DNA from: a virus
DNA length: 64,000 nucleotides
Strand: one strand, 5' to 3'
Virus record (IMG/VR): IMGVR_UViG_3300032299_001015
Location: 1 to 64,000 of that record
Position numbers and translations under genes: made by a program. The notes under the pieces were generated by a model, which worked only from the letters and a program-made list of their open reading frames with translations, was not told the origin of the DNA and did not search any database. The first letter of the stretch is position 1. Every line of letters begins with the position of its first letter. This document shows positions 1 through 64,000 of this stretch, in pieces.

Positions 1-392
1 ATTTCATAAGAAAGTATCTTACATCCAAGACCGCCGTCTTCTTTTTCATAATGCAAAGAACAGTTGCCACACATGACCCCAATTGACGCATCTTTATTTT
101 GGGCTGGAGGCTCATATCCAATCCAAATTCCTGTGCTTTCGTTATCTAAAGGTCCATACTTTTCTGCTAAAGCAACTAAAGAATCATGAAACTCTTTTTC
201 TGGTTCAGATAACTGTTCGTATAAATCTTCCATTTTATTTATTTTTTTAGACTGTGCTTCTGCTGCATACAAGGCACGTTGCTGCTGAATAGCGGCATTA
301 CGAGAGGGGTGTGTGCCATGCACTCGCCCACTTGGACTTACAACAGAATATCCAGATTTACCACGGTAGTTTTGTCTAATATCATATGGCAT
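1..392 (-). CDS. Hypothetical two-domain protein, truncated at window edge; C-terminal CxxC..C region reminiscent of HiPIP-like Cys motif
   Basis: Not in ORF track. Hand translation from ATG 392 (GGGAGG RBS, TATAAT at 422-427): MPYDIRQNYRGKSGYSVV...RALYAAEAQSKKINKMEDLYEQ...CGNCSLHYEKEDGGLGCKILSYE, open to position 1. Confidence 0.75.
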   Translation of the reverse strand, partial: MPYDIRQNYRGKSGYSVVSPSGRVHGTHPSRNAAIQQQRALYAAEAQSKKINKMEDLYEQLSEPEKEFHDSLVALAEKYGPLDNESTGIWIGYEPPAQNKDASIGVMCGNCSLHYEKEDGGLGCKILSYE

Positions 393-422
393 GATCAGCC
401 TCCCAAGCATTTATTAAGTCTA

Positions 423-1580
423 TTATACCTTAAGCAATGAAAATTTACTATTCTTTTCAGCCTGAGCCTTCATATGAATTAGTTCTATCGCCTCTGACCA
501 TTGATATTTAACAGTAAAAATATTAAACTTTTCAGCCACTACCTTGAAGTTCTTCTGTCTTTCTGCATTACGGACTTCTGGGTCTAGTAGTTGTTTAAAA
601 TGTTTAAGCCAATCTTTAGAATTCTTAGCAATTCTTCCAGCACCCGATTCTGCTAGATCACAATACTCTTGTGTATCTGATGCAATAAAAGGAATTCCTG
701 ATAGAGCATACTCTAATCCTTTAAGATTACTTTTAGCCTCATTAAATTGATTGGGGTTTAAAGGGACAATGCCTATATCTATTGGCATAAAAACATTTCC
801 ATAGTATTGTGGACGGGCTCCAGTATATCCGCTGACCCTATCTTCATCAATATTGAGTGCTTCAGCAATCCACTTTGGTCTGTCTAACATGACGCCTGTA
901 TGATGGAATTTGAGATTATTCTGTTCAACAAAAGTTTTTACTGGCCCAGATACATGCTTGAGATCATCATATCTCCACATCATAATACCTACCCAGCCAA
1001 CAGTAGGTTTATTTCCAGACATATCTATTCTGTACATAAAAGTGCTTGGATCTAAAGAATTCTTAACTCTATAAACAGTATCGTTATATTGAAGCATTCT
1101 TTGTTCAAGAAACTTAGTGCTAGCAATGATTCCATCTGCCGCTGAGTATGTTGAGATTAAATGACTTCTATTGTTATCAGGATTCTTTACTGGGTCTGTA
1201 GTAATAAATGCTAGATTATCTTCTGGCAACTGCTCAAAATGATCATCGGTATCAATAATTACTGTTTGTCCTAGTTTCCTGGCTTCTTCGATATATTTAA
1301 CAGCATCTTTATGCATAAATAATTTGAGAATAACAACATCTAATTTGTCAAAGCACCAGTCATACTCTTTAATTATCCCTCTGTAGCCAGCCTTTAATCT
1401 TTCATATGGCTTTACTGCTACAAAGCCTTCACCATCTTTCCAGCCAATTTCCCCAACCATTACCTGATGACCAATTTGATTTAAACTATGTGCAGGAATC
1501 ATCATTCTAACATTAGTACATCCACCAGGCTGACTCTCAATGTGGTCGCCCCAGTCAGTAGACAGAAAGCCAATACGCAT
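423..1580 (-). CDS. Glycosyltransferase, GT-B fold (GT4-like)
   Basis: IIDTDD, DIGIVPLNPNQFNEAKSNLKGLEYALSGIPFIASD typical of phage GT4-like enzymes; GGAG RBS. Confidence 0.85.
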   Translation of the reverse strand: MRIGFLSTDWGDHIESQPGGCTNVRMMIPAHSLNQIGHQVMVGEIGWKDGEGFVAVKPYERLKAGYRGIIKEYDWCFDKLDVVILKLFMHKDAVKYIEEARKLGQTVIIDTDDHFEQLPEDNLAFITTDPVKNPDNNRSHLISTYSAADGIIASTKFLEQRMLQYNDTVYRVKNSLDPSTFMYRIDMSGNKPTVGWVGIMMWRYDDLKHVSGPVKTFVEQNNLKFHHTGVMLDRPKWIAEALNIDEDRVSGYTGARPQYYGNVFMPIDIGIVPLNPNQFNEAKSNLKGLEYALSGIPFIASDTQEYCDLAESGAGRIAKNSKDWLKHFKQLLDPEVRNAERQKNFKVVAEKFNIFTVKYQWSEAIELIHMKAQAEKNSKFSLLKV

Positions 1581-1600
1581 TTATTCTCCATTAGTTGTGA

Positions 1601-1647
1601 TGTGGCGGGGGTGTTGCCGCACATTTTATTGTGTTTCCCCCGCCACA
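1601..1647 (-). terminator. GC-rich hairpin downstream of lysozyme-fold gene (terminator or regulatory structure)
   Basis: tgtggcggggg (1601-1611) pairs with cccccgccaca (1637-1647); no clear U tract. Confidence 0.5.
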
Positions 1648-1663
1648 CCGACTATCTATAAAA

Positions 1664-2284
1664 TTATACCTTTTTTGGCGTACATTTACCAGGAAACAGC
1701 GACCATCCAGTATTGAACGGTGCAATCACCCATGAATATGTCAGGCTAGATCCCCATAGGGAATAATACATTCCTGCATTCTCATACCATGAGTCATTCT
1801 TAAACGAGTAACCGTATCCCCAGTTATGCATTCCATCATTAAGGAAATGCTTTCGAACTATTTCTGATTGCGTTTCTTTATCTAGCATATTATCTCTAGA
1901 CCACCAGGATCTTCCTGACCAGGCACTTGTTTGAATTTGCCAAGTACCTAGGGCTCCAGTAAAATATCTACTAGATTCATCTAGTGATTCATGCTTAGAT
2001 TCGCGCCAGGTAATTGCCCAGGCTCCTCTTAGCATTCCAGGTCTATTAAAACCTGCTTTAAACAGAATCTTTGCCTGCTTATCATTACACTTAGAAGGCA
2101 GGGTCCAGTTTCTATCTGTTACTGCCTTTCTTTCTAATGCGTCAGCGGTGGCAAAGTTTCCCGTACCTTCCGCCAAGGGCGCAGACTTAGCATACGCCAT
2201 GCTTGGTGCAGCAATAAAAGTAATTGCCAAAACTGCGGCGGCAATCCAATCTACTGCCAAACCAATTTGGTTTTTTGTCGTCAT
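1664..2284 (-). CDS. Secreted lysozyme-fold / lytic transglycosylase-like protein
   Basis: Hydrophobic signal peptide ending AYA; AITWRES (catalytic Glu) and GTWQI motifs; start moved to ATG 2284 after AAGGAGG. Confidence 0.7.
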   Translation of the reverse strand: MTTKNQIGLAVDWIAAAVLAITFIAAPSMAYAKSAPLAEGTGNFATADALERKAVTDRNWTLPSKCNDKQAKILFKAGFNRPGMLRGAWAITWRESKHESLDESSRYFTGALGTWQIQTSAWSGRSWWSRDNMLDKETQSEIVRKHFLNDGMHNWGYGYSFKNDSWYENAGMYYSLWGSSLTYSWVIAPFNTGWSLFPGKCTPKKV

Positions 2285-2435
2285 ATTGACCTCCTTGGGC
2301 GGCAACATCTATTTATTCTACAGCATAAGAATAATTACCAGTTAATTATTTCTAGCATGTTATTGTACATATTAATATGTGGCTTTAATGCATAACCGTT
2401 ATCAGTTTTTACTAAACAGTAAAAAGTAAAGTATG

Positions 2436-2669
2436 TCATTCTAAAATCATTAACGATAAAGATTCATAGGCTGCTAAAGCCTCATTACAAATAAATGCAG
2501 ACCTAATATCATTGTTTTCATTTAATGAAACTAAGATATGACTTTTTTCTTCTTCTTTTATCTCTTGAAGAATACTAATAAAAGAATCTAATACTTGTTC
2601 TACAACTAAATCATCTAGTTGTACATCCTCTTTTATTTTATTTAAAAAGTGTTTTCTATTAATATTCAT
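2436..2669 (-). CDS. Hypothetical protein
   Basis: 77-aa ORF with AAGGA RBS. Confidence 0.6.
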   Translation of the reverse strand: MNINRKHFLNKIKEDVQLDDLVVEQVLDSFISILQEIKEEEKSHILVSLNENNDIRSAFICNEALAAYESLSLMILE

Positions 2670-2695
2670 TTTTATCCTTTATCACATAATGACTT

Positions 2696-2728
2696 GCCCA
2701 CGATACCAATAATACAGTAATCGTGGGC
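2696..2728 (-). terminator. Hairpin after the 52-aa gene
   Basis: gcccacgat / atcgtgggc inverted repeat. Confidence 0.5.
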
Positions 2729-2741
2729 GGTGTGTCAATGA

Positions 2742-2900
2742 TTATGACTGTCGGGAAAAGATAGCATCAATTTCTGCTACATGGGACGGGCCAAATCGTG
2801 CGGCCTCATGCCTTGCTCTTTCCCATTCACTCTGAAGTTTATAGTTGCTTGTGGCATCTGTTCTAAATACTTCTGAGAAAAAATGTACAAACGCTCTCAT
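2742..2900 (-). CDS. Small 52-aa protein
   Basis: MRAFVHFFSEVFRTDATSNYKLQSEWERARHEAARFGPSHVAEIDAIFSRQS; AAGGAGG RBS, own promoter and downstream hairpin; below ORF-track cutoff. Confidence 0.8.
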   Translation of the reverse strand: MRAFVHFFSEVFRTDATSNYKLQSEWERARHEAARFGPSHVAEIDAIFSRQS

Positions 2901-2928
2901 AATATCCTCCTTGTGGGTTGATACTTTA

Positions 2929-2988
2929 ATCTTATCAGGCTAACTCTAAGAGGTCAAATTTAAAACGCTCTTTGTGACCAGGATCACT
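2929..2988 (-). promoter_or_regulatory. Sigma70-type promoter with upstream CRP-like palindrome
   Basis: Minus strand TTGACC-17 nt-TAAGAT with extended TG; tgtga-N6-tcact at 2973-2988. Confidence 0.6.
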
Positions 2989-3151
2989 CATCATAGTCCC
3001 ATCGAATAATCATCATTGCATATCTTAACCCCTGTCTAAACCACTCTGCCTCTGAAGAATAATCTTCTGCAAAAGGAGTTTCGATACATTCTTCTATTTG
3101 ATCTGAGAATCTATCTCGCCAATATTTTTGGCATTCATCATCGCTATGCAT
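2984..3151 (-). CDS. Small hypothetical protein (55 aa)
   Basis: Hand translation MHSDDECQKYWRDRFSDQ...IIRWDYDE; fills gap after tRNA-Asn. Confidence 0.55.
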   Translation of the reverse strand: MHSDDECQKYWRDRFSDQIEECIETPFAEDYSSEAEWFRQGLRYAMMIIRWDYDE

Positions 3152-3158
3152 TTCCACG

Positions 3159-3230
3159 CTGGCATGGTACGATTCGAACGTACAACCTTCCCGTTAACAG
3201 CGGGATACTCTGCCGTTGAGTTACATGCCA
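3159..3230 (-). tRNA. tRNA-Asn (GTT)
   Basis: Acceptor TGGCATG/CATGCCA, anticodon arm CCCG-CTGTTAA-CGGG, T loop GTTCGAATC; no encoded CCA. Confidence 0.93.
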
Positions 3231-3235
3231 TTAAA

Positions 3236-3646
3236 TTAATCGATAGTTTTATATCCAGATTGATTTCTTGAATATGTTCTTATTCTGTGGCAGTTAGCGC
3301 AAACTACATCACATTTTTCTAATTCTAAAATAGCCTTTTCCCAAGAATATCTTCTTAATATTTGAGTTGGACTATCTACTTTAGTATACCCTGGCTTGTG
3401 ATCAAAATCTAGCATCCAATGAGGATATTTTTCTCCGCAGTCAATGCATCCAATGACTTCCTTATATTCCCATAATTTTCTTGTTAATATAGTTCTACTA
3501 CGAGTAGAACGATTTCTAGTTTTTTCCTTTTGACCGTTTCCAAGATGATATGCTATTGTTCCCTTAGAGCAGCCAAGAATTTTTTGTATCTCACGATATG
3601 ATTTTCCCTGAGATTTTAATTCAATAATTTTTTCTTTATGCTTCAT
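3236..3646 (-). CDS. HTH + HNH endonuclease
   Basis: N-terminal KSYREIQKILGCSKGTIAYHL HTH; CIDC..LDFDH..CANCHRIRT. Confidence 0.85.
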   Translation of the reverse strand: MKHKEKIIELKSQGKSYREIQKILGCSKGTIAYHLGNGQKEKTRNRSTRSRTILTRKLWEYKEVIGCIDCGEKYPHWMLDFDHKPGYTKVDSPTQILRRYSWEKAILELEKCDVVCANCHRIRTYSRNQSGYKTID

Positions 3647-3678
3647 GGTTCGATTATATCATACAATTCGAACAATCG

Positions 3679-3750
3679 CTCCCAATCAAGGGTTCAAACC
3701 TCGTCCTCCAGATCCAAAGTCTAGCGTGCTGTCGATTACACCAATCGGGA
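3679..3750 (-). tRNA. tRNA-Gln (TTG), non-canonical D/T loops
   Basis: Acceptor TCCCGAT/ATTGGGA, anticodon arm CTAGA-CTTTGGA-TCTGG, T loop TTTGAAC. Confidence 0.85.
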
Positions 3751-3753
3751 AAA

Positions 3754-3860
3754 GACCGATGTGCCAGCGGGTAACTACACCATCCCAAGGTTTTCTGCAC
3801 GTTTGACTAACTTCATGCTGGTATCAACCGCGTAACTCGGCATTGCTGGCACATCGGAGT
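3754..3860 (-). ncRNA. Candidate structured ncRNA (~105 nt), family unknown
   Basis: Perfect 13-bp terminal stem ccgatgtgccagc (3756-3768)/gctggcacatcgg (3845-3857) enclosing short hairpins; fills intergenic gap directly 5' of tRNA-Gln. Confidence 0.55.
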
Positions 3861-4220
3861 CTATTTAGTTATATCGAAAGGACTGCCTTCCCACATTTTT
3901 TTCATCCTATTAACGATTGCTCTCGACCAGGAATATCCTGCGTCACCGCCCCAGGCATCCCACATTATCTTTCCATTCGATGGATAGCCTTCTTCACCAG
4001 GAGAGAATCCCTTTCCCTGCTTATCTACTTCATGTCTAGAGAAGTAAGAATACATTCTCTTAACTGTGTCTAATGAAAGGGATTCTTTTCTTGCCAGTTG
4101 TCCCGCTCGCGTCCATCCAACAGATGTTCCTGCGCCTTTAGCCTTTCCTTCTTCTTTCCACTTCAATGCTCGTTTCGCATTTGATGACATAGCATCAGTG
4201 GGTTTGTATGTTTCAGCCAT
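3861..4220 (-). CDS. Conserved phage protein (WGGDAG domain, often head-associated)
   Basis: RAGQLA..SLDTVKRMYSYFSRH..WDAWGGDAG; function unknown. Confidence 0.7.
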   Translation of the reverse strand: MAETYKPTDAMSSNAKRALKWKEEGKAKGAGTSVGWTRAGQLARKESLSLDTVKRMYSYFSRHEVDKQGKGFSPGEEGYPSNGKIMWDAWGGDAGYSWSRAIVNRMKKMWEGSPFDITK

Positions 4221-4344
4221 TTATTTTTCTCCACATCCAAAAACTAATATAATATGCATGGAAGTGTTTATGGCAAACTTCGGCTTTGAAGTTATCTCTT
4301 TCTCCCTGCCATTCTGCTGGGCTACCACAAAATTTACATTCCAT
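4213..4344 (-). CDS. Small Zn-finger-like protein (43 aa)
   Basis: MECKFCGSPAEW...VCHKH; overlaps next start; below ORF-track cutoff. Confidence 0.6.
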   Translation of the reverse strand: MECKFCGSPAEWQGERDNFKAEVCHKHFHAYYISFWMWRKING

Positions 4345-4350
4345 AACAAA

Positions 4351-4893
4351 TTATAGCATTCCAAGTTTTGTCGCATAATCATACATCATAATTCCACTTG
4401 CGACACTAACATTTAGACTACGAACACTTCCAAGTTGTGGAATCATAACAACATCGTCTGCCATTCCAAGACCCATGGGGCTTACGCCCCTTGCTTCTTC
4501 ACCAAAAATCATAAAGGTATTCGGACTCCACTCGTATTGAGTAATTGGAATAGCCCCAGGAACATTATCCACTGCCACCCACTTCATGTCTCTGATATGA
4601 GGCTCATTAAGATAAATATGATCTAGTGATGGAGCGTATTTAAGATGAACATAGTTTTGAGTTCCCACTGCTCCACGCCTATCCCATCTTTTATTACCAA
4701 TGATCCATGACTCTTTTGCTAGAAAAGCGTTACTGTTACGAATTCCAGATGCTTTATTAAAGTCACCAGAAATATTTTCAAAGCCTACAACAAATGGAAG
4801 TCGGCGGCTATCAAGATCTGCTTTAATTTGATCATTCTCCCACTCCTTGTAGTAGTCAATAACGTTTCTAGTATCCTTTCCAATCTCCACCAT
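4351..4893 (-). CDS. SpoU/TrmH-family RNA 2'-O-methyltransferase
   Basis: SPOUT motifs IFGEEARG and IPQLGSVRSLNVSVA. Confidence 0.9.
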   Translation of the reverse strand: MVEIGKDTRNVIDYYKEWENDQIKADLDSRRLPFVVGFENISGDFNKASGIRNSNAFLAKESWIIGNKRWDRRGAVGTQNYVHLKYAPSLDHIYLNEPHIRDMKWVAVDNVPGAIPITQYEWSPNTFMIFGEEARGVSPMGLGMADDVVMIPQLGSVRSLNVSVASGIMMYDYATKLGML

Positions 4894-5218
4894 GATACGC
4901 TCCTGTACTGTAAATGAGATACATCATTGATTTTTCATCTTCTGTAAGGTTATCCGACTGCACCCATTCTTCAGATTTATTTGTAAGATAGATGTATGCT
5001 TCTCCGTCTTCATCCATCTTTAAATCTAGAAATCCTTTAAACCATAATGAATTCATAATGTCTGAATCCATTTCCCTCATGTACTCAACTACTTCCGCCT
5101 GTTCTTCATAAAAGAGTGGAGTAATCTTATACAGCGGATCACCTACAGGGTTATATCCTACCACCTTGATGTAACCTTTATCAAGCAATATTTTTATCAG
5201 GTCTTCGCTCATGTCCAT
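4868..5218 (-). CDS. Hypothetical protein
   Basis: 116-aa ORF abutting terminase. Confidence 0.7.
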   Translation of the reverse strand: MDMSEDLIKILLDKGYIKVVGYNPVGDPLYKITPLFYEEQAEVVEYMREMDSDIMNSLWFKGFLDLKMDEDGEAYIYLTNKSEEWVQSDNLTEDEKSMMYLIYSTGAYHGGDWKGY

Positions 5219-5219
5219 A

Positions 5220-6995
5220 CTAGATCATCCCTATTGATTGAATATAATCATCTATATTATTAGATGATGGAGGAGGAGTGATAACATTTTTCTCCGCCTC
5301 TTCCCTCCGCTGGTCTCTAATAAATTGCTTGTATGTATGCACTTCTATCTCTATTTCTTCCGACTCTTTTCTAGTATTTGAAATAGTGTTATAGATAGAT
5401 CCACATACGGCATCAGAGAGATCCTTTGATCCTTTTCTTGGGTGGTCAACCTTATCTCTAATTATTCTTAGTTGCAGCAATTCATCTGTTAGAAGTTTAA
5501 TGTCTGGACCTATAATTCTTTCCTCTCCTACTAACATAGCCATATCATCGTAATGCTTCTTGGCTACAGAAAGTGTTTCTGTTTCTATTCCAGCCATTCT
5601 AAGTTCTGCCATAATGTCATGAGAGTTCCACCTATCAAAGGTCACCTTTTTAATATTGAATCCCCTAGATCTAAGATCTATAATAAATTGTTTTACCTCT
5701 GAAAAATCTACAGATTTATCAGCGGTGGGAGTCCACCATCTTACACAATCTACTACAACTATTGGACTTACAACTCTGTGACTCATAAATGATTTAATCT
5801 GAACCCACCTGTCAACATGGGACATGGCTACAGCACAATGATCATGTTTCTGGGCAAGATCAACGTGTATGTAATATTCTTTACCATCCTGTGGAATAAA
5901 CCAATCTTTAAATCTTCCATCCTCGTCTACACCATTCATTGGTTGATTAAAGCACGCCAGAATCTTTTCTTTTGATTTAAAGAATGCATCTACTGCATCT
6001 GGAGGCATACAGGCAAATCTTCCAAGAGCGTCGATTGGATTGTTATAGAAGGCAATTTTAAAATCATTGATAGATCTAGTTGGATTAACTTCCCAGGTAG
6101 GTCTCTTTAATGCAAATACTTTAGGGTACTTATAAGCATTAATTTGATCCTCTTCCCACTCAACAGTGAATTCGTTCCCTGGCATATTCTCTAGTTCTTC
6201 ATCTAGTTTAAATGTATGAGATCTAATGATGACTTCTTTGTCCGCCACGACTGCATCATATCTTTGCTGGATAAAGTCATTCTTATATCGGGGGAAAGAT
6301 AGTAGGACTACCTTACCAAAATCTGGGAATCGTGAATCTACAGAGGCTCTATACATATCATAGATCGCCTGCCCAGTTTTAGACTGTTCGTTGCCACTTG
6401 TAGAAATAGTGCTGAAGCCAGAAATCTCGTCAAGGATCACACAGATAACGTTGTAACCTTCCCATGACTCTCTCTCTGAGTGACCAGAGTGACATGTAAT
6501 GGATTTATCGAACGATACGCTTTGCGCTGTAATGCTGTACTTGCCAGTAAACCACGGAGAATCTTCAACTCTTTTTCTAAAGCCCTTAAAGAATACGTTC
6601 TTTGCTTGTTCAGAGTTGATAGCAATATTAATAATGTCAATAGAGTCACCTGGGGGCTTGCCAAAATATTTGGCTGGATCTTTTAAGCATAGAAGCAAAT
6701 ATACAAGATAGGTTACTGAGATTGTAGAAAGATAATCTTTACCCGACCCTTTTCCTAATTGCAAAATTACTTCATTACAAGTTTGACGGGATCTTTTAAG
6801 ACCCTCTTCTTCTCCATATAACTTAGTCAGAGTTTCTTTTTTGTAGATTTGAGTCATGGCTCTAATCGATTGATATTGATATGAAGATAGGGGTGGAAGG
6901 TGTAGATAATCTTCATTGGTAACAAACTCTTCAACTGTTACGGGGCGTTCTTCAAACTCATCATCCTCCAACGCCGATATAAAATCATCAAACAT
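5220..6995 (-). CDS. terL: Terminase large subunit
   Basis: Walker A GKGSGKD, Walker B VILDE, nuclease HVDLA and DHPRKGSKDLSDA. Confidence 0.92.
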   Translation of the reverse strand: MFDDFISALEDDEFEERPVTVEEFVTNEDYLHLPPLSSYQYQSIRAMTQIYKKETLTKLYGEEEGLKRSRQTCNEVILQLGKGSGKDYLSTISVTYLVYLLLCLKDPAKYFGKPPGDSIDIINIAINSEQAKNVFFKGFRKRVEDSPWFTGKYSITAQSVSFDKSITCHSGHSERESWEGYNVICVILDEISGFSTISTSGNEQSKTGQAIYDMYRASVDSRFPDFGKVVLLSFPRYKNDFIQQRYDAVVADKEVIIRSHTFKLDEELENMPGNEFTVEWEEDQINAYKYPKVFALKRPTWEVNPTRSINDFKIAFYNNPIDALGRFACMPPDAVDAFFKSKEKILACFNQPMNGVDEDGRFKDWFIPQDGKEYYIHVDLAQKHDHCAVAMSHVDRWVQIKSFMSHRVVSPIVVVDCVRWWTPTADKSVDFSEVKQFIIDLRSRGFNIKKVTFDRWNSHDIMAELRMAGIETETLSVAKKHYDDMAMLVGEERIIGPDIKLLTDELLQLRIIRDKVDHPRKGSKDLSDAVCGSIYNTISNTRKESEEIEIEVHTYKQFIRDQRREEAEKNVITPPPSSNNIDDYIQSIGMI

Positions 6996-7513
6996 TAGAA
7001 GCCTTCAGCCTTGCCCGTAACTTCTTCTAGACGCCTAAATACTTCTCTCTTGCAATTATCGCATCCCGCCACAACTTCTTTAAGAATTTTTACAAGAATC
7101 TCCTGTTTGCGCTCAGTCTCAATAATCTGCTGGGCTATTTCACTATCCTCAATTAGTCCAGCCTTCTGAAGCATATCTATTTGTTTTTGCTGGATATCTG
7201 CCACAATTTTAATACCAGCAGTTTTTTTACCCAGATCTCCAATTGTTCCCGCCTGACTAATAACATCCCATCCCTCTTCAATAAGCATTGAATAATGCCT
7301 ATCGGCACCAGATAGCGCCTCTCTTGCTCGCATCTGAATTTGCCTGTCACTTTGAATAACTGAACGCCACTCATCAAGGTACTCCTGTACCTCTGCTCTT
7401 TTAAAGCCTGTAAGTTTTGCAATAGTAGTTGGGTTAGTAGTTCCTTTTAGGAATAAATCTACAACTTTGTTTATTTTCTCCCAGCGTTCAGCGAGGACTA
7501 TTTCAGTTGACAT
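6995..7513 (-). CDS. Probable terminase small subunit (HTH)
   Basis: N-terminal HTH, helical, overlaps terL start. Confidence 0.55.
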   Translation of the reverse strand: MSTEIVLAERWEKINKVVDLFLKGTTNPTTIAKLTGFKRAEVQEYLDEWRSVIQSDRQIQMRAREALSGADRHYSMLIEEGWDVISQAGTIGDLGKKTAGIKIVADIQQKQIDMLQKAGLIEDSEIAQQIIETERKQEILVKILKEVVAGCDNCKREVFRRLEEVTGKAEGF

Positions 7514-7805
7514 TCATCTTCTTTCTAATACTTTTCTTTGCGTGGACCACTCCCTTTAACCGATCCACATAGAAGGAACGGTATTCCCCCGTACTAGGAG
7601 AGTAACAATCTATCCATGTAACGTCCTTTTTGATGTTATGAGCAAGTCTAATAAATCTAAAAGATCCACGAACATCCTTAAATTTAAGCGAGTCTCCTGG
7701 CTTAATGACAGTCCTTCCAAACTTCAGTTCATAGAATACTGATATATCTGGGTTTACTTTATAGGATGGGGTCTCATCGGAATCGCTAACCCTTTTTTTA
7801 GACAT
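7503..7805 (-). CDS. Hypothetical protein
   Basis: 100-aa ORF, AAGGAG RBS. Confidence 0.7.
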   Translation of the reverse strand: MSKKRVSDSDETPSYKVNPDISVFYELKFGRTVIKPGDSLKFKDVRGSFRFIRLAHNIKKDVTWIDCYSPSTGEYRSFYVDRLKGVVHAKKSIRKKMNVN

Positions 7806-7816
7806 GACTCTCCTTG

Positions 7817-7993
7817 TTAGGTGGCAAATCCACTTCCGCCACGGGTTGGAGCCCAGACCATTCCTGGTGAATCAATGTTTCTTAATAATCTCAGGCCACA
7901 GTCAGGGCAGATAGCATTGTCTCTATTCTCCATTTTCATTAACATCTCATGCGACTTATCACAATCAATGCATGTAAAGGTATAAAGCGGCAT
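7817..7993 (-). CDS. FmdB-like zinc-ribbon protein
   Basis: MPLYTFTCIDC...CPDCG. Confidence 0.8.
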   Translation of the reverse strand: MPLYTFTCIDCDKSHEMLMKMENRDNAICPDCGLRLLRNIDSPGMVWAPTRGGSGFAT

Positions 7994-8331
7994 TACTTCC
8001 ATGTCTCCTTCATTGCAATACTCAATAGTACCAGATAACCCATAAGATCGTCAAGATCATTTTCTTTAAACGTGTTGTCACCATCCATAAATCTAGATAG
8101 TTTATCATCTATGCGAACTTTTAACTGTTCAGTTGTATCCGACCGCGAGAATATTCTTACTGGATTAAGTGCTGAATTACCATATGATCGATTCTTTTCT
8201 ATTAACAGAGCAGTAACCCTATGGCATTCTTCTTGAATCGCCATCTCAACGTTGTTGCGAGGGATTAATTTACCCAATGATTTTACATTTTCAGTCTTAG
8301 TGTACATGTGCTGTAAATCTTGCTCAATCAT
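7993..8331 (-). CDS. DUF1599-like nucleotide-modification-associated protein
   Basis: KNRSYGNS..RIDDKLSR..DLMGYLVL all-alpha motif. Confidence 0.65.
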   Translation of the reverse strand: MIEQDLQHMYTKTENVKSLGKLIPRNNVEMAIQEECHRVTALLIEKNRSYGNSALNPVRIFSRSDTTEQLKVRIDDKLSRFMDGDNTFKENDLDDLMGYLVLLSIAMKETWK

Positions 8332-8495
8332 TTTTTACCAAACTTTCTTGGGTCACGGATGAGATTATATTTTACTAAGTAGCGATAGATAGTCTGATGA
8401 CTTACCCCGCATTCTTTAGCAATCTCTTCTAAAGATTTTTTATCTATAACATATCTTTTAGCAAGATAACTTTTATTTTCATATAGTTTAGACAT
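8328..8495 (-). CDS. Small HTH DNA-binding protein (55 aa)
   Basis: MSKLYENKSYLAKRY...SLEEIAKECGVSHQTIYRYL; overlaps both neighbours. Confidence 0.8.
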   Translation of the reverse strand: MSKLYENKSYLAKRYVIDKKSLEEIAKECGVSHQTIYRYLVKYNLIRDPRKFGKK

Positions 8496-9054
8496 GATTA
8501 ACCAAATTCATATGTGCATAATAGGCTAATCCGAATGCATCTCCAACATCATTATCTGTTATATTAATATTAAATTTATTATTAAAATAATCTAAAGTTT
8601 TTTGCTTTCTTAAAGTTCTTGAATAATTCCTGTACCAATTATCTGATTTGCCAGGAAATTCTAATTTAATACCCTCTTTATCAGCCTTTGTTAAATTTTT
8701 ATTACCTATGTATGACTGCCATTGAATCGGAGGAACTGTAATAATGCTGTTAGAATCTTTAGCCAAACCTCCGACTAATGCCCCCACAATCATAGCCATA
8801 TGGATAGCGACTGCTTGAGATTTTACCATAATGGCTGACTCTATACAAATATAATCTGGCTTAACTTCTTCCTTAATAAAAGGAATCTTGTCTCTACAAT
8901 CAATTACTTTGTCATATATATTGTTTCCATGAAATTCTACCTTACCCCATTTGATTGGCTTGTCGTCAAAGAGACAGAAGGCAAAGGAATTAGTAGAAGA
9001 GTCTACTCCTAAGACTGTACTAGCGTTTTGTTTTATTAGTTTTTTTAGCGACAT
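8488..9054 (-). CDS. ruvC: RuvC-like Holliday junction resolvase
   Basis: VLGVDSST, ICIES, DVGDAFG acidic residues. Confidence 0.8.
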   Translation of the reverse strand: MSLKKLIKQNASTVLGVDSSTNSFAFCLFDDKPIKWGKVEFHGNNIYDKVIDCRDKIPFIKEEVKPDYICIESAIMVKSQAVAIHMAMIVGALVGGLAKDSNSIITVPPIQWQSYIGNKNLTKADKEGIKLEFPGKSDNWYRNYSRTLRKQKTLDYFNNKFNINITDNDVGDAFGLAYYAHMNLVNHV

Positions 9055-9316
9055 TTTTAATAACCTCTAGAATATTTCCCTTATCCTGCTGTTTATTTTT
9101 ATCTGTACAGGTAAAACATAAATCATTTTCATTGTATCTACTGAGTAATTGACCGCACTCACAATATCTTTTTTCTCCACTTAGCCTTCTTTTGTTTTCA
9201 TAATACTTAGTCATTATTTTTTTGTTTGTCGCTAAACGACAACAAGCGGGGGTGCAATACTTTTGATTCTTTTTATTAGATTCAAATGGCTGCCCACAAT
9301 TAGCGCAGTTTTTCAC
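9020..9316 (-). CDS. Cys-rich zinc-binding protein
   Basis: CANC, YCTPAC, CECG, CFTC. Confidence 0.7.
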   Translation of the reverse strand: MKNCANCGQPFESNKKNQKYCTPACCRLATNKKIMTKYYENKRRLSGEKRYCECGQLLSRYNENDLCFTCTDKNKQQDKGNILEVIKNVAKKTNKTKR

Positions 9317-10089
9317 TCAACACCCACTTTGAGATTAGTAATCTTTACCTGACCATCCTCACGCTCTTCACATGCCTCTGATACTGGGCACCCTTTACAA
9401 GTCCAGGTAGACTTTGTGTATCCTCGTTTTGGTGGAATATTGTTTTTATATGATTCACGAACCTCTTGCATCCAAGAAAACACATACTCAATATATTCTT
9501 TATTCTTATCATTCATCTCAATGGGGATACAAAGTAGTTCATTGTCATTTTTATTTTCATATAAAATGAATCCTTCATCTGCCCCCTCAATTTTCATATA
9601 AACTAATAATTGAAGAAGATGGCTTGGAGAAGGATGTCCTTCACCCTTTCTTTGAATGAAATATTGGTCTTTGATCGTTTTGATTTCCCCAATAATCTCT
9701 TCATTGTCAACCTCCAGAACTAGGTCAGCGAACCCTCTTACGGGAGGGTCGGTGTTTTTAATCTCTCTTTCATTCTGTTTTAATAAACCTGTAGATTCGA
9801 CAAGTTTTTCTATACGTTCATGGGCGGCTGTTCCAGATCTCATAGATGCAATATTGGCGGCTGGAATATTATCCGTAAACTCAGCACCGTTGAAAGCAAT
9901 CCACCAGTATCTTGCACAAGTTCCATGACCATACCCAATAGTGCTAGGAGCAAAAGATGTTTTTCTTTTAAACTCTTTATTTGTATTAGATTCTTGATAT
10001 GCAGAGTTAAGCATCTTTATAAATTTTCGTGCATTTAATTTGGTATTCTTAGGTTTAGTCATCAGTGATGATAATAGATTCTTTGTCAT
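9313..10089 (-). CDS. Cas4-like PD-(D/E)XK exonuclease
   Basis: N-terminal Cys (GTCAR), GTAAH, ADL..EIKT, QLLVY, C-terminal CKGC..C. Confidence 0.85.
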   Translation of the reverse strand: MTKNLLSSLMTKPKNTKLNARKFIKMLNSAYQESNTNKEFKRKTSFAPSTIGYGHGTCARYWWIAFNGAEFTDNIPAANIASMRSGTAAHERIEKLVESTGLLKQNEREIKNTDPPVRGFADLVLEVDNEEIIGEIKTIKDQYFIQRKGEGHPSPSHLLQLLVYMKIEGADEGFILYENKNDNELLCIPIEMNDKNKEYIEYVFSWMQEVRESYKNNIPPKRGYTKSTWTCKGCPVSEACEEREDGQVKITNLKVGVE

Positions 10090-10090
10090 A

Positions 10091-10423
10091 TTAACCTAAA
10101 TTATACCTTACGATGTACTTCAGCGAATCTACAACCTTATCTAAACTATCCTTGGTAGAATAGTAAACATTCTTTTTAATGTTATTTGGAGATCCAGTTG
10201 GGCCTTTAGCCGCCGTTGAATACCATGCTGCAAGAATACCAAACTTAGCAGATAGAGCCTGAAGTTTTGCAATAAGAGTGAGTGCCTGGGTTGGAGGGAT
10301 ATCTGGCTTAGATATAATTTTTACGATAGCAGCCATAGCCTCATCAAGACCTTCGTCTTTAATAAAATCATGGATATCAGTAAACTCTGACACCTGATTA
10401 ATAAGATCAATTGTATTTTCCAT
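10091..10423 (-). CDS. Hypothetical protein
   Basis: 110-aa helical ORF in recombination block. Confidence 0.7.
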   Translation of the reverse strand: MENTIDLINQVSEFTDIHDFIKDEGLDEAMAAIVKIISKPDIPPTQALTLIAKLQALSAKFGILAAWYSTAAKGPTGSPNNIKKNVYYSTKDSLDKVVDSLKYIVRYNLG

Positions 10424-10715
10424 CTATCTCCTCCAATAATTCTTCTAGCACTTCCCATTCAATAACGGCGAGTCTAGTCCTTCTGCCACCGCTGCCTAAG
10501 ACAGCCTGAAGCAAAGGGTTCTTTGTGTTATCTGTCTTAAGACAATCAGTAACAATCTTGGCCCACATATCCTGGCTTAATGATATTGACTTGGCATATT
10601 CTTTTACATCTACTACAAACCTGTCTATGTTTCCATCGGCTTTTTGATATTGACCGCGACCACTATTTTTATGAGCCTTTGCACCCATTCGTTTTAATTC
10701 TGCACGCTCACTCAT
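10407..10715 (-). CDS. Small PD-(D/E)XK nuclease, Hjc-like
   Basis: MSE..NSGRG..KAD..VDVK pattern. Confidence 0.6.
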   Translation of the reverse strand: MSERAELKRMGAKAHKNSGRGQYQKADGNIDRFVVDVKEYAKSISLSQDMWAKIVTDCLKTDNTKNPLLQAVLGSGGRRTRLAVIEWEVLEELLEEIDGKYN

Positions 10716-10905
10716 ATGCTAACCTAGCACCACCTTCATGTCCATTAGGACATGTCCAGTAAACTTTTTTATTCTCTGAGTCATACTTTCCTGTAGCAAC
10801 AGTCTCAAAGCACCCTGGCTCAGAGCATGTAAATGTACCTTCAATATCTTTAAGGTTGCTAGATTTATTCGGAGAACTAGTAATAAATGTTTTAGGATCG
10901 ATCAT
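10708..10905 (-). CDS. Small zinc-ribbon protein
   Basis: CSEPGC..WTCPNGH. Confidence 0.65.
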   Translation of the reverse strand: MIDPKTFITSSPNKSSNLKDIEGTFTCSEPGCFETVATGKYDSENKKVYWTCPNGHEGGARLAYE

Positions 10906-11909
10906 ATCTTTTCATACACCAATTTTGTGAGTTCTTCTTGCATATCAAGGTCTTCTCTGACCCTAGCAATAACATTAGCGCGACCTTGGATACGATCACC
11001 TAGTACTGTATACCATGCACCGCCGCGTTCAATAACACCTAACATTTCGGCACTATCAACTAGATCAGCAACCTGATCCACGCCTACATGTGATCCCTGG
11101 AAATAAAAATCGTACGACCCCGTAATAAATTGTGGACCAGTTTTGTTATAGTCAATAGTCCAATTAACTGGGCGACCAACCTTCTGTTCAATTAACTTAT
11201 CTCCTACTGCAATTTTATCCTTGATGCTTGAAGCCTCTGCTTCACTTGACCATAGTTTAATAATTGTACTAGAAAAGAACTTTACAGCCATTCCACCTGT
11301 GGGAATATGGCTAGCGTGCATGGAGCCAAACTGGTTACGTTGTTGAGAGATAAGGATGAGAAGCGTTTTATCATTAACGTAGTTTAACATTTTGACCGCG
11401 TGAGTCATATCCTTTGCTTCTGCTCCAATTTGTTTAGTATCTTGTAACTGCTTTAGTTCAGATCCATCTTTTTCAAAGTAGATTGCTGGCAGTAGTGCAG
11501 AGATGGAGTCTACAACAAGGAGGTCCACCCCCGACTGGATAAGTTGCGTCCCAATATCAACCATGTCGTTAATTGTTTTTGCGGAGGAGTAAATAAGTTT
11601 TGAGGAATCGACTCCAAGTTTTTCAGCCCATTCAGGAGAATATGACTGTTCGGAATCAATCCACGCGCATGTCTTCCCCTCGCTCTGGGCATCTGCAATA
11701 AGTTGCAGGCAGAATGAGGACTTTCCAGAACTTTTATTACCCCAGATAAGAACTTGCCGACCATACGCTAACCCTCCTTTTAGAGCAACGTTTAAAGAAA
11801 AACTTGGAGTTTTCTGCTTATGTATTTCTACATTAGCGGCGCTTCCTACCATCTTTCTTATTTTTGGATCTAATTTCGATAGAACTTCCTCCATCATCAT
11901 GTCGCTCAT
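10902..11909 (-). CDS. recA: RecA-like recombinase
   Basis: GNKSSGKS, WIDSE, LLVVDSISAL, GGMAVKF, GGAWY. Confidence 0.93.
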   Translation of the reverse strand: MSDMMMEEVLSKLDPKIRKMVGSAANVEIHKQKTPSFSLNVALKGGLAYGRQVLIWGNKSSGKSSFCLQLIADAQSEGKTCAWIDSEQSYSPEWAEKLGVDSSKLIYSSAKTINDMVDIGTQLIQSGVDLLVVDSISALLPAIYFEKDGSELKQLQDTKQIGAEAKDMTHAVKMLNYVNDKTLLILISQQRNQFGSMHASHIPTGGMAVKFFSSTIIKLWSSEAEASSIKDKIAVGDKLIEQKVGRPVNWTIDYNKTGPQFITGSYDFYFQGSHVGVDQVADLVDSAEMLGVIERGGAWYTVLGDRIQGRANVIARVREDLDMQEELTKLVYEKI

Positions 11910-12075
11910 TAAAGTGATTCTCCAATACTTCTGATAATTTTTTTATCTCGTCGTTTCTAGAACGACCTAATGTTGATATTATTTGCTGCATAAGTTGTTC
12001 ATCGTGTCCACGAATAACAAGAAGTTTTTCTCCATCTGAACCATGCAGAAAGTAAGCGTCCATTATATCACCCAC
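11833..12075 (-). CDS. Hypothetical protein
   Basis: Fills gap between MazG and RecA; start may be ATG 12063. Confidence 0.55.
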   Translation of the reverse strand: MGDIMDAYFLHGSDGEKLLVIRGHDEQLMQQIISTLGRSRNDEIKKLSEVLENHFNERHDDGGSSIEIRSKNKKDGRKRR

Positions 12076-12406
12076 GGGTGCCGTGCAGCCGTGACCTTTT
12101 TTTATTTACTTCTGCTTTCGACTTAACTGTTTTATGCAGACTATAAATTACTTCTCCGTTATCTAAAAGACCTTGATACAAATCAAGAACCCTAATAATA
12201 ATGTCCGCTAATTCTTCTACAACTTGATCATGACCTTTTGATTTTCTAAGAGCCTCTAGTACTTCGGTTGCTTCTGAATGAATCATTGCAATCTGCTTTG
12301 CATAGAAGATAAACTTATCTTCTTCTGGTAGAGATCCTAGTGCGTCCCAAAAACCTTTTTCTACTGCTGTTTCATGCAATTTATCTGCTAAATAATCTAA
12401 GTTCAT
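12068..12406 (-). CDS. MazG-like nucleotide pyrophosphohydrolase
   Basis: HSEATEVLEALRK..EELADIIIR. Confidence 0.85.
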   Translation of the reverse strand: MNLDYLADKLHETAVEKGFWDALGSLPEEDKFIFYAKQIAMIHSEATEVLEALRKSKGHDQVVEELADIIIRVLDLYQGLLDNGEVIYSLHKTVKSKAEVNKKRSRLHGTRG

Positions 12407-15400
12407 CTAATAAATCCTTTAAGTGTTGTAGCGCCAGATGTTGTTTCACCAAATATAGGTTTACAGTGTGACCCTGGCCTCATTTTTGCTAAGGCCTCTC
12501 CATACATAGAGGGAAAAATTACAATGGATGTAAGATCTTTTTCATCATTTGCAAGAACAGCGTTCGCCATCTTATCACCCTTTTTAGTTCTTCTTGGCTC
12601 CATGTCTACGACAAAATATTCATCTGGCCCAAGAGTCATAGTTTTTGCCTTTAAGAATTGTACAAATGAATTGCTAGTAGAGTCAAGGGAATCTGGGGGA
12701 AGGTACGAAAGAATTCTATTATCTGATATTAACAGGATGTACATTTTTCCAGGCTCAATTGTTGTATCTTGATTATGGAATACCCCCACGCTGCCTGTCT
12801 TATCGACTATTTCTACCCTACTCCACCCCTCCCCTCGCTTAATAGATTTGACCATACCCATAACAATGAAGGCACCATTTTCATCATATTCTTCTAGAGG
12901 TCTAAAGTATGATTCTACCCAACGAGGAATATTAGTAACAAACTCTGGAATATTTAAGAATTCATATAGGCTTTCTCTTTCATTTCCAGTCCTTGGATTA
13001 TCCTCAAATGCTGCAGCACCAATTCTATTAAGTGCATCGACGGCGCGACTATTAATACCAGAACCTTTTTTACTAGTGAATTCAATAAACTCTTTATATG
13101 AACTAAACGGGCGTCCAACAAGAATCTTTTTAGAAATCCCAGCAGATAAGTATTTAATATTACCAAGCCCAAATCTAATGGCATCACCCTCAAGTGTGAA
13201 GTCTTCTCCAGACTCATTGATGTGTGGCAGGCGAATCTTAATATTCATTCTCTTGGCTTCAATAAGGTAGTCGGTTCTTTTATCCTTATCTAATTCATTC
13301 TTAAGCAAGGAATACATAAACTCTATTGGGTAGTATCTCTTAAGCCAAGCCGTCCAATAAGATAGCGTAGAGTAGGCCACAGCATGACTCTTATTAAAGG
13401 AGTATCCAGCATGGGCCTCAAAAGTATGCCAGAGTTTTTCGGCGGCGTCCTTAGAAATGTGTAGTGAAGCGCCAGAAACAAATTGATCCTTGAACTGGTC
13501 GAATTCTTTTGCATCTTTCTTCTTTCCAATAATCTTACGAACTTTGTCTGCCTCTGCCATTGTCATCCCGCCCAAGTGAACGCAGGCCTGCATGACTTGC
13601 TCTTGATAAAGGATACACCCATAAGTATCTTCTGTGAACTCTTTAATAATTGGATGAATATAAGATACCGCCTGACGCCCCTTCTTTCTTTTAATATAAT
13701 CTGCACCAATAGTATTCATAGCGCCTGGACGTACAAGAGCGTTTGAAGCGGAAAGTTCATTAAGATTACTTACCCCCATTTTTATAATGAGGTTAGTGTA
13801 AGGAGTTGCTTCTGCCTGGAATACGCCTTTAGTAAATCCAGCAGAAAGATCAGCATAGACTTCTGAATCATCCATCGGAATATCTTTTAGATTAATCTCA
13901 ATACCTTTACGCTCCTTCACGCTTTCCAAGGTATCTTTTACAACAGTAAGAGTCTTGAGTCCAAGAGCATCGATCTTAATCAATCCAATATCTGCTGCCT
14001 GCTCCATGTCTACTGCGACAACAGAAATTCTATTATCGCTATGAGAATCTTTACGAGTTTCAATAGGGGCGTACTTAGAGATATCATCCTTAGAGGTTAC
14101 AATTCCTGCCGCGTGTAACCCTGTCCCACGAATACGACCGCGCAGCCTATCAGCATATTCAACAACTTCTGGATACCGTGAGCGGAAGTCTGAGGCGGTA
14201 GAACTACGCATGAATTCTTCCCAGGTTTCAACACCCTTTAGCGCTTTATTTACCTCTGTAAGAGGGATGCCAAAGGCTCTGGCAACATCTCTAACAACGC
14301 CCTTATCCCTAAAGGTATTAAATGTAGCGATAGCAGCGACATGCTGATACTCAGAAATAAGGTAATCTTTTACCTCTGTTCGACGGCGGTCTTCATAGTC
14401 TGTGTCAATATCAGGAAAGTCATTTCTTTCTGGATTAATAAATCGAAAGAATAGCAGTCCATGCTCAATAGGATCAACATCAGTAATTCCCAGAGCGTAG
14501 CAGATTAGACTACCCGCTGCTGATCCACGACCAGGGCCTACAAGGATGCCATTATTCTTAGCCCAACTAATCATATTTGCTACAACAAGAAAGTATGATG
14601 CAAAGTTTTTCTCTTTAATAATTTGCAATTCTTCCTTGACACGATCAAGATATTCTAATTCAATAAGTTCTTTTTCGCGGAGCCCATCCATGACTCTCTT
14701 CTTTAGTTCCTCGTCAGGATCTTTATGCTTAACAGGAAGTAGATCAAGGTTCTCTTTAATATTATAGCCACTGATCTTATCTGAGATTTCTAGGCTATGC
14801 TCATAGATATCCTCACGTTCAATGCCTTGAGCGACCATACGGCCCTTAACATCCTGATATCCCATGAGCCAAATATCTAGATCCTTAAATGACATTTGCC
14901 TGTCACCATATAGATAGTCTAGTCTCTCCATAAGATCTTTAATCTTACGACTCTTGTTAAAGTCTGCTTCCTTAAGAATATTAGGATGAGTTCCAAGGAT
15001 TAGCATGATCTCTTCCGCCACCCGATCCTTTGGAGAGGCAAAGTGACAATCTAGGGTTACCACGGATTTAATGCCAATAGAGTCTGCAAGATCTAACAAA
15101 TTGTGGTTCAAATCGGCGGGATTATGAGGCTGAATTTCCATGTAAAAATCATCTCCAAACACATCCTTAAACCATCCAGCGTATTGTTGAGCAGCAGTAG
15201 GATTATTGTTCTCAAATGCCTTAGCAATAATACTATTCATACAACCCGATAAAATAACTAGACCGTTTTTATTAGACTCAAGCATGTCAAAGTCGGTGCG
15301 TGGCTTAACAAAGAATCCTTCTTCCCAGGCATTCCTAGAAATGAGATTAAGATTGTCTAGTCCCGTATCATTTTTTGCTAAAACAATAAGGTGATTATAG

Positions 15401-15660
15401 ATTTGATCATCTGGCGTGCGTTCTTTCCTAGACCTTTTATCTAGTCGATCAGTAGTAAAATACGCCTCTAGACCAAGAATAGGTTTAATGTTATTATCGC
15501 GGCCTGCCTTTATCATATCCCTATGACCACTCAATGTCCCGTGATCTGTGATACTTAGGCTACTCATGCCTACTTCTGCTGCACGCTTTACTAGTTCTTC
15601 TGGAGAAGAATATCCGTCTAGAAGAGAATAGTATGAGTGTGAATGATGATTATGAAACAC
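12403..15660 (-). CDS. dnaE: DNA polymerase III alpha subunit
   Basis: PHP HSHSYYSLLDG/TDHG, GRGSAAGS, PDIDTD, GYSFNKSHA; start set to GTG 15660 after GGAGG. Confidence 0.96.
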   Translation of the reverse strand: MFHNHHSHSYYSLLDGYSSPEELVKRAAEVGMSSLSITDHGTLSGHRDMIKAGRDNNIKPILGLEAYFTTDRLDKRSRKERTPDDQIYNHLIVLAKNDTGLDNLNLISRNAWEEGFFVKPRTDFDMLESNKNGLVILSGCMNSIIAKAFENNNPTAAQQYAGWFKDVFGDDFYMEIQPHNPADLNHNLLDLADSIGIKSVVTLDCHFASPKDRVAEEIMLILGTHPNILKEADFNKSRKIKDLMERLDYLYGDRQMSFKDLDIWLMGYQDVKGRMVAQGIEREDIYEHSLEISDKISGYNIKENLDLLPVKHKDPDEELKKRVMDGLREKELIELEYLDRVKEELQIIKEKNFASYFLVVANMISWAKNNGILVGPGRGSAAGSLICYALGITDVDPIEHGLLFFRFINPERNDFPDIDTDYEDRRRTEVKDYLISEYQHVAAIATFNTFRDKGVVRDVARAFGIPLTEVNKALKGVETWEEFMRSSTASDFRSRYPEVVEYADRLRGRIRGTGLHAAGIVTSKDDISKYAPIETRKDSHSDNRISVVAVDMEQAADIGLIKIDALGLKTLTVVKDTLESVKERKGIEINLKDIPMDDSEVYADLSAGFTKGVFQAEATPYTNLIIKMGVSNLNELSASNALVRPGAMNTIGADYIKRKKGRQAVSYIHPIIKEFTEDTYGCILYQEQVMQACVHLGGMTMAEADKVRKIIGKKKDAKEFDQFKDQFVSGASLHISKDAAEKLWHTFEAHAGYSFNKSHAVAYSTLSYWTAWLKRYYPIEFMYSLLKNELDKDKRTDYLIEAKRMNIKIRLPHINESGEDFTLEGDAIRFGLGNIKYLSAGISKKILVGRPFSSYKEFIEFTSKKGSGINSRAVDALNRIGAAAFEDNPRTGNERESLYEFLNIPEFVTNIPRWVESYFRPLEEYDENGAFIVMGMVKSIKRGEGWSRVEIVDKTGSVGVFHNQDTTIEPGKMYILLISDNRILSYLPPDSLDSTSNSFVQFLKAKTMTLGPDEYFVVDMEPRRTKKGDKMANAVLANDEKDLTSIVIFPSMYGEALAKMRPGSHCKPIFGETTSGATTLKGFIR

Positions 15661-15680
15661 GGTCCTCCAATAAATGAGTA

Positions 15681-15705
15681 AGCAGTAGGAGTATATCCTA
15701 CTGCT
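15681..15705 (-). terminator. Hairpin between SSB and dnaE
   Basis: agcagtagga-gtata-tcctactgct, T-rich downstream on minus strand. Confidence 0.65.
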
Positions 15706-15725
15706 ACCCAACGATCAAGATTCTA

Positions 15726-16379
15726 TTACCAATCGACATTAGTGCTAGAAGAGGTGTCAACATCTACACCCATGTAGAATGCTTCCTGGTCTGGATAGGA
15801 AACGTTGCGAACAGCAACCTTCTCTAGTTCAAATGGCTCTACGTTCTTCCACTCAAACTTATCAGTATCTGTAGCAAGAGGAATTAGCGTGTAACTTGTC
15901 TGAGTTCCCGTGCCACTGCGCTTAAGACGCCACTGAAGATTAGAGATTGATCCTGTATCTCCAGCATACTCAATTAGCATGTTTGTGGCGGGAGACTTCT
16001 GACCTACGCCCTGTGACCATACAGCAACATACTGCTCAGTACCGTCATCAACTAGTACATTAGTGTAGAAACGCAAGCGTGCCTTCCAGCCAGCCTTGGG
16101 GTCCTTACGATGCATCTCGCATCCAAAGCAGCGGCCTTCATCATCCAGGCTACAAAGACCCTTACGGCGGTAATCTCTAGGATTAGTATGTTCTGCGACA
16201 ACGATGGCAAGGCCACGATCTTTATCATAACTTGGGGAATCGGGATCAAGTTCGTTAACAAAGCGGATCTTCACGCTCTGACCATCTTCCAACTTGAGCC
16301 ACCGTGCGCGGGTGCCTTCCTCTGCCTGAGGACGCTCCATCTTACTCTTAATATTCTTTAGACCTGTAATAACTGACAT
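15726..16379 (-). CDS. gp32-like single-stranded DNA-binding protein
   Basis: WLKLEDGQSVKIRF, H..C..CFGC, RSGTGTQTSYTL, acidic tail ending DW. Confidence 0.75.
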   Translation of the reverse strand: MSVITGLKNIKSKMERPQAEEGTRARWLKLEDGQSVKIRFVNELDPDSPSYDKDRGLAIVVAEHTNPRDYRRKGLCSLDDEGRCFGCEMHRKDPKAGWKARLRFYTNVLVDDGTEQYVAVWSQGVGQKSPATNMLIEYAGDTGSISNLQWRLKRSGTGTQTSYTLIPLATDTDKFEWKNVEPFELEKVAVRNVSYPDQEAFYMGVDVDTSSSTNVDW

Positions 16380-16429
16380 GATAGTTCTCCTAAAAAGTAT
16401 TTGACCCTATACATGGGCCGATATAAATA

Positions 16430-17377
16430 TTATAGCGCTAATATTAAACTATTTCCAGCATTTCTAAACATATTTTTTATCTCATCGTCATTAAGATCAC
16501 CCACATCTTTACCAGTCTTTAGATTAATTACTTCTACTGACTTGTTTTTGATATTAGTGGTGATCTTATCAATCATCTTTACTCCAGCGTCATCATTGTC
16601 TGGACAGATAATGATACTGGTTGCGTATTTCTGAAGCAAGGAAATTTGGTATCTACTTACTGTTGCTCCTAACGTAGCCGCCGCCTTCAATCCTACTTGA
16701 TGCAATCTAATTGCATCAAACGACGACTCTACAACGATTATACTTCCTCGCTTAGATTTGTTAAGATTAAACAAAGCCTTACTCTTAGGAAGACCTGTAC
16801 TATTTTTAAATGCTTTTCCTTCTACCGACCTACCAACAAATCCTAGGCACTTGTTAAATTCATCAAAAACTGGGACAGTTACCATATCCTGCTTAGGAGA
16901 GTAACCTAATAAAAACTCTTCCATGGACGAGTCGTTAATATTCCTGCCTAGAAAATACTCTTTTGCACGACTATTAGATTTTAAATCATCATGCAGACGA
17001 CGAATAAGATCCATGTCAAACTCTGGTGTATCCAGCGGCCTATCAATTTGTTCATCTATAACCCGCTTAATGTCAACGTCATCTTTCTTAGAATTAATCA
17101 GGCGAGTGGCTTCAAAGTAATTTCTATTGGTAACACTCATGACCATATCTACTAGTGAACCTGACTCACCACATGAGAAACAAATAAACATTCCATTGGA
17201 TTTATCAATCTCACATGCGGGAGTATGAACGTTATAGTGAAATGGGCAAAACAGAAGGAAGTGAGTATCAATCTCTCCGCCTATCTTAATGTCGGCAGAC
17301 CTAAGAATAGACTCTATCTGTCCTTCTGTGTAAAATTCATTGGTATAAGATTGTTTCCGCTTACTGCTAGATAGCAT
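16430..17377 (-). CDS. dnaG: DNA primase
   Basis: CPFH..CFSCG zinc finger; Toprim VVESSFD, DNDDAG, KDVGD. Confidence 0.92.
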   Translation of the reverse strand: MLSSSKRKQSYTNEFYTEGQIESILRSADIKIGGEIDTHFLLFCPFHYNVHTPACEIDKSNGMFICFSCGESGSLVDMVMSVTNRNYFEATRLINSKKDDVDIKRVIDEQIDRPLDTPEFDMDLIRRLHDDLKSNSRAKEYFLGRNINDSSMEEFLLGYSPKQDMVTVPVFDEFNKCLGFVGRSVEGKAFKNSTGLPKSKALFNLNKSKRGSIIVVESSFDAIRLHQVGLKAAATLGATVSRYQISLLQKYATSIIICPDNDDAGVKMIDKITTNIKNKSVEVINLKTGKDVGDLNDDEIKNMFRNAGNSLILAL

Positions 17378-17616
17378 TGTGCCTTAGCCTTTCCAACGTA
17401 TACTCCATAGATAGTCAACAGGAACGTATAGTTCTCATCCTTATATTCTAGGCTAAAGGCTGGATCTACGTCAAGATGGGGGACATAACCATTTGATCTC
17501 ATCATGTCGATAAGAATGTTTTCATATCTCTCACGAATTTGTGGAATGACAGAATCATCTTCGATCATTCCATCGATATGAAATTCTTTTATTCTTTTAT
17601 GTCCTACATACTCCAC
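17314..17616 (-). CDS. Hypothetical protein
   Basis: 100-aa ORF; TATAAT 6 nt upstream of GTG (leaderless). Confidence 0.7.
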   Translation of the reverse strand: MEYVGHKRIKEFHIDGMIEDDSVIPQIRERYENILIDMMRSNGYVPHLDVDPAFSLEYKDENYTFLLTIYGVYVGKAKAQCYLAVSGNNLIPMNFTQKDR

Positions 17617-17638
17617 ATGTCTATTATACTGTAGTTAA

Positions 17639-18862
17639 CTATTCAATTGGATCAATAATTTCTTTAAAGATTCCTCTATCTAAATCTATGTCTAAGTAGA
17701 ACGCCCCCATGTATCCACTACGATTTTTTCGTAGCACCGCTTCTAGAACAGTGGAGTTAGCCTTACGACCCATTCCCAAGACCCAATCACTATCATATGC
17801 AATTTGTCGTGACCATGCAACCTGTCCAAGTTGTGGTACAGATTCTAGATCTGTTGCATCATCTGGTGTAGCAGAAGCAATAGCAATGATAGGAAGTTTT
17901 TGAGAGATTGCCAAGAGTTTTAATTCTCTTGATAGATTTTTAATCTTCACCGTTTCATTGTTCGATGTACCTGAGTTATCATTCATCAACTGTAGGTAAT
18001 CAACAATAACTATATCTGGACGGTACTGATCAATCTTAGATGTAATAACATTAGGAGTCATCTCTGCGCCAGTATCATTAGAGATAATTTTAAACGGAGG
18101 ACGACCTTCTAGAGTCTTCTCCGCCCAAAGCCTAAACTCATTATCACTTACTCTGCCAGCACTCAAAGCCCTGTGACTAAAAAATCCATCACCAATGATT
18201 GCAAAGATTCTATTACGGACTTCAGTCTCAGTCATCTCAAGACTCACAATCATGGGCTTGTACCCATGCTTCCATGCTTGTACAGCAAAATAAAGGGCTA
18301 GCCATGACTTTCCAATTCCAGGATAGGCCATCAAAATTCCAAGTTGACCCTTAGCAATACCCATAGGTAGGCACACATCGAACGAGGTAATGCCTGTTTT
18401 GATGCCCACCTCTCCATTCTCTGCCGACTTTCTGGTCTGCTCAAAATAAGATAGAGCGCTATCAACATCTGTTACATCAAGGTCTCTTACTTTCGCCCCC
18501 AAGCGAGACATGACAGTAATATCTTTAGACAATTCTTTTAGCGCATTACCAGATTCATTATTATTTACTAAATTGGCTGCGCGGCGCAAAGAGTTGCTTA
18601 AAGACTCATGAAGGTATGCCTGACGTAATCTATCAACATGATAAATTGTAGGACCAGACTGTACTGGCTCAAAGTCTTTGAATCTTGTTACAAGCAATTC
18701 GGAGTCGGGAATTTGACGGGTCTGATCGTAGTAGTCCTTGATAAAGCCCCATACATCTGCACAGTCTTTAATTAACTCATCAGCGTTATTGTCAAACAGC
18801 ACATGGATATCTTTATTCTTACAGACTGAAGAGATTACCTCTACTTCTTCAGTGTATGCCAT
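17639..18862 (-). CDS. dnaB: Replicative DNA helicase
   Basis: AYPGIGKS, SLEM, VDYLQLM, KNRSG. Confidence 0.93.
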   Translation of the reverse strand: MAYTEEVEVISSVCKNKDIHVLFDNNADELIKDCADVWGFIKDYYDQTRQIPDSELLVTRFKDFEPVQSGPTIYHVDRLRQAYLHESLSNSLRRAANLVNNNESGNALKELSKDITVMSRLGAKVRDLDVTDVDSALSYFEQTRKSAENGEVGIKTGITSFDVCLPMGIAKGQLGILMAYPGIGKSWLALYFAVQAWKHGYKPMIVSLEMTETEVRNRIFAIIGDGFFSHRALSAGRVSDNEFRLWAEKTLEGRPPFKIISNDTGAEMTPNVITSKIDQYRPDIVIVDYLQLMNDNSGTSNNETVKIKNLSRELKLLAISQKLPIIAIASATPDDATDLESVPQLGQVAWSRQIAYDSDWVLGMGRKANSTVLEAVLRKNRSGYMGAFYLDIDLDRGIFKEIIDPIE

Positions 18863-19187
18863 TTAAATACTCCGCTCGTAATTTTTGAGTCTGCTCTCTC
18901 GCTGCTGATCTTATCCTATCATCTTTTTCCGCAGCCAGTCTAGAATTATGTATGGTAGAAAAATTATTATAGAACCAAGGTAGCGGGTGCATGTCTTTAG
19001 ATAGTTTAAAATAAAATTCTAGGGTATATCCTACATCCTCTACGCCAAAATCTTCAATGAGGGATAGCATCCCCCACTTTTCCTTATATTTATTAATTAC
19101 TGGAGCAGCGCCGTACTTACTACGGTATAGCCCAATGTATTCTGATAGTAATGCGTAGGACTGCTTATCGTTTTTACTTGCTGCCAC
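18849..19187 (-). CDS. Hypothetical protein (possible helicase loader by position)
   Basis: Overlaps dnaB start. Confidence 0.65.
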   Translation of the reverse strand: MAASKNDKQSYALLSEYIGLYRSKYGAAPVINKYKEKWGMLSLIEDFGVEDVGYTLEFYFKLSKDMHPLPWFYNNFSTIHNSRLAAEKDDRIRSAAREQTQKLRAEYLNGIH

Positions 19188-19392
19188 TTAAATCAGCCTC
19201 AATCTCCTGCACGCGCTGAATAAGTTGTTCTTCTACAAAATCGTATACACGATCCATAGCCTGAGATACATTTTCTCCCTGTCTGACGTTATCTTCAACG
19301 CCTACATCAACATGGATGTTCTCATAGTTACCTAGATTTCGTACGAACTTCAATCCCACTTTCACCCTCGTCGGGCTCACTTCCTGGGTCAT
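19174..19392 (-). CDS. Hypothetical protein
   Basis: RNLGNYENIHVDVG. Confidence 0.7.
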   Translation of the reverse strand: MTQEVSPTRVKVGLKFVRNLGNYENIHVDVGVEDNVRQGENVSQAMDRVYDFVEEQLIQRVQEIEADLSGSK

Positions 19393-19660
19393 CTACTGTC
19401 TCCAATGCTGCAAATCCAAAATGATGATTCTTCTCATCATCTTGTTCTCCACCTAAATATCTTGCCAAGCCATACCATGCTTTAGCAACTTTAAGTAATC
19501 CCTCAGAGTCGGCGGTAGCCTGCGCTATATTTCCTGCTCTCATAAGATTAATAGAACAGGCTAGCAATGCGCTCTCTGTACTAATAGTTTCACCAATAAA
19601 GTCTACTAATAAATCTTCTTCATTTTTCTTTTTAACCACTAAAATTCCACCGTCCTCCAT
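19328..19660 (-). CDS. Hypothetical protein
   Basis: 110-aa ORF in tight operon. Confidence 0.6.
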   Translation of the reverse strand: MEDGGILVVKKKNEEDLLVDFIGETISTESALLACSINLMRAGNIAQATADSEGLLKVAKAWYGLARYLGGEQDDEKNHHFGFAALETVDDPGSEPDEGESGIEVRTKSR

Positions 19661-20172
19661 ACAGGAATATATTCGCCCTTGTCATTTTGAACGTACAAAA
19701 CATCTCTGCGCCCTAGTCTAGCATCTACTTCCTCTTTTGTCACGGTTCTATGCAAAGGAGTTATAGAGCCATCTTTACGAGGCCGTCCATAATGAACATT
19801 AGCAAAATAATCTTGTATGTCTAAAATATCGTTTTCATTAAAATAAAATTTACCATTTGGACCAGACTGTTGTGGTCTTTTAATATTTCCTTCTGTTATA
19901 GCAATTCTAATTCTTTCGGGATGACGGCTTACCATTTTTGCAACTTCATTAATTAGATATGCTTTTTGAGCATGTTTCTTCATGCTTTTATACGGATATC
20001 TGACCATCTTATCTTGTATAAAATTCCACGTTGTTGCTACATCAGCAGGGACATTTATATGAATTACATGATGCAACTCGCCATTAATAAACAATTTTCG
20101 GCGGCGTTTGGGGGTTTTTAATACCCCATATCTCTTCCCGTCAGATACAGAGTCTCTTTCTTCATTATCCAC
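19639..20172 (-). CDS. HTH DNA-binding protein (MerR/excisionase-like)
   Basis: YLINEVAKMVSRHPERIR..GNI..YFNENDI. Confidence 0.65.
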   Translation of the reverse strand: MDNEERDSVSDGKRYGVLKTPKRRRKLFINGELHHVIHINVPADVATTWNFIQDKMVRYPYKSMKKHAQKAYLINEVAKMVSRHPERIRIAITEGNIKRPQQSGPNGKFYFNENDILDIQDYFANVHYGRPRKDGSITPLHRTVTKEEVDARLGRRDVLYVQNDKGEYIPVWRTVEF

Positions 20173-20309
20173 TTACCAAAGCCTCCATACTTTTCAGGGT
20201 ACCGCAAAGACCATCTTTTTCCGCATCGTAGACAGTATAACTCAACATGTATTTCTGAGCCCAATGTTCTATCTACCATGACTTTGCCGTCACATTTTTT
20301 ACATAACAT
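20118..20309 (-). CDS. Zinc-ribbon protein
   Basis: CKKCDG..CLRCG. Confidence 0.7.
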   Translation of the reverse strand: MLCKKCDGKVMVDRTLGSEIHVELYCLRCGKRWSLRYPEKYGGFGKWIMKKETLYLTGRDMGY

Positions 20310-21064
20310 TATGCTGTAAATACTTTCCCGTCAACAACGCAGGTATAATCATGAATTTGAATAAGTTGAATATAGGGGTAGTCATTAACAACATGTGCTA
20401 CTGCAAATCCTGCCTGCCAATTTTTTTGAATTGAATAATCCATAGCATCTTCATCACAAAGATGACCAATCTCAAAGCCTCTTAACTCCTGGCCTGTAAG
20501 ATTATATGTCTGGAAATATGCACCCATTCTATGAGAATGTCCACGGACTAAAGAAACGCCCCAGTTATTCACATCATTACGAACAGATTCTCCTGCGTGC
20601 TTAGAAATAGATTCCCCGTGATGGGCATAGATATCGCCAAACCTTTTTACGGGAGGATCTTGATAAAGATGCCACTCAAATCCTACCTTAGAATACTCAT
20701 AAAGAGAGTCTGGGGTCACAACATCTAGAAATGCTGGAGCCTTCTTTGCAAGATAATCGCCGTGGCGAGTCCAGCCATGATTCCCATCATGAAAATGGCA
20801 GTCAGCCTTCGGGACGATAGCCCGTATGTCTTTAAGGAATTTCTTTGTTCCATCGACTCCTCCATCATTAATTGATACTGACATTTCTAGGGGCTTATCT
20901 CCTGCCCAACGACTAGTAGAGTCAGCGTCGTCAATATCACCCAATAGATCTACTGCATCAGGCTTCCACCATTTCATCACCTTAAGAAATAGTTCGACCT
21001 TCCTAGGGTCATGTCGTGGAAAATGTACATCTGAAACCATCATCCACTTAAGATCGTTTGTCAT
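20309..21064 (-). CDS. Calcineurin-like metallophosphoesterase
   Basis: SDVH, GDIDD, GNH, HG, GHSH. Confidence 0.9.
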   Translation of the reverse strand: MTNDLKWMMVSDVHFPRHDPRKVELFLKVMKWWKPDAVDLLGDIDDADSTSRWAGDKPLEMSVSINDGGVDGTKKFLKDIRAIVPKADCHFHDGNHGWTRHGDYLAKKAPAFLDVVTPDSLYEYSKVGFEWHLYQDPPVKRFGDIYAHHGESISKHAGESVRNDVNNWGVSLVRGHSHRMGAYFQTYNLTGQELRGFEIGHLCDEDAMDYSIQKNWQAGFAVAHVVNDYPYIQLIQIHDYTCVVDGKVFTA

Positions 21065-21509
21065 TATTAGCCTTTCGTCGGCATAAGCGTGAGCAATAAT
21101 CCCATAGATGTTCTGTAATCACAGGGACAGTATAAATCCTATCACACCAGCCACAGATTTTGTCAACCTTTATGGCCTTGCAATTGGAACTACATTTTAC
21201 TCTGGTCTTCATTATGGAAGGATATCCATAAAATTCAACGCCGCAATTCTTACAGTTCTTTTTAATCCATGAAGAATGTAGTTTATACATAGATACAGTC
21301 TTCATGCCATGCGCTTTGTCATGCTCGCGGCGGTGGCACACAAAAAGATTTTTTAACCTATTATCCGTTTTTATTCCATTGATATGATGAACAGACTCAT
21401 AACTTTTTAATGGTCGCTCAAGATACTCTTCCATAATAATAATATGTTCATAGTACATATTATTAATTGATTTTGGATGTTTTGACGGTATTAAATTGTA
21501 GCCAGACAT
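21048..21509 (-). CDS. HNH endonuclease
   Basis: EHIIIME..VHHINGIKTDNRLKNL..H; C-terminal Cys repeats. Confidence 0.88.
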   Translation of the reverse strand: MSGYNLIPSKHPKSINNMYYEHIIIMEEYLERPLKSYESVHHINGIKTDNRLKNLFVCHRREHDKAHGMKTVSMYKLHSSWIKKNCKNCGVEFYGYPSIMKTRVKCSSNCKAIKVDKICGWCDRIYTVPVITEHLWDYCSRLCRRKANNDKRS

Positions 21510-21970
21510 TAACTACTTACTCTAGGTCCAGCCCCGATTGCAATATAGTGTAATTCTAGTGAAATATTTTGCTTTACTTGTTTAAGAATTTGCACTCTTG
21601 CTTCAAAGCCCGTAGTAGTAATATTAGTAATAGTAACGTTAGCCATTTGAGCCCCTCCGCCACTTTTACCAAATGCTCTATCTACAATGGAAGCAACCAC
21701 TACAATATTGTCTTTACTGAAGTTACCGCCTCTTTTAAATTTAACATCTAGGTTGACAGTAATATCTTTAGCCTTAATATCAAACTGGTGTACGTCAGAT
21801 ACTACCTTGACAGTATCTTGTTCTGACATGCCAAGGCTAGGACCATATACCTCGACATTCTGACCGAAATCCTCTGGAACATCTTTGATTTTATTAACCT
21901 CAGATATAATCTGATTTAATAATTCATATGTCAGAGGCTGACCGTCAGAGATGCCATTAACTCTCGCCAT
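21509..21970 (-). CDS. Hypothetical protein, H-type-lectin/fibre-tip-like C-terminus
   Basis: VVVASI..NITTTGF..LHYIAIG. Confidence 0.55.
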   Translation of the reverse strand: MARVNGISDGQPLTYELLNQIISEVNKIKDVPEDFGQNVEVYGPSLGMSEQDTVKVVSDVHQFDIKAKDITVNLDVKFKRGGNFSKDNIVVVASIVDRAFGKSGGGAQMANVTITNITTTGFEARVQILKQVKQNISLELHYIAIGAGPRVSS

Positions 21971-22127
21971 CTAGTTTGGCCTCTAATTCAATAATCTTCT
22001 TGTCGCGTGCCTGAATTTGCTCAGTAGCCTGAGCCTTCATTACTGCTAGTTTTGTTTCATAGTCGCTAGTCATTTGACCAATGCGCTGCTGTAGTTCCTG
22101 GACAATAAGTTCTAGTGTATTTGACAT
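21957..22127 (-). CDS. Small coiled-coil protein (56 aa)
   Basis: MSNTLELIVQELQQRIGQMTSDYETKLA...; overlaps both neighbours. Confidence 0.7.
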   Translation of the reverse strand: MSNTLELIVQELQQRIGQMTSDYETKLAVMKAQATEQIQARDKKIIELEAKLDGES

Positions 22128-22378
22128 TAAATTTCCTCTTCTATTTCTGGGTACTGAATGTTTAATTCATTCAACTTGTTCTCTAGTACTTGCTCTTTCA
22201 ATGAGTATTGTAGCATTTCATTAGAAAATGATTCAAGTAAAATTTCTGATGGGTTAGGCAACGAATTTTCTTGAAGAATGTTTAGTTCCAGACCATATCT
22301 ATTTAATTGAATATTTTTTAATTGTGATTTAATTACCTGCTTTTTTTCTTGTACCGATAATTCTAGATATTCTGACAT
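22127..22378 (-). CDS. Hypothetical helical protein
   Basis: ATG 22378 after AAAGGAGG; TATAAT at 22404-22409. Confidence 0.7.
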   Translation of the reverse strand: MSEYLELSVQEKKQVIKSQLKNIQLNRYGLELNILQENSLPNPSEILLESFSNEMLQYSLKEQVLENKLNELNIQYPEIEEEI

Positions 22379-22404
22379 TTTTCCTCCTTTCAATATCACT
22401 TATA

Positions 22405-24516
22405 TTATACAGTAAATGTAGAAGATGTTGTCCATGCGCTGACTCCAACTGCATTTACAGATCTTACTCTAGCCTGGTGTGTACCTTCTGTAATGCCTGT
22501 GATTGTTGTGGTAAAAGTAGAAGAAGAAAATGTTCCAACAGCAGTCCAACTAGCACCACCTATTTTCTGCCTTTCTACTTGATATCCTGTTATTGGACTT
22601 CCTCCCGTTGAAGAAGCCGCCCCCCAGTCTATTCTGAATGATGTTCTTGAAAGCCTTGTTCCGCTAACACTACTCGGTGCCCCTGGAATAGTTGGGGTAG
22701 TTTGTGAGGTGGTATTTGAATAAGAACTTGCACCAACTGCATTAAAAACCCTCATTCTGTATACATATACACTTCCTGCCGACAAACCAGAGTCTAAATA
22801 TGTGGTTGTGCCAACCGCAACATTTGTTAAAAATTGATAATTCGCAGAATTTACCGACCTCTCTATTTGTTGTGCTGTTATTGCGCTCCCACCATTAGAA
22901 CCTAAAGACCAAGATAGATTTATAGAATTTATTCCTACTAATCCAGAAGAAAGACTTGGCGCAGCGGGAACCGTTGGTATAAAAACTGATTGAGCAGTAG
23001 AGAATGGTCCCGTCCCTGCTTCATTAATTGCAGCAACCCTATGCCAATATGTAACTCCTGAGGTAAATCCAGAAAATGATATTGAATTTCCTGAAGTGTT
23101 TTGAATAAAACTGAACCCAGATGTTGAACTTGTTGTTGACCTTTCAATCCGGTATAGAGAAATTGTTCCTCCACCATCAGATGGAGTAGTCCATGATAAA
23201 TCTATTCCAGTTGTTCCGTTTAAAGTTGCAGTAAGAGATGGAGTTCCAGGAAGATTCGGCGTTGGGGTGGTAAAACTTACAGAATCTTCTGATGAACCGA
23301 ACTGGTTTCCAAGTGTGACCGTTGCGTTATAGGTTATGCCTCCAACTACAGACATGACAACTGAAGTTGCTCCAGAAGTTACTGTTCCAGTATCTACCGC
23401 ACCAAAATCTAACTGTACCCGATATGTTGTTTGATTTGTTGAGTTCCATGATATTGTTGCATTTCTAGTAGTAATACTGGTGGCAGTAACATTACTTATA
23501 GTTGGCTTATATCCAACAGTACCTAATGTAGACGGTGCTAAAACGTCGGTCCAATCTGAAAATGTTGAGGCAAGTAAAAGTCTGGCTCCAACCCTGCAAG
23601 TAACATAATATCCATTGTCGGATGCTGATAGGGTGTAGGTAGAAGATGTTGCACCTGAAATATCTGTCCAGGTAGAATTATTTAAACTTCTTACCCATTG
23701 ATACCTATAGTATAAAGTTCCTGTTCCTGACCATGTGCCATTTGTTACTGATCTAGATTCCCCAATAGCCCTTGATCCAGATATTTCTGGAAGAACAGTA
23801 TTTACTGGTGGGGGAGGTGGGTCGGTAGTAAAATCAGAACCTGTCTGTGCCGCAGTATTTCCAGTAGAAGACGCAATTATTATTTGCGGAGTGTAGGTAG
23901 TGCTTGGATCTAATCCAGTAAAAGTATATGTTCTTGCAGAAGTACTTGATATTGTCCCAGAATCTATCTGGCCTGTGCCATCGCCAGAAGGAAAATATAA
24001 AATTATTCTATATGTTGTTTGATTTGTAGAATTCCATGAGAAAGAAGCCTGATTAAAAGTTTTAGAAGTAAGAGTAAAATTGCTAACAGTAGGAATAACA
24101 GGAATTATCGCTATTGTTGTATCCGAAGCCATAGTGTTTGTTTCTGAATACACTCTTAAAACAATAGAATATACCACTCCCGTAGACAGTCCAGTAATAG
24201 TATATGTTTTTAAGTTTGTATACACAAGTCCTGTTTGCTGTTGGGTTCCTCCTTGCGGAGTATATAATATATTAATATATTCCTGATACTCTGAATCCCA
24301 ATTTATAGTTATGGAATTTGCTCCATAACTAATACTAGTTATAGATACTGTTGGAGTTAGGGTTCCAAATACTACCGTCCATCCAGTCATAGTGGATGCT
24401 GCTGGTTCATAAACCCATGCTACATTAACATTTCTCCAATTTGCACCATCAAAAACTGAAGGTTGATTTACTAGTCTCCAATTAGAGCCATCGAAAACAC
24501 GCATTTCTTTAGCCAT
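22405..24516 (-). CDS. Fibronectin type III / Ig-like repeat virion protein
   Basis: Repeated ITINW..YT.TGL..Y and P..P..W..DGG.I..Y.IERS..RV.A.N..G FN3 patterns. Confidence 0.85.
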   Translation of the reverse strand: MAKEMRVFDGSNWRLVNQPSVFDGANWRNVNVAWVYEPAASTMTGWTVVFGTLTPTVSITSISYGANSITINWDSEYQEYINILYTPQGGTQQQTGLVYTNLKTYTITGLSTGVVYSIVLRVYSETNTMASDTTIAIIPVIPTVSNFTLTSKTFNQASFSWNSTNQTTYRIILYFPSGDGTGQIDSGTISSTSARTYTFTGLDPSTTYTPQIIIASSTGNTAAQTGSDFTTDPPPPPVNTVLPEISGSRAIGESRSVTNGTWSGTGTLYYRYQWVRSLNNSTWTDISGATSSTYTLSASDNGYYVTCRVGARLLLASTFSDWTDVLAPSTLGTVGYKPTISNVTATSITTRNATISWNSTNQTTYRVQLDFGAVDTGTVTSGATSVVMSVVGGITYNATVTLGNQFGSSEDSVSFTTPTPNLPGTPSLTATLNGTTGIDLSWTTPSDGGGTISLYRIERSTTSSTSGFSFIQNTSGNSISFSGFTSGVTYWHRVAAINEAGTGPFSTAQSVFIPTVPAAPSLSSGLVGINSINLSWSLGSNGGSAITAQQIERSVNSANYQFLTNVAVGTTTYLDSGLSAGSVYVYRMRVFNAVGASSYSNTTSQTTPTIPGAPSSVSGTRLSRTSFRIDWGAASSTGGSPITGYQVERQKIGGASWTAVGTFSSSTFTTTITGITEGTHQARVRSVNAVGVSAWTTSSTFTV

Positions 24517-25772
24517 TATGTATACCTTAAATGTATATCGCCAGTCGTTCTGCCAGAACCAGGCGGGTCTCCTGTACCAAAAGTTATTTTATTTGCTGGG
24601 GTCGGGGTAGTTATTGCATTTTTGTAAGCATTTCCCGCAGCGATATTGGTAAGTTGAGATCCATCGCCATAAAAAACTGAAGCAACAACGCTAGCGGTTG
24701 TTATCTTTCCATATACTAATAAATTTTTACTGGAGACATTAGTTCCTACAGAAGCATCACCCCCAACAACAAGAGTCGTTGAAGTGGATATAGCGTTGGT
24801 CTCTGGATCAATATCTCCTATATAAAAAGTATTTATGCCGCTAGAAATAGATTCTAAACTAATAATTGATCCGCCGTCAGTACCTATAGACATTCCAGTA
24901 TATGTTGTCGCCCCTTGGCTATACCTGACAGCATTAGAATATGCTGTTCTAGAGTTTGTGCTGTCATACCATTCTATGCGTCCCTGTGGAAGAATTTGAA
25001 TTCTATCTACTGCTGCTCCAGGTAGTGCTGTTCTAAAGACTAAACCAGTAAATGACCCACTTGTAATAGAGTTTCCACTTATGGATGTTACATAACTATT
25101 TACCTCTGATCCTTCAATAAACCCAGAAATATCACTATCAGTGGCATATCCACCTATCGTTACCGTTCCAGTATTTGCATTAATATTAAATGTCTGACTG
25201 CCTGATGTATTATAAGCAGTAAGACCAGAGTTATTTAAAACTAATCCTCCAGTTGTAGAAGCAGTTTCAGATGTAAGAAGCCCACCATTTACTATGAGAT
25301 TTCCAGATATTTCACCCTCTGTTGCCTCAATTCTGCCTCTAACCGCCACGTTTGTAAAAATGGCATTACCGCCAGAAGTAATAGTCCAACCCTGACTACC
25401 TAAATCTTTATTATCCCAATCTTCATATCTAACATCTACTTGATCAGTAAAGTCATAAACGACCGCCGTTAATTCATTATTATCATCTATGTATCCTATA
25501 GTTATATTTGTTGACGGAGTATCTTCTAAATCTATATCATCATATGACACTGAGACAACTGCATAATAATTTTGATTATCTAATAGTATAAGCATTCCAG
25601 GCTTGATATCTTCAGCATCTATAGTTTCTTCTATTACTGGGATGGTGCCGTTGAAATTTGATGAAGACAGGTACGGAGATATAAATTTAAAACCGCCATC
25701 GTCATCTATATAATATTGGGCAGAGTTAAGATTGGAGTTAGAAATTTCTGGATTAAAATTATTTGTTGTCAT
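24516..25772 (-). CDS. Minor tail / tail fibre protein
   Basis: GNAIFTNVAVRG, FYGDGSQLTNI, C-terminal TGDIHLRY. Confidence 0.7.
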   Translation of the reverse strand: MTTNNFNPEISNSNLNSAQYYIDDDGGFKFISPYLSSSNFNGTIPVIEETIDAEDIKPGMLILLDNQNYYAVVSVSYDDIDLEDTPSTNITIGYIDDNNELTAVVYDFTDQVDVRYEDWDNKDLGSQGWTITSGGNAIFTNVAVRGRIEATEGEISGNLIVNGGLLTSETASTTGGLVLNNSGLTAYNTSGSQTFNINANTGTVTIGGYATDSDISGFIEGSEVNSYVTSISGNSITSGSFTGLVFRTALPGAAVDRIQILPQGRIEWYDSTNSRTAYSNAVRYSQGATTYTGMSIGTDGGSIISLESISSGINTFYIGDIDPETNAISTSTTLVVGGDASVGTNVSSKNLLVYGKITTASVVASVFYGDGSQLTNIAAGNAYKNAITTPTPANKITFGTGDPPGSGRTTGDIHLRYT

Positions 25773-26660
25773 CTACTTATTCCCTCCTTCTTTTGCCTTG
25801 CCCCATATAGCCTCATCAGATGAGTTAGTCTGAACCCATTCTTTTTTCCATGTGTCACCATTGTATGTATATCTAGCAATGGCTACATAAAAAATAAAAT
25901 TTTCTTTATCGTTAATAGTAAAGTTAGATGAGTAAGATTTCTGACCACGATATTTTATCACAGCATCTCTATTTGGGGGATTTTTGTCATTCACTTCATT
26001 ATCATCAACCATCAACTTTCTTTTAACCCCAGCGCTATTATTTCCTTTAAATCTTTTATAGGCAAATATAGGAATATCTTCCATCATCCCGCCTTTTTTT
26101 GGACCAGGAAGAACTTCAGTAACGAGTCCATCTAAAACTTCTTTTGGAATACTTACTGTATATTTTCTTGTTTTTACAGATCCAGTAATTTCTTCTAAAG
26201 ATCCTGATGCATTGCCAGAGGCTTGAGTTGGTTGAAAAGAATTACTTACCCTTAAAAATATATAGCGAGCATCTTGATTAGTATCTTTAATTACCTTAAA
26301 ATTTCTGTTATTTAATTGAGCAAGTTTGGGATCTGATGATACCAGATTTATTGTTTCTCCTGGTTGTAACTCATTGGCCTGCTTTGCATTGTTTAGTAAA
26401 ATTTTTAATTTATAGAAACTGCCGCCAATATTTGCACCTTTTGCATATTTAGAAAAACCATAGTTTCCTTTTGTTTTTTCTCTCTCTGGCCCTTTTTCAT
26501 TTTTTAGAGTAATGTTTTCTATTCTACTTAATAGAGGCGCAGCATTTGGAGTATCAAAATCGAACTCCATGTTTTTTCCATATCCAAAAAATGACATTTC
26601 TACTCTAAATGTAATTTTTTTATTAGGGTCAAGATTCTTGTCTATGCTTAGGCTGCTCAT
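25773..26660 (-). CDS. Hypothetical protein in tail module
   Basis: 295-aa ORF, position. Confidence 0.6.
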   Translation of the reverse strand: MSSLSIDKNLDPNKKITFRVEMSFFGYGKNMEFDFDTPNAAPLLSRIENITLKNEKGPEREKTKGNYGFSKYAKGANIGGSFYKLKILLNNAKQANELQPGETINLVSSDPKLAQLNNRNFKVIKDTNQDARYIFLRVSNSFQPTQASGNASGSLEEITGSVKTRKYTVSIPKEVLDGLVTEVLPGPKKGGMMEDIPIFAYKRFKGNNSAGVKRKLMVDDNEVNDKNPPNRDAVIKYRGQKSYSSNFTINDKENFIFYVAIARYTYNGDTWKKEWVQTNSSDEAIWGKAKEGGNK

Positions 26661-27613
26661 GCCACTCCATGATTAAAATCTATTGCTAAAGAATATTCTA
26701 TTGTAAGTGGTATGCCTGCTGGCTTTCTTATTGGAGATGGAAGGGTTGCCCTAGAAACCATTCCAGTAGTAGTATCAATAACATAGGAGCCGATATCTAT
26801 TCTCAGTCCGTCCAAGTATATTGGACTGGCACTGTTCTGCCAAATTCTTGAAGAAGTAATAGTATTCCAAGAAGGATTGCCATTAATTACAGCCGCACCT
26901 TTCTGTATTTCAGACAGGTAATATCCTGAGGCACTAGGAATAGGAAATACTAAATCATAATAGTTTAATGAATCTGTATAAAATCTAAAGTTTACACTAG
27001 AACTTTGAGTATTTATATCAAATCCAGCAAGCCTAAAAGTATCTTGAGAGGAATAGTTTCCTATTACTGACAAAGTATTATCTGTTGCCCCGTATGAAAT
27101 ATAAGAATTTACCCCATCTGTAGTAGGTAGATAGAACAATGATGTTCCTATTCTAGCCTCCACTGCTTCTACTAAAAATGAGCCAGATGCAGTTCCAAAT
27201 TTATTGAATAGATCTACTCTATCAAAATCAAATATCGTAGAACCTGCTAAACCAACATTAGCATTACGAACTTGTGAAGGGAATAGGCCCACTTCATAGA
27301 TTTGATATTGATACGGATCAGTTAGTGTGGCTGTATAGATTAAAACATCATTATTATTAGATATATCTAAGGATGAGCCTATTACTGCCGCCCTTCCTAA
27401 TTCAAACTGCAAGGACTTATCAGTTACTAATTTAGTGGTAGGATTTATTGAATTTGCTTTATCACCAATTCCATAGGCAATGCTGCCAGCAAAATTAGGA
27501 ATAATGCCAAGAAGAGATTTAATAGCGATTGTTCTGCCATTTTCGGTCAGGGCATTTTTTTGTTCGGCTATCAACTCATCATTACAATAGAATCTATATA
27601 TTCCAGTTATCAT
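26657..27613 (-). CDS. Minor tail / baseplate-like protein
   Basis: KNALTENG..IYEVGLF..IRK...LTIEYSL pattern. Confidence 0.6.
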   Translation of the reverse strand: MITGIYRFYCNDELIAEQKNALTENGRTIAIKSLLGIIPNFAGSIAYGIGDKANSINPTTKLVTDKSLQFELGRAAVIGSSLDISNNNDVLIYTATLTDPYQYQIYEVGLFPSQVRNANVGLAGSTIFDFDRVDLFNKFGTASGSFLVEAVEARIGTSLFYLPTTDGVNSYISYGATDNTLSVIGNYSSQDTFRLAGFDINTQSSSVNFRFYTDSLNYYDLVFPIPSASGYYLSEIQKGAAVINGNPSWNTITSSRIWQNSASPIYLDGLRIDIGSYVIDTTTGMVSRATLPSPIRKPAGIPLTIEYSLAIDFNHGVA

Positions 27614-28782
27614 GTATTATCGTTGTCGTCCTCTACTAAATAAAGCGTAAGATCATCTACTAGATCTCCAGTTAGTTCTATACTAAATCTAAAAAATGGT
27701 GTTCCTGATCCATTATACCGTAATTCAAATAGATCTAAGAACTCTAAGTAATTATAGTTGGGACTACTTTTATCACCTTTTGAAATAAGTTCATCTATTA
27801 ATGTTTTTACTGTTTCTGCCCGTTCTTCCGCCAACCCTGACTCGGACTCGGGGGGAGCATTATAATCTGGAAGTGGATAATACGGTCTACCATCTTCTCC
27901 TATTATTTCATTTTCTGCAATATAATCAATTCCATAAAAATCTATTCCACCCTCAATAAATTCCTTAGCAAAATTAATAATTTGAAGATGTAATTTTTCT
28001 ACCTCTCTAGTAATTTTTTTATCAAGGTTGGGCATACCAAGATGTTCAGCCTTTTTTGATATGGCATAGTCGGCTCTATTGGCAGGCTTAGGTATATCTA
28101 TCTTCTTACCACCGCCTTTAACAGTAGGATCTCCTGGTGGACCCTCTGGCGCCTGTACTTCTTCAGTATCTGGGACTACATCTTCGTCATCATCTATATC
28201 GTCAACATCTGGAATTCCATCATTATCGTCATCGGGGTCTTTATTGTCTGGGATGCCATCCCCATCTGTATCCACAGGAGTAGTTGGAGTTGGGGTAGGC
28301 GTAACTTTTTTATTAACAAGTTTATTAAAAAGTTCATTTAGATGCTCTCTATCTTTTGACCCAAAACCTCCTTTTTCACTGGCTCTTTGCCTTGCTTCTT
28401 TTTTAAGGCGATCCTTGTTATCATTGGATAATTTGTCTGACTCATTGACCCTTTTAATAAATTTTTGAAGATCAGTTTCTGTTTCACCAGGCCCTTTATC
28501 GTCCTTTACAGGCTTCTTGTCCTCTTTTACTAATTTTTTATCTTCCTTGGTATCTGGTTTTGGAATACTAAAGCCACCATCTTTTTTGTCTTCTCTCCCC
28601 TTTTTATTTAAAGCGTCGTCTAACTGTTTATTGATCTTCTTTTTTTCTTCATCATTTAAAGCGCCTTTAGCATTTGCAAATTTTTTAGCACGATCTTTTA
28701 ACTCTTGCGCCTCCGACTGAGTTATGTATCCTTGAGATCTAGTAAAATTAATTTTATCCAATATTCTTTGTAGATCAGTCAT
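27610..28782 (-). CDS. Tail-module protein with TSP3-like Ca-binding repeats
   Basis: PTPTPT linker then DTDGDGIPDNKDPDDDNDGIPD. Confidence 0.6.
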   Translation of the reverse strand: MTDLQRILDKINFTRSQGYITQSEAQELKDRAKKFANAKGALNDEEKKKINKQLDDALNKKGREDKKDGGFSIPKPDTKEDKKLVKEDKKPVKDDKGPGETETDLQKFIKRVNESDKLSNDNKDRLKKEARQRASEKGGFGSKDREHLNELFNKLVNKKVTPTPTPTTPVDTDGDGIPDNKDPDDDNDGIPDVDDIDDDEDVVPDTEEVQAPEGPPGDPTVKGGGKKIDIPKPANRADYAISKKAEHLGMPNLDKKITREVEKLHLQIINFAKEFIEGGIDFYGIDYIAENEIIGEDGRPYYPLPDYNAPPESESGLAEERAETVKTLIDELISKGDKSSPNYNYLEFLDLFELRYNGSGTPFFRFSIELTGDLVDDLTLYLVEDDNDNT

Positions 28783-31700
28783 TATGACTCACCTACTTCA
28801 ATAAGATCAATGTTAGTGGAAGGACCAGCAGGACTTACACTATGAGATATAGATGAAATAACAAAAGTCTTAGGTCCAAACTTAGTGTTAGATTCATTAT
28901 ACCCGCGAGATTTATCAAATATTCTAACCTTATCTCCTAGTTCAATAATGGGGTTTGCAAATGTCTCAATGCTTAGTTTTATTCTTGGTCTATTGCAGTG
29001 TTTTGAAATCCATCTCATAAGATCTCTTGCATGAGAAATTGACTGAATGTATTGACTATCTAGTGTGAAAGATTGTGCCCCGTAGATTGATATATTTTTT
29101 TCTCTTTCTGTCACACGCTTCTTATCATCCTGAGTCATGTCATAATAATCTTTCATATTGACGGCACCAGTATTTATTTCTTCGGCAGATATACCAACAA
29201 TATAAATAGGAAGATCGCTGCTGTCCCCCAAAGTTATAGGCCCGCCAGAACTATTAACTAGTGTAAGTTTGGCTCCAAAAGATGTTGACTCATAATTTTT
29301 AATAAAATACTTAGGATTAATTTTTGAAATATCTAAAAGTGCTGAAACATAGGCTGGAGCAGAGAATCTAACATTATATTCCTTCACTTCTCTAGCCAAT
29401 CTAGCAAAATCGTTAAAGTAAAACTGTATTCCCTTGTCAGAGTCTTTAAATAGGAAGTTTTTGTTAACAGGGATAATTCCCTTTTCTAATTGATTGTTAA
29501 AGTATTTATAGTTTTTTAGCCAATCCTTTTCATTATTCTTTGAGATAACTCCACTATATGGACGAGCAGCAGCCATCACATACTCATAAATGGCTTGCGA
29601 ATCATTTCTTACAAATAGGAATATATCTCTAGAGTTTACTCCAACTGCTTTTCCAATTGGTTCAGTGTATGAACCTATCTTTTGTCCACCGTAAAATATT
29701 GAGTATTCCATTCCATTTTCATATTTATTTATTATGATATCTAATTCAAATACGGGATCGGTTGGAACATCATCATTTTTAATAACTTCTATAGAGGTAT
29801 CAAATACAGTAAACCCTGCCACTCCTGCGCGTAATAATAGTTCTGGTTCATACTCAGTCTTTCCATTGTCCTGAGATTTTAAAGATATTTTATAAAATCT
29901 TAAATTATATTTCCAGGCATTCTTTTCAACAACATTCTTGCCCGATCCAGCAGACTCTACTTCTAGGAAATACCCTTCATTATCATTATTAAGTCCAAAG
30001 CCTATTCCAGCAATAGATGAATTAGTGGACATAATATCTTGCTGATTTTTAATTTGTCTTCTTGGAGAGTAAAGCCTCATTCTTGTTGAGATAGCATTAG
30101 GCTGGAAATCTAAAGTTATCCTTTGACCATATATATTTCTTTCCCCCTGCATAAAAACGTAATCATCAAAGGACTCCCCTGGAACATCTTTATCTACTTG
30201 TTTATTCAACTCTTGCAGCCTTCTAGCAACATTTTTGTTTCTGTTAGAATCCAGGATAGATAAAAGAATATCTGTATCTTCCTTAGGAGATGTTGGTCCA
30301 GATAGATGGAGGAATCCTAAATAACTTTGCAATGATTCTGACGGAATAGTTCCTAGATTCTTTCTAGCAGACTTATATCTCACCTTGTCTAAGAAGTTAA
30401 ATTTTGTAGTTGCTTTTAGATTTCCAGGCATACTCCTAGACTCTGATAATGATCCACCAAGCATAAGTTTAAATCTGTTACTGTCTTCTATACCATCGGA
30501 ATCCTCTGCTAAAGCAAAGTGTGTACCAGGCTTACTCTTTAATGCTGCACGACCGTCACCAATAACTTTGTACTGATATTTATCATCGCTCTTACCAACG
30601 ATTTGAGTTTTAACGTCGATAACTAATCCTCTAAACGATAACGAATCGCCCTTTCTCATAGTAGATTTCAATTGATTAAAATCATCTTTTGTAAAAATAA
30701 TTTGATATCTAGATAAATTAGATGATGTACTAGCAATATAATATAGTTTTCCGCGATACCTTATATATTCATTATCAATAAGAACAATTCCTTCAAACGG
30801 GTCCAGAGTTAATCCTTCATTAGTATCAAGATAGATGATCAAAGATCTTCTATCTAAATCATCATTTGCTGAAGTATTATATAACTGTGTTATTAAATCA
30901 TTTTCATCTACTGCTACATATGTTCCTGGAAAGGCAGTTTTTAATCTTTGTAAAGGAATATCTCTAACTAAATTAGATGCACCTAAAGCAGACTCATTAT
31001 TATCCCCAGCACTCCATAAAATAGTAGAGGTATATCCATAGTTTGAAAATGCTAAAGAGGCCATAGGAACTTCATCTATGTTTAATTGTTCAAGAACTTT
31101 TGACTTCTCTTTTTGAAGACTATCTACTAATGCACTTTTTCTTGGACCATAAGTATGATAAGTAATCTCTCCATCTGTAAGAGGGCTTATTTTTTGCTCT
31201 GACAAAGAAGCAATATTAGCCTTGTATCCATTGATGTAAGAATATTCTGGGTCCGCCACCGAATAATCTTCATCGCCTAAAAACCAAAAGTCTGTTCCAG
31301 GAGACTGTGCTGGAACTGGATGATCCTCAGAAACCCAAAACCCATAGTAATCACTATAGGTCCACTCTGTTTCAGATGGAAGAGCGTCAGTATTCCCTCC
31401 GTAGAAGAACCAATTATTGTTGTACCAAACATATTTATATCGGTCTGGGTTTAAAATAATTATTTGTGAAGAGTCTTCTATAGTAGCATTCTCTGTTAAT
31501 TTTTCTTTTGTAAGTACATTTAATCTACCAACAGCATCGTAAAACATAGAACATTGTGTAGCCAAAGCAATTTGTTCTAGCACTTCTGCAACGGTTTGTT
31601 CTTTTTTACAGAAAAAGTTTTTTATTCTAGTATCCTCTTTATCATAACTTATTTCATCAGAAGATTTTTTAAATTCCATCCCAGTAATGCCAACATTATC

Positions 31701-33053
31701 TAGTAAAATTAAAATTATTGAAGATAGGGCAGCATTAGATGAAAATAAAATGTCTGGAGCATTAGTTTCTCTAAGAAACTTCATTCCATCTTCTAGATTA
31801 ATTGATACTGAGTAATCTTCTCCAACATTCCATTCATTAGAATATAGAACCTTCATCGGTACAGTTAAAGTCTGAGATGCTGATGGAGTATATACCTTCT
31901 GATAAAAAGAGAACTTAACATCTTGATTTAACATTTTTAATGAACTGAGTGTGCTAGATATTAAGAATTGATTATCTTCATTAGATAGACTCACCGCCCC
32001 TGCACCAGTTACAATAGATCCAACAGGTAAACCAAAACTAGTTGAGTCTCCAATAGATGAATCAAAGTTAAAAGATTCTGTATATGCACTAAGATCAATT
32101 TCTAGTCTTGGAGATATTTCAATTAACTCTAAGGACCCTGGGCTATATGTTACTACAAGGGGCTCGGCGTCAGACTTAACCAATGATAACTGTTCTACTT
32201 TAAACCTAACCCCATTTATCTTTTGTAACTCTGTAGGATTAACAGCAGTTAATTGATTTATATCATCTACTCTAGATACCGTTTTAGACCACGTTCCCGC
32301 ATTGTAATACAAGTTTAAAATTCCATTAGAAAAATCAATAGTGCTAGATGACGAATAAACTGTTGACCAACTGGATGAATTTGTTAAAATATCTACATAG
32401 AATTTTACAGGTATAGATAGATGATTTTGTACCTTAATCGTAATTTTATTACATGGAACTCCAGATGCTGTTTCATATACGACAAAAGGATTTGCATGAG
32501 CAATCTTTCCACTTACTGCATCTGATATACCATAACTAGCCTGAGAGTACAAGTTAAAGTTTTGCTCCCCCGCCGCAACTGGGATTAAATCCATTAACTT
32601 GGCAGAATTAAAATAATCGTATAATCTATTTTTAGATCCAGGATAGTATCTAGCGCTTGAAGTTGTCATACTTGCAACTTTTATATTATCGCTTGATGGG
32701 GCAAAAGTCATATTTCCAAAATTTTGTAATAATATAATTCCTGGATCTGGCCTATCTGGTTTAAAGACTGATGCTAAGTCTGAAAAATATTCTTGTGATG
32801 GATCTACTTGTTTAGATCCATCATCATACACTAAGTAATTTTGTCCACCAAAAATATCTGATACTGAAGAGGATGCATTATATATGTTTGATACACCAAA
32901 TCCTGGCTGATTAGTTCCAGGAAATCCTCTGTATACGCCGTATTCTTTAATAGGAATATATTTATTCATATTCCATTCAGCAATTACCTGATGTTGGCTA
33001 TTAATTCGGTCGGTGCTTTTATATAAATTTCTTATTTGACTAAAGTCTAACAT
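28782..33053 (-). CDS. Large minor tail (tail tip/hub) protein
   Basis: 1423 aa; TVAEVLEQIALATQCSMFYDAVG and ANPIIELGDKVRI hub-like motifs; position after TMP. Confidence 0.75.
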   Translation of the reverse strand: MLDFSQIRNLYKSTDRINSQHQVIAEWNMNKYIPIKEYGVYRGFPGTNQPGFGVSNIYNASSSVSDIFGGQNYLVYDDGSKQVDPSQEYFSDLASVFKPDRPDPGIILLQNFGNMTFAPSSDNIKVASMTTSSARYYPGSKNRLYDYFNSAKLMDLIPVAAGEQNFNLYSQASYGISDAVSGKIAHANPFVVYETASGVPCNKITIKVQNHLSIPVKFYVDILTNSSSWSTVYSSSSTIDFSNGILNLYYNAGTWSKTVSRVDDINQLTAVNPTELQKINGVRFKVEQLSLVKSDAEPLVVTYSPGSLELIEISPRLEIDLSAYTESFNFDSSIGDSTSFGLPVGSIVTGAGAVSLSNEDNQFLISSTLSSLKMLNQDVKFSFYQKVYTPSASQTLTVPMKVLYSNEWNVGEDYSVSINLEDGMKFLRETNAPDILFSSNAALSSIILILLDNVGITGMEFKKSSDEISYDKEDTRIKNFFCKKEQTVAEVLEQIALATQCSMFYDAVGRLNVLTKEKLTENATIEDSSQIIILNPDRYKYVWYNNNWFFYGGNTDALPSETEWTYSDYYGFWVSEDHPVPAQSPGTDFWFLGDEDYSVADPEYSYINGYKANIASLSEQKISPLTDGEITYHTYGPRKSALVDSLQKEKSKVLEQLNIDEVPMASLAFSNYGYTSTILWSAGDNNESALGASNLVRDIPLQRLKTAFPGTYVAVDENDLITQLYNTSANDDLDRRSLIIYLDTNEGLTLDPFEGIVLIDNEYIRYRGKLYYIASTSSNLSRYQIIFTKDDFNQLKSTMRKGDSLSFRGLVIDVKTQIVGKSDDKYQYKVIGDGRAALKSKPGTHFALAEDSDGIEDSNRFKLMLGGSLSESRSMPGNLKATTKFNFLDKVRYKSARKNLGTIPSESLQSYLGFLHLSGPTSPKEDTDILLSILDSNRNKNVARRLQELNKQVDKDVPGESFDDYVFMQGERNIYGQRITLDFQPNAISTRMRLYSPRRQIKNQQDIMSTNSSIAGIGFGLNNDNEGYFLEVESAGSGKNVVEKNAWKYNLRFYKISLKSQDNGKTEYEPELLLRAGVAGFTVFDTSIEVIKNDDVPTDPVFELDIIINKYENGMEYSIFYGGQKIGSYTEPIGKAVGVNSRDIFLFVRNDSQAIYEYVMAAARPYSGVISKNNEKDWLKNYKYFNNQLEKGIIPVNKNFLFKDSDKGIQFYFNDFARLAREVKEYNVRFSAPAYVSALLDISKINPKYFIKNYESTSFGAKLTLVNSSGGPITLGDSSDLPIYIVGISAEEINTGAVNMKDYYDMTQDDKKRVTEREKNISIYGAQSFTLDSQYIQSISHARDLMRWISKHCNRPRIKLSIETFANPIIELGDKVRIFDKSRGYNESNTKFGPKTFVISSISHSVSPAGPSTNIDLIEVGES

Positions 33054-33578
33054 TTATACCTCCACCAATGTCATGGAAATATTCCAAAGATCGTGAGTCG
33101 AACCCCTCTTTTTTATGGTATAACTAAAGTCATCAAAAAATACGTTGTAGTTTTCTAATCTATATCTTAATGGGAGGGCTGAAGCAGTTGGGGTGTCATA
33201 CACTAAAGTAAGATAAAAACTATCTGTATTATTTTTATGCCAGTCAAGCATCTGCTGGCATGACGCCCAATTATTTCCTGTCCCAAACATAGATTCGGAT
33301 ATTTCTATTTTTGCAGAAGGTAAATCTTCCCAGTTTACTGAGAAGGTTTTCTTATCGGCAACATGATACGATCTCATTCGACCATTAATCATTCGTTTCT
33401 TATATTCTATTCTTTCTAAAGAAACTTGCATTTCTGATCTACTATCATCTGTCAGATACAGAAAACTAGATCCTAGATCCCACTGGCCTAGTTCTGAATT
33501 AACTGCTACAGGTTGAGACTCTGAAAAAATCATCAGCGCTGGGCGCGTCCAAATTCTATCTAATGTCGTTGTTGGCAC
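33054..33578 (-). CDS. Distal tail (Dit)-like protein
   Basis: Directly after TMP; RMINGRMRSYHVADK, WNISMTLVEV. Confidence 0.65.
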   Translation of the reverse strand: MPTTTLDRIWTRPALMIFSESQPVAVNSELGQWDLGSSFLYLTDDSRSEMQVSLERIEYKKRMINGRMRSYHVADKKTFSVNWEDLPSAKIEISESMFGTGNNWASCQQMLDWHKNNTDSFYLTLVYDTPTASALPLRYRLENYNVFFDDFSYTIKKRGSTHDLWNISMTLVEV

Positions 33579-36500
33579 TACCCAGCACTCCTACTATGAT
33601 TTCTTCTACCGTTTGCTTGATTTATCATACTAATAACTTTATTAGCAATTGCGTTACTACTCTTTCCACCCGCACCATTAATAACAATATTTACTTTACT
33701 GGAATTCCTTACTGAAGAACTGTTAGATCCACCATAACTATTTGCAATGTTGGCGTTCATGCTTGAGGGGTTTATTGTCTCCACCTGGGGGACACCAAAT
33801 GTTGGAGTAGCCGTAGACATAGATCCTACAAAACCACCACCAGCATATTTGGCGGGAGAAACCATTCTTGGAGCGGTAGTAGCAAGACCACCCATTCCAA
33901 ATTGTCCAGCATTAACCTGATCCATAAATCCTTTACCATATTTTGCAACAGATGATGCTTTAACTACATACTCTCCGTTAGAAAGCATTGCTGGAATCAT
34001 ATCAGATCTTGGTCCGCCTGGTCCAGATACTGCTCCTCCCCCTGCGGAAAGTTTCATTATTCCGCCAGAAGCCTTATACTTCCATGAATTCCAAAAAGCA
34101 GCAGTCCTTGTTTCTGTAGCATCTGCCCAGGTTGGGCGGGGGTTATAGTAACTCCAGTCCCAAGAATAATTCCCATTATTATCCACCCTCATAGCCCACG
34201 GTAAGAAGTTTTTACCACTCTGAGATACATTCTTGTATGCAACGCTAGAGTTGTAAACTGGATCATTTAATATTTTATCATCTGATATCCACCACGGCTG
34301 GCTTCCATAACTTGGTTTATTTAATTGGAATATCCCATAATCACCTGTATCATAAATATTCCTGCCACCAGATTCTCTCATAGCAATAGACCATGCTAAT
34401 CTTTGCAAGTTTGTGGGCCATCCTCCTGCACGGATATGTCCAAGAGTTCTATTAGCATCTTCTACAGTATATCCATCTGGAATATTAGAAAATTGTATAT
34501 TTCCTGTTGGCTCATTAGTACTTCCGTTATTATTTGAATTAGACTGTTTATCAGAAACAGGCGTTCCAGCCATAGATAAAATTCCAAATAGTCCTTTTTT
34601 AGGAGCGGCAATCGATGGAGTTATCTGTACGGAAGAAGCGCCTGAGCCACCATTATTAGTTTCAGAAGTTTCTCCTCTATTAGTTTCAGAAGTTTCTCCT
34701 CCACCCTGCTCCCAGATTCTATCGGCATTTGATTGGTATAAACCAAGTGGGTATAAGGTGTCCCCTCTTTGTCCATTTGGCCTATTAGGTCCAGAGGCAG
34801 CAGCCCAGTCTTTATGGTTAATAATTTTTCCATCAAATGAAGGCCATCCAGCATACTCTTTAATTGCCGCACTCATTCTTGCAATGGTGTCAAACATCCC
34901 AGCGGTAAAGTCTTTTTTAAGACCTTGGGACTCTACCTCTATTTGCCAAAGTGTATTTGAGGCACCGCCTAGATTTTTAAGATCTTCTTTTAGTCCAGCG
35001 TATTCTTTATTATTAAATATTTCTGCTGCATAAGATCCTTCTGTTCCTCCAGCGCCAGCGCCCCACCCAGTACCGCCATATGCAAGAATATGTGCTGTAG
35101 CGTCTCTACCAACCATAGCCTGGACGACGGGCTTCCCTGCTTCTGGATTTCTAGCCATCCATTCTAATACTCCTGGGCCAACACCAGCAGTATGATGCAT
35201 CATAATACCACTTGGCTTGCCCCCAGGCCATGACCCGTATTGGTCCCAACTAGAATAATATGACAGTCTATTCTTTGGTATCCATTTATCTAATGATTTC
35301 TTTAACTCTACTGGTCCACCATCAGCAAATTTTCCAGCATTGATAGTATCCATCATGTCTTTGCCGTACTTGCTTACACTAGAGGCTTGAACTACATATT
35401 CTCCGTTTGAAAGCATTGCTGGGATTACATCAGACTTGGGACCACCTGGACCAGAAATATAACCGCCATATGCTACATTTGGAAGATTTTTTTTGGGAAT
35501 TGGTGGCAAGAAGGAAGAAAGTCCAAGTTTTCCTCTTAAGTCTTCATAACTACCGACTCCGCCATAGCCACTATTACTAGTAGGAGTGCCTCCAAAATAT
35601 GCTGCTCCAAATAAATCATTATACATTTGTACTAATTGCTTTTCTGCATCAAGTCGCTCAATATCCCCAGCAGCAACTTGTTGTTTCAAAACTGCATCAA
35701 GTGAGGCAATTTGATTTTTAACTAAATCAGCGTATCTTTTTGCTAGTTGCTCGCCAAAAACTTTAGTTACTTCTTTGTAACTTTCAATTTCTCCGTTTTT
35801 AATTCCATCAATTATATCTTTTGCCTCTTGATTCTTGCTAGATCTGTTTTCTAATCTTCTTTCCAACTCTTCATTATGCTTTTCAGTTTCATCGTCATAG
35901 TTCTTCATGTTGGTTTCGTGCATTTCAGATTCTTTATCCATTAAATCTTGAATTGAATCCATACGATCTTGCATCATCTTTTCATACTCTTCTTGTTCTT
36001 TTTGCTTTTCGCTTCTTGTTTCATCAATGGCTTCTAGTTCTAAATCTCTTCTTTCTTCAATTCCGCTAATTTGTTCATCATAGGAGAATTGTTGAGCATC
36101 CTGAGACATTTGTTCACGATCTTGCAGGAACCCAAATACATCTCCTGAAGCAAGTTTTTGCAAGGCTCCAAAAGCAGTATTTCTTTGTTGAGCGTAGAAA
36201 GAGTCGGCCTTCTGATTCTTTTGCAAAGATTTAATGTAAGCATCAGAAGACTTCTCAATCTTGTCAGATTTTTCATCTAACTGATCCATCTCTTCGTCAA
36301 ATGATTCCTTCTTGATATCCATCTCATCCTGCATTGCTTCAAGAGAATCCTCACGGGCCTTCTGTTCCAACTCAAAGTTCTCTTGAATAGACTCTTTCTC
36401 TTTCTCCCTAGACTTGGCATAACTTTCAATCTTATCTTGCATTTTATCCACAGATTCAGAGATATCATCCATGGCTATAGTAATTGGGGAAGAGTCTGCA

Positions 36501-39500
36501 AAATCTAACAGCGCCTGTTTTGTATCATCTAAGGCTGCATTAAGTGTTGCTAGCCTACTCGCATTTTCTATTGCTGCTCTTGCAAGAGCATCATCAAATT
36601 GTCCAGCAGCATTTTTTGCTTCTGTTAAGGGAACTCCTAGCGCAGTCATTTGAATCGCTAAGGCTTGAGTCTCTGCAGTAGAGTTTTGTAGTTGATCTAA
36701 AAGTTGATTAATTACTGGATCATCTAACTCGCCCATCATATTTTTAAATTCATCAAATGCCATCTCACGGGCAGACGTTCCCATTCCAAGAATATCACCC
36801 GCATCTTCATTTAGTGCTAAGTAAGATTCTCTAATTTTATCTAGATTTTGAGCAACTAGTTCTGGCGCAGTCTGAGATATTTCTATAGAACTCTTTAATG
36901 CTTGAACAAACTCTGGCCCACCAGCCAGAACATTCTTAAAATTACGACTAGCAACTTGAGGTGTACTTCTTCCATATAACCCAGGGTTATCAATTGCTTG
37001 CTGTCTCATTGCTTCACTTGCTGCTGTTTGTTGGCCTGCTACTGACTCTGGGCTAATATTGTCTACTGTTTGTTGATATGCCTCTTCTATTGTTTTTGCT
37101 TCTAATAAACCATTAGAGAATGCGCTAGCAAATGCAATTCCACCTTTATATCCAGCCTCTGCTGATATAGCCTTAATTGCATCCTGAGCCTCTTGTGCAC
37201 TCATTCCAGAAATAATCATCTTGGTGTATGCAGCACCAAGGTCGGCTGCTCCAACAGTAGTAACTGAAGTTTTCAATTTTTCAATAAGGCCTGCATAGTC
37301 TTCACTAACAGCCATACGCAATTCAGAGTTTATTGAGGATAGTTCTTTTGATGCTCCTGCTGCCTGGATGTTTTCCAGCGCACTTCCAAGACTGTCGATA
37401 GTCTTGCCAAAGAATTCCGCAGTCTTGGCTGGTTCAGCAAAGGCGGCATTTGCTTTTTCTTTTGCTTCATCAAGAGATTTCTTATACATGTATAGGCCAG
37501 CAGCAGTAATAACTAATGGAATTGCTACTGCTGCTACCGTTCCTGCTGCTGCGGCACCGCCTCCTGCTAAAGCCCCTCCAATTCCAGTCAAGGCCTTGCC
37601 TCCTCCACCAAGTAGACCTGCTGTTAGTGCGCCTCTTCCTGCTGCTGCTGCGGTGGCGCGTGCACCAAGGCCAGCCATGCCACCACCCATTTTTTTCACA
37701 CCGCCAACAATGCCCCCGCCAATACCTGTTCCTGAAAATGCCTGTAGTGCAAAAATAGCAGTAGTTAATGCTGTTGTAAACATCATTATTTTGGAAGATG
37801 CTTCGCTGGTAGCCCCACTAAACATCGTTACAGTGCTTGCTAGCATGGAGGCCCCCATAGCCGCATTCATTGCCCCTGCACCACGCATACCCCCAGACCC
37901 CCGTGCATCAGTTAAACTTTTTCCAGGGCCTACATTATTTAAATACGCTTCTCTTCTTTGTGCAGCAAGAGCCTTTCTTTGATCCATTGATATATCGCCA
38001 AATCTAGATGGTCTATTTGCTCCACTAGCAGCATAGGGAGACACCCCGCCCATAAGATATGATCCTGGGGTAAACATCGTTCCTTCTTGAACAGATCTTT
38101 TTACTATTGATTGATTTAATTGCTTCTCTGCTATAGCCTTAGATTCTGCTGCATTTGCAGCATTTCTTTCTGCTCTTTCTCTGATTGAAATAATATCTCT
38201 TAATTTCTTTTCCTCGGCGGCAAGTAGAGATTCTTCTTGGGCAAGTTTATCTAAAGCAGCAGCACGTTTTGTTCCTGCAACTGTTCCATCTTTATGTACC
38301 CATCTACCAGTTTCTAGATCCTTTGTCCAGTTTGCAAGAACAATGTTATGTTGTTTTTGTTGGACAACAATTCTTTGTTTTGTATCTGCAATAAGACCAG
38401 TTTGTTGAGTTTCCTTAATTAGGGCTTTTTCTAGAAGTTTCCTAGCATTTTCTTCTCTTTGATATACGGTTGCTGTAGATCTAGATTCTAATCCTGGGCC
38501 TATAGGTCCAGTTCTAACTTGCTTAGATGTAGCAATTCTAAGCCCTCTTTCTAGACCAATAATTGCGCCGTTACCAATATTCTTACCAGCCTTTTCTCCA
38601 ATTGAATCTGCCTTTTTTGATGGAGAAGAAGATTGAATTGCTCTAACAACTCCTTCGTCTAATGCTCTTTCAAGATCCACCGTTGACTTTCTCGCCCATG
38701 AATCTGCTGCGAGCCTTGAACCTTTATAAGTACCAGTTCCAGATGTTGAAACTCCTAAAGCCATTCTTCCTGGTCTTTCTTTTCCTTCATTAGTTCTTAA
38801 ATATTCAACAGTCCCATATTGTTTTGATAGTGCAAGAAGTCTTTGCGCGGCAATATCTCCCGCATTTGACAGTTTAACTAATTCTGCCTCTACTAGTCTG
38901 TAAAGTTGTGGATCATTAATTAATTCACCTTCTAGTCTAGCCATTGCAGAAGTTATACCTGTAATAGTTGGTTGAAGTTGATCAAATGACAGGCCAGTCG
39001 CTTTCATCATTAATGACCATCTTTCCCGATCTTTTAGTTCAGCAGCCAGAATGCTCTTTTTTACACCCTTACCCTCTACTTCTGTGTTTAATGCATCATT
39101 GGTTGCTTTACTAAGGCTAACGACTAGGTTATTAAATAGTTTTACTTCTGTAATTCCATCTGCTAGCATTTGTTGAAGTACTCTTCTTGCTCCAGACGTA
39201 GCAGAATCCATTGCACTTGTTATGGGTACAGTTACAGATCTAGTTAAATGTGCAAGCCTAGATGTTCCTCCACCATTTTCATACCCCTTTAATGTTCCAC
39301 GATTCATCTGCATGAGGACGGGAGCATATTTTTCTGTAGCCGCACGATTAACAATAAATTCACCAGGCTCAAGCATCGCGGGAATTTTATCTCCCCGACC
39401 TGAACCAGGAACAAATTCTGGTCTGGTAGAACCAGCCTGTCTTCTAATTGGAACGGCACCCCTAGGTGCTGGAGCCACTCCAGGAACAAATAATGCTGGG

Positions 39501-41404
39501 TTAGATGTACTTAATTTTCTTAAAGAAGTTTCATATGCAGACATTACCCCAACAAGTCTCTTCATTGCTGTTTCTTGGGTTGTAAAAGATGCTGTAAGAT
39601 TGTCTACTCCAAATTTTGCCGCCATAACCTCTGAGTTGAGAAGTTCAAATCTTTCAACTTTAAGGCCAGACATTCTAGCGCCAAGCCTAGTAACCATCAT
39701 TCCAAATTTAAGGCCATTGGCAATTAAATTACCAAATAGACCAACCAACATAATAATTGGTCCTGCCAAAGCAGCAATAGCAACACCTAACTTGGCAAAG
39801 TTTTTAATTGGCCCTGGTAAATCTTGGAAGAATCCTGAAAATTTTTGAATGCCTTCGCCAATAAATGAAAGTATTGGAATCAATGTTTCTGTGAGGGCCT
39901 GACCAATAGGCATGATTGCATTCTTTAAATCTTCCAAGGTTCTTTGGAATTTAACTGCGGTTGATTCTGTGAGAGTTTTAATTTCTTGATTTGCTACTGC
40001 CGCCAAATCAGTAGAACTTTTTGCCGCTAATTCTATTACTGATTGTGTCTGAGATCCTGTTCTTCCAATATTATCAAATAGAGCAGAAACTCTGGCAAAC
40101 TGATACTTACCAAAAATTTGCTCAATTACTCTAGATCTTCCAAATTCATCCAGACCATCTAGAGCATTCTTCATAGCATAAATTGTGGGCATTAACTGGC
40201 CCTTATTTGCATCAACAATTCCTACTAAATCTATACCAAACTTCTTAGCCACCTCACTAGCCTGCTTTGTTGGATTAATCAGGGAGGCGAGGCCAGATTT
40301 TAATGCATTCGCTGCTTCTGCGGCTGGGATGCCACCCTCTCGCATAGCCACAAGTAGAGTTGCAAGATCTTTAACATCTCCACCTAAACTTCTAACTACT
40401 GGACCAACTTTAGGAATAGCAGTTGATAAATCTTGAAGAGTTGCAGATGTTTGGTTTTCAACAGCGTTAAGGAAGTTAATTGACTCTGCTAATTCATCTG
40501 TATTAAGTCTGAATGCTGACTGCAGGGCAAGAGTTGCTTTCATTGCTTCTTGTCTATCTACTTCACCAAGGACCGCCAATCTAGTGGTTTGCTGGACAGA
40601 GTTAATCAGATCTTCGCCTTCTGCTCCAGTTGCAGCAATATCTGCAGCAAGAGCGGCAGTATCTTTAGCAGCGATTCCATAGGTACGAGATATTTCGTAA
40701 GCCAATTGTTGAATTTGTTCTCTCATGCGAGTAGTTGACTCACTAATTGCGCCACCAAGATCAGAACCATAAACCTTTTGGAACCTTGTCAATTCTTTGT
40801 CAAGGTCTCTGAACTGTTTAGAGGCTAAGGCTGTAAACATCGCCAAAGGAATGCTAAATCCAACCATCAGTTGGCGACCAGCCCACTGAGTATTTTTACC
40901 CCAGTTAAGCATAGATGTGGCACCGTTGTCAATTAGTTGATTGAAAATAGAAAATTTTTGAGCAGCCATTGCTGCAGAGTTTCCAGTAGCAGCAATAGAT
41001 GTAGGGGTAAGCATCATCATCTGCCCACCGCCCATTGGCACAGAAACAGACTGCTGGTATCTAACTTGCTGTTGAGCAAGTTGCTTCATTAAACTATTTT
41101 GCTTTGTATATCCTGCAACTGCTTCACGGAATGACTCTCGCATAGTCAGGCGGTTGGCAGCAATTTGCTTACCAAAATTTTCTACGGCATTATGAGCCTG
41201 TATTGTTTTAGCAGTAAATCCACCAATTTGTCCAACACCAGTAGCAAATGTTGCTGCTAGGCTTCTTTGCGCTGAAAGAGCAGATTTATCTAAGGTGTTA
41301 AAGGCAGCACTTAAAGCGCTAATCTGACCAGTAAGTGCTTTAATTTGAGCCTGGGCAGGAGAAAGGTTCGCGTTATATGTAATAACTGAATTAATATTAG
41401 CCAA
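33578..41404 (-). CDS. Tape measure protein with C-terminal amidase and lytic transglycosylase domains
   Basis: 2608 aa helical; TP901-type core; IMMHHTAG..EVE..HKDW amidase-2; IAMRESGG..GIFQLN SLT. Confidence 0.93.
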   Translation of the reverse strand: MANINSVITYNANLSPAQAQIKALTGQISALSAAFNTLDKSALSAQRSLAATFATGVGQIGGFTAKTIQAHNAVENFGKQIAANRLTMRESFREAVAGYTKQNSLMKQLAQQQVRYQQSVSVPMGGGQMMMLTPTSIAATGNSAAMAAQKFSIFNQLIDNGATSMLNWGKNTQWAGRQLMVGFSIPLAMFTALASKQFRDLDKELTRFQKVYGSDLGGAISESTTRMREQIQQLAYEISRTYGIAAKDTAALAADIAATGAEGEDLINSVQQTTRLAVLGEVDRQEAMKATLALQSAFRLNTDELAESINFLNAVENQTSATLQDLSTAIPKVGPVVRSLGGDVKDLATLLVAMREGGIPAAEAANALKSGLASLINPTKQASEVAKKFGIDLVGIVDANKGQLMPTIYAMKNALDGLDEFGRSRVIEQIFGKYQFARVSALFDNIGRTGSQTQSVIELAAKSSTDLAAVANQEIKTLTESTAVKFQRTLEDLKNAIMPIGQALTETLIPILSFIGEGIQKFSGFFQDLPGPIKNFAKLGVAIAALAGPIIMLVGLFGNLIANGLKFGMMVTRLGARMSGLKVERFELLNSEVMAAKFGVDNLTASFTTQETAMKRLVGVMSAYETSLRKLSTSNPALFVPGVAPAPRGAVPIRRQAGSTRPEFVPGSGRGDKIPAMLEPGEFIVNRAATEKYAPVLMQMNRGTLKGYENGGGTSRLAHLTRSVTVPITSAMDSATSGARRVLQQMLADGITEVKLFNNLVVSLSKATNDALNTEVEGKGVKKSILAAELKDRERWSLMMKATGLSFDQLQPTITGITSAMARLEGELINDPQLYRLVEAELVKLSNAGDIAAQRLLALSKQYGTVEYLRTNEGKERPGRMALGVSTSGTGTYKGSRLAADSWARKSTVDLERALDEGVVRAIQSSSPSKKADSIGEKAGKNIGNGAIIGLERGLRIATSKQVRTGPIGPGLESRSTATVYQREENARKLLEKALIKETQQTGLIADTKQRIVVQQKQHNIVLANWTKDLETGRWVHKDGTVAGTKRAAALDKLAQEESLLAAEEKKLRDIISIRERAERNAANAAESKAIAEKQLNQSIVKRSVQEGTMFTPGSYLMGGVSPYAASGANRPSRFGDISMDQRKALAAQRREAYLNNVGPGKSLTDARGSGGMRGAGAMNAAMGASMLASTVTMFSGATSEASSKIMMFTTALTTAIFALQAFSGTGIGGGIVGGVKKMGGGMAGLGARATAAAAGRGALTAGLLGGGGKALTGIGGALAGGGAAAAGTVAAVAIPLVITAAGLYMYKKSLDEAKEKANAAFAEPAKTAEFFGKTIDSLGSALENIQAAGASKELSSINSELRMAVSEDYAGLIEKLKTSVTTVGAADLGAAYTKMIISGMSAQEAQDAIKAISAEAGYKGGIAFASAFSNGLLEAKTIEEAYQQTVDNISPESVAGQQTAASEAMRQQAIDNPGLYGRSTPQVASRNFKNVLAGGPEFVQALKSSIEISQTAPELVAQNLDKIRESYLALNEDAGDILGMGTSAREMAFDEFKNMMGELDDPVINQLLDQLQNSTAETQALAIQMTALGVPLTEAKNAAGQFDDALARAAIENASRLATLNAALDDTKQALLDFADSSPITIAMDDISESVDKMQDKIESYAKSREKEKESIQENFELEQKAREDSLEAMQDEMDIKKESFDEEMDQLDEKSDKIEKSSDAYIKSLQKNQKADSFYAQQRNTAFGALQKLASGDVFGFLQDREQMSQDAQQFSYDEQISGIEERRDLELEAIDETRSEKQKEQEEYEKMMQDRMDSIQDLMDKESEMHETNMKNYDDETEKHNEELERRLENRSSKNQEAKDIIDGIKNGEIESYKEVTKVFGEQLAKRYADLVKNQIASLDAVLKQQVAAGDIERLDAEKQLVQMYNDLFGAAYFGGTPTSNSGYGGVGSYEDLRGKLGLSSFLPPIPKKNLPNVAYGGYISGPGGPKSDVIPAMLSNGEYVVQASSVSKYGKDMMDTINAGKFADGGPVELKKSLDKWIPKNRLSYYSSWDQYGSWPGGKPSGIMMHHTAGVGPGVLEWMARNPEAGKPVVQAMVGRDATAHILAYGGTGWGAGAGGTEGSYAAEIFNNKEYAGLKEDLKNLGGASNTLWQIEVESQGLKKDFTAGMFDTIARMSAAIKEYAGWPSFDGKIINHKDWAAASGPNRPNGQRGDTLYPLGLYQSNADRIWEQGGGETSETNRGETSETNNGGSGASSVQITPSIAAPKKGLFGILSMAGTPVSDKQSNSNNNGSTNEPTGNIQFSNIPDGYTVEDANRTLGHIRAGGWPTNLQRLAWSIAMRESGGRNIYDTGDYGIFQLNKPSYGSQPWWISDDKILNDPVYNSSVAYKNVSQSGKNFLPWAMRVDNNGNYSWDWSYYNPRPTWADATETRTAAFWNSWKYKASGGIMKLSAGGGAVSGPGGPRSDMIPAMLSNGEYVVKASSVAKYGKGFMDQVNAGQFGMGGLATTAPRMVSPAKYAGGGFVGSMSTATPTFGVPQVETINPSSMNANIANSYGGSNSSSVRNSSKVNIVINGAGGKSSNAIANKVISMINQANGRRNHSRSAG

Positions 41405-41792
41405 GTTCTGCGCCCTCCGCTATTTGATAAATTACTCCCATATCTGGAGTTAAACCTTGGCTTATGGCTCCCGCAGCACTTTTATCACCAGTCAACCTCT
41501 CCACCGCCCTGGCTTGAATTTCTTCAATAGTCGGTATTCTGCTTATTTCTGCATCGATATCTTCATCGATTTTTTCGTCAAGGTCTACGCCTTGAAGTGC
41601 AGCCATAAACTTTTGCCTCCTACGTTCAGATTCATATACTGCTTTTAGTGTTGCAGCAAGTTCTGGCATTGATAGCGACGATTCAAGTTCATCGTAGTCC
41701 TTCCAGTGACCCAGAAGAAATACTTCCCCTAGCATAGAGGCTAGATCTAGATCCTCCCAGCGAGTTCCTGAGCCGTCGCTACTAGGTTTGGG
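41397..41792 (-). CDS. Tail assembly chaperone, -1 frameshift extension (GT-like)
   Basis: Frame open from slippery heptamer through ..WEDLDLASMLGEVFLLG..; ORF track shows only 41397-41735. Confidence 0.75.
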   Translation of the reverse strand, partial: PKPSSDGSGTRWEDLDLASMLGEVFLLGHWKDYDELESSLSMPELAATLKAVYESERRRQKFMAALQGVDLDEKIDEDIDAEISRIPTIEEIQARAVERLTGDKSAAGAISQGLTPDMGVIYQIAEGAELG

Positions 41793-42082
41793 TCATTCAA
41801 CTTGATATCAGCAGCGACCTCAAGAATCTTGTACATGGTCTGAAGATCTACTGCTTCTTCAAGTTTTTCTGTGTCGTCTGCCAAATCTGGTGCAAACTGA
41901 CGGAATGCAATAGAGGTACATTTGATAAGAACATCAAGGAACTGATCTTCATTCTCTACCTCTGAAGCCTTCTGCCATTCCTTCATAACCTCTCTTAAAT
42001 TCTTAAGGTTAAGTGGCTTGACGATAATAGTTTGACCGTCAAGAAGTTCTAGTTCGACCGTTTCAAAAACCTTAGTAGCCAT
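41747..42082 (-). CDS. Tail assembly chaperone (G-like)
   Basis: Between major tail and TMP; ATG 42082 after GAAAGGA. Confidence 0.8.
   Translation of the reverse strand: MATKVFETVELELLDGQTIIVKPLNLKNLREVMKEWQKASEVENEDQFLDVLIKCTSIAFRQFAPDLADDTEKLEEAVDLQTMYKILEVAADIKLNDPNLVATAQELAGRI
41786..41792 (-). other. Programmed -1 frameshift heptamer C CCA AAC
   Basis: X XXY YYZ in correct phase; -1 frame joins downstream ORF. Confidence 0.75.
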
Positions 42083-42131
42083 TAACAAATCCTTTCGTTG
42101 TTTACAAATATTATACCGTATAAATGATAAA

Positions 42132-42153
42132 GACGCAGCAAAAATGCTGCGTC
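42132..42153 (-). terminator. Intrinsic terminator after major tail gene
   Basis: gacgcagca-aaaa-tgctgcgtc followed by TTTATCATTT on minus strand. Confidence 0.75.
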
Positions 42154-42177
42154 CCTATCATAAACTGTATTAAATTA

Positions 42178-42951
42178 TTAGAAGATACGGTCAACAATCT
42201 TGCCGTATGCAGCGTTACCGTCAGGAGCCTGGTTATCGGTTGTGGTTGAGGGAAGAACGCGGAAGTTAACAGGGAATACAGTAGCATCGTCACGACGAAC
42301 GCCAACACCGACTGCTTCAACAGAAACAGCGCGGTAAACCATGTAGATTCTTTCAGCCTTCTTGCCTGCACCAGCAGATTCAGCAACTGATGTGGGAGCA
42401 GAACCAACAAAGCACATAGAACGTTCTACAGGAGAAATACCTAGAGCGCCACCGTTAAGGTGGAGAAGGTTTTGAACCTGAGCCTGTGCTGAAGCGCCAG
42501 CAAATACTGCGCTTGCACCAGCAACGCCTAATGAACTTGCAGAACCGTCAGCGACAGCGATCTGGTTGTATGATGCGCCTGCGGAGGCAGTTTGGTAATC
42601 ACCTGTAGCACCGCCTGCACCACCAATAGCAACGTAAAGATTCTCAAGTGATGCTTCAGTCAAAGATGTAGCAACGCTAACTCTTTGCTGAGTCTTGAAC
42701 AGACGAGCAGTATCAAGCAACTGGTCAACCATAACGTCATTGAAGGTAGGCTCAATGTTGAGTGTGACACCCTCCATGGTGAAACCAAGGTGGTACCAAT
42801 CACCACTGGGAATGGATGTAACGTTTTGGGGATCTTGTGCGGTTGCGGTAGCAGAAGATACATTGATTCTATTATTTTCTGAACCATTCTTGCCTACATA
42901 GACAACGGCTGCACCAACGATAATATTCTTAGCATTAAAGTCTCTTGCCAT
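42178..42951 (-). CDS. Major tail tube protein
   Basis: KNIIVGAA, LGFTMEGV, VDQLLD, FPVNFRVLP; AAGGAGGTG RBS; position. Confidence 0.85.
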   Translation of the reverse strand: MARDFNAKNIIVGAAVVYVGKNGSENNRINVSSATATAQDPQNVTSIPSGDWYHLGFTMEGVTLNIEPTFNDVMVDQLLDTARLFKTQQRVSVATSLTEASLENLYVAIGGAGGATGDYQTASAGASYNQIAVADGSASSLGVAGASAVFAGASAQAQVQNLLHLNGGALGISPVERSMCFVGSAPTSVAESAGAGKKAERIYMVYRAVSVEAVGVGVRRDDATVFPVNFRVLPSTTTDNQAPDGNAAYGKIVDRIF

Positions 42952-42997
42952 TTATTTTTCACCTCCTTGGAGCGATAATATATACGCTTCCTCGTTA

Positions 42998-43003
42998 ATT
43001 ATA
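42998..43003 (-). promoter_or_regulatory. TATAAT -10 element of major tail gene (representative of a recurring promoter)
   Basis: Same hexamer upstream of genes at 422, 3653, 16429, 17623, 22404, 42110, 45589, 49065, 51852. Confidence 0.6.
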
Positions 43004-43018
43004 CTATCATGTACAAGA

Positions 43019-43513
43019 TTATTTTGTATATTCGTAGCAGACTTTAAGGCAAGTGATAAATTTAGGTTGAAAACTATCTATCCTTCTTTCATCTGCTATA
43101 AAATTTTCTTGAAATACATTAATGTATTTAAATTTTGTTAGATATCCCTGCGAGGCTAGATGGTTATTTATATTTCTAGCACTTTCATCCCACCGTTCCA
43201 GTGATTCAACAATCCAGTTCTTGACATAAAATATTTGAGGAAGATCTCCTACAATAATATAATCTGCATCTTCTTTTTGCATAGGCCAAAATGTTCCTGA
43301 TCCTGGAACAAACATGTAGTCATAGAGAATGTATGGAAGAGTGGCTGAATCTGGAGCAAGATTCTCGCTCACTGGATAGAATGGTGTAAAAGAATAATTG
43401 TTAGTGTTCCAAACAGCACTTGCTATTGCTGGCTGACCAACAACATTTCCCTTTGCTAAATCCCATAAATAATTATTAATTAGAACTATAGGAAGTTCTG
43501 TATAACTAGGCAT
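43019..43513 (-). CDS. Probable tail terminator
   Basis: Size, PYILYD motif, position before major tail. Confidence 0.6.
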   Translation of the reverse strand: MPSYTELPIVLINNYLWDLAKGNVVGQPAIASAVWNTNNYSFTPFYPVSENLAPDSATLPYILYDYMFVPGSGTFWPMQKEDADYIIVGDLPQIFYVKNWIVESLERWDESARNINNHLASQGYLTKFKYINVFQENFIADERRIDSFQPKFITCLKVCYEYTK

Positions 43514-44210
43514 AAATTGTTACCACTCCATCAGCAATGTTCATTGCGTCCATTTTACCACGCATAGAAGCATCTGTGACCATTCCAGAATTAATTCTAG
43601 GAATCATAAGTCGTCTTTTATTTATCATACCTTGCTCAATCTTTTTAAAGAATCCTAATCTATTAAGTATGACTGGACCTTGGCTGGCAATAAACCCTCT
43701 GAATGTTGATTCAAAACTTCCTCTGACCTGAGTGCCGCCAGGGTTATTAATAACTGATTTCTTTGAAGTTACAAACCTACCGTCTTCTAATTCATATCTT
43801 AAATATTCTGCTTTTTTAGGAGTAACAATAACTGTTTGTCCTGCCTCCATTATTTCGGCTTTGTTAGGGAAAGGAAAACCCTCTCTATTAGGCTCTTTGG
43901 CTGGAGTAAAGGAATAATTTATTATTGCTGAACCATCTGACGTATTAGAAATGACTGCATTAAATAATCTAGCAGAAGGATTTCCTGTTTTATCAAATTC
44001 ATATACATGGTGATAGGCTGATGGATTTTGCCTAGCCCTTGAGTCAATATACTGATTAAAATAATTTTTAATAAGTAGCGCAGCCCCACGATTTATTTTT
44101 TGTTTATTTATTGGGTTTACATAAAGACTTTGTAATAAAGTACCATCATATGTTGACAAGGCCAAAACTTTTTCAGAAAACTTTCCCGTATCGAATGCTT
44201 TGGTTGCCAT
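43506..44210 (-). CDS. Neck / tail-completion region protein
   Basis: Position; HHVYE motif. Confidence 0.55.
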   Translation of the reverse strand: MATKAFDTGKFSEKVLALSTYDGTLLQSLYVNPINKQKINRGAALLIKNYFNQYIDSRARQNPSAYHHVYEFDKTGNPSARLFNAVISNTSDGSAIINYSFTPAKEPNREGFPFPNKAEIMEAGQTVIVTPKKAEYLRYELEDGRFVTSKKSVINNPGGTQVRGSFESTFRGFIASQGPVILNRLGFFKKIEQGMINKRRLMIPRINSGMVTDASMRGKMDAMNIADGVVTIYA

Positions 44211-44650
44211 TATATGAACCTTTGTATTTCTTGTCTCATAAGTACGGTTTCGTACTCAATTACTGACCCATCAAAATTAATAAGTGGAGTGCTTCCCCTG
44301 GGCTCAAATATCGTAGATTGATTGGGATATCTTTCTGATGATGGGTCTTGATTTTCTAGAAAAATTATTCCATCTTCATTTCTTACATTTGCAACTCGGC
44401 GGTCGTATGAAATGGGCGTCGTAGTTCTTAATTTAACCATTGAGTTTAATATATTTAAATAATTATTTACTTCTACAGCAGTGGAGTTTTCTCCAATTCC
44501 TTTACGAACGACTCCTCTTGCAACACAGTCAACAGTTCTTTCGTACGTCCAAACTTTTTGAACAATTCCAGAGTTAACATCTTGGGTGACGGAGGCAGAG
44601 TAAATATCTGCTTGCATAGTATAGGCTGTAGAAGTGATGCAATTAGCCAT
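44210..44650 (-). CDS. Probable head-tail stopper
   Basis: Size, beta-rich pattern, position. Confidence 0.6.
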   Translation of the reverse strand: MANCITSTAYTMQADIYSASVTQDVNSGIVQKVWTYERTVDCVARGVVRKGIGENSTAVEVNNYLNILNSMVKLRTTTPISYDRRVANVRNEDGIIFLENQDPSSERYPNQSTIFEPRGSTPLINFDGSVIEYETVLMRQEIQRFI

Positions 44651-45565
44651 TTAAACCACCATATAACGTGCTTCTTTATATTTAGCGATAAGGTTATCAA
44701 CCACTAAATTGCCCGTCCCTGTGGAGAAGTCTGAGCCATACTTAATATTATAGGAGTCGTTAGACAGTTGGCTAATATTTTTATTACGAATGTTAAAATC
44801 ATTACAAAGATAGTCTTCTACCAATAATGCCGTTGCAAGTTCTATATCTGATGGAACATACTCCCATCCCCAAATTCCATCAATCTTGTAGGCAAAATCT
44901 TTTCTAAAAATTCCCTCGTAATAGAAAACTGAGAACTTAGGGAATTCAAGAATTTCTTTATTATTTGTTGAAGAGTTAACAATTTTAATTCTTGTTTTTG
45001 AACTGTCAATTTCCAAGGGGAAATCTAATTGATAATCTGGGTTATCTTTTTCATAAACAATTAGATCATCTTCATATATTTTATCAATTCTTTGAATAGG
45101 AATTGGAGTGGTAATAATATCTGCGTTCTGCCCAAAAACTGTCAATGTTCTTTTTTCTTTATAAAAATTATCACCAATGTATGAATTTAAACTCAAGCGT
45201 GCCTTCTTCTCTAACTGTCTCAAAAGATTAGTATTGGCTGACGCAGAACTTGGGATATCTGCAAGTTCTATAATTCTATTCGGTGTTGCGTATGGTCTAA
45301 CTAGAGCAAGATATTGTATTTCTGAAAATGCTCCACCTTGACTTGTAGTAACAAATTCAATTTTTATATTTCTATCATATTCTGTAGTATCTTTATTAAG
45401 ACTAATCGTGTAATTAAAAGATGCTGTTGGCCCCGCCCCTTTGCCACCTTGTAGGTATTCATTCGTATCAAGGTCATAGACTTCATAGAAAACATTGGTA
45501 GCATATGAACTAGCAGTATAAATAAAATTATACGCAGCGCCGTCCTGTCTTAAAAGTTCTTTCAT
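44651..45565 (-). CDS. Head-to-tail adaptor
   Basis: WGWEYVPSDIELAT, TGNLVVDNLI; follows capsid. Confidence 0.7.
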   Translation of the reverse strand: MKELLRQDGAAYNFIYTASSYATNVFYEVYDLDTNEYLQGGKGAGPTASFNYTISLNKDTTEYDRNIKIEFVTTSQGGAFSEIQYLALVRPYATPNRIIELADIPSSASANTNLLRQLEKKARLSLNSYIGDNFYKEKRTLTVFGQNADIITTPIPIQRIDKIYEDDLIVYEKDNPDYQLDFPLEIDSSKTRIKIVNSSTNNKEILEFPKFSVFYYEGIFRKDFAYKIDGIWGWEYVPSDIELATALLVEDYLCNDFNIRNKNISQLSNDSYNIKYGSDFSTGTGNLVVDNLIAKYKEARYMVV

Positions 45566-45620
45566 GTAACACCGCCGTTATTAGATTAATTATATTTTAC
45601 TATATTTTGGAATATGGAAA

Positions 45621-45642
45621 GGGGGCCGCTTGCGCGACCCCC
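45621..45642 (-). terminator. Intrinsic terminator after capsid gene
   Basis: Minus strand GGGGGTCGC-GCAA-GCGGCCCCC-TTT. Confidence 0.75.
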
Positions 45643-45663
45643 AAACCAAAAGATATTTAATTA

Positions 45664-46782
45664 TCAGCCAGTTACGGCGTTAGCCTTAGCCATTGCAGAA
45701 AGTTCTTCAATGTTAAGACCCATGCGGACGTAAACTGTGTACTCTACGGTGTCTTTCTTTGGCTTGAACTCACGGTGAACCGTAACGTCTCTCTGGAAGC
45801 CCCAGATTCTGTTTTGGGGGAATGTGAGATCAACGTAGTGATCTGGGTATAGTGGAACTTCCATTACGGGAATACCGTAAATAGAAGTTGTCATACCAGC
45901 AGGACCGCCTACGCGAGGGGGAGTACCACGAAGGATGCCAGAAGCGATATCCTCAGGTACACCACCTGAACCAATCTGACGGAGATCCGTAAGAAGGGTT
46001 TGAACGTTCTTTGTTGAAGCATAGAACTTCAATTCGCCACGACGAGCCTTGTACTTACGACCAAGGCTGTTGTAGAGATTCTCAAAGAAGGCAATTGCAG
46101 AACCTGACTTCAGTTGACCTGCGGTGGTTGCTGCGGTGAAGAATGTGGATGCTGTGGTAACAGTTGCTGCGGTACCAAAGTGAGTACCACCAGCAGCGCC
46201 GTCAGCGAGTGCAACGAAACCATTAATTGTGTATGGGTAAGTTGTACCAGCGTAGGATGCAGTTCCCTGAGCAGCAAGACCGTTGATGGCAATATCTTCA
46301 AGATCGTTACCAAATTGACTAGCCATTAGGCGGACAATGTGATCTTCAAGAGCGGAGCCTTCAATGTTATCCTCAAGTGCCTCAGTTGAGAGTTCGTAGT
46401 CCAAGCGGAACTTAGTGGTGACGATTTCGACCTTGGTGAATTGGGCACCACGGTTTGCGTAACTTACTGTGCCTGCACCAGCATCAAGAATGTTATCACT
46501 TGCTTGTGATGCTCTGCGGATCAAACGTGTACCGACCTGAATCTTATCAAATTCGGCAGTATTTGAACGCATGACTTGTCTACGACCGTCATTACCTAGA
46601 ACCATTTGATCAAACACATAGTCTAGGAACTGACGGGATTGTTCTGGAAGTAGCACGCCACCGTTCTGAGTTAGTGGGTTAGTGGTCAAGTTCTCCATAT
46701 CACCGCTTGAAGCGAGATCTGAGATGATTGCACCAGTACCAACGTTTACAGCGGCAGCGGCTTTATTAATAATGTCACTCAT
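45664..46782 (-). CDS. Major capsid protein (HK97 fold)
   Basis: GGVLLPEQSRQF, ELSTEALEDNIEG, FGNDLEDIAING, YGIPV. Confidence 0.92.
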   Translation of the reverse strand: MSDIINKAAAAVNVGTGAIISDLASSGDMENLTTNPLTQNGGVLLPEQSRQFLDYVFDQMVLGNDGRRQVMRSNTAEFDKIQVGTRLIRRASQASDNILDAGAGTVSYANRGAQFTKVEIVTTKFRLDYELSTEALEDNIEGSALEDHIVRLMASQFGNDLEDIAINGLAAQGTASYAGTTYPYTINGFVALADGAAGGTHFGTAATVTTASTFFTAATTAGQLKSGSAIAFFENLYNSLGRKYKARRGELKFYASTKNVQTLLTDLRQIGSGGVPEDIASGILRGTPPRVGGPAGMTTSIYGIPVMEVPLYPDHYVDLTFPQNRIWGFQRDVTVHREFKPKKDTVEYTVYVRMGLNIEELSAMAKANAVTG

Positions 46783-46814
46783 GCTTTTCTTTACACCTCT
46801 CTTTCTTATTTTAA

Positions 46815-49055
46815 TTAGTTAAATAATTCTGCGGAACTGAGGAAGCGTCCGCCCCATAATGATTTCTTCATTACGGGTTGCTCTGGGATACTGGATTCCA
46901 GTTCACCAGACTTCTTCATGGCCGTCTCTTCCTCAACGGACTCTACGCGGGTAGCGATTTCAGTCGCGGCGGAATTGAGATCGGATAAACTTTTGGTAAC
47001 CTCTTCATACTTGGCTTGTAGTTGTCCAATTTTTTCATCGACTGCTTTAGCAAGTTCGACTACTGCACTGGAAATCTTGTCAAGTGATTCAGTATTTGTT
47101 TCAGTGGACTTGGTAATTGTCTCTTCTACGAAGGACTTAACCTCGCCAAGGGCCTTTTCCATATCGAAAACGTCAGAGGTGGTGTCCTCGGAAACTTCAG
47201 CCTCAACACCATCGGACTTAGCCATTGCAAGGGCTTCCGTAACTACGTCCTCTACAGTTTCTTCTACCTCAAACGTAACTTCTTCAGAAGCCTCGTTTGC
47301 AGCCTCGGCGGTGTCAAGTTCTTCATGGCTTGTATTTTCAGCCATTTCAACACCTCCTTCTCTTTTTTGTACAGTCAAACTGTTTTCCTCTATTTCGTCT
47401 GACTTTTCCGTTGACAATGGGTGACCCTTTGGCAACAAATCTGTGTCATATGGTCTATTCTTGAATTTCCCTGTTCTTACCGCCTGCAAGAAAGCATTTA
47501 CTCTTGCATACGCCCATTGTTCAGGGGAGTACTCATTTGATTTATTCATCATGGGATTGCTTTTAAATGCAGCAACCCCTCTTTCAAAAACCTGACGAAT
47601 GGCATCAAACGTGACACTCTTAAAAATAACATTACCATATTTTTCATTATGCTGAGAAACTAAGGCATTTAGATGTTCTTCATCTTCTGCCGCAAGTGAT
47701 TTAATAACTACTTTACTGGCTACCTTAATTTTTGTTAAGTCTGAAATATTTTTTGTTACTAGTGTATCTGTCGGACGGAATTTGTTGTCTGACTCATTGT
47801 TATACACTCTTACTGCCGCCATAGTATTTTCTAATACATCGACACGACCCTTTACTAATTTATTATTTTCTGTAAAGGCAACATAGTCTCCAGAAACAAT
47901 ATCTCCTGCTTCTTTCTTGTATTTAATCTTTTTCTTTTTAGATGGACGGGGGATACCACTAGGAAGACCCTGTTGGGCATTACGATTAGGAGTTACTTCA
48001 TTAGTAACAGTTTCTTTTCTTACGCCCTCATCATCCATATCATCTTCTACATCATCTTCCATGTCTTCATGATGCATTTTATCAAGGGAGGATATTCTTC
48101 TAAGAGTACTCATTTTGTGACCGACGCGAGTGTCTGATGCCGCCCAGCCTTCTGCACCTTTACGATAAACTCTAATAAGTACCGCTGGATCTCCCTCTTC
48201 TGCATTAATAGTAAAATCTGAGTCGGGGACATTAATGGAGCCAGAACGGGCAATTCTTTCTACTTTACCTCTAGCCGTTCCGCCGCTTGAATTCCATGAA
48301 ACAAAGTCTCCTACACTTAAAGATTCTGCTTTAATGAGGGCATCAACAAGTTTACCCATCTCTTGATTTTTATTAACGTCTGATGATTCTACCCAACCAA
48401 TTTCAATCATTTCTGACTTACATACTGGACATTTGAATGTGTCTGATTTTTCAGTTAATGCAATTTTATCTGTGCTGCACCAGAATACATTTTCAGTAGA
48501 GAATTCAGTAGCAATGCCTGAGGTGATAAGTTCATCCCCAAGTTTTTGAATAGAAAGAATATTAGCAAATTGATTGGCGGGGGAATCGACTAAGGATAGT
48601 TCCATAAGTTCGTATTCTTTTACAACTCTTACCCCTGGATATTCTTTACCGTCATCCATTTTTGTTTCGTAGTCTACAATTCTGCCACCGATTGAAAATC
48701 CTGTAAGTGTGCCGTCTAGAACCATTTGCCAGATATTTTCAGCACCTTTAGAAATATATGCATCAACAAAGATTCCGCTGTACATTTTTCCAGATTCCTT
48801 GTCATAGAAAGTATTCTCTCTAAATGAAACCACTTTTCCAGCAGGAATTGGTTGGTGCATTAAACGCACATTTCCTCGGAAATTTTCAAATGCTTTACGA
48901 GAAGCCTCTGTTAATAAAACATCACCCTGGCGATCTACATTGTCCAGGGTGGCAAATCCACTAACTATTCTACGCTCTTCATCGATTTTAGCGATGGGCA
49001 TAGTGAGACGAACATTGTCTCCGTCTACGTCAAAATGTGCTTTATTAATAATCAT
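46815..49055 (-). CDS. Prohead protease-scaffold polyprotein with inserted accessory domains
   Basis: RIVSGFA..VDRQGD..MH..GFSIGG..ELSLVDSPAN protease; acidic coiled-coil C-terminus. Confidence 0.9.
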   Translation of the reverse strand: MIINKAHFDVDGDNVRLTMPIAKIDEERRIVSGFATLDNVDRQGDVLLTEASRKAFENFRGNVRLMHQPIPAGKVVSFRENTFYDKESGKMYSGIFVDAYISKGAENIWQMVLDGTLTGFSIGGRIVDYETKMDDGKEYPGVRVVKEYELMELSLVDSPANQFANILSIQKLGDELITSGIATEFSTENVFWCSTDKIALTEKSDTFKCPVCKSEMIEIGWVESSDVNKNQEMGKLVDALIKAESLSVGDFVSWNSSGGTARGKVERIARSGSINVPDSDFTINAEEGDPAVLIRVYRKGAEGWAASDTRVGHKMSTLRRISSLDKMHHEDMEDDVEDDMDDEGVRKETVTNEVTPNRNAQQGLPSGIPRPSKKKKIKYKKEAGDIVSGDYVAFTENNKLVKGRVDVLENTMAAVRVYNNESDNKFRPTDTLVTKNISDLTKIKVASKVVIKSLAAEDEEHLNALVSQHNEKYGNVIFKSVTFDAIRQVFERGVAAFKSNPMMNKSNEYSPEQWAYARVNAFLQAVRTGKFKNRPYDTDLLPKGHPLSTEKSDEIEENSLTVQKREGGVEMAENTSHEELDTAEAANEASEEVTFEVEETVEDVVTEALAMAKSDGVEAEVSEDTTSDVFDMEKALGEVKSFVEETITKSTETNTESLDKISSAVVELAKAVDEKIGQLQAKYEEVTKSLSDLNSAATEIATRVESVEEETAMKKSGELESSIPEQPVMKKSLWGGRFLSSAELFN

Positions 49056-49085
49056 AACAATTAAATTATATTATATATAGTCTTA

Positions 49086-50711
49086 TTAATTTTGCTGCCT
49101 ACCTTCTCCTTGTGTCGCCCGTCCTGTTTCATCTATGTCTGGGGCGTTAGAAGATCTATTTTGGTCTCTTACTCTATTGCGAGTTGTCTGAGCCGTTTGC
49201 TCTGCTCTTTGTTGAGCATTAAGAACAACTGGCTCATCACCACTAGGAAGTGTAGACATTCCTAGTCTTTCTCTTACTTCATTGGGAACAATTACTTGCA
49301 TTCTCAAATAGCGCTCGTCAATCTTAGATCTAGTTTCTTCATCAGTAAGAGTAAGTTCATTAAATTCAAATTTGAATGCGTCTGTTTTTTCAGCAATGAT
49401 CCTATTGATTTTCTTTTCAAGGGCATCCTGTGCTGGGCGACATACTTGCTCCTTGAATGTTCTATCTGATTCTCTTGCTGCCGCCAAACCAATACCGTCC
49501 GTAGCACCAACCTTTGAGGCAGGAACGCGGTGAGCCATAAGGATTTCATCCTTATTCATCTTCTTATAGTTATTGAATGATGAGTCTTGAATATTAGTTT
49601 CAATTGGCTCCATCTTCATTTCTACCTTATTATCTGGTGTATCTCCAGGGATAGGAATGATAGCGGTTCTATGGGACTGTCCGCGCAGATTACCTTGAAA
49701 AAATTCAAATAATCTTTCTTCCGCTGCGCGGCTCATCTTTGCACCCTTAAGCCAGAAAATATAGCGGGGGACAGCCTTGTTCTCAAAATACTCTAGATTA
49801 AAGCGAGAGGCAAATTCATTTCCTGCCATTGCATTCTTTGCCGCCACAATTGCAGGTAGTCCATAGTAAGTATTTGTTGGAGTGTAATTCTTAATATGAA
49901 TTATTTCGTTTGGTCTAGGGTCGGTGGTAATAGGATTCTTTTCTTCACCTTGGAAATTACGGAAGAATACAGCCTTACCGTTAACAATTTGAACAAATCC
50001 GTCACGGAGGCGACGTACTCTCATCGTAGGAGCAGGGATATGACCAATGTAACCAATTTCTCCAGTTGTCTTTCTACCTATTTCAATGTACCCGTTTCCT
50101 GTTGATTCAGCATCAATATAGGCTTTCATAAGTGTCATAGTAAAGGTATCATCGTCATTTCTTGTTTCTAGCCAGTCAACAATGCGGTGCTTTTGACGAG
50201 CAAGGTTTCTTCTTACTCTCCCAAGTTCTTCTTCACTACTAATAGACTCAAGTCTCTCCATAACGTTAATTGTTGGAACAAGATCGTACCCAAGTCCAAC
50301 AATATTTGCTACTTTAGCGTTGATGGCTGAATAGTTTGCAGCGGAAAGTTCATAAATTTTAGCAAGTGCCGCCTGATTGTAAAGAGGCTCAACAACATCA
50401 AAGATGCCGTAACCGTACTTATCTGGAATGATTTGCTTAGAGGTAGCCCCATCACCAGAGTACATATTGTCTTCAGCGGTTACTATTTCTCCGCCAGCAG
50501 TAATTAATGACTTGCTAATTTTTCTACGAGCAGAACGCTTAAAGTTTTGAGAGAGTCCGTTTAACGACAAAATATCGTCAGCATCCTGACGAAAGTCATC
50601 TTTTTCTGAAGCAATAAAGGATTCTTGACCTATAGACTTGCTAAGGTTTACTTCATTGATCCAAAGATCTTCTGGTTCTTGCTGCATCTTTCCATGCTCC
50701 CGTATCTCCAT
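49086..50711 (-). CDS. Portal protein
   Basis: TGNGYIEI, EIIHIK..YYGLP, YFENKAVP, PNEVRERLG. Confidence 0.92.
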   Translation of the reverse strand: MEIREHGKMQQEPEDLWINEVNLSKSIGQESFIASEKDDFRQDADDILSLNGLSQNFKRSARRKISKSLITAGGEIVTAEDNMYSGDGATSKQIIPDKYGYGIFDVVEPLYNQAALAKIYELSAANYSAINAKVANIVGLGYDLVPTINVMERLESISSEEELGRVRRNLARQKHRIVDWLETRNDDDTFTMTLMKAYIDAESTGNGYIEIGRKTTGEIGYIGHIPAPTMRVRRLRDGFVQIVNGKAVFFRNFQGEEKNPITTDPRPNEIIHIKNYTPTNTYYGLPAIVAAKNAMAGNEFASRFNLEYFENKAVPRYIFWLKGAKMSRAAEERLFEFFQGNLRGQSHRTAIIPIPGDTPDNKVEMKMEPIETNIQDSSFNNYKKMNKDEILMAHRVPASKVGATDGIGLAAARESDRTFKEQVCRPAQDALEKKINRIIAEKTDAFKFEFNELTLTDEETRSKIDERYLRMQVIVPNEVRERLGMSTLPSGDEPVVLNAQQRAEQTAQTTRNRVRDQNRSSNAPDIDETGRATQGEGRQQN

Positions 50712-50979
50712 AAGATAGAAGGCCGTTTTCCATTCTATACTTGTCTTCTTGGTATTCTTCTTCTGTTACCCGACCAATTCCAGGAATGAATACTGCTTGT
50801 CCTTCTGGCTGTCCATAATGAGCGGCGGCTTTACGAATTTCCGCCATCTTTGTGATATCTCCTCTTTCAGAAGGAATATTAAGAACGTTGTTATCATCAT
50901 CCTTAAAGACTCCGCCTTCTGGCAGAAGCCATACATATATACCGTAACTGCTCTTATCTCTTACTACTTGTAGTCCCAT
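50653..50979 (-). CDS. Hypothetical protein upstream of portal
   Basis: 108-aa ORF. Confidence 0.7.
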   Translation of the reverse strand: MGLQVVRDKSSYGIYVWLLPEGGVFKDDDNNVLNIPSERGDITKMAEIRKAAAHYGQPEGQAVFIPGIGRVTEEEYQEDKYRMENGLLSYGDTGAWKDAARTRRSLDQ

Positions 50980-50997
50980 GTACCTGATAATATCATA

Positions 50998-51846
50998 TTA
51001 AGTGTTATTTGGCTGTATTCTGTTCACATATGAAGCAATTTTTACCCTAGCAGGGCTAATTGTGAACGACGCACTAGACTTTGCAAAGAATGTATTTGAC
51101 AAATACTGACCATAGAGAACTTTAAATATATCTCCAACAGATGCACTTACTATAGATAAATTAGATGATGCTGTAAGTTCATACACCTGATTATCTGCTA
51201 GAGATAAAACTTTAGACCCTGGAATTAGTCCAACGGTGTCTACATAAAGATTATCATTAGTCATCAAAGACGCTGAAACAAATCTAGATAGACTGTCTTC
51301 CGTCGCTGCGTATAGATCAAAGGCGTACCTATTTTGATTCTTCAATGGCTGATAGATGACATTTGTTGATGCTGAAATAAAATTAGTTTCTATCGCATCA
51401 GTAATATTAAAAGAATAAGATGCTGAGTCAGATACACGGACCTTCATGCTGGTCCCGCCCGTAAATTCTTCATGTAAGAACGCAGCGGCAGAGGAACTAA
51501 ATGAATTATCTAAAATATAAACATTTTGTAGGTTGAAATTACTTGAACCAGAATGACCAAATCTAATAAGGAAATTATTATTGTCATAGGTCCATAACTT
51601 ATTGTCAAAGGATAATGTCAAGTGCGCCCATTGTTGGGACGGCAGAACTGATGCAGTATATCCATTGACATATATAGATGTTGAGGCGGTATTGATTCTT
51701 ACCGATCCGTTCAAATTATTGACACTTGCAGAAAATAGCAATTCAGAAGCGGCGGAGGAAGAAAAAATTTCCAATAACTTATACGTCTTATTTTCACTAT
51801 CATTAAGACGTATAAAAGCACCGACTGATCCTAAATATTTAAGCAT
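50998..51846 (-). CDS. Hypothetical beta-rich protein, probably virion-associated (LamG-like traces)
   Basis: IYVNG..QWAHLTLSF; nine [ST]AS motifs. Confidence 0.6.
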   Translation of the reverse strand: MLKYLGSVGAFIRLNDSENKTYKLLEIFSSSAASELLFSASVNNLNGSVRINTASTSIYVNGYTASVLPSQQWAHLTLSFDNKLWTYDNNNFLIRFGHSGSSNFNLQNVYILDNSFSSSAAAFLHEEFTGGTSMKVRVSDSASYSFNITDAIETNFISASTNVIYQPLKNQNRYAFDLYAATEDSLSRFVSASLMTNDNLYVDTVGLIPGSKVLSLADNQVYELTASSNLSIVSASVGDIFKVLYGQYLSNTFFAKSSASFTISPARVKIASYVNRIQPNNT

Positions 51847-51859
51847 ACTTAATTATAGA

Positions 51860-52240
51860 TCAATTCCAGTCAATATCTGATCCAGACTTAGCATATGATT
51901 TTGATGATAGTAATAGGTCTTTACCAATATGTTGAGCCTTTACCTCAAAAGAATATTTTCTTTCCCCGCTATTTGTATCTATCCATGAAGTTTCTTTAAT
52001 AACTCCATTAACAATTACTTGCTCCCCGCGATTAAATTCACCAGCAATATTTTCTGCCAGCCGATCCCAAGCAGTAATATTCCAGCCAGATGTATCATGG
52101 TCTTCCCACTCACCAAAGGCATTCTTACGGCGGTCATTAGTAATTAGTCTAAATCTTGCTACTGACGTTCCACTCGGCAGAGTCTTAAACTCTACATCAT
52201 TTGCCACTCTACCAATTAAAGTAATATTAGGGTTAGACAT
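51860..52240 (-). CDS. ssb: Bacterial-type single-stranded DNA-binding protein
   Basis: ITLIGRV..G.SVARFRL..AWDRLAENI..GEQVIVNG. Confidence 0.9.
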   Translation of the reverse strand: MSNPNITLIGRVANDVEFKTLPSGTSVARFRLITNDRRKNAFGEWEDHDTSGWNITAWDRLAENIAGEFNRGEQVIVNGVIKETSWIDTNSGERKYSFEVKAQHIGKDLLLSSKSYAKSGSDIDWN

Positions 52241-53205
52241 TATTCTCCTTCCGTTAAAATTTCAAAAAGTCTATTCCATTCTTTTGCTCTACGCTCCCAG
52301 TTATAATACTTATTGAAGTAGTCTGACTGTTCGCGTATTAATTCTTGATTATCTTTTGTCCAGTAATTATCTATTTGTTCGTTAAGAAGTTCTGCATATG
52401 TATTAGCGATTTGCTCTTCATTTGGTTTAATTATACACATTTTTGCATATGCTGCACCAGTTTCTGGTAAAGCCCCGACATCAGTAGTAACTAAGTTACA
52501 TCCTGCTGCGCCTGCCTCAATCATTGACAAGCAGGCGGTTTCTTCAAAAATGCTAGGGTAGGCAAATATGTGAGCATCTTGTACTGCTTTATGAATTTCA
52601 TTATTTTCGGCGTACCCAATGTAATTGACACCTTTTGTCTCACGGGCGCGATTGAATAGATCTTCATATACCCCATAATAATGTGCCTCGTAGCCTGATC
52701 CATATACAGAAGTTGATGAATATACATCTAACTCAATATCATCGCGGTCAAGTTGCTCCATAACATCTAGCAAAATGCTAAGACCCCTAAATGGAGTTGA
52801 TGTGTAAATTAACTTTAACTTGCCACCTTTTGATTTTGGTTTAAATTCTATTGGTTCTATGGCATTACGAATAACATATGCATTATGAAGCGGAACCTGA
52901 AAGAGATACCTAAATTTCTCTAGTTGCCAATGTGACACATAAACTGTTGCATCAATAGACTTCATAAAAGCATTATCCTTCATTGGAGCAAGAGACTCAT
53001 CTGAATAGTTTAGATGCTGCCATAAAATATTCTTTTTAGTAAATCTAACTTTAGATGGGTCTGGAGTTGCAACTAATAAATTTAAATTATCATACTCTGA
53101 AAATTTAGAATGTTTTATCATTCCGTCTTTTAGTAATTCCGTCCCGCCTCGTGCAGGCTTTACGTTGCTGTCATTAGAAATTCTTTGTAACCAATCAGCC
53201 ATCAT
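52240..53205 (-). CDS. Glycosyltransferase, GT-B fold (GT4-like)
   Basis: GGTE, YTSTPFRGL, YPSIFEETACLSMIEA; start ATG 53205 after GGAG. Confidence 0.88.
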   Translation of the reverse strand: MMADWLQRISNDSNVKPARGGTELLKDGMIKHSKFSEYDNLNLLVATPDPSKVRFTKKNILWQHLNYSDESLAPMKDNAFMKSIDATVYVSHWQLEKFRYLFQVPLHNAYVIRNAIEPIEFKPKSKGGKLKLIYTSTPFRGLSILLDVMEQLDRDDIELDVYSSTSVYGSGYEAHYYGVYEDLFNRARETKGVNYIGYAENNEIHKAVQDAHIFAYPSIFEETACLSMIEAGAAGCNLVTTDVGALPETGAAYAKMCIIKPNEEQIANTYAELLNEQIDNYWTKDNQELIREQSDYFNKYYNWERRAKEWNRLFEILTEGE

Positions 53206-53224
53206 CTTCTCCAAATTTTTGCAC

Positions 53225-53956
53225 TCACAGGTAACTCTTCTTACTCCAGAATTGACTCTTATATGATCTAACAATTTTAGACTTTAACTTAAAACCATTT
53301 TTTTTATTGGCATCCTCATCAAACTCTACCTGTGATGATCTCCAGTCCTCTCTTTTGAAAGGAATCATTTGACATATGGGAGTCCCTGCTTCAAGAACAA
53401 AAATCTCTTCTTTGATTGTGTTAAGAAGTTGGAAGGGAAATTCGACTCCTAGTTCATAGGAGTCTGTATCTACCACCCCAGAAAAAGTTCTGAATGGAAG
53501 GTCGTGTCTATTAAGTGGGTGAGTGAATAAACAACTATAGCCCTTGGGGGTTATTGCCCTCCAGCCAGGACTCCATTTAAGTAAATCCATTCCGCCACCT
53601 ACTGGAGCAGGCAGCCCAGGAGCCTGATCTGGACCGTGAGAGCCTATAAAATTAACATTGGTTGCCCACCGCACATTAATTCCTTTTCCTGGATGATTTC
53701 TAAATTCTAGGTCGAATGGCAGAACAAACATATATCCAGATGTGAGTGCATCAAGGAACGGGGAGCATCCCTTAAGAGTAAGATTGCTTACCGCTACTCC
53801 GTTTTTTGATAACCCAGTTATTTTTTCGCCGTCCATATGAACAGGCATCTTTTTATACCAGCCTGGGATAGACTGTGCTGCTGGCTGCGGCCTTTCAAAC
53901 AGAAGTTCTGCCTCATGACTGAATGGCTCAAATTTTATCTTCATGGCTTTACCCAA
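53225..53956 (-). CDS. Conserved phage protein of unknown function
   Basis: IPGWYK, KGCSPFLDALTSGY, TPKGYSCLFTHP, GVVDTD, GTPICQMIPFKRE. Confidence 0.65.
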   Translation of the reverse strand: MGKAMKIKFEPFSHEAELLFERPQPAAQSIPGWYKKMPVHMDGEKITGLSKNGVAVSNLTLKGCSPFLDALTSGYMFVLPFDLEFRNHPGKGINVRWATNVNFIGSHGPDQAPGLPAPVGGGMDLLKWSPGWRAITPKGYSCLFTHPLNRHDLPFRTFSGVVDTDSYELGVEFPFQLLNTIKEEIFVLEAGTPICQMIPFKREDWRSSQVEFDEDANKKNGFKLKSKIVRSYKSQFWSKKSYL

Positions 53957-54612
53957 TTCAACTTAAATGTCTTTTGATGTAGAACTCTTACAGATGGGTC
54001 TACCCAAATGTCAAATCCTGACTTGATCGCTTTTGTACACCATGAAAGGTCTTCTCCAATAAGAAGGAAATCTTCAGTTGTTTCCCCTGTTTCTTCATCT
54101 ACACTAGGAACGCTTTCTGGTCCAAACCAGGGTCTGGGCATATTCTCAAATACCCCTGATTTTACTGCAAGGAATCCAAATCCACATCCTGCTACTTTAA
54201 AAGGCTTATGATACTGATCAAGAAGTTCTTCTGGCATCATACCGCCGCGAGGTTGTTGATAAATCGGAATGTGTCTGTCTTCCATGAGATAGCATCCAGA
54301 AATAATTTTCTTATCAGACTTATATAGTCTAAAAACGTCGGCGGGACTCCATGCAATATCTGAATCAATCCACATAATCATGTCATAGGTAAATTCACCG
54401 CTACATGGCTGAGTCATTTTTACATTATTTGTATCGTATCCACCAATGGTTGACTCTCTAGCCATGGCAACAAGTGACCCCCCCTGACTAAGAAAATTCC
54501 AACTTACCCCCTCTTGATTCAGGGCATTAGTAGTAATAAGCAGACTTCTTAGATAGTCTGGAGTAAAAGAATTTGCTGGAGTAGCAAATACTATATTAAA
54601 ATGCGGTTTCAT
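53941..54612 (-). CDS. Glycosyltransferase-like, GT-A fold
   Basis: WIDSDI (DxD), GFGFLAVKSGVFE, GEDLSWC, DPSVRVLH. Confidence 0.8.
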   Translation of the reverse strand: MKPHFNIVFATPANSFTPDYLRSLLITTNALNQEGVSWNFLSQGGSLVAMARESTIGGYDTNNVKMTQPCSGEFTYDMIMWIDSDIAWSPADVFRLYKSDKKIISGCYLMEDRHIPIYQQPRGGMMPEELLDQYHKPFKVAGCGFGFLAVKSGVFENMPRPWFGPESVPSVDEETGETTEDFLLIGEDLSWCTKAIKSGFDIWVDPSVRVLHQKTFKLNWVKP

Positions 54613-55272
54613 TTATCCCCTTATAGCGATCTTCTTATGATGACATACTTTTATGCTGGGGTCAAGATAAATTTTATATCCTGCTTCCCCCGCTTTTTTG
54701 CACCAGGAAAAATCTTCTCCCCAAGGTATATACATCTCTTTAGTTTTATCTTCATTCTCTATTTTTTGAAATACTACGTCGAACCATGGGCGAGGAATAT
54801 TTTCAAATACCCCAGATTTCATTGAAACAAATCCGAATCCTACTGCAAAGACCTCAAACGGGTATTCTTTTCTTTTTAATAAGTCGTGGTCAAAATAAAT
54901 ATCGTCTTCTTTGAAACTAAAGAGCGGTACGTTTTCTTCATTATAGTAGACTCCAGAAACTACATCGTATGACGATTCGTACAACTTCATAAATTGATCT
55001 GGTTCCCAAGAAATATCTGAGTCTATCCAAACTATTTTGTCATACGTTACCTGACTGTTTACTGGTTCTGTGGCAAAAGCATGAAGAAAACGTGATCCCA
55101 TTATTGTTGCTTCCCGCGCTGCATTTACTTGAGAGGAATACTCATTTAGATATAAATAAGATATGCCTATTTTTTCTAAATGGGAAATAGTTGCAACAAG
55201 ACTTCTTACATATTCTGCCTCCATCATTCTTCCAGGAGTGCAAATTAATACATTATAGTGGGGCTTCAACAT
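54613..55272 (-). CDS. Glycosyltransferase-like, GT-A fold (paralogue of neighbour)
   Basis: WIDSDI, GFGFVSMKSGVFE, GEDFSWC, DPSIKVCH. Confidence 0.8.
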   Translation of the reverse strand: MLKPHYNVLICTPGRMMEAEYVRSLVATISHLEKIGISYLYLNEYSSQVNAAREATIMGSRFLHAFATEPVNSQVTYDKIVWIDSDISWEPDQFMKLYESSYDVVSGVYYNEENVPLFSFKEDDIYFDHDLLKRKEYPFEVFAVGFGFVSMKSGVFENIPRPWFDVVFQKIENEDKTKEMYIPWGEDFSWCKKAGEAGYKIYLDPSIKVCHHKKIAIRG

Positions 55273-56083
55273 TCCTCCAAAACTCTAATCCATTATATTT
55301 ATTAAGAATATAAGGTGAAAGATATTCACCAATATTTATTCTACGATGCTCAATTGATTGGCGAACGTTGTGTAACCCTTCAATACCGTAGATTCTATCA
55401 TCTTCTGGGGTTATATTAACTATTTTATTATAGTTATGATCAAAGTATTCTAGGCCAAGGAAGTCATAGATGCCCTTGATAGTTTCATCTGTCCTGCCAA
55501 CCAAATTGTCATACTCAACAATGTGAAAATATTGTCTATTTTCTTCTAGCATCGCATAGGCAATTCCATACAAACACTCATCAATAAGTCCTTTTGGACG
55601 CATCAAATGGTCACATCTAATTTCATCAGGATGGCGGTAGTAATAAAACTCCTGCCTTGCTTCTATTTCCTGATCAATAAATGAAGTCTTCTGTGGATTT
55701 TGATTAATCATATAGATAAAAGAGGCAAGAATTTCATTTATGTTTCTCACCGTCAAAATTACCTTAGGGTCATAGGGGAGATTTCTTAGTAGTGTTCCAA
55801 AGTTTTCTTTTGTTGACCATGATCGTGACTTATCAATAATATTAGGCTTATTTATATCTGAATAATAATTTTCTAGTACCCCATAAACCGTGGGAGAAAT
55901 GACATGAGGTTTTGGGTATGCATTATATTGTTCAGACGCTAAAATACTACGTTCAAGATTAACCATCATCCCACACATGGGGGAGTTTGGTCCTGAATAA
56001 ATTTCTGGGTTTTGATTTAAAATTGATGATAAAAGTGTGCTTCCAGACCTTGGAAGGCCGGAAAGAAAATAAAACTTACTCAA
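55253..56083 (-). CDS. Sulfotransferase family protein
   Basis: 5'-PSB loop GLPRSGSTLL, DKSR, R....ILAS, VEYDNLV. Confidence 0.88.
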   Translation of the reverse strand: MSKFYFLSGLPRSGSTLLSSILNQNPEIYSGPNSPMCGMMVNLERSILASEQYNAYPKPHVISPTVYGVLENYYSDINKPNIIDKSRSWSTKENFGTLLRNLPYDPKVILTVRNINEILASFIYMINQNPQKTSFIDQEIEARQEFYYYRHPDEIRCDHLMRPKGLIDECLYGIAYAMLEENRQYFHIVEYDNLVGRTDETIKGIYDFLGLEYFDHNYNKIVNITPEDDRIYGIEGLHNVRQSIEHRRINIGEYLSPYILNKYNGLEFWRNVEAPL

Positions 56084-56096
56084 TGGTTTTTCCTAT

Positions 56097-59000
56097 CTAC
56101 TCTAGGCCAATTATATCATTTACAGTTGATGCAGATACAGGAATTGTGACGGTAGTCCATATAGTTAAATCAGTAGACGAATATACAGCATTAGTTCCTT
56201 GAATTTGATAGGTGCTGCCAAATTTTGCCATTTTTTGTAGGGAATCATTAATTAAAGAATAGGGCAAAGAAGTTCTTAATTTTCCTGTGTTTCCTCCTGC
56301 AATCCATAGGCCGTTGCCGTAGGCTACGGAGCGGATTAAGGTAGTTCCAAAGTTAGAAGTTTGGGTTGTCCAGGTCACGCCATCGGTGGAGGTGCGAAGT
56401 TGCCCTTGCTCTGCTGATGCTATCCATATGCCATTGCCATAGGCTATGGAGTGGATGGTGGTGTTGCCAAAGTTAGAGTTTTGGGTGGTCCAGGCAACAC
56501 CATTAGTGGAGGTTCTTAGTTGTCCTGCAACGCCTCCTGCTATCCATAGGCCGTTGCCGTAGGCTACGGAGCGGATGCTGGTGCTACCAAAGTTAGAGGT
56601 TTGGGTTGCCCAGGTTATGGTGTCGGTGGACGTACGGATTTGGCCTGTGTATCCGCCTGCTATCCATAGACCGTTGCCATAGGCTACGGATTGGATTTGG
56701 GTGTTGCCAAAGTTAGAAACTACTGATACCCAGGTTGTATTATCTGTAGATGTTGAAATATTTCCTAAAGTAGTTACTATCACCCACCTATTACTATTAT
56801 GTGACACAGATGTAATACCGTTTGTAGTTAATCTATCTTCTCCGTCCCAGGTTACGCCATCGGGGGAGGTACGGAGTTGACCTGTGTAGCCTCCTGCAAT
56901 CCATAGGCCGTTGCCGTAGGCGACGGAGAGGATCATGCTGTTGCCAAAGTTAGAAGTTCGGGTAGTCCAGGTCACGCCATCGGTGGAGGTGCGGATTTGG
57001 CCCGTTAATCCGCCTGCTATCCATAAGCCGTTGCCATAGGCTACGGAGCGGATGTTGGTGTTGCCAAAGTTAGAAGTTCGGGTTGTCCAGGTAGTGCCAT
57101 TGGTGGAGGTACGGAGGGTGCCTGTGTATCCTCCTGCAATCCATAGGCCGTTGCCATAGGCTACGGAGAGGATAGCGGTACCGCCAAAGTTAGAAGTTCG
57201 GGTAGTCCAGGTCACGCCATCGGTGGAGGTTCTCATTTGGCTATCGCTGCCTGACACTATCCATAGGCCGTTGCCATAGGCTACGGAGAAAATGGTGTTG
57301 GTAGAGCCAAAGTTAGAGGTTCGGCTAGTCCAGGTAGTGCCATCGGTGGAGGTTCTCAATTGGCCTCCGCTACTTCCTGCTATCCATAGGCCGTTGCCAT
57401 AGGCTACGGAGTAGATAGGATTGCTCCCAATAAAGCCAGAAGTTTGGGTAGTCCAAGTAACGCCATTGGTGGAAGTGCGGATTTGGGCACCTTCCCCTAC
57501 TGCTATCCATAGGCCGTTGCCATAGGCTACGGAGCGGATGTTGGTAGCGCCAAAGTTGGAGGTTTGGGTAGTCCAGGTTGTGCCATTAGTGGAGGTGCGG
57601 ATTTGGCCTGTTAATCCGCCTGCTATCCATAGACCGTTGCCATAGGCTACGGAGTAGATTGCGGTGGTACCAAAGTTAGATGCTATTCCACTAGTTCCAA
57701 TATTAAAGTTTACTGTATTCCAAGTAATGGTGTCTGTGGAAGTTCTACCCTGACCACTATACGCACCTGCTATCCATATGCCATTGCCATAGGCTACGGA
57801 GTAGACGCTGACGCTGCCAAAGTTAGAGTTTTGCGTAGTCCAGGTTACGGTATCGGTGGAGGTGCGGATTTGACCTGCACTTCCTACTGCTACCCATAGA
57901 CCGTTGTTATATCCTACGGAGAATATTACACTATTTCCAAAGTTAGAGGTTTGCTCTTTCCAAGTAGCACCTTGAATTCCCCCAGATGAAGAACTAGCGA
58001 ATACTTGAGTGACCCATGTACTTCCATCTGTTGACCGCCAAAATGTTCCAGAATTTACAACGGCAAAAGCGGTGGAAGCAGTAGAAAACATTCCATTTAC
58101 CGCCGTTGGTCCAGATACTGTTGTCCAAGTTTCTGCATTTGTTGAACTTAAAGTAGATGATGCTGATGAAAAGGCGTAAAAAGAATTATTGAAAGAATGT
58201 AATTTATAGTTATTTGGCAATATTGATGAGTTTTCAGAGGTGCGGAGTTGTCCGGTGCTGCCTCCTGCTATCCATAGGCCGTTGCCATAGGCTACGGAGT
58301 TGATGTTAGTGGCACCAAAGTTGGAGGTTTGGGTAGTCCAGGTTACGCCATCGGTGGAGGTACGGATTTGTCCTGTGTATCCGCCTGCTATCCATAGGCC
58401 GTTGCCATAGGCGACGGAGAGGATGTTAGTGCTGCCAAAGTTGGAGGTTTGGGTGGTCCAGGTTGTGCCATTGGTGGACGTACGGATTTGTCCTGCGTAG
58501 CCCCCTGCAATCCATAAACCGTTGCCGTAGGCTACGGAGGCGATGGTGGTGTTTAAGTTAGAGGTTTGCGTGGTCCAAGTGACGCCATTGGTGGAGGTTC
58601 TTAATTGGCCTGCGTTACCTCCTGCTATCCATAAGCCGCTGCTATAGGCTACGGAGCGGATGATATTGAAACCAAAGTTAGAGGTTTGTGTTGTCCAGGT
58701 TACGCCATTGGTGGAGGTGCGGATTTCTCCGTCGCCTCCTCCTGCAATCCATAGGCCGTTGCCATAGGCTACGGAAAAGATTCCGAGGATGTTGGTGATA
58801 CTAAAGTTAGAGGTTTGGGTAGTCCAGGTTACGCCATCGGTGGAGGTTCTCAATTGGCCGCCGGAGGCTCCTGCAATCCATAGGCCATTGCCATAGGCTA
58901 AGGAGCGGATGGTGGTGTTGCCAAAGTTGGAGGTTTGGGTTGTCCAGGTGACGCCATTGGTAGAGGTTCTCAGTTGTCCTGAAAGACCTCCTGCAATCCA

Positions 59001-59312
59001 TAGGCCATTGCCATAGGCTACGGAGTTGATGGTGGTGCTACCAAAGTTAGAGTTTTGGGTGGTCCAGGAAACTCCTAATCTATTATATATAGTATTAAAT
59101 GTTCCTAAAGATTGTGTTGCTTGAAGTGATCTTAGAACTACTCCATTACTCAATACAGCCGACCAAATGTTATTAGCATAAGCAATAGAAGAAATACTTC
59201 CACTAGTAACGGCGGGGGAAATAAAGGTAGTGCTATTGGTAGCATCTGGATCAAGGTTTATTGTTGCACTTGACCAAGTAATGCTATTTGTAGAATATCT
59301 AATTTCTGTCAT
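56097..59312 (-). CDS. Multi-beta-propeller repeat protein B
   Basis: 20 conserved plus several degenerate 40-aa Asp-box-like blades; ATG 59312 after AGGCGGTGA. Confidence 0.85.
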   Translation of the reverse strand: MTEIRYSTNSITWSSATINLDPDATNSTTFISPAVTSGSISSIAYANNIWSAVLSNGVVLRSLQATQSLGTFNTIYNRLGVSWTTQNSNFGSTTINSVAYGNGLWIAGGLSGQLRTSTNGVTWTTQTSNFGNTTIRSLAYGNGLWIAGASGGQLRTSTDGVTWTTQTSNFSITNILGIFSVAYGNGLWIAGGGDGEIRTSTNGVTWTTQTSNFGFNIIRSVAYSSGLWIAGGNAGQLRTSTNGVTWTTQTSNLNTTIASVAYGNGLWIAGGYAGQIRTSTNGTTWTTQTSNFGSTNILSVAYGNGLWIAGGYTGQIRTSTDGVTWTTQTSNFGATNINSVAYGNGLWIAGGSTGQLRTSENSSILPNNYKLHSFNNSFYAFSSASSTLSSTNAETWTTVSGPTAVNGMFSTASTAFAVVNSGTFWRSTDGSTWVTQVFASSSSGGIQGATWKEQTSNFGNSVIFSVGYNNGLWVAVGSAGQIRTSTDTVTWTTQNSNFGSVSVYSVAYGNGIWIAGAYSGQGRTSTDTITWNTVNFNIGTSGIASNFGTTAIYSVAYGNGLWIAGGLTGQIRTSTNGTTWTTQTSNFGATNIRSVAYGNGLWIAVGEGAQIRTSTNGVTWTTQTSGFIGSNPIYSVAYGNGLWIAGSSGGQLRTSTDGTTWTSRTSNFGSTNTIFSVAYGNGLWIVSGSDSQMRTSTDGVTWTTRTSNFGGTAILSVAYGNGLWIAGGYTGTLRTSTNGTTWTTRTSNFGNTNIRSVAYGNGLWIAGGLTGQIRTSTDGVTWTTRTSNFGNSMILSVAYGNGLWIAGGYTGQLRTSPDGVTWDGEDRLTTNGITSVSHNSNRWVIVTTLGNISTSTDNTTWVSVVSNFGNTQIQSVAYGNGLWIAGGYTGQIRTSTDTITWATQTSNFGSTSIRSVAYGNGLWIAGGVAGQLRTSTNGVAWTTQNSNFGNTTIHSIAYGNGIWIASAEQGQLRTSTDGVTWTTQTSNFGTTLIRSVAYGNGLWIAGGNTGKLRTSLPYSLINDSLQKMAKFGSTYQIQGTNAVYSSTDLTIWTTVTIPVSASTVNDIIGLE

Positions 59313-61230
59313 TTTAATCACCGCCTACAAAATATGAAATAAAAGAACCTGCTGATGCAGAGGTTCTCAGTTGGCCTGCGTTACCTACTGCTATCCATAG
59401 ACCGTTGCCATAGGCTACGGAGTTGATGTTAGTGGCACCAAAGTTAGAGGTTTGGGTGGTCCAGGTGACGCCATTGGTGGAGGTGCGAAGTTGCCCTTGC
59501 TCTGCTCCTGCCATCCATAGACCGTTGCCATAGGCTACGGAGCGGATGGTGGTGTTGCCAAAGTTGGAGGTTTGGGTAGTCCAGGTTACGCCATCGGTGG
59601 AGGTACGGATTTGTCCTGTGTATCCGCCTGCTATCCATAGGCTATTGCCATAGGCTACGGATCGGATGTTGGTGCTACCAAAGTTGGAGGTTTGGGTGGT
59701 CCAGGTTACGCCATTGGTGGAAGTGCGGATTTCTGTGTATCCGCCTGCTATCCATAGGCTATTGCCATAGGCTACGGAGCGGATGGTGGTGTTGCCAAAG
59801 TTGGAAGTTTGGGTGGTCCAGGTTGTGCCATTGGTGGACGTACGTAGTTGGCCTGTGTTTCCTCCTGCTATCCATAGGCCGTTGCCATAGGCTACGGAGC
59901 GGATGGGGGTAGCGCCAAAGTTAGAGGTTTGTGTGGTCCAGGTAACGCCATTGGTAGAGGTGCGTATTTCTCCTGTGTTACCTACTGCTATCCATAGACC
60001 ATTGCCATAGGCTATGGAGAATATGTTGGTAGCGCCAAAGTTAGAGGTTTGGGTTGCCCAGGTTATGGTGTCGGTAGAGGTACGGATTTGTCCGGCGTAG
60101 CCTCCTGCAATCCATAGGCCATTGCCATAGGCTACGGGGAAGATATTGGTATTGCCAAAGTTAGAGTTTTGAGTAACCCAAAAAACTCCAGCAGGTTGAG
60201 TATCACCTCCACCATATTCTACAACTTTAATATTTCCTGTCATTCCTGTATTTACTGAAGTCCAAGATGTTAAATTGGTGGAGGAGAATAATTTTCCATC
60301 GTCCGCCGCCACAAATGTAGTAGATGCTGATGGGATATATTCTATGTCGTTTATTGGGGAATATGCTGATGTATATGTCTGAGGTGAAGTTATAATTTGG
60401 CCTGCGAATCCTCCTGCAATCCATAGGCCGTTGCCATAGGCGACGGAGAGGATACGGGTCGCCCCAAAGTTAGAGTTTCGGGTTGTCCAGGTAACGCCAT
60501 CGGTGGAGGTACGGATTTGGCCTGTGTATCCGCCTGCTATCCATAGGCCGTTGCCATAGGCGACGGAGAGGATGGTAGTGCTGCCAAAGTTGGAGGTTTG
60601 GGTGGTCCAGGTGACGCCATTGGTGGACGTGCGGATTTGTCCAGACCGTCCTCCTGCTATCCATAGGCCGTTGCCATAGGCTACGGAGTTTATGTTGGTG
60701 CTACCAAAGTTGGAGGTTTGGGTGGTCCAGGTAGTGCCATCGGTGGAGGTACGGAGTTGTCCGTATTCGCCTCCTGCAATCCATAGGCCGTTGCCATAGG
60801 CGACGGAGAGAATGGCGCTTTCGAAGTTGGAGGTTCGCGTGGTCCAGGTAGTGCCATCGGTGGAAGTGCGGATAGCGATGGACAAAAATTCTGGGGTGCC
60901 TCCTCCTGCAATCCATAGGCCGTTGCCATAGGCTACGGAGTTGATTTGGGTGTTGCCAAAGTTAGACGTTCGGGTTGTCCAGGTAGTGCCATCGGTGGAG
61001 GTGCGGATTTGTCCTGTGTATCCGCCTGCTATCCATAGGCCGTTGCCATAGGCTATGGAGTTGATGGTGGTGTTGCCAAAGTTAGACGTTCGGGTTGTCC
61101 AGGTAGTGCCATTGGTGGACGTACGTAGTTGGCCTGTGGTTCCTCCTGCTATCCATAGGCCGTTGCCATAGGCTACTGAGCGGATGATGGTGGTACCAAA
61201 ATTAGAGTTTTGTGTGGTCCAGGTAACGCC
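56268..61230 (-). repeat. 34 coding ~120-nt repeats, consensus WTTQTSNFGxTxIxSVAYGNGLWIAGGxxGQ(I/L)RTST(D/N)G(V/T)T
   Basis: 120-nt periodicity visible; near-invariant atccataggccgttgccataggc core. Confidence 0.97.
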
Positions 61231-61407
61231 AGTATTTGCGGGGTCTGGAGTAGTTCCCTGTCCAGTATTAAATCCAGATATTTGAGCGGTAGTGTTAGTT
61301 GAATCAATAGAATAAAGAAGGCCAGATGAGGTGCCAAAGAGGAACTGTCTTACCCCCGCCGATATTTTTTTAGAACTAGAAAGAATACCTACCCAAATAC
61401 CACTCAT
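59314..61407 (-). CDS. Multi-beta-propeller repeat protein A
   Basis: Two blocks of 7 conserved 40-aa blades. Confidence 0.85.
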   Translation of the reverse strand: MSGIWVGILSSSKKISAGVRQFLFGTSSGLLYSIDSTNTTAQISGFNTGQGTTPDPANTGVTWTTQNSNFGTTIIRSVAYGNGLWIAGGTTGQLRTSTNGTTWTTRTSNFGNTTINSIAYGNGLWIAGGYTGQIRTSTDGTTWTTRTSNFGNTQINSVAYGNGLWIAGGGTPEFLSIAIRTSTDGTTWTTRTSNFESAILSVAYGNGLWIAGGEYGQLRTSTDGTTWTTQTSNFGSTNINSVAYGNGLWIAGGRSGQIRTSTNGVTWTTQTSNFGSTTILSVAYGNGLWIAGGYTGQIRTSTDGVTWTTRNSNFGATRILSVAYGNGLWIAGGFAGQIITSPQTYTSAYSPINDIEYIPSASTTFVAADDGKLFSSTNLTSWTSVNTGMTGNIKVVEYGGGDTQPAGVFWVTQNSNFGNTNIFPVAYGNGLWIAGGYAGQIRTSTDTITWATQTSNFGATNIFSIAYGNGLWIAVGNTGEIRTSTNGVTWTTQTSNFGATPIRSVAYGNGLWIAGGNTGQLRTSTNGTTWTTQTSNFGNTTIRSVAYGNSLWIAGGYTEIRTSTNGVTWTTQTSNFGSTNIRSVAYGNSLWIAGGYTGQIRTSTDGVTWTTQTSNFGNTTIRSVAYGNGLWMAGAEQGQLRTSTNGVTWTTQTSNFGATNINSVAYGNGLWIAVGNAGQLRTSASAGSFISYFVGGD

Positions 61408-63998
61408 ACTGTTAAATCACCTATAGCAACCCAAGTATCTGTTCCACGTTTTATTAACGTAGCAGCAGACCATTGACCAACAAGTTTTGTCGCACCTCCG
61501 CTAGAGTTTAGGGTGACACCAGAAACATATGATGCTGTTACTTGTCCTGCACCAGTCTGAAGTATATCAATTTTAGTTCCTGTTGGAAATGCTTGAGTTG
61601 AATTAAGTGGAATAACTAATGTTATTGGGCTAGCGTTATTTAATTCAACCAAGTCTCCAGCATCACTTAATACTAATGAATAAGATGTTCCAGACTGAGC
61701 ATTAGTAATAATATTCATTGCAGTAGTTATAGAGATCTGACCATTTTGTAAATCGGTTAGTGTAGCGCTTGCCGCACCAGTTACAATTCCTGTTAAATTA
61801 ATTCCAATAATAGGATCGGGTTTATTTGTAACTCCATCCCAATTAATACTAGAGGCACTTGTTGAAAAACTAGTATTTGTTACAATAGATATTTGTCCAT
61901 TTGCTAAGTCAGTAAGCGTTGCTGAAGCAGCGCCAGTAGTATTTCCAGTAAGTGAAACCCCTATTACTGGATCTGGTATATCTGTGACTCTGCTCCAATT
62001 TATAGAAGATGCAGTATTAGCATTTCCTAAAAGAGCGCCTGTAAATGTTTGAGCAGATGCATTACCACTTATAATTGCTGATCCAATTACATGCAGTTCA
62101 GTAACGGGACTAAAAGTACCTATACCAACCCTTTTACTGCTAGTAAGATTTAATACTGGAGTTGGACTTCCTACTGAATCTCCTGTATAAAAAGACATAT
62201 TAGATGGAATACCACTAGCAGAACTATTTGCAACTGATTCTACAGTTATATATGAAGAATTTTTTACTACTCCATTAATGTCAGGTCCTTGGAAAATAAT
62301 TGTTCCAAGATCCATTCCAATTAGGGCTGCAGATGCACCAGGAGATTTAGAAAATATTAAATACCCTGAATTATCTAAAGCATTAGTATTTCTAATAACA
62401 AGTTGTGGGCTAAATTCAGTTGCCTGAGATAAAATTAAATTACCGCTTAATGTTCCTAAACTTGTTAAACTTGAGTTAACAATAGATGAGGGAAGAGTTG
62501 TTCCTGTAATTAATGAAGAATTAATGGATGATGCTGTGTTAGCATGATTAGCCGTACTTCCAATAGACATATATAATGTAGAGGCAGTGGTTCTAGTTAG
62601 ATATGCCTGAGATGCAGATACAGGAATATATCCAGAAACTATTGCAGCAGATGATGTGACTCTAATATATGCTGATGCTGCATCTGATTGTTTAAGATAT
62701 GTAGCGCTTGCTCCAGCGGCATTTTGATAGTATAATCCATGTTGACCATCAAGCATATCTGCGTTAAAGTTAGTGACGGTTACACTTGAAGAAACTTCTA
62801 ATGCTGCTATCTGTAGTACCCCAAATTCTACAGATGGATCTGAATAGTTAATAGTATTATTGACTGCTGCTGGCCCTTTTGAAAGAAGTTTCCATTTATT
62901 TTGTGAAGCATCTCTTGCAAAAGATGTATGATAATGATTTGCAGAAGATGTTGTACCATCGCCATAAGATCCAACTATACCAATATCTACAGCATCTGTT
63001 GTATATTGTTCATGTGCCAGTTGAATAAGTGAGTCTGTAAGTGCTAAGTTTGTTGAAGTAATTGTTGTAGCACTTCCTGTAATAACTAAGTTATTAATAT
63101 TAACGGTTCCATGGAACGTTGTTGTTCCCGTTCTTTCTTGGGTTGCACTAGAAGTATTAAGAAAATATGATGCATGTTGACCATCAAGTAAATCGGCATC
63201 TATTCCTGATCCCGCTCCGTCAACCTCTGTAATAGCCGTTGCAAGATTTTGATTAAACCATACACTAGATGACGCATTGTATGAAATAATGTCATTGTTT
63301 GTAACACTATTTATTAAAACGTCATGTAGTTCACCTAACTCATAACCGTTCTGAACATTAACAAAAAGTTGACCATTTCCAGCATTTGCTCTTTCTACAA
63401 CACCAATAAAAACTGTATGTTTTGGAGCAGAAGGTTTAACGCTAGTAAATTTACCAGCAGAAGCAGATAACCATAAAGTATCTCCAGGTGAATATGCACT
63501 TAAGTTAAGTTTATCGACAACGCCAAATATAGTAACAAAACCTTGACCTCCTGTTGTTATTGCCTCTGCTACCACCCCTAAACTTTTAGCAGATGTGGAA
63601 TCTGATGTGTTAATTGCTTTTTTAACAGATGCTCTATCTCCTGACGCTCCAAATAAATAAACAACATCACCTTTAACAAGAGGGGAACCTTCAGCATTTG
63701 TTACATATGCATGAACATGCTGTCCGATATGAGCAGTAATGTTACCGCCGATTAAACCAATTTCGGGAGTTCCAAAAGAAGAATTCCATTGGAATCTACC
63801 TACGCCTAGAGGTACTGTTCCAGAAAGATCAAGGTCTATACCGCCAATAGAAAATATTCCAGAAGCACTTCTAGAAACTAATGTGTTAGGTATATTTAGA
63901 GGAGTTCCAGAGGCTGATCCACCTCCGCGACCGTCACCAACTAGAACCCATGTAGACGCTGAAGACCATGCATATAGGCTACTTGCACTAATCCATAG
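61404..63998 (-). CDS. Fibre/adhesin-like virion protein, 5' end outside window
   Basis: Frame open to the window edge by hand translation; DADLLDGQH twice, ELGELHDV, C-terminal DTWVAIGDL domain. Confidence 0.8.
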   Translation of the reverse strand, partial: LWISASSLYAWSSASTWVLVGDGRGGGSASGTPLNIPNTLVSRSASGIFSIGGIDLDLSGTVPLGVGRFQWNSSFGTPEIGLIGGNITAHIGQHVHAYVTNAEGSPLVKGDVVYLFGASGDRASVKKAINTSDSTSAKSLGVVAEAITTGGQGFVTIFGVVDKLNLSAYSPGDTLWLSASAGKFTSVKPSAPKHTVFIGVVERANAGNGQLFVNVQNGYELGELHDVLINSVTNNDIISYNASSSVWFNQNLATAITEVDGAGSGIDADLLDGQHASYFLNTSSATQERTGTTTFHGTVNINNLVITGSATTITSTNLALTDSLIQLAHEQYTTDAVDIGIVGSYGDGTTSSANHYHTSFARDASQNKWKLLSKGPAAVNNTINYSDPSVEFGVLQIAALEVSSSVTVTNFNADMLDGQHGLYYQNAAGASATYLKQSDAASAYIRVTSSAAIVSGYIPVSASQAYLTRTTASTLYMSIGSTANHANTASSINSSLITGTTLPSSIVNSSLTSLGTLSGNLILSQATEFSPQLVIRNTNALDNSGYLIFSKSPGASAALIGMDLGTIIFQGPDINGVVKNSSYITVESVANSSASGIPSNMSFYTGDSVGSPTPVLNLTSSKRVGIGTFSPVTELHVIGSAIISGNASAQTFTGALLGNANTASSINWSRVTDIPDPVIGVSLTGNTTGAASATLTDLANGQISIVTNTSFSTSASSINWDGVTNKPDPIIGINLTGIVTGAASATLTDLQNGQISITTAMNIITNAQSGTSYSLVLSDAGDLVELNNASPITLVIPLNSTQAFPTGTKIDILQTGAGQVTASYVSGVTLNSSGGATKLVGQWSAATLIKRGTDTWVAIGDLTV

Positions 63999-64000
63999 TT

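Follow-up and report, generated by a model that had tools for sequence, protein, structure and literature searches.

The tripeptides SAS and TAS ([ST]AS) are enriched in the virion proteins of an uncultured freshwater actinophage known from metagenomic data, and across phages this excess co-varies with a glycosyltransferase gene, referred to here as GT385. The window, i.e. the whole stretch of DNA analysed, comprises 64,000 nt within an 84-kb genome (G000). A WhiB-like gene at 79711-79902 of the genome (E 1e-17), a marker for actinobacterial hosts, points to an actinobacterium as host, and the capsid protein is 41% identical to capsids of Streptomyces phages. Judging from sequence data, [ST]AS may be an O-glycosylation sequon read by GT385, a reading to which we assign a probability of about 50%.

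The excess was detected in an unbiased scan of all 8000 tripeptides, composition-corrected and carried out across the 84-kb genome, in which TAS (33 occurrences vs. 11.2 expected) and SAS (37 vs. 15.3) took ranks 1 and 2. In the genomes G000 to G004 both are found within ranks 1 to 5 of approximately 6500 tripeptides. Each position of the motif is specific: among the xAS tripeptides only those with x = S (2.4x) or T (3.1x) are enriched, A is the enriched middle residue of [ST]xS, and S is the enriched third residue of [ST]Ax. GAS, AAS, SAG and TAT stay at about 1, SAT reaches just 1.5 and DAS 0.7x. Charged residues make up 2-7% of the positions after the motif vs. 14% in the background. Since 46 occurrences are encoded by 34 distinct 9-nt codon strings, the motif is a feature of the protein level. 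In G000, 57 sites fall in structural proteins, where 19 are expected, and 2 in replication proteins, where the expectation is 3.5; this bias recurs in unrelated GT-positive phages. A preliminary description of this DNA had asked for composition-corrected statistics and shuffling controls; the excess persists in both, including local shuffles of 10-residue blocks (9 vs. 1.5 in a 282-aa protein, 14 vs. 2.6 in a 1071-aa protein), and is stronger than originally claimed. No [ST]AS enrichment was found in lambda, TP901-1 and Wakanda, which served as controls.

The following structural proteins of the window were compared:

24516-25772, minus strand: distal tail protein, 2 sites
26657-27613, minus strand: tail protein (phrog_9983), 3 sites vs. 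0.46 expected
33578-41404, minus strand: tape measure protein, internal negative control, 1 site vs. 3.8 expected at 12.4% Ala
42178-42951, minus strand: tail tube protein, 2 sites, both inside an insertion of some 30 aa rich in Ala, Gly and Ser
44651-45565, minus strand: head-tail adaptor-like protein (phrog_442, head-tail adaptor), 3 sites
45664-46782, minus strand: major capsid protein, 2 TAS sites, both where the sequence is variable
50998-51846, minus strand: lectin-like jelly-roll protein of 282 aa, directly upstream of the portal, 9 sites
56097-61407, minus strand: two propeller proteins rich in repeats (G+C 48.5% over 56-60 kb), present only in G000 and G003
61404-63998 in the window, minus strand: fibre protein (full ORF 61404-64109, 901 aa), 12 sites

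Our recount agrees with the initial numbers for the 282-aa protein, fibre, adaptor, phrog_9983 tail protein, capsid, tail tube, propellers (5, as 3 + 2) and DnaE (2), and with the lack of sites in portal, protease fusion, RecA and DnaB. The tape measure protein, described initially as free of the motif, contains one site (aa 604). The nine sites of the 282-aa protein (0.85 expected) were reached in 0 of 2000 shuffles; its 115 homologues contain on average 6.4 sites, where 0.52 would be expected, with conservation of 70-91% at five of the sites. The fibre exceeds expectation (12 vs. 2.9, or 3.6 under 10-aa local shuffles, p=0.0003), with permuted versions of the motif likewise slightly elevated, as does the adaptor (0.19 expected, p ~0.001). 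Just outside the window, the 1071-aa protein has 14 sites vs. 1.5 expected at an Ala content of 4.3%. The propeller proteins are not enriched, with 3 sites vs. 2.7 expected in one and 2 vs. 1.4 in the other, and portal and protease fusion, with 0 sites each, are at or under expectation. Relatives sharing the N-terminus of the distal tail protein carry many more sites, with 16 vs. 1.4 expected in G003 (813 aa) and 22 vs. 4.2 in G004 (1479 aa), and the G004 orthologue of the phrog_9983 tail protein has eight. The pairs in capsid and tail tube are not significant alone and become meaningful only through comparison with relatives. Both capsid sites are conserved in G000 to G004, whereas the corresponding columns of the GT-negative genomes G016 to G019 (capsids 54-56% identical) lack them. 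The tube insertion with its sites is not present in GT-negative relatives nor in Wakanda; tail tubes of GT385-positive phages have 2-5 sites at non-homologous loops, compared with 0 in five GT-negative tubes.

Sites are mostly located in loops and lineage-specific insertions, and they are conserved, yet gained or lost between relatives. The exposure of the sites is a prediction, based on secondary structure and on gaps in the alignments. For the 282-aa protein (AF2 model, pLDDT 88.6; nearest folds pentraxin, LamG and CBM40 domains, Z ~7), seven of nine sites are wholly coil vs. 32% background (p=0.007). Its sites are kept across the 115 homologues though synonymous codons differ. Members of the 1071-aa family differ in where their sites lie, with S and T exchanged, and maintain the total number; orthologues from the GT-negative sister clade have 0-2 sites vs. 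14. At homologous columns SAS is frequently replaced by SGS and SSS. These sequence patterns indicate that [ST]AS is under selection. The earlier idea of a short tag acquired convergently on exposed virion proteins and tied to a phage glycosyltransferase is supported, as the motif is position-specific, kept despite synonymous codon changes, confined to structural proteins and gained in non-homologous loops of unrelated proteins.

The glycosyltransferase which tracks the motif lies outside the region dealt with in the preliminary description (22405-63998), next to a gene which accompanies it in 8 of 11 enriched genomes:

423-1580, minus strand: GT385, core GT4-like GT-B glycosyltransferase of 385 aa (phrog_7162, E 6e-31; AF2 model)
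1664-2308, minus strand: 214-aa protein, possibly a lytic transglycosylase

The AF2 model of GT385 (pLDDT 92.8, pTM 0.90) and Foldseek show the two Rossmann-like domains of a GT-B fold. The best Foldseek matches are MshA, BshA, PimA, GlgM and PglA (E 3e-15 to 1e-13, TM 0.57-0.67), and SdgB and L. reuteri GtfC are also among the matches. PF13692 scores 21.3 bits on GT385, under the cut-off of 27; some homologues have a precomputed PF13692 or PF13524 annotation, and PF00534 did not match those of G002 and G004. A putative C-terminal acidic/Lys nucleotide-sugar binding motif, FNEAKSxLKGxEYAxxGxPF, is invariant in homologues down to 32% identity. A fold search in BFVD returned solely uncharacterised viral glycosyltransferases as top matches. 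For the 214-aa neighbour, Pfam, PHROG and NCBIfam searches gave no match; an ESM Atlas match to the SLT family (0.93-0.94) can be taken as a lead only.

Enrichment was observed in 20 of 24 contigs with a GT385 homologue vs. 0 of 7 without (Fisher p=1.3e-4), which is a correlation only; several contigs are fragments, and GT-negative controls are few (seven genomes). Per clade, five clear and one ambiguous of eight GT-positive clades are enriched vs. 0 of 4 GT-negative ones, so that the support for the association at clade level is modest. Phages with a homologue 47-100% identical to GT385 show observed/expected ratios of 2.0-3.5. The sister clade G016 to G019 is nearer to G000 than G006 to G008 are by MCP, portal, DnaE and RNR; GT385 was sought at the syntenic slot and is absent there, and the ratio is 0.84-1.29. 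At the other end, unrelated phages of 50-57 kb and 48-59% G+C have only 5-7 proteins in common with G000 but possess a glycosyltransferase 32-37% identical to GT385, and in four of six SAS ranks 1-3. In a blind test on 10 extra contigs picked by GT homology alone, seven were enriched and three (two clades) showed no enrichment despite large structural ORFs. G014 shows weak genome-wide enrichment, and in one further GT-positive clade the signal is confined to a single repetitive giant protein. The expectation that the motif is missing where the glycosyltransferase is missing is borne out for GT385 and fails for the gene cassette at 52240-56083.

Under the favoured reading, [ST]AS would be a recognition motif on surface loops of fibres, lectin-like, distal tail, tube, adaptor and capsid proteins, and GT385 would glycosylate the Ser/Thr of the motif in the cytoplasm, prior to or during assembly. 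A sulfotransferase/GT island may extend the glycan in some strains without defining the sites. Our inference covers three points: the action of GT385 on proteins, the acceptor role of the motif Ser/Thr and the kind of sugar.

It is possible, if rather doubtful, that selection maintains a genuine motif whose reader is a factor other than GT385, such as a host enzyme (glycosyltransferase, kinase or acyltransferase), a ligand on the host surface or a different protein of the phage. In that case GT385 would modify, e.g., cell wall polymers or DNA, and the co-variation would reflect adaptation to the same hosts. Consistent with this, the closest structural neighbours of GT385 are not protein glycosyltransferases but use glycans, lipids or small molecules as substrates, and glycosyltransferases of freshwater actinophages have elsewhere been proposed to protect DNA or to modify the cell wall (PMC10202952). 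In addition, lysis genes common to G000 and the unrelated high-GC phages are 50-76% identical, which hints at related hosts, and three GT-positive contigs lack the motif. However, GT385 alone among the genes of G000 is found in every enriched genome and is missing from the sister clade. G002 to G004 and G006 to G008 have the glycosyltransferase and the motif, but not the common lysis genes. The GT-negative G016 to G018 also have WhiB and are therefore likewise actinophages. A close cellular homologue of GT385, finally, was not found among 185,579 species genomes (best 21-27% identical).

We regard it as unlikely that [ST]AS is a structural preference, for instance a loop or beta-strand cap in the beta-rich folds of the fibres and lectin-like proteins, that stays unmodified and is linked to the glycosyltransferase by shared ancestry. 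This would fit the beta-strands flanked by sites, the uncharged residues after the motif and the SGS and SSS replacements. However, proteins of unrelated fold carry the motif (the HK97-type capsid, the jelly-roll protein, fibres, the adaptor and insertions of the tail tube), as do phages with almost no proteins common to G000, while orthologues in the GT-negative sister clade as well as lambda, TP901-1 and Wakanda do not show it. The strict requirement for A in the middle and S at the end is also unusual for a turn.

The writers proposed initially belong to a variable island amid the structural genes:

52240-56083, minus strand: variable island with a sulfotransferase, two phrog_1574 paralogues, a DUF6065-like unknown and GT1
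52240-53274: GT1 (PF00534, 49.6 bits)
53941-55272: two weak GT-like paralogues (phrog_1574)
55253-56083: sulfotransferase (PF13469, 57 bits)

From the former count of four glycosyltransferases and a sulfotransferase, GT1 and the sulfotransferase are solid, one is the GT-B enzyme at 423-1580, and the other two are the weak GT-like paralogues. That this cassette writes a (sulfated) glycan on the sites is very improbable in spite of its position and its solid GT1 and sulfotransferase domains. Among enriched genomes it is present in G000 and G003 only and thus does not track the motif; G001, G002, G004 and G006 to G008 lack it and are equally or more strongly enriched. G016, which is not enriched, has distant homologues of three cassette genes (25-33% identical), grouped at 80.9-82.6 kb. 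The suggested link to sulfation is likewise not sustained: homologues of the PF13469 protein were found in G003 (95%) and G010 (36%) only, so that many enriched genomes are without a sulfotransferase. The cassette could still lengthen a glycan begun by GT385. An artefact of chance or of Ser/Thr/Ala-rich composition with post-hoc motif choice can be rejected: although the pooled count for the window is 18 vs. 11.8 (p=0.054) once the 282-aa protein and fibre are set aside, and permuted motifs are somewhat raised in the fibre, the top ranks of the unbiased scan are repeated across independent genomes, the excess survives local shuffling, the 1071-aa protein had not been seen when the motif was proposed, and control genomes are at ~1.0.

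Short glycosylation motifs are known from other systems. The N-X-S/T sequon, which also builds the glycan shields of animal viruses, is N-linked and uses the host ER machinery. Like these shields, [ST]AS is a three-residue surface tag whose sites turn over while the total is kept; unlike them, it would be O-linked in the cytoplasm by a virus-encoded enzyme. The general O-glycosylation motif of Bacteroidota, D-(S/T)-(A/I/L/V/M/T), needs a preceding Asp and belongs to a periplasmic, lipid-linked pathway. [ST]AS similarly has three residues, and in both motifs a small or aliphatic residue comes after S/T, but Asp before [ST]AS is unfavoured and its candidate writer would be a soluble GT-B.

SdgA/SdgB and GtfA/GtfB are GT-B enzymes which add O-GlcNAc to Ser within short repeats of Gram-positive adhesins (PMC8561734, PMC3794999, PMC6973325). 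In these systems cytoplasmic Ser O-glycosylation is set by a context of 2-3 residues (DSD; alternating Ser repeats), and SdgB is a protein O-GlcNAc transferase of GT-B/GT4 fold acting on Ser in short repeats (PMC8561734). GT385 shares the GT-B catalytic fold. However, SdgB and GtfA have a DUF1975 beta-domain inserted in the acceptor-binding half (PMC8561734), for which Pfam gave no match in GT385; according to DSSP, GT385 consists of two alpha/beta domains and a short beta-hairpin (39-56). Their substrates are long disordered tandem repeats, whereas the sites in G000 are single and scattered in loops of folded, unrelated proteins.

Among actinophages, virion glycosylation is documented in the mycobacteriophages Che8 and Corndog (cited from Freeman et al. 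2023 in PMC11600133 and PMC12582341), with capsid and tail tube proteins as modified targets. G000 is similarly a predicted actinobacterial phage with its own glycosyltransferases (GT385, GT1), and capsid and tube hold motif sites in the GT-positive lineage. In contrast to Che8 and Corndog, it is the fibres and the lectin-like proteins that are richest in predicted sites, and the modification is predicted from sequence. The texts consulted do not describe a dispersed tripeptide sequon for actinophage virion glycosylation. With [ST]AS, a candidate for such a sequon is now at hand which is amenable to direct testing.

The Ser/Thr-Ala-Ser tripeptide ([ST]AS, with its two forms SAS and TAS) is a selected, position-specific tag on outer virion proteins. 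Its presence tracks the family of one phage glycosyltransferase, GT385, across lineages with almost nothing else in common, and it is gone in a sister clade without this enzyme. The viral contig under study (G000) comprises 84,401 bp, of which the window covers the first 64 kb, and within the window the minus strand carries nearly all genes. By Pfam and PHROG, portal, prohead protease fusion, adaptor, tail proteins, RecA, DnaB, primase and SSB were recognised, while two large proteins were assigned by size and composition, as in the preliminary description:

12403-15711: DnaE polymerase
33578-41404: tape measure, 2608 aa

The replication module also contains a SpoU-type RNA 2'-O-methyltransferase (4351-4893; PF00588, E 3e-19) that is kept in relatives. 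At 46815-49055, a 746-aa fusion joins a prohead serine protease (Peptidase_S78), an Hva1_TUDOR domain and a C-terminal region, which gave only weak, below-threshold Pfam matches and may be a coiled coil.

The hand counts of [ST]AS in the preliminary description were all reproduced, except that the tape measure holds one site. Expected counts were derived from 2000 within-protein shuffles.

[ST]AS sites in proteins of the window
282-aa protein (50998-51846): 9 observed, 0.85 expected
Fibre: 12 observed, 2.9 expected
Adaptor: 3 observed, 0.19 expected
Protein at 26657-27613: 3 observed, 0.46 expected

The enrichment withstood shuffling within 10-residue blocks (9 vs 1.5 in the 282-aa protein, 12 vs 3.6 in the fibre). 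The signal of the window lies mostly in these two proteins; without both, the pooled count is 18 vs 11.8 (p=0.054). What decided the question was the remainder of the genome, with a further protein located 2.4 kb past the window end:

66384-69599 of the genome, minus strand: 1071-aa protein, 14 sites vs 1.5 expected

This protein carries the densest motif load of the genome despite just 4.3% Ala; it has LamG-like sequence features, but no Pfam match. In the composition-corrected scan of every tripeptide, TAS (33 vs 11.2) and SAS (37 vs 15.3) occupied ranks 1 and 2. Structural proteins of G000 (22.4-69.6 kb) contain 57 sites vs 19 expected, and its replication proteins 2 vs 3.5. At or below expectation are also the tape measure (1 vs 3.8), the portal (0) and the protease-scaffold fusion (0). 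No enrichment was seen in two propeller proteins and a 703-aa protein, which occur only in G000 or in a second contig, G003. The G+C content of 48.5% at 56001-60000 vs ~38-40% elsewhere and a GC skew reversed over the propeller repeats fit a module that was recently acquired or homogenised.

The enzyme whose family follows the motif is a core gene of the lineage and belongs to a PHROG glycosyltransferase family:

423-1580, minus strand: GT385, 385-aa GT4-like glycosyltransferase

The family spans at least 471 clusters at 50% identity (E <= 1e-30), its members occur on no fewer than 549 viral contigs, and no close cellular homologue of GT385 was found. For comparison, whole contigs were picked solely for a GT385 homologue or as relatives without one, the distant lineages being sampled from IMG/VR contigs only.

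GT385 homologues and [ST]AS observed/expected ratios
G000-G004: homologue 65-100% identical; 2.65-3.48
G006-G008: homologue 47-49% identical; 2.0-2.4; pooled, TAS and SAS are the top two tripeptides (p 2e-13 and 3e-11)
Five of six unrelated 50-57 kb phages, 48-59% G+C: homologue 32-37% identical; SAS only, pooled 2.5x (p 7e-20)
G016-G019: no homologue; 0.84-1.29; pooled SAS 1.0x
Lambda, TP901-1, Wakanda: no homologue; 0.8-1.3

The unrelated GT-positive phages have just 5-7 proteins in common with G000, and SAS ranks 1-3 in four of them. Their sites lie in the tail tube, in tail proteins encoded after the tape measure and in small head proteins, with almost none in replication genes. In contig G014, where the signal is weak, a degenerate enzyme was ruled out as the cause, all invariant residues being kept; most of its SAS sites are still in the tail module. 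The GT-negative clade G016-G019 has an MCP 54-56% identical to that of G000, compared with 38-41% for G006-G008, and portal, DnaE and RNR agree; judged from these sequences, G016-G019 are nearer to G000 than G006-G008 are. The GT385 gene was absent from these four contigs, also at the syntenic slot between the genes for a 136-aa and a 119-aa protein. Where the 1071-aa protein of G000 has 14 sites, its orthologues in this clade have 0-2, and the clade's tail tubes have none, while GT-positive tubes have 2-5, in insertions or variable loops at non-homologous positions.

A blind test was made on ten further contigs, selected only by a GT385 homologue of 32-38% identity. The clade G022/G026/G028 was clearly positive (SAS at rank 2 in all three, over 4-7 proteins), and G024/G027 remained positive even minus the repeat-rich top protein (1.8-2.0x, p <= 9e-4). 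In G023/G031 the signal is confined to one giant repetitive protein, and in the GT-positive clades G021/G029 and G025 no enrichment was seen. Overall, 20 of 24 GT-positive and none of seven GT-negative contigs are enriched (Fisher p=1.3e-4, with contigs of the same clade non-independent and several being fragments); by clade, these are five clear and one ambiguous of eight GT-positive, and none of four GT-negative. Giant repeat proteins with the motif in tandem-repeat form (unit P-R-[ST]-A-S-[AG]-S-G) are found at G027:4657-9714 and G024:8750-11161, both phages having a distant GT385 homologue, and in G023 and G031 a domain with four motif sites per copy is repeated.

The main rival explanation has the motif read by something else, with motif and GT385 both following the host. 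Two loci beyond the window bear on the host:

73933-74431 of the genome, minus strand: r1t-type holin (PF16945, E 1e-18) and adjacent 88-aa protein
79711-79902 of the genome, plus strand: WhiB-like gene (PF02467, E 1e-17), an actinophage marker

Together, the holin and the WhiB-like gene identify G000 as a phage of an actinobacterium, probably a low-GC freshwater one given its 40% G+C. The capsid is 41% identical to that of large Streptomyces siphophages, with the same portal-flanking gene order. A search for cellular homologues of GT385 that might identify the host returned only generic glycosyltransferases of 21-27% identity. The WhiB-like gene was also found in G010 and in the GT-negative G016-G018, so these three of the four sister contigs are actinophages as well. 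The holin and the 88-aa protein recur at 50-56% and 71-76% identity in otherwise unrelated phages of 48-59% G+C, which suggests that the lysis cassette was exchanged among phages of related hosts.

The preliminary description had regarded [ST]AS as a candidate sequon for phage glycosylation or sulfation, linked to the four glycosyltransferases and the sulfotransferase of the window. The cassette that it pointed to is:

52240-56083, minus strand: sulfotransferase, two phrog_1574 paralogues, DUF6065-like protein of 243 aa, GT1

Presence and absence across genomes ruled out this cassette as the writer: only G000 and G003 have it, yet G001, G002 and G004 are equally enriched (2.7-3.5x), and G016 shows no enrichment despite distant homologues (25-33% identical) of three of the cassette genes, which lie together at 80.9-82.6 kb. 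Sulfation as the basis of the motif lost its support in the same way, since the cassette with its sulfotransferase does not follow the enrichment; the cassette might extend a glycan. It sits in a hypervariable island upstream of the 282-aa gene (51846-61407; compared over loci L001-L040), whose contents differ greatly among relatives with 98-99% identical head genes. G001 and G002 carry three DUF6065-like (phrog_7084) paralogues there instead of cassette and propellers.

The tripeptide itself is sharply defined. In the pooled data of four related genomes, AS is preceded more often than expected only by S (2.4x) and T (3.1x), A alone stands out at x in [ST]xS, and S alone at x in [ST]Ax; GAS, AAS, SAG and TAT are at ~1.0 and SAT at 1.5. 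An extended motif was rejected, the flanks having no strong consensus and as their sole feature few charged residues and Pro right after the motif. A DNA-level motif was ruled out as well, with 46 sites using 34 different 9-nt strings and conserved sites varying synonymously, and so was the idea that internal repeats produced the signal in G000, given that no similar flanks surround the 14 sites in the 1071-aa protein. It is unlikely that the motif is purely structural or an artefact.

For the 282-aa protein, 117 metagenome homologues were found, and an alignment of 115 sequences (query and 114 homologues) has a mean of 6.4 sites vs 0.52 expected. Those at residues 53, 99, 141, 158 and 191 are present in 70-91% of the sequences, with synonymous variation in all three codons, and others are gained or lost; their spacing is irregular. 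In the AF2 model (pLDDT 88.6), the N-terminal part forms a lectin-like jelly roll, which matches pentraxin, LamG and CBM40 domains at Z ~7. Seven of the protein's nine sites are wholly coil (p=0.007), mostly where an inter-strand loop begins. BLASTP detected no relatedness to the 1071-aa protein (E > 2). In more distant relatives (L030-L040), a homologue of the latter is encoded directly upstream of the 282-aa gene. Within the 1071-aa family, a few sites are kept from G000 to G004 (38% identity) and many are lineage-specific; position 1 alternates between S and T, and relatives show SSS, SGS or TSS at the same columns. The tail tube (42178-42951) has at residues ~115-165 an Ala/Gly/Ser-rich insertion of ~30 aa, which is specific to G000-G004 and missing from relatives without GT385 and from Streptomyces phage Wakanda.

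The simplest candidate mechanism is that GT385 O-glycosylates virion proteins, adding a sugar to Ser/Thr within [S/T]-A-S, to which we give about an even chance. Its GT-B model (pLDDT 92.8) has as nearest neighbours the GT4 enzymes MshA, BshA, PimA, GlgM and PglA; that these are not protein glycosyltransferases argues against such a role. The same fold is found in SdgB/GtfA, whose glycosylation targets are Ser residues in a minimal context that recurs (PMC8561734), but these have an acceptor-binding insertion that GT385 lacks. More broadly, we consider a virus-encoded O-glycosylation code, at a probability of about 0.42. Here, a phage-specific GT4-like family would recognise a minimal S-A-S, with some lineages also accepting T at the first position ([S/T]-A-S), and phages with such an enzyme would place the tripeptide in exposed loops of virion proteins that are not otherwise related. 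Its sites would be gained and lost like those of animal-virus glycan shields, and islands that differ between strains (GT1, GT-A-like proteins, sulfotransferase) would add variety to the glycan.

To our knowledge, phage virion glycosylation is known only from a few cultured actinophages. In the searchable literature, neither a dispersed tripeptide sequon that belongs to a specific viral enzyme family nor a sequence rule for sugar placement on phage virions was found. Virion glycosylation by phage glycosyltransferases is documented for mycobacteriophages (PMC11600133, PMC12582341, citing Freeman 2023), and glycosyltransferases of freshwater actinophages have been assumed to act in DNA protection or cell wall alteration (PMC10202952). 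The approach is general: orphan modifying enzymes can be matched to target motifs by pairing composition-corrected tripeptide scans with the presence and absence of genes. If [S/T]-A-S is the acceptor code of the GT385 family, enzyme and sequon would form a pair for in vitro testing and possibly glyco-engineering, and for hundreds of uncultured freshwater phages the sequence alone would suffice to predict virion glycosylation sites. In these abundant phages, the rapid turnover on the surfaces of fibre and tail could then be read as glycan-shield evolution.
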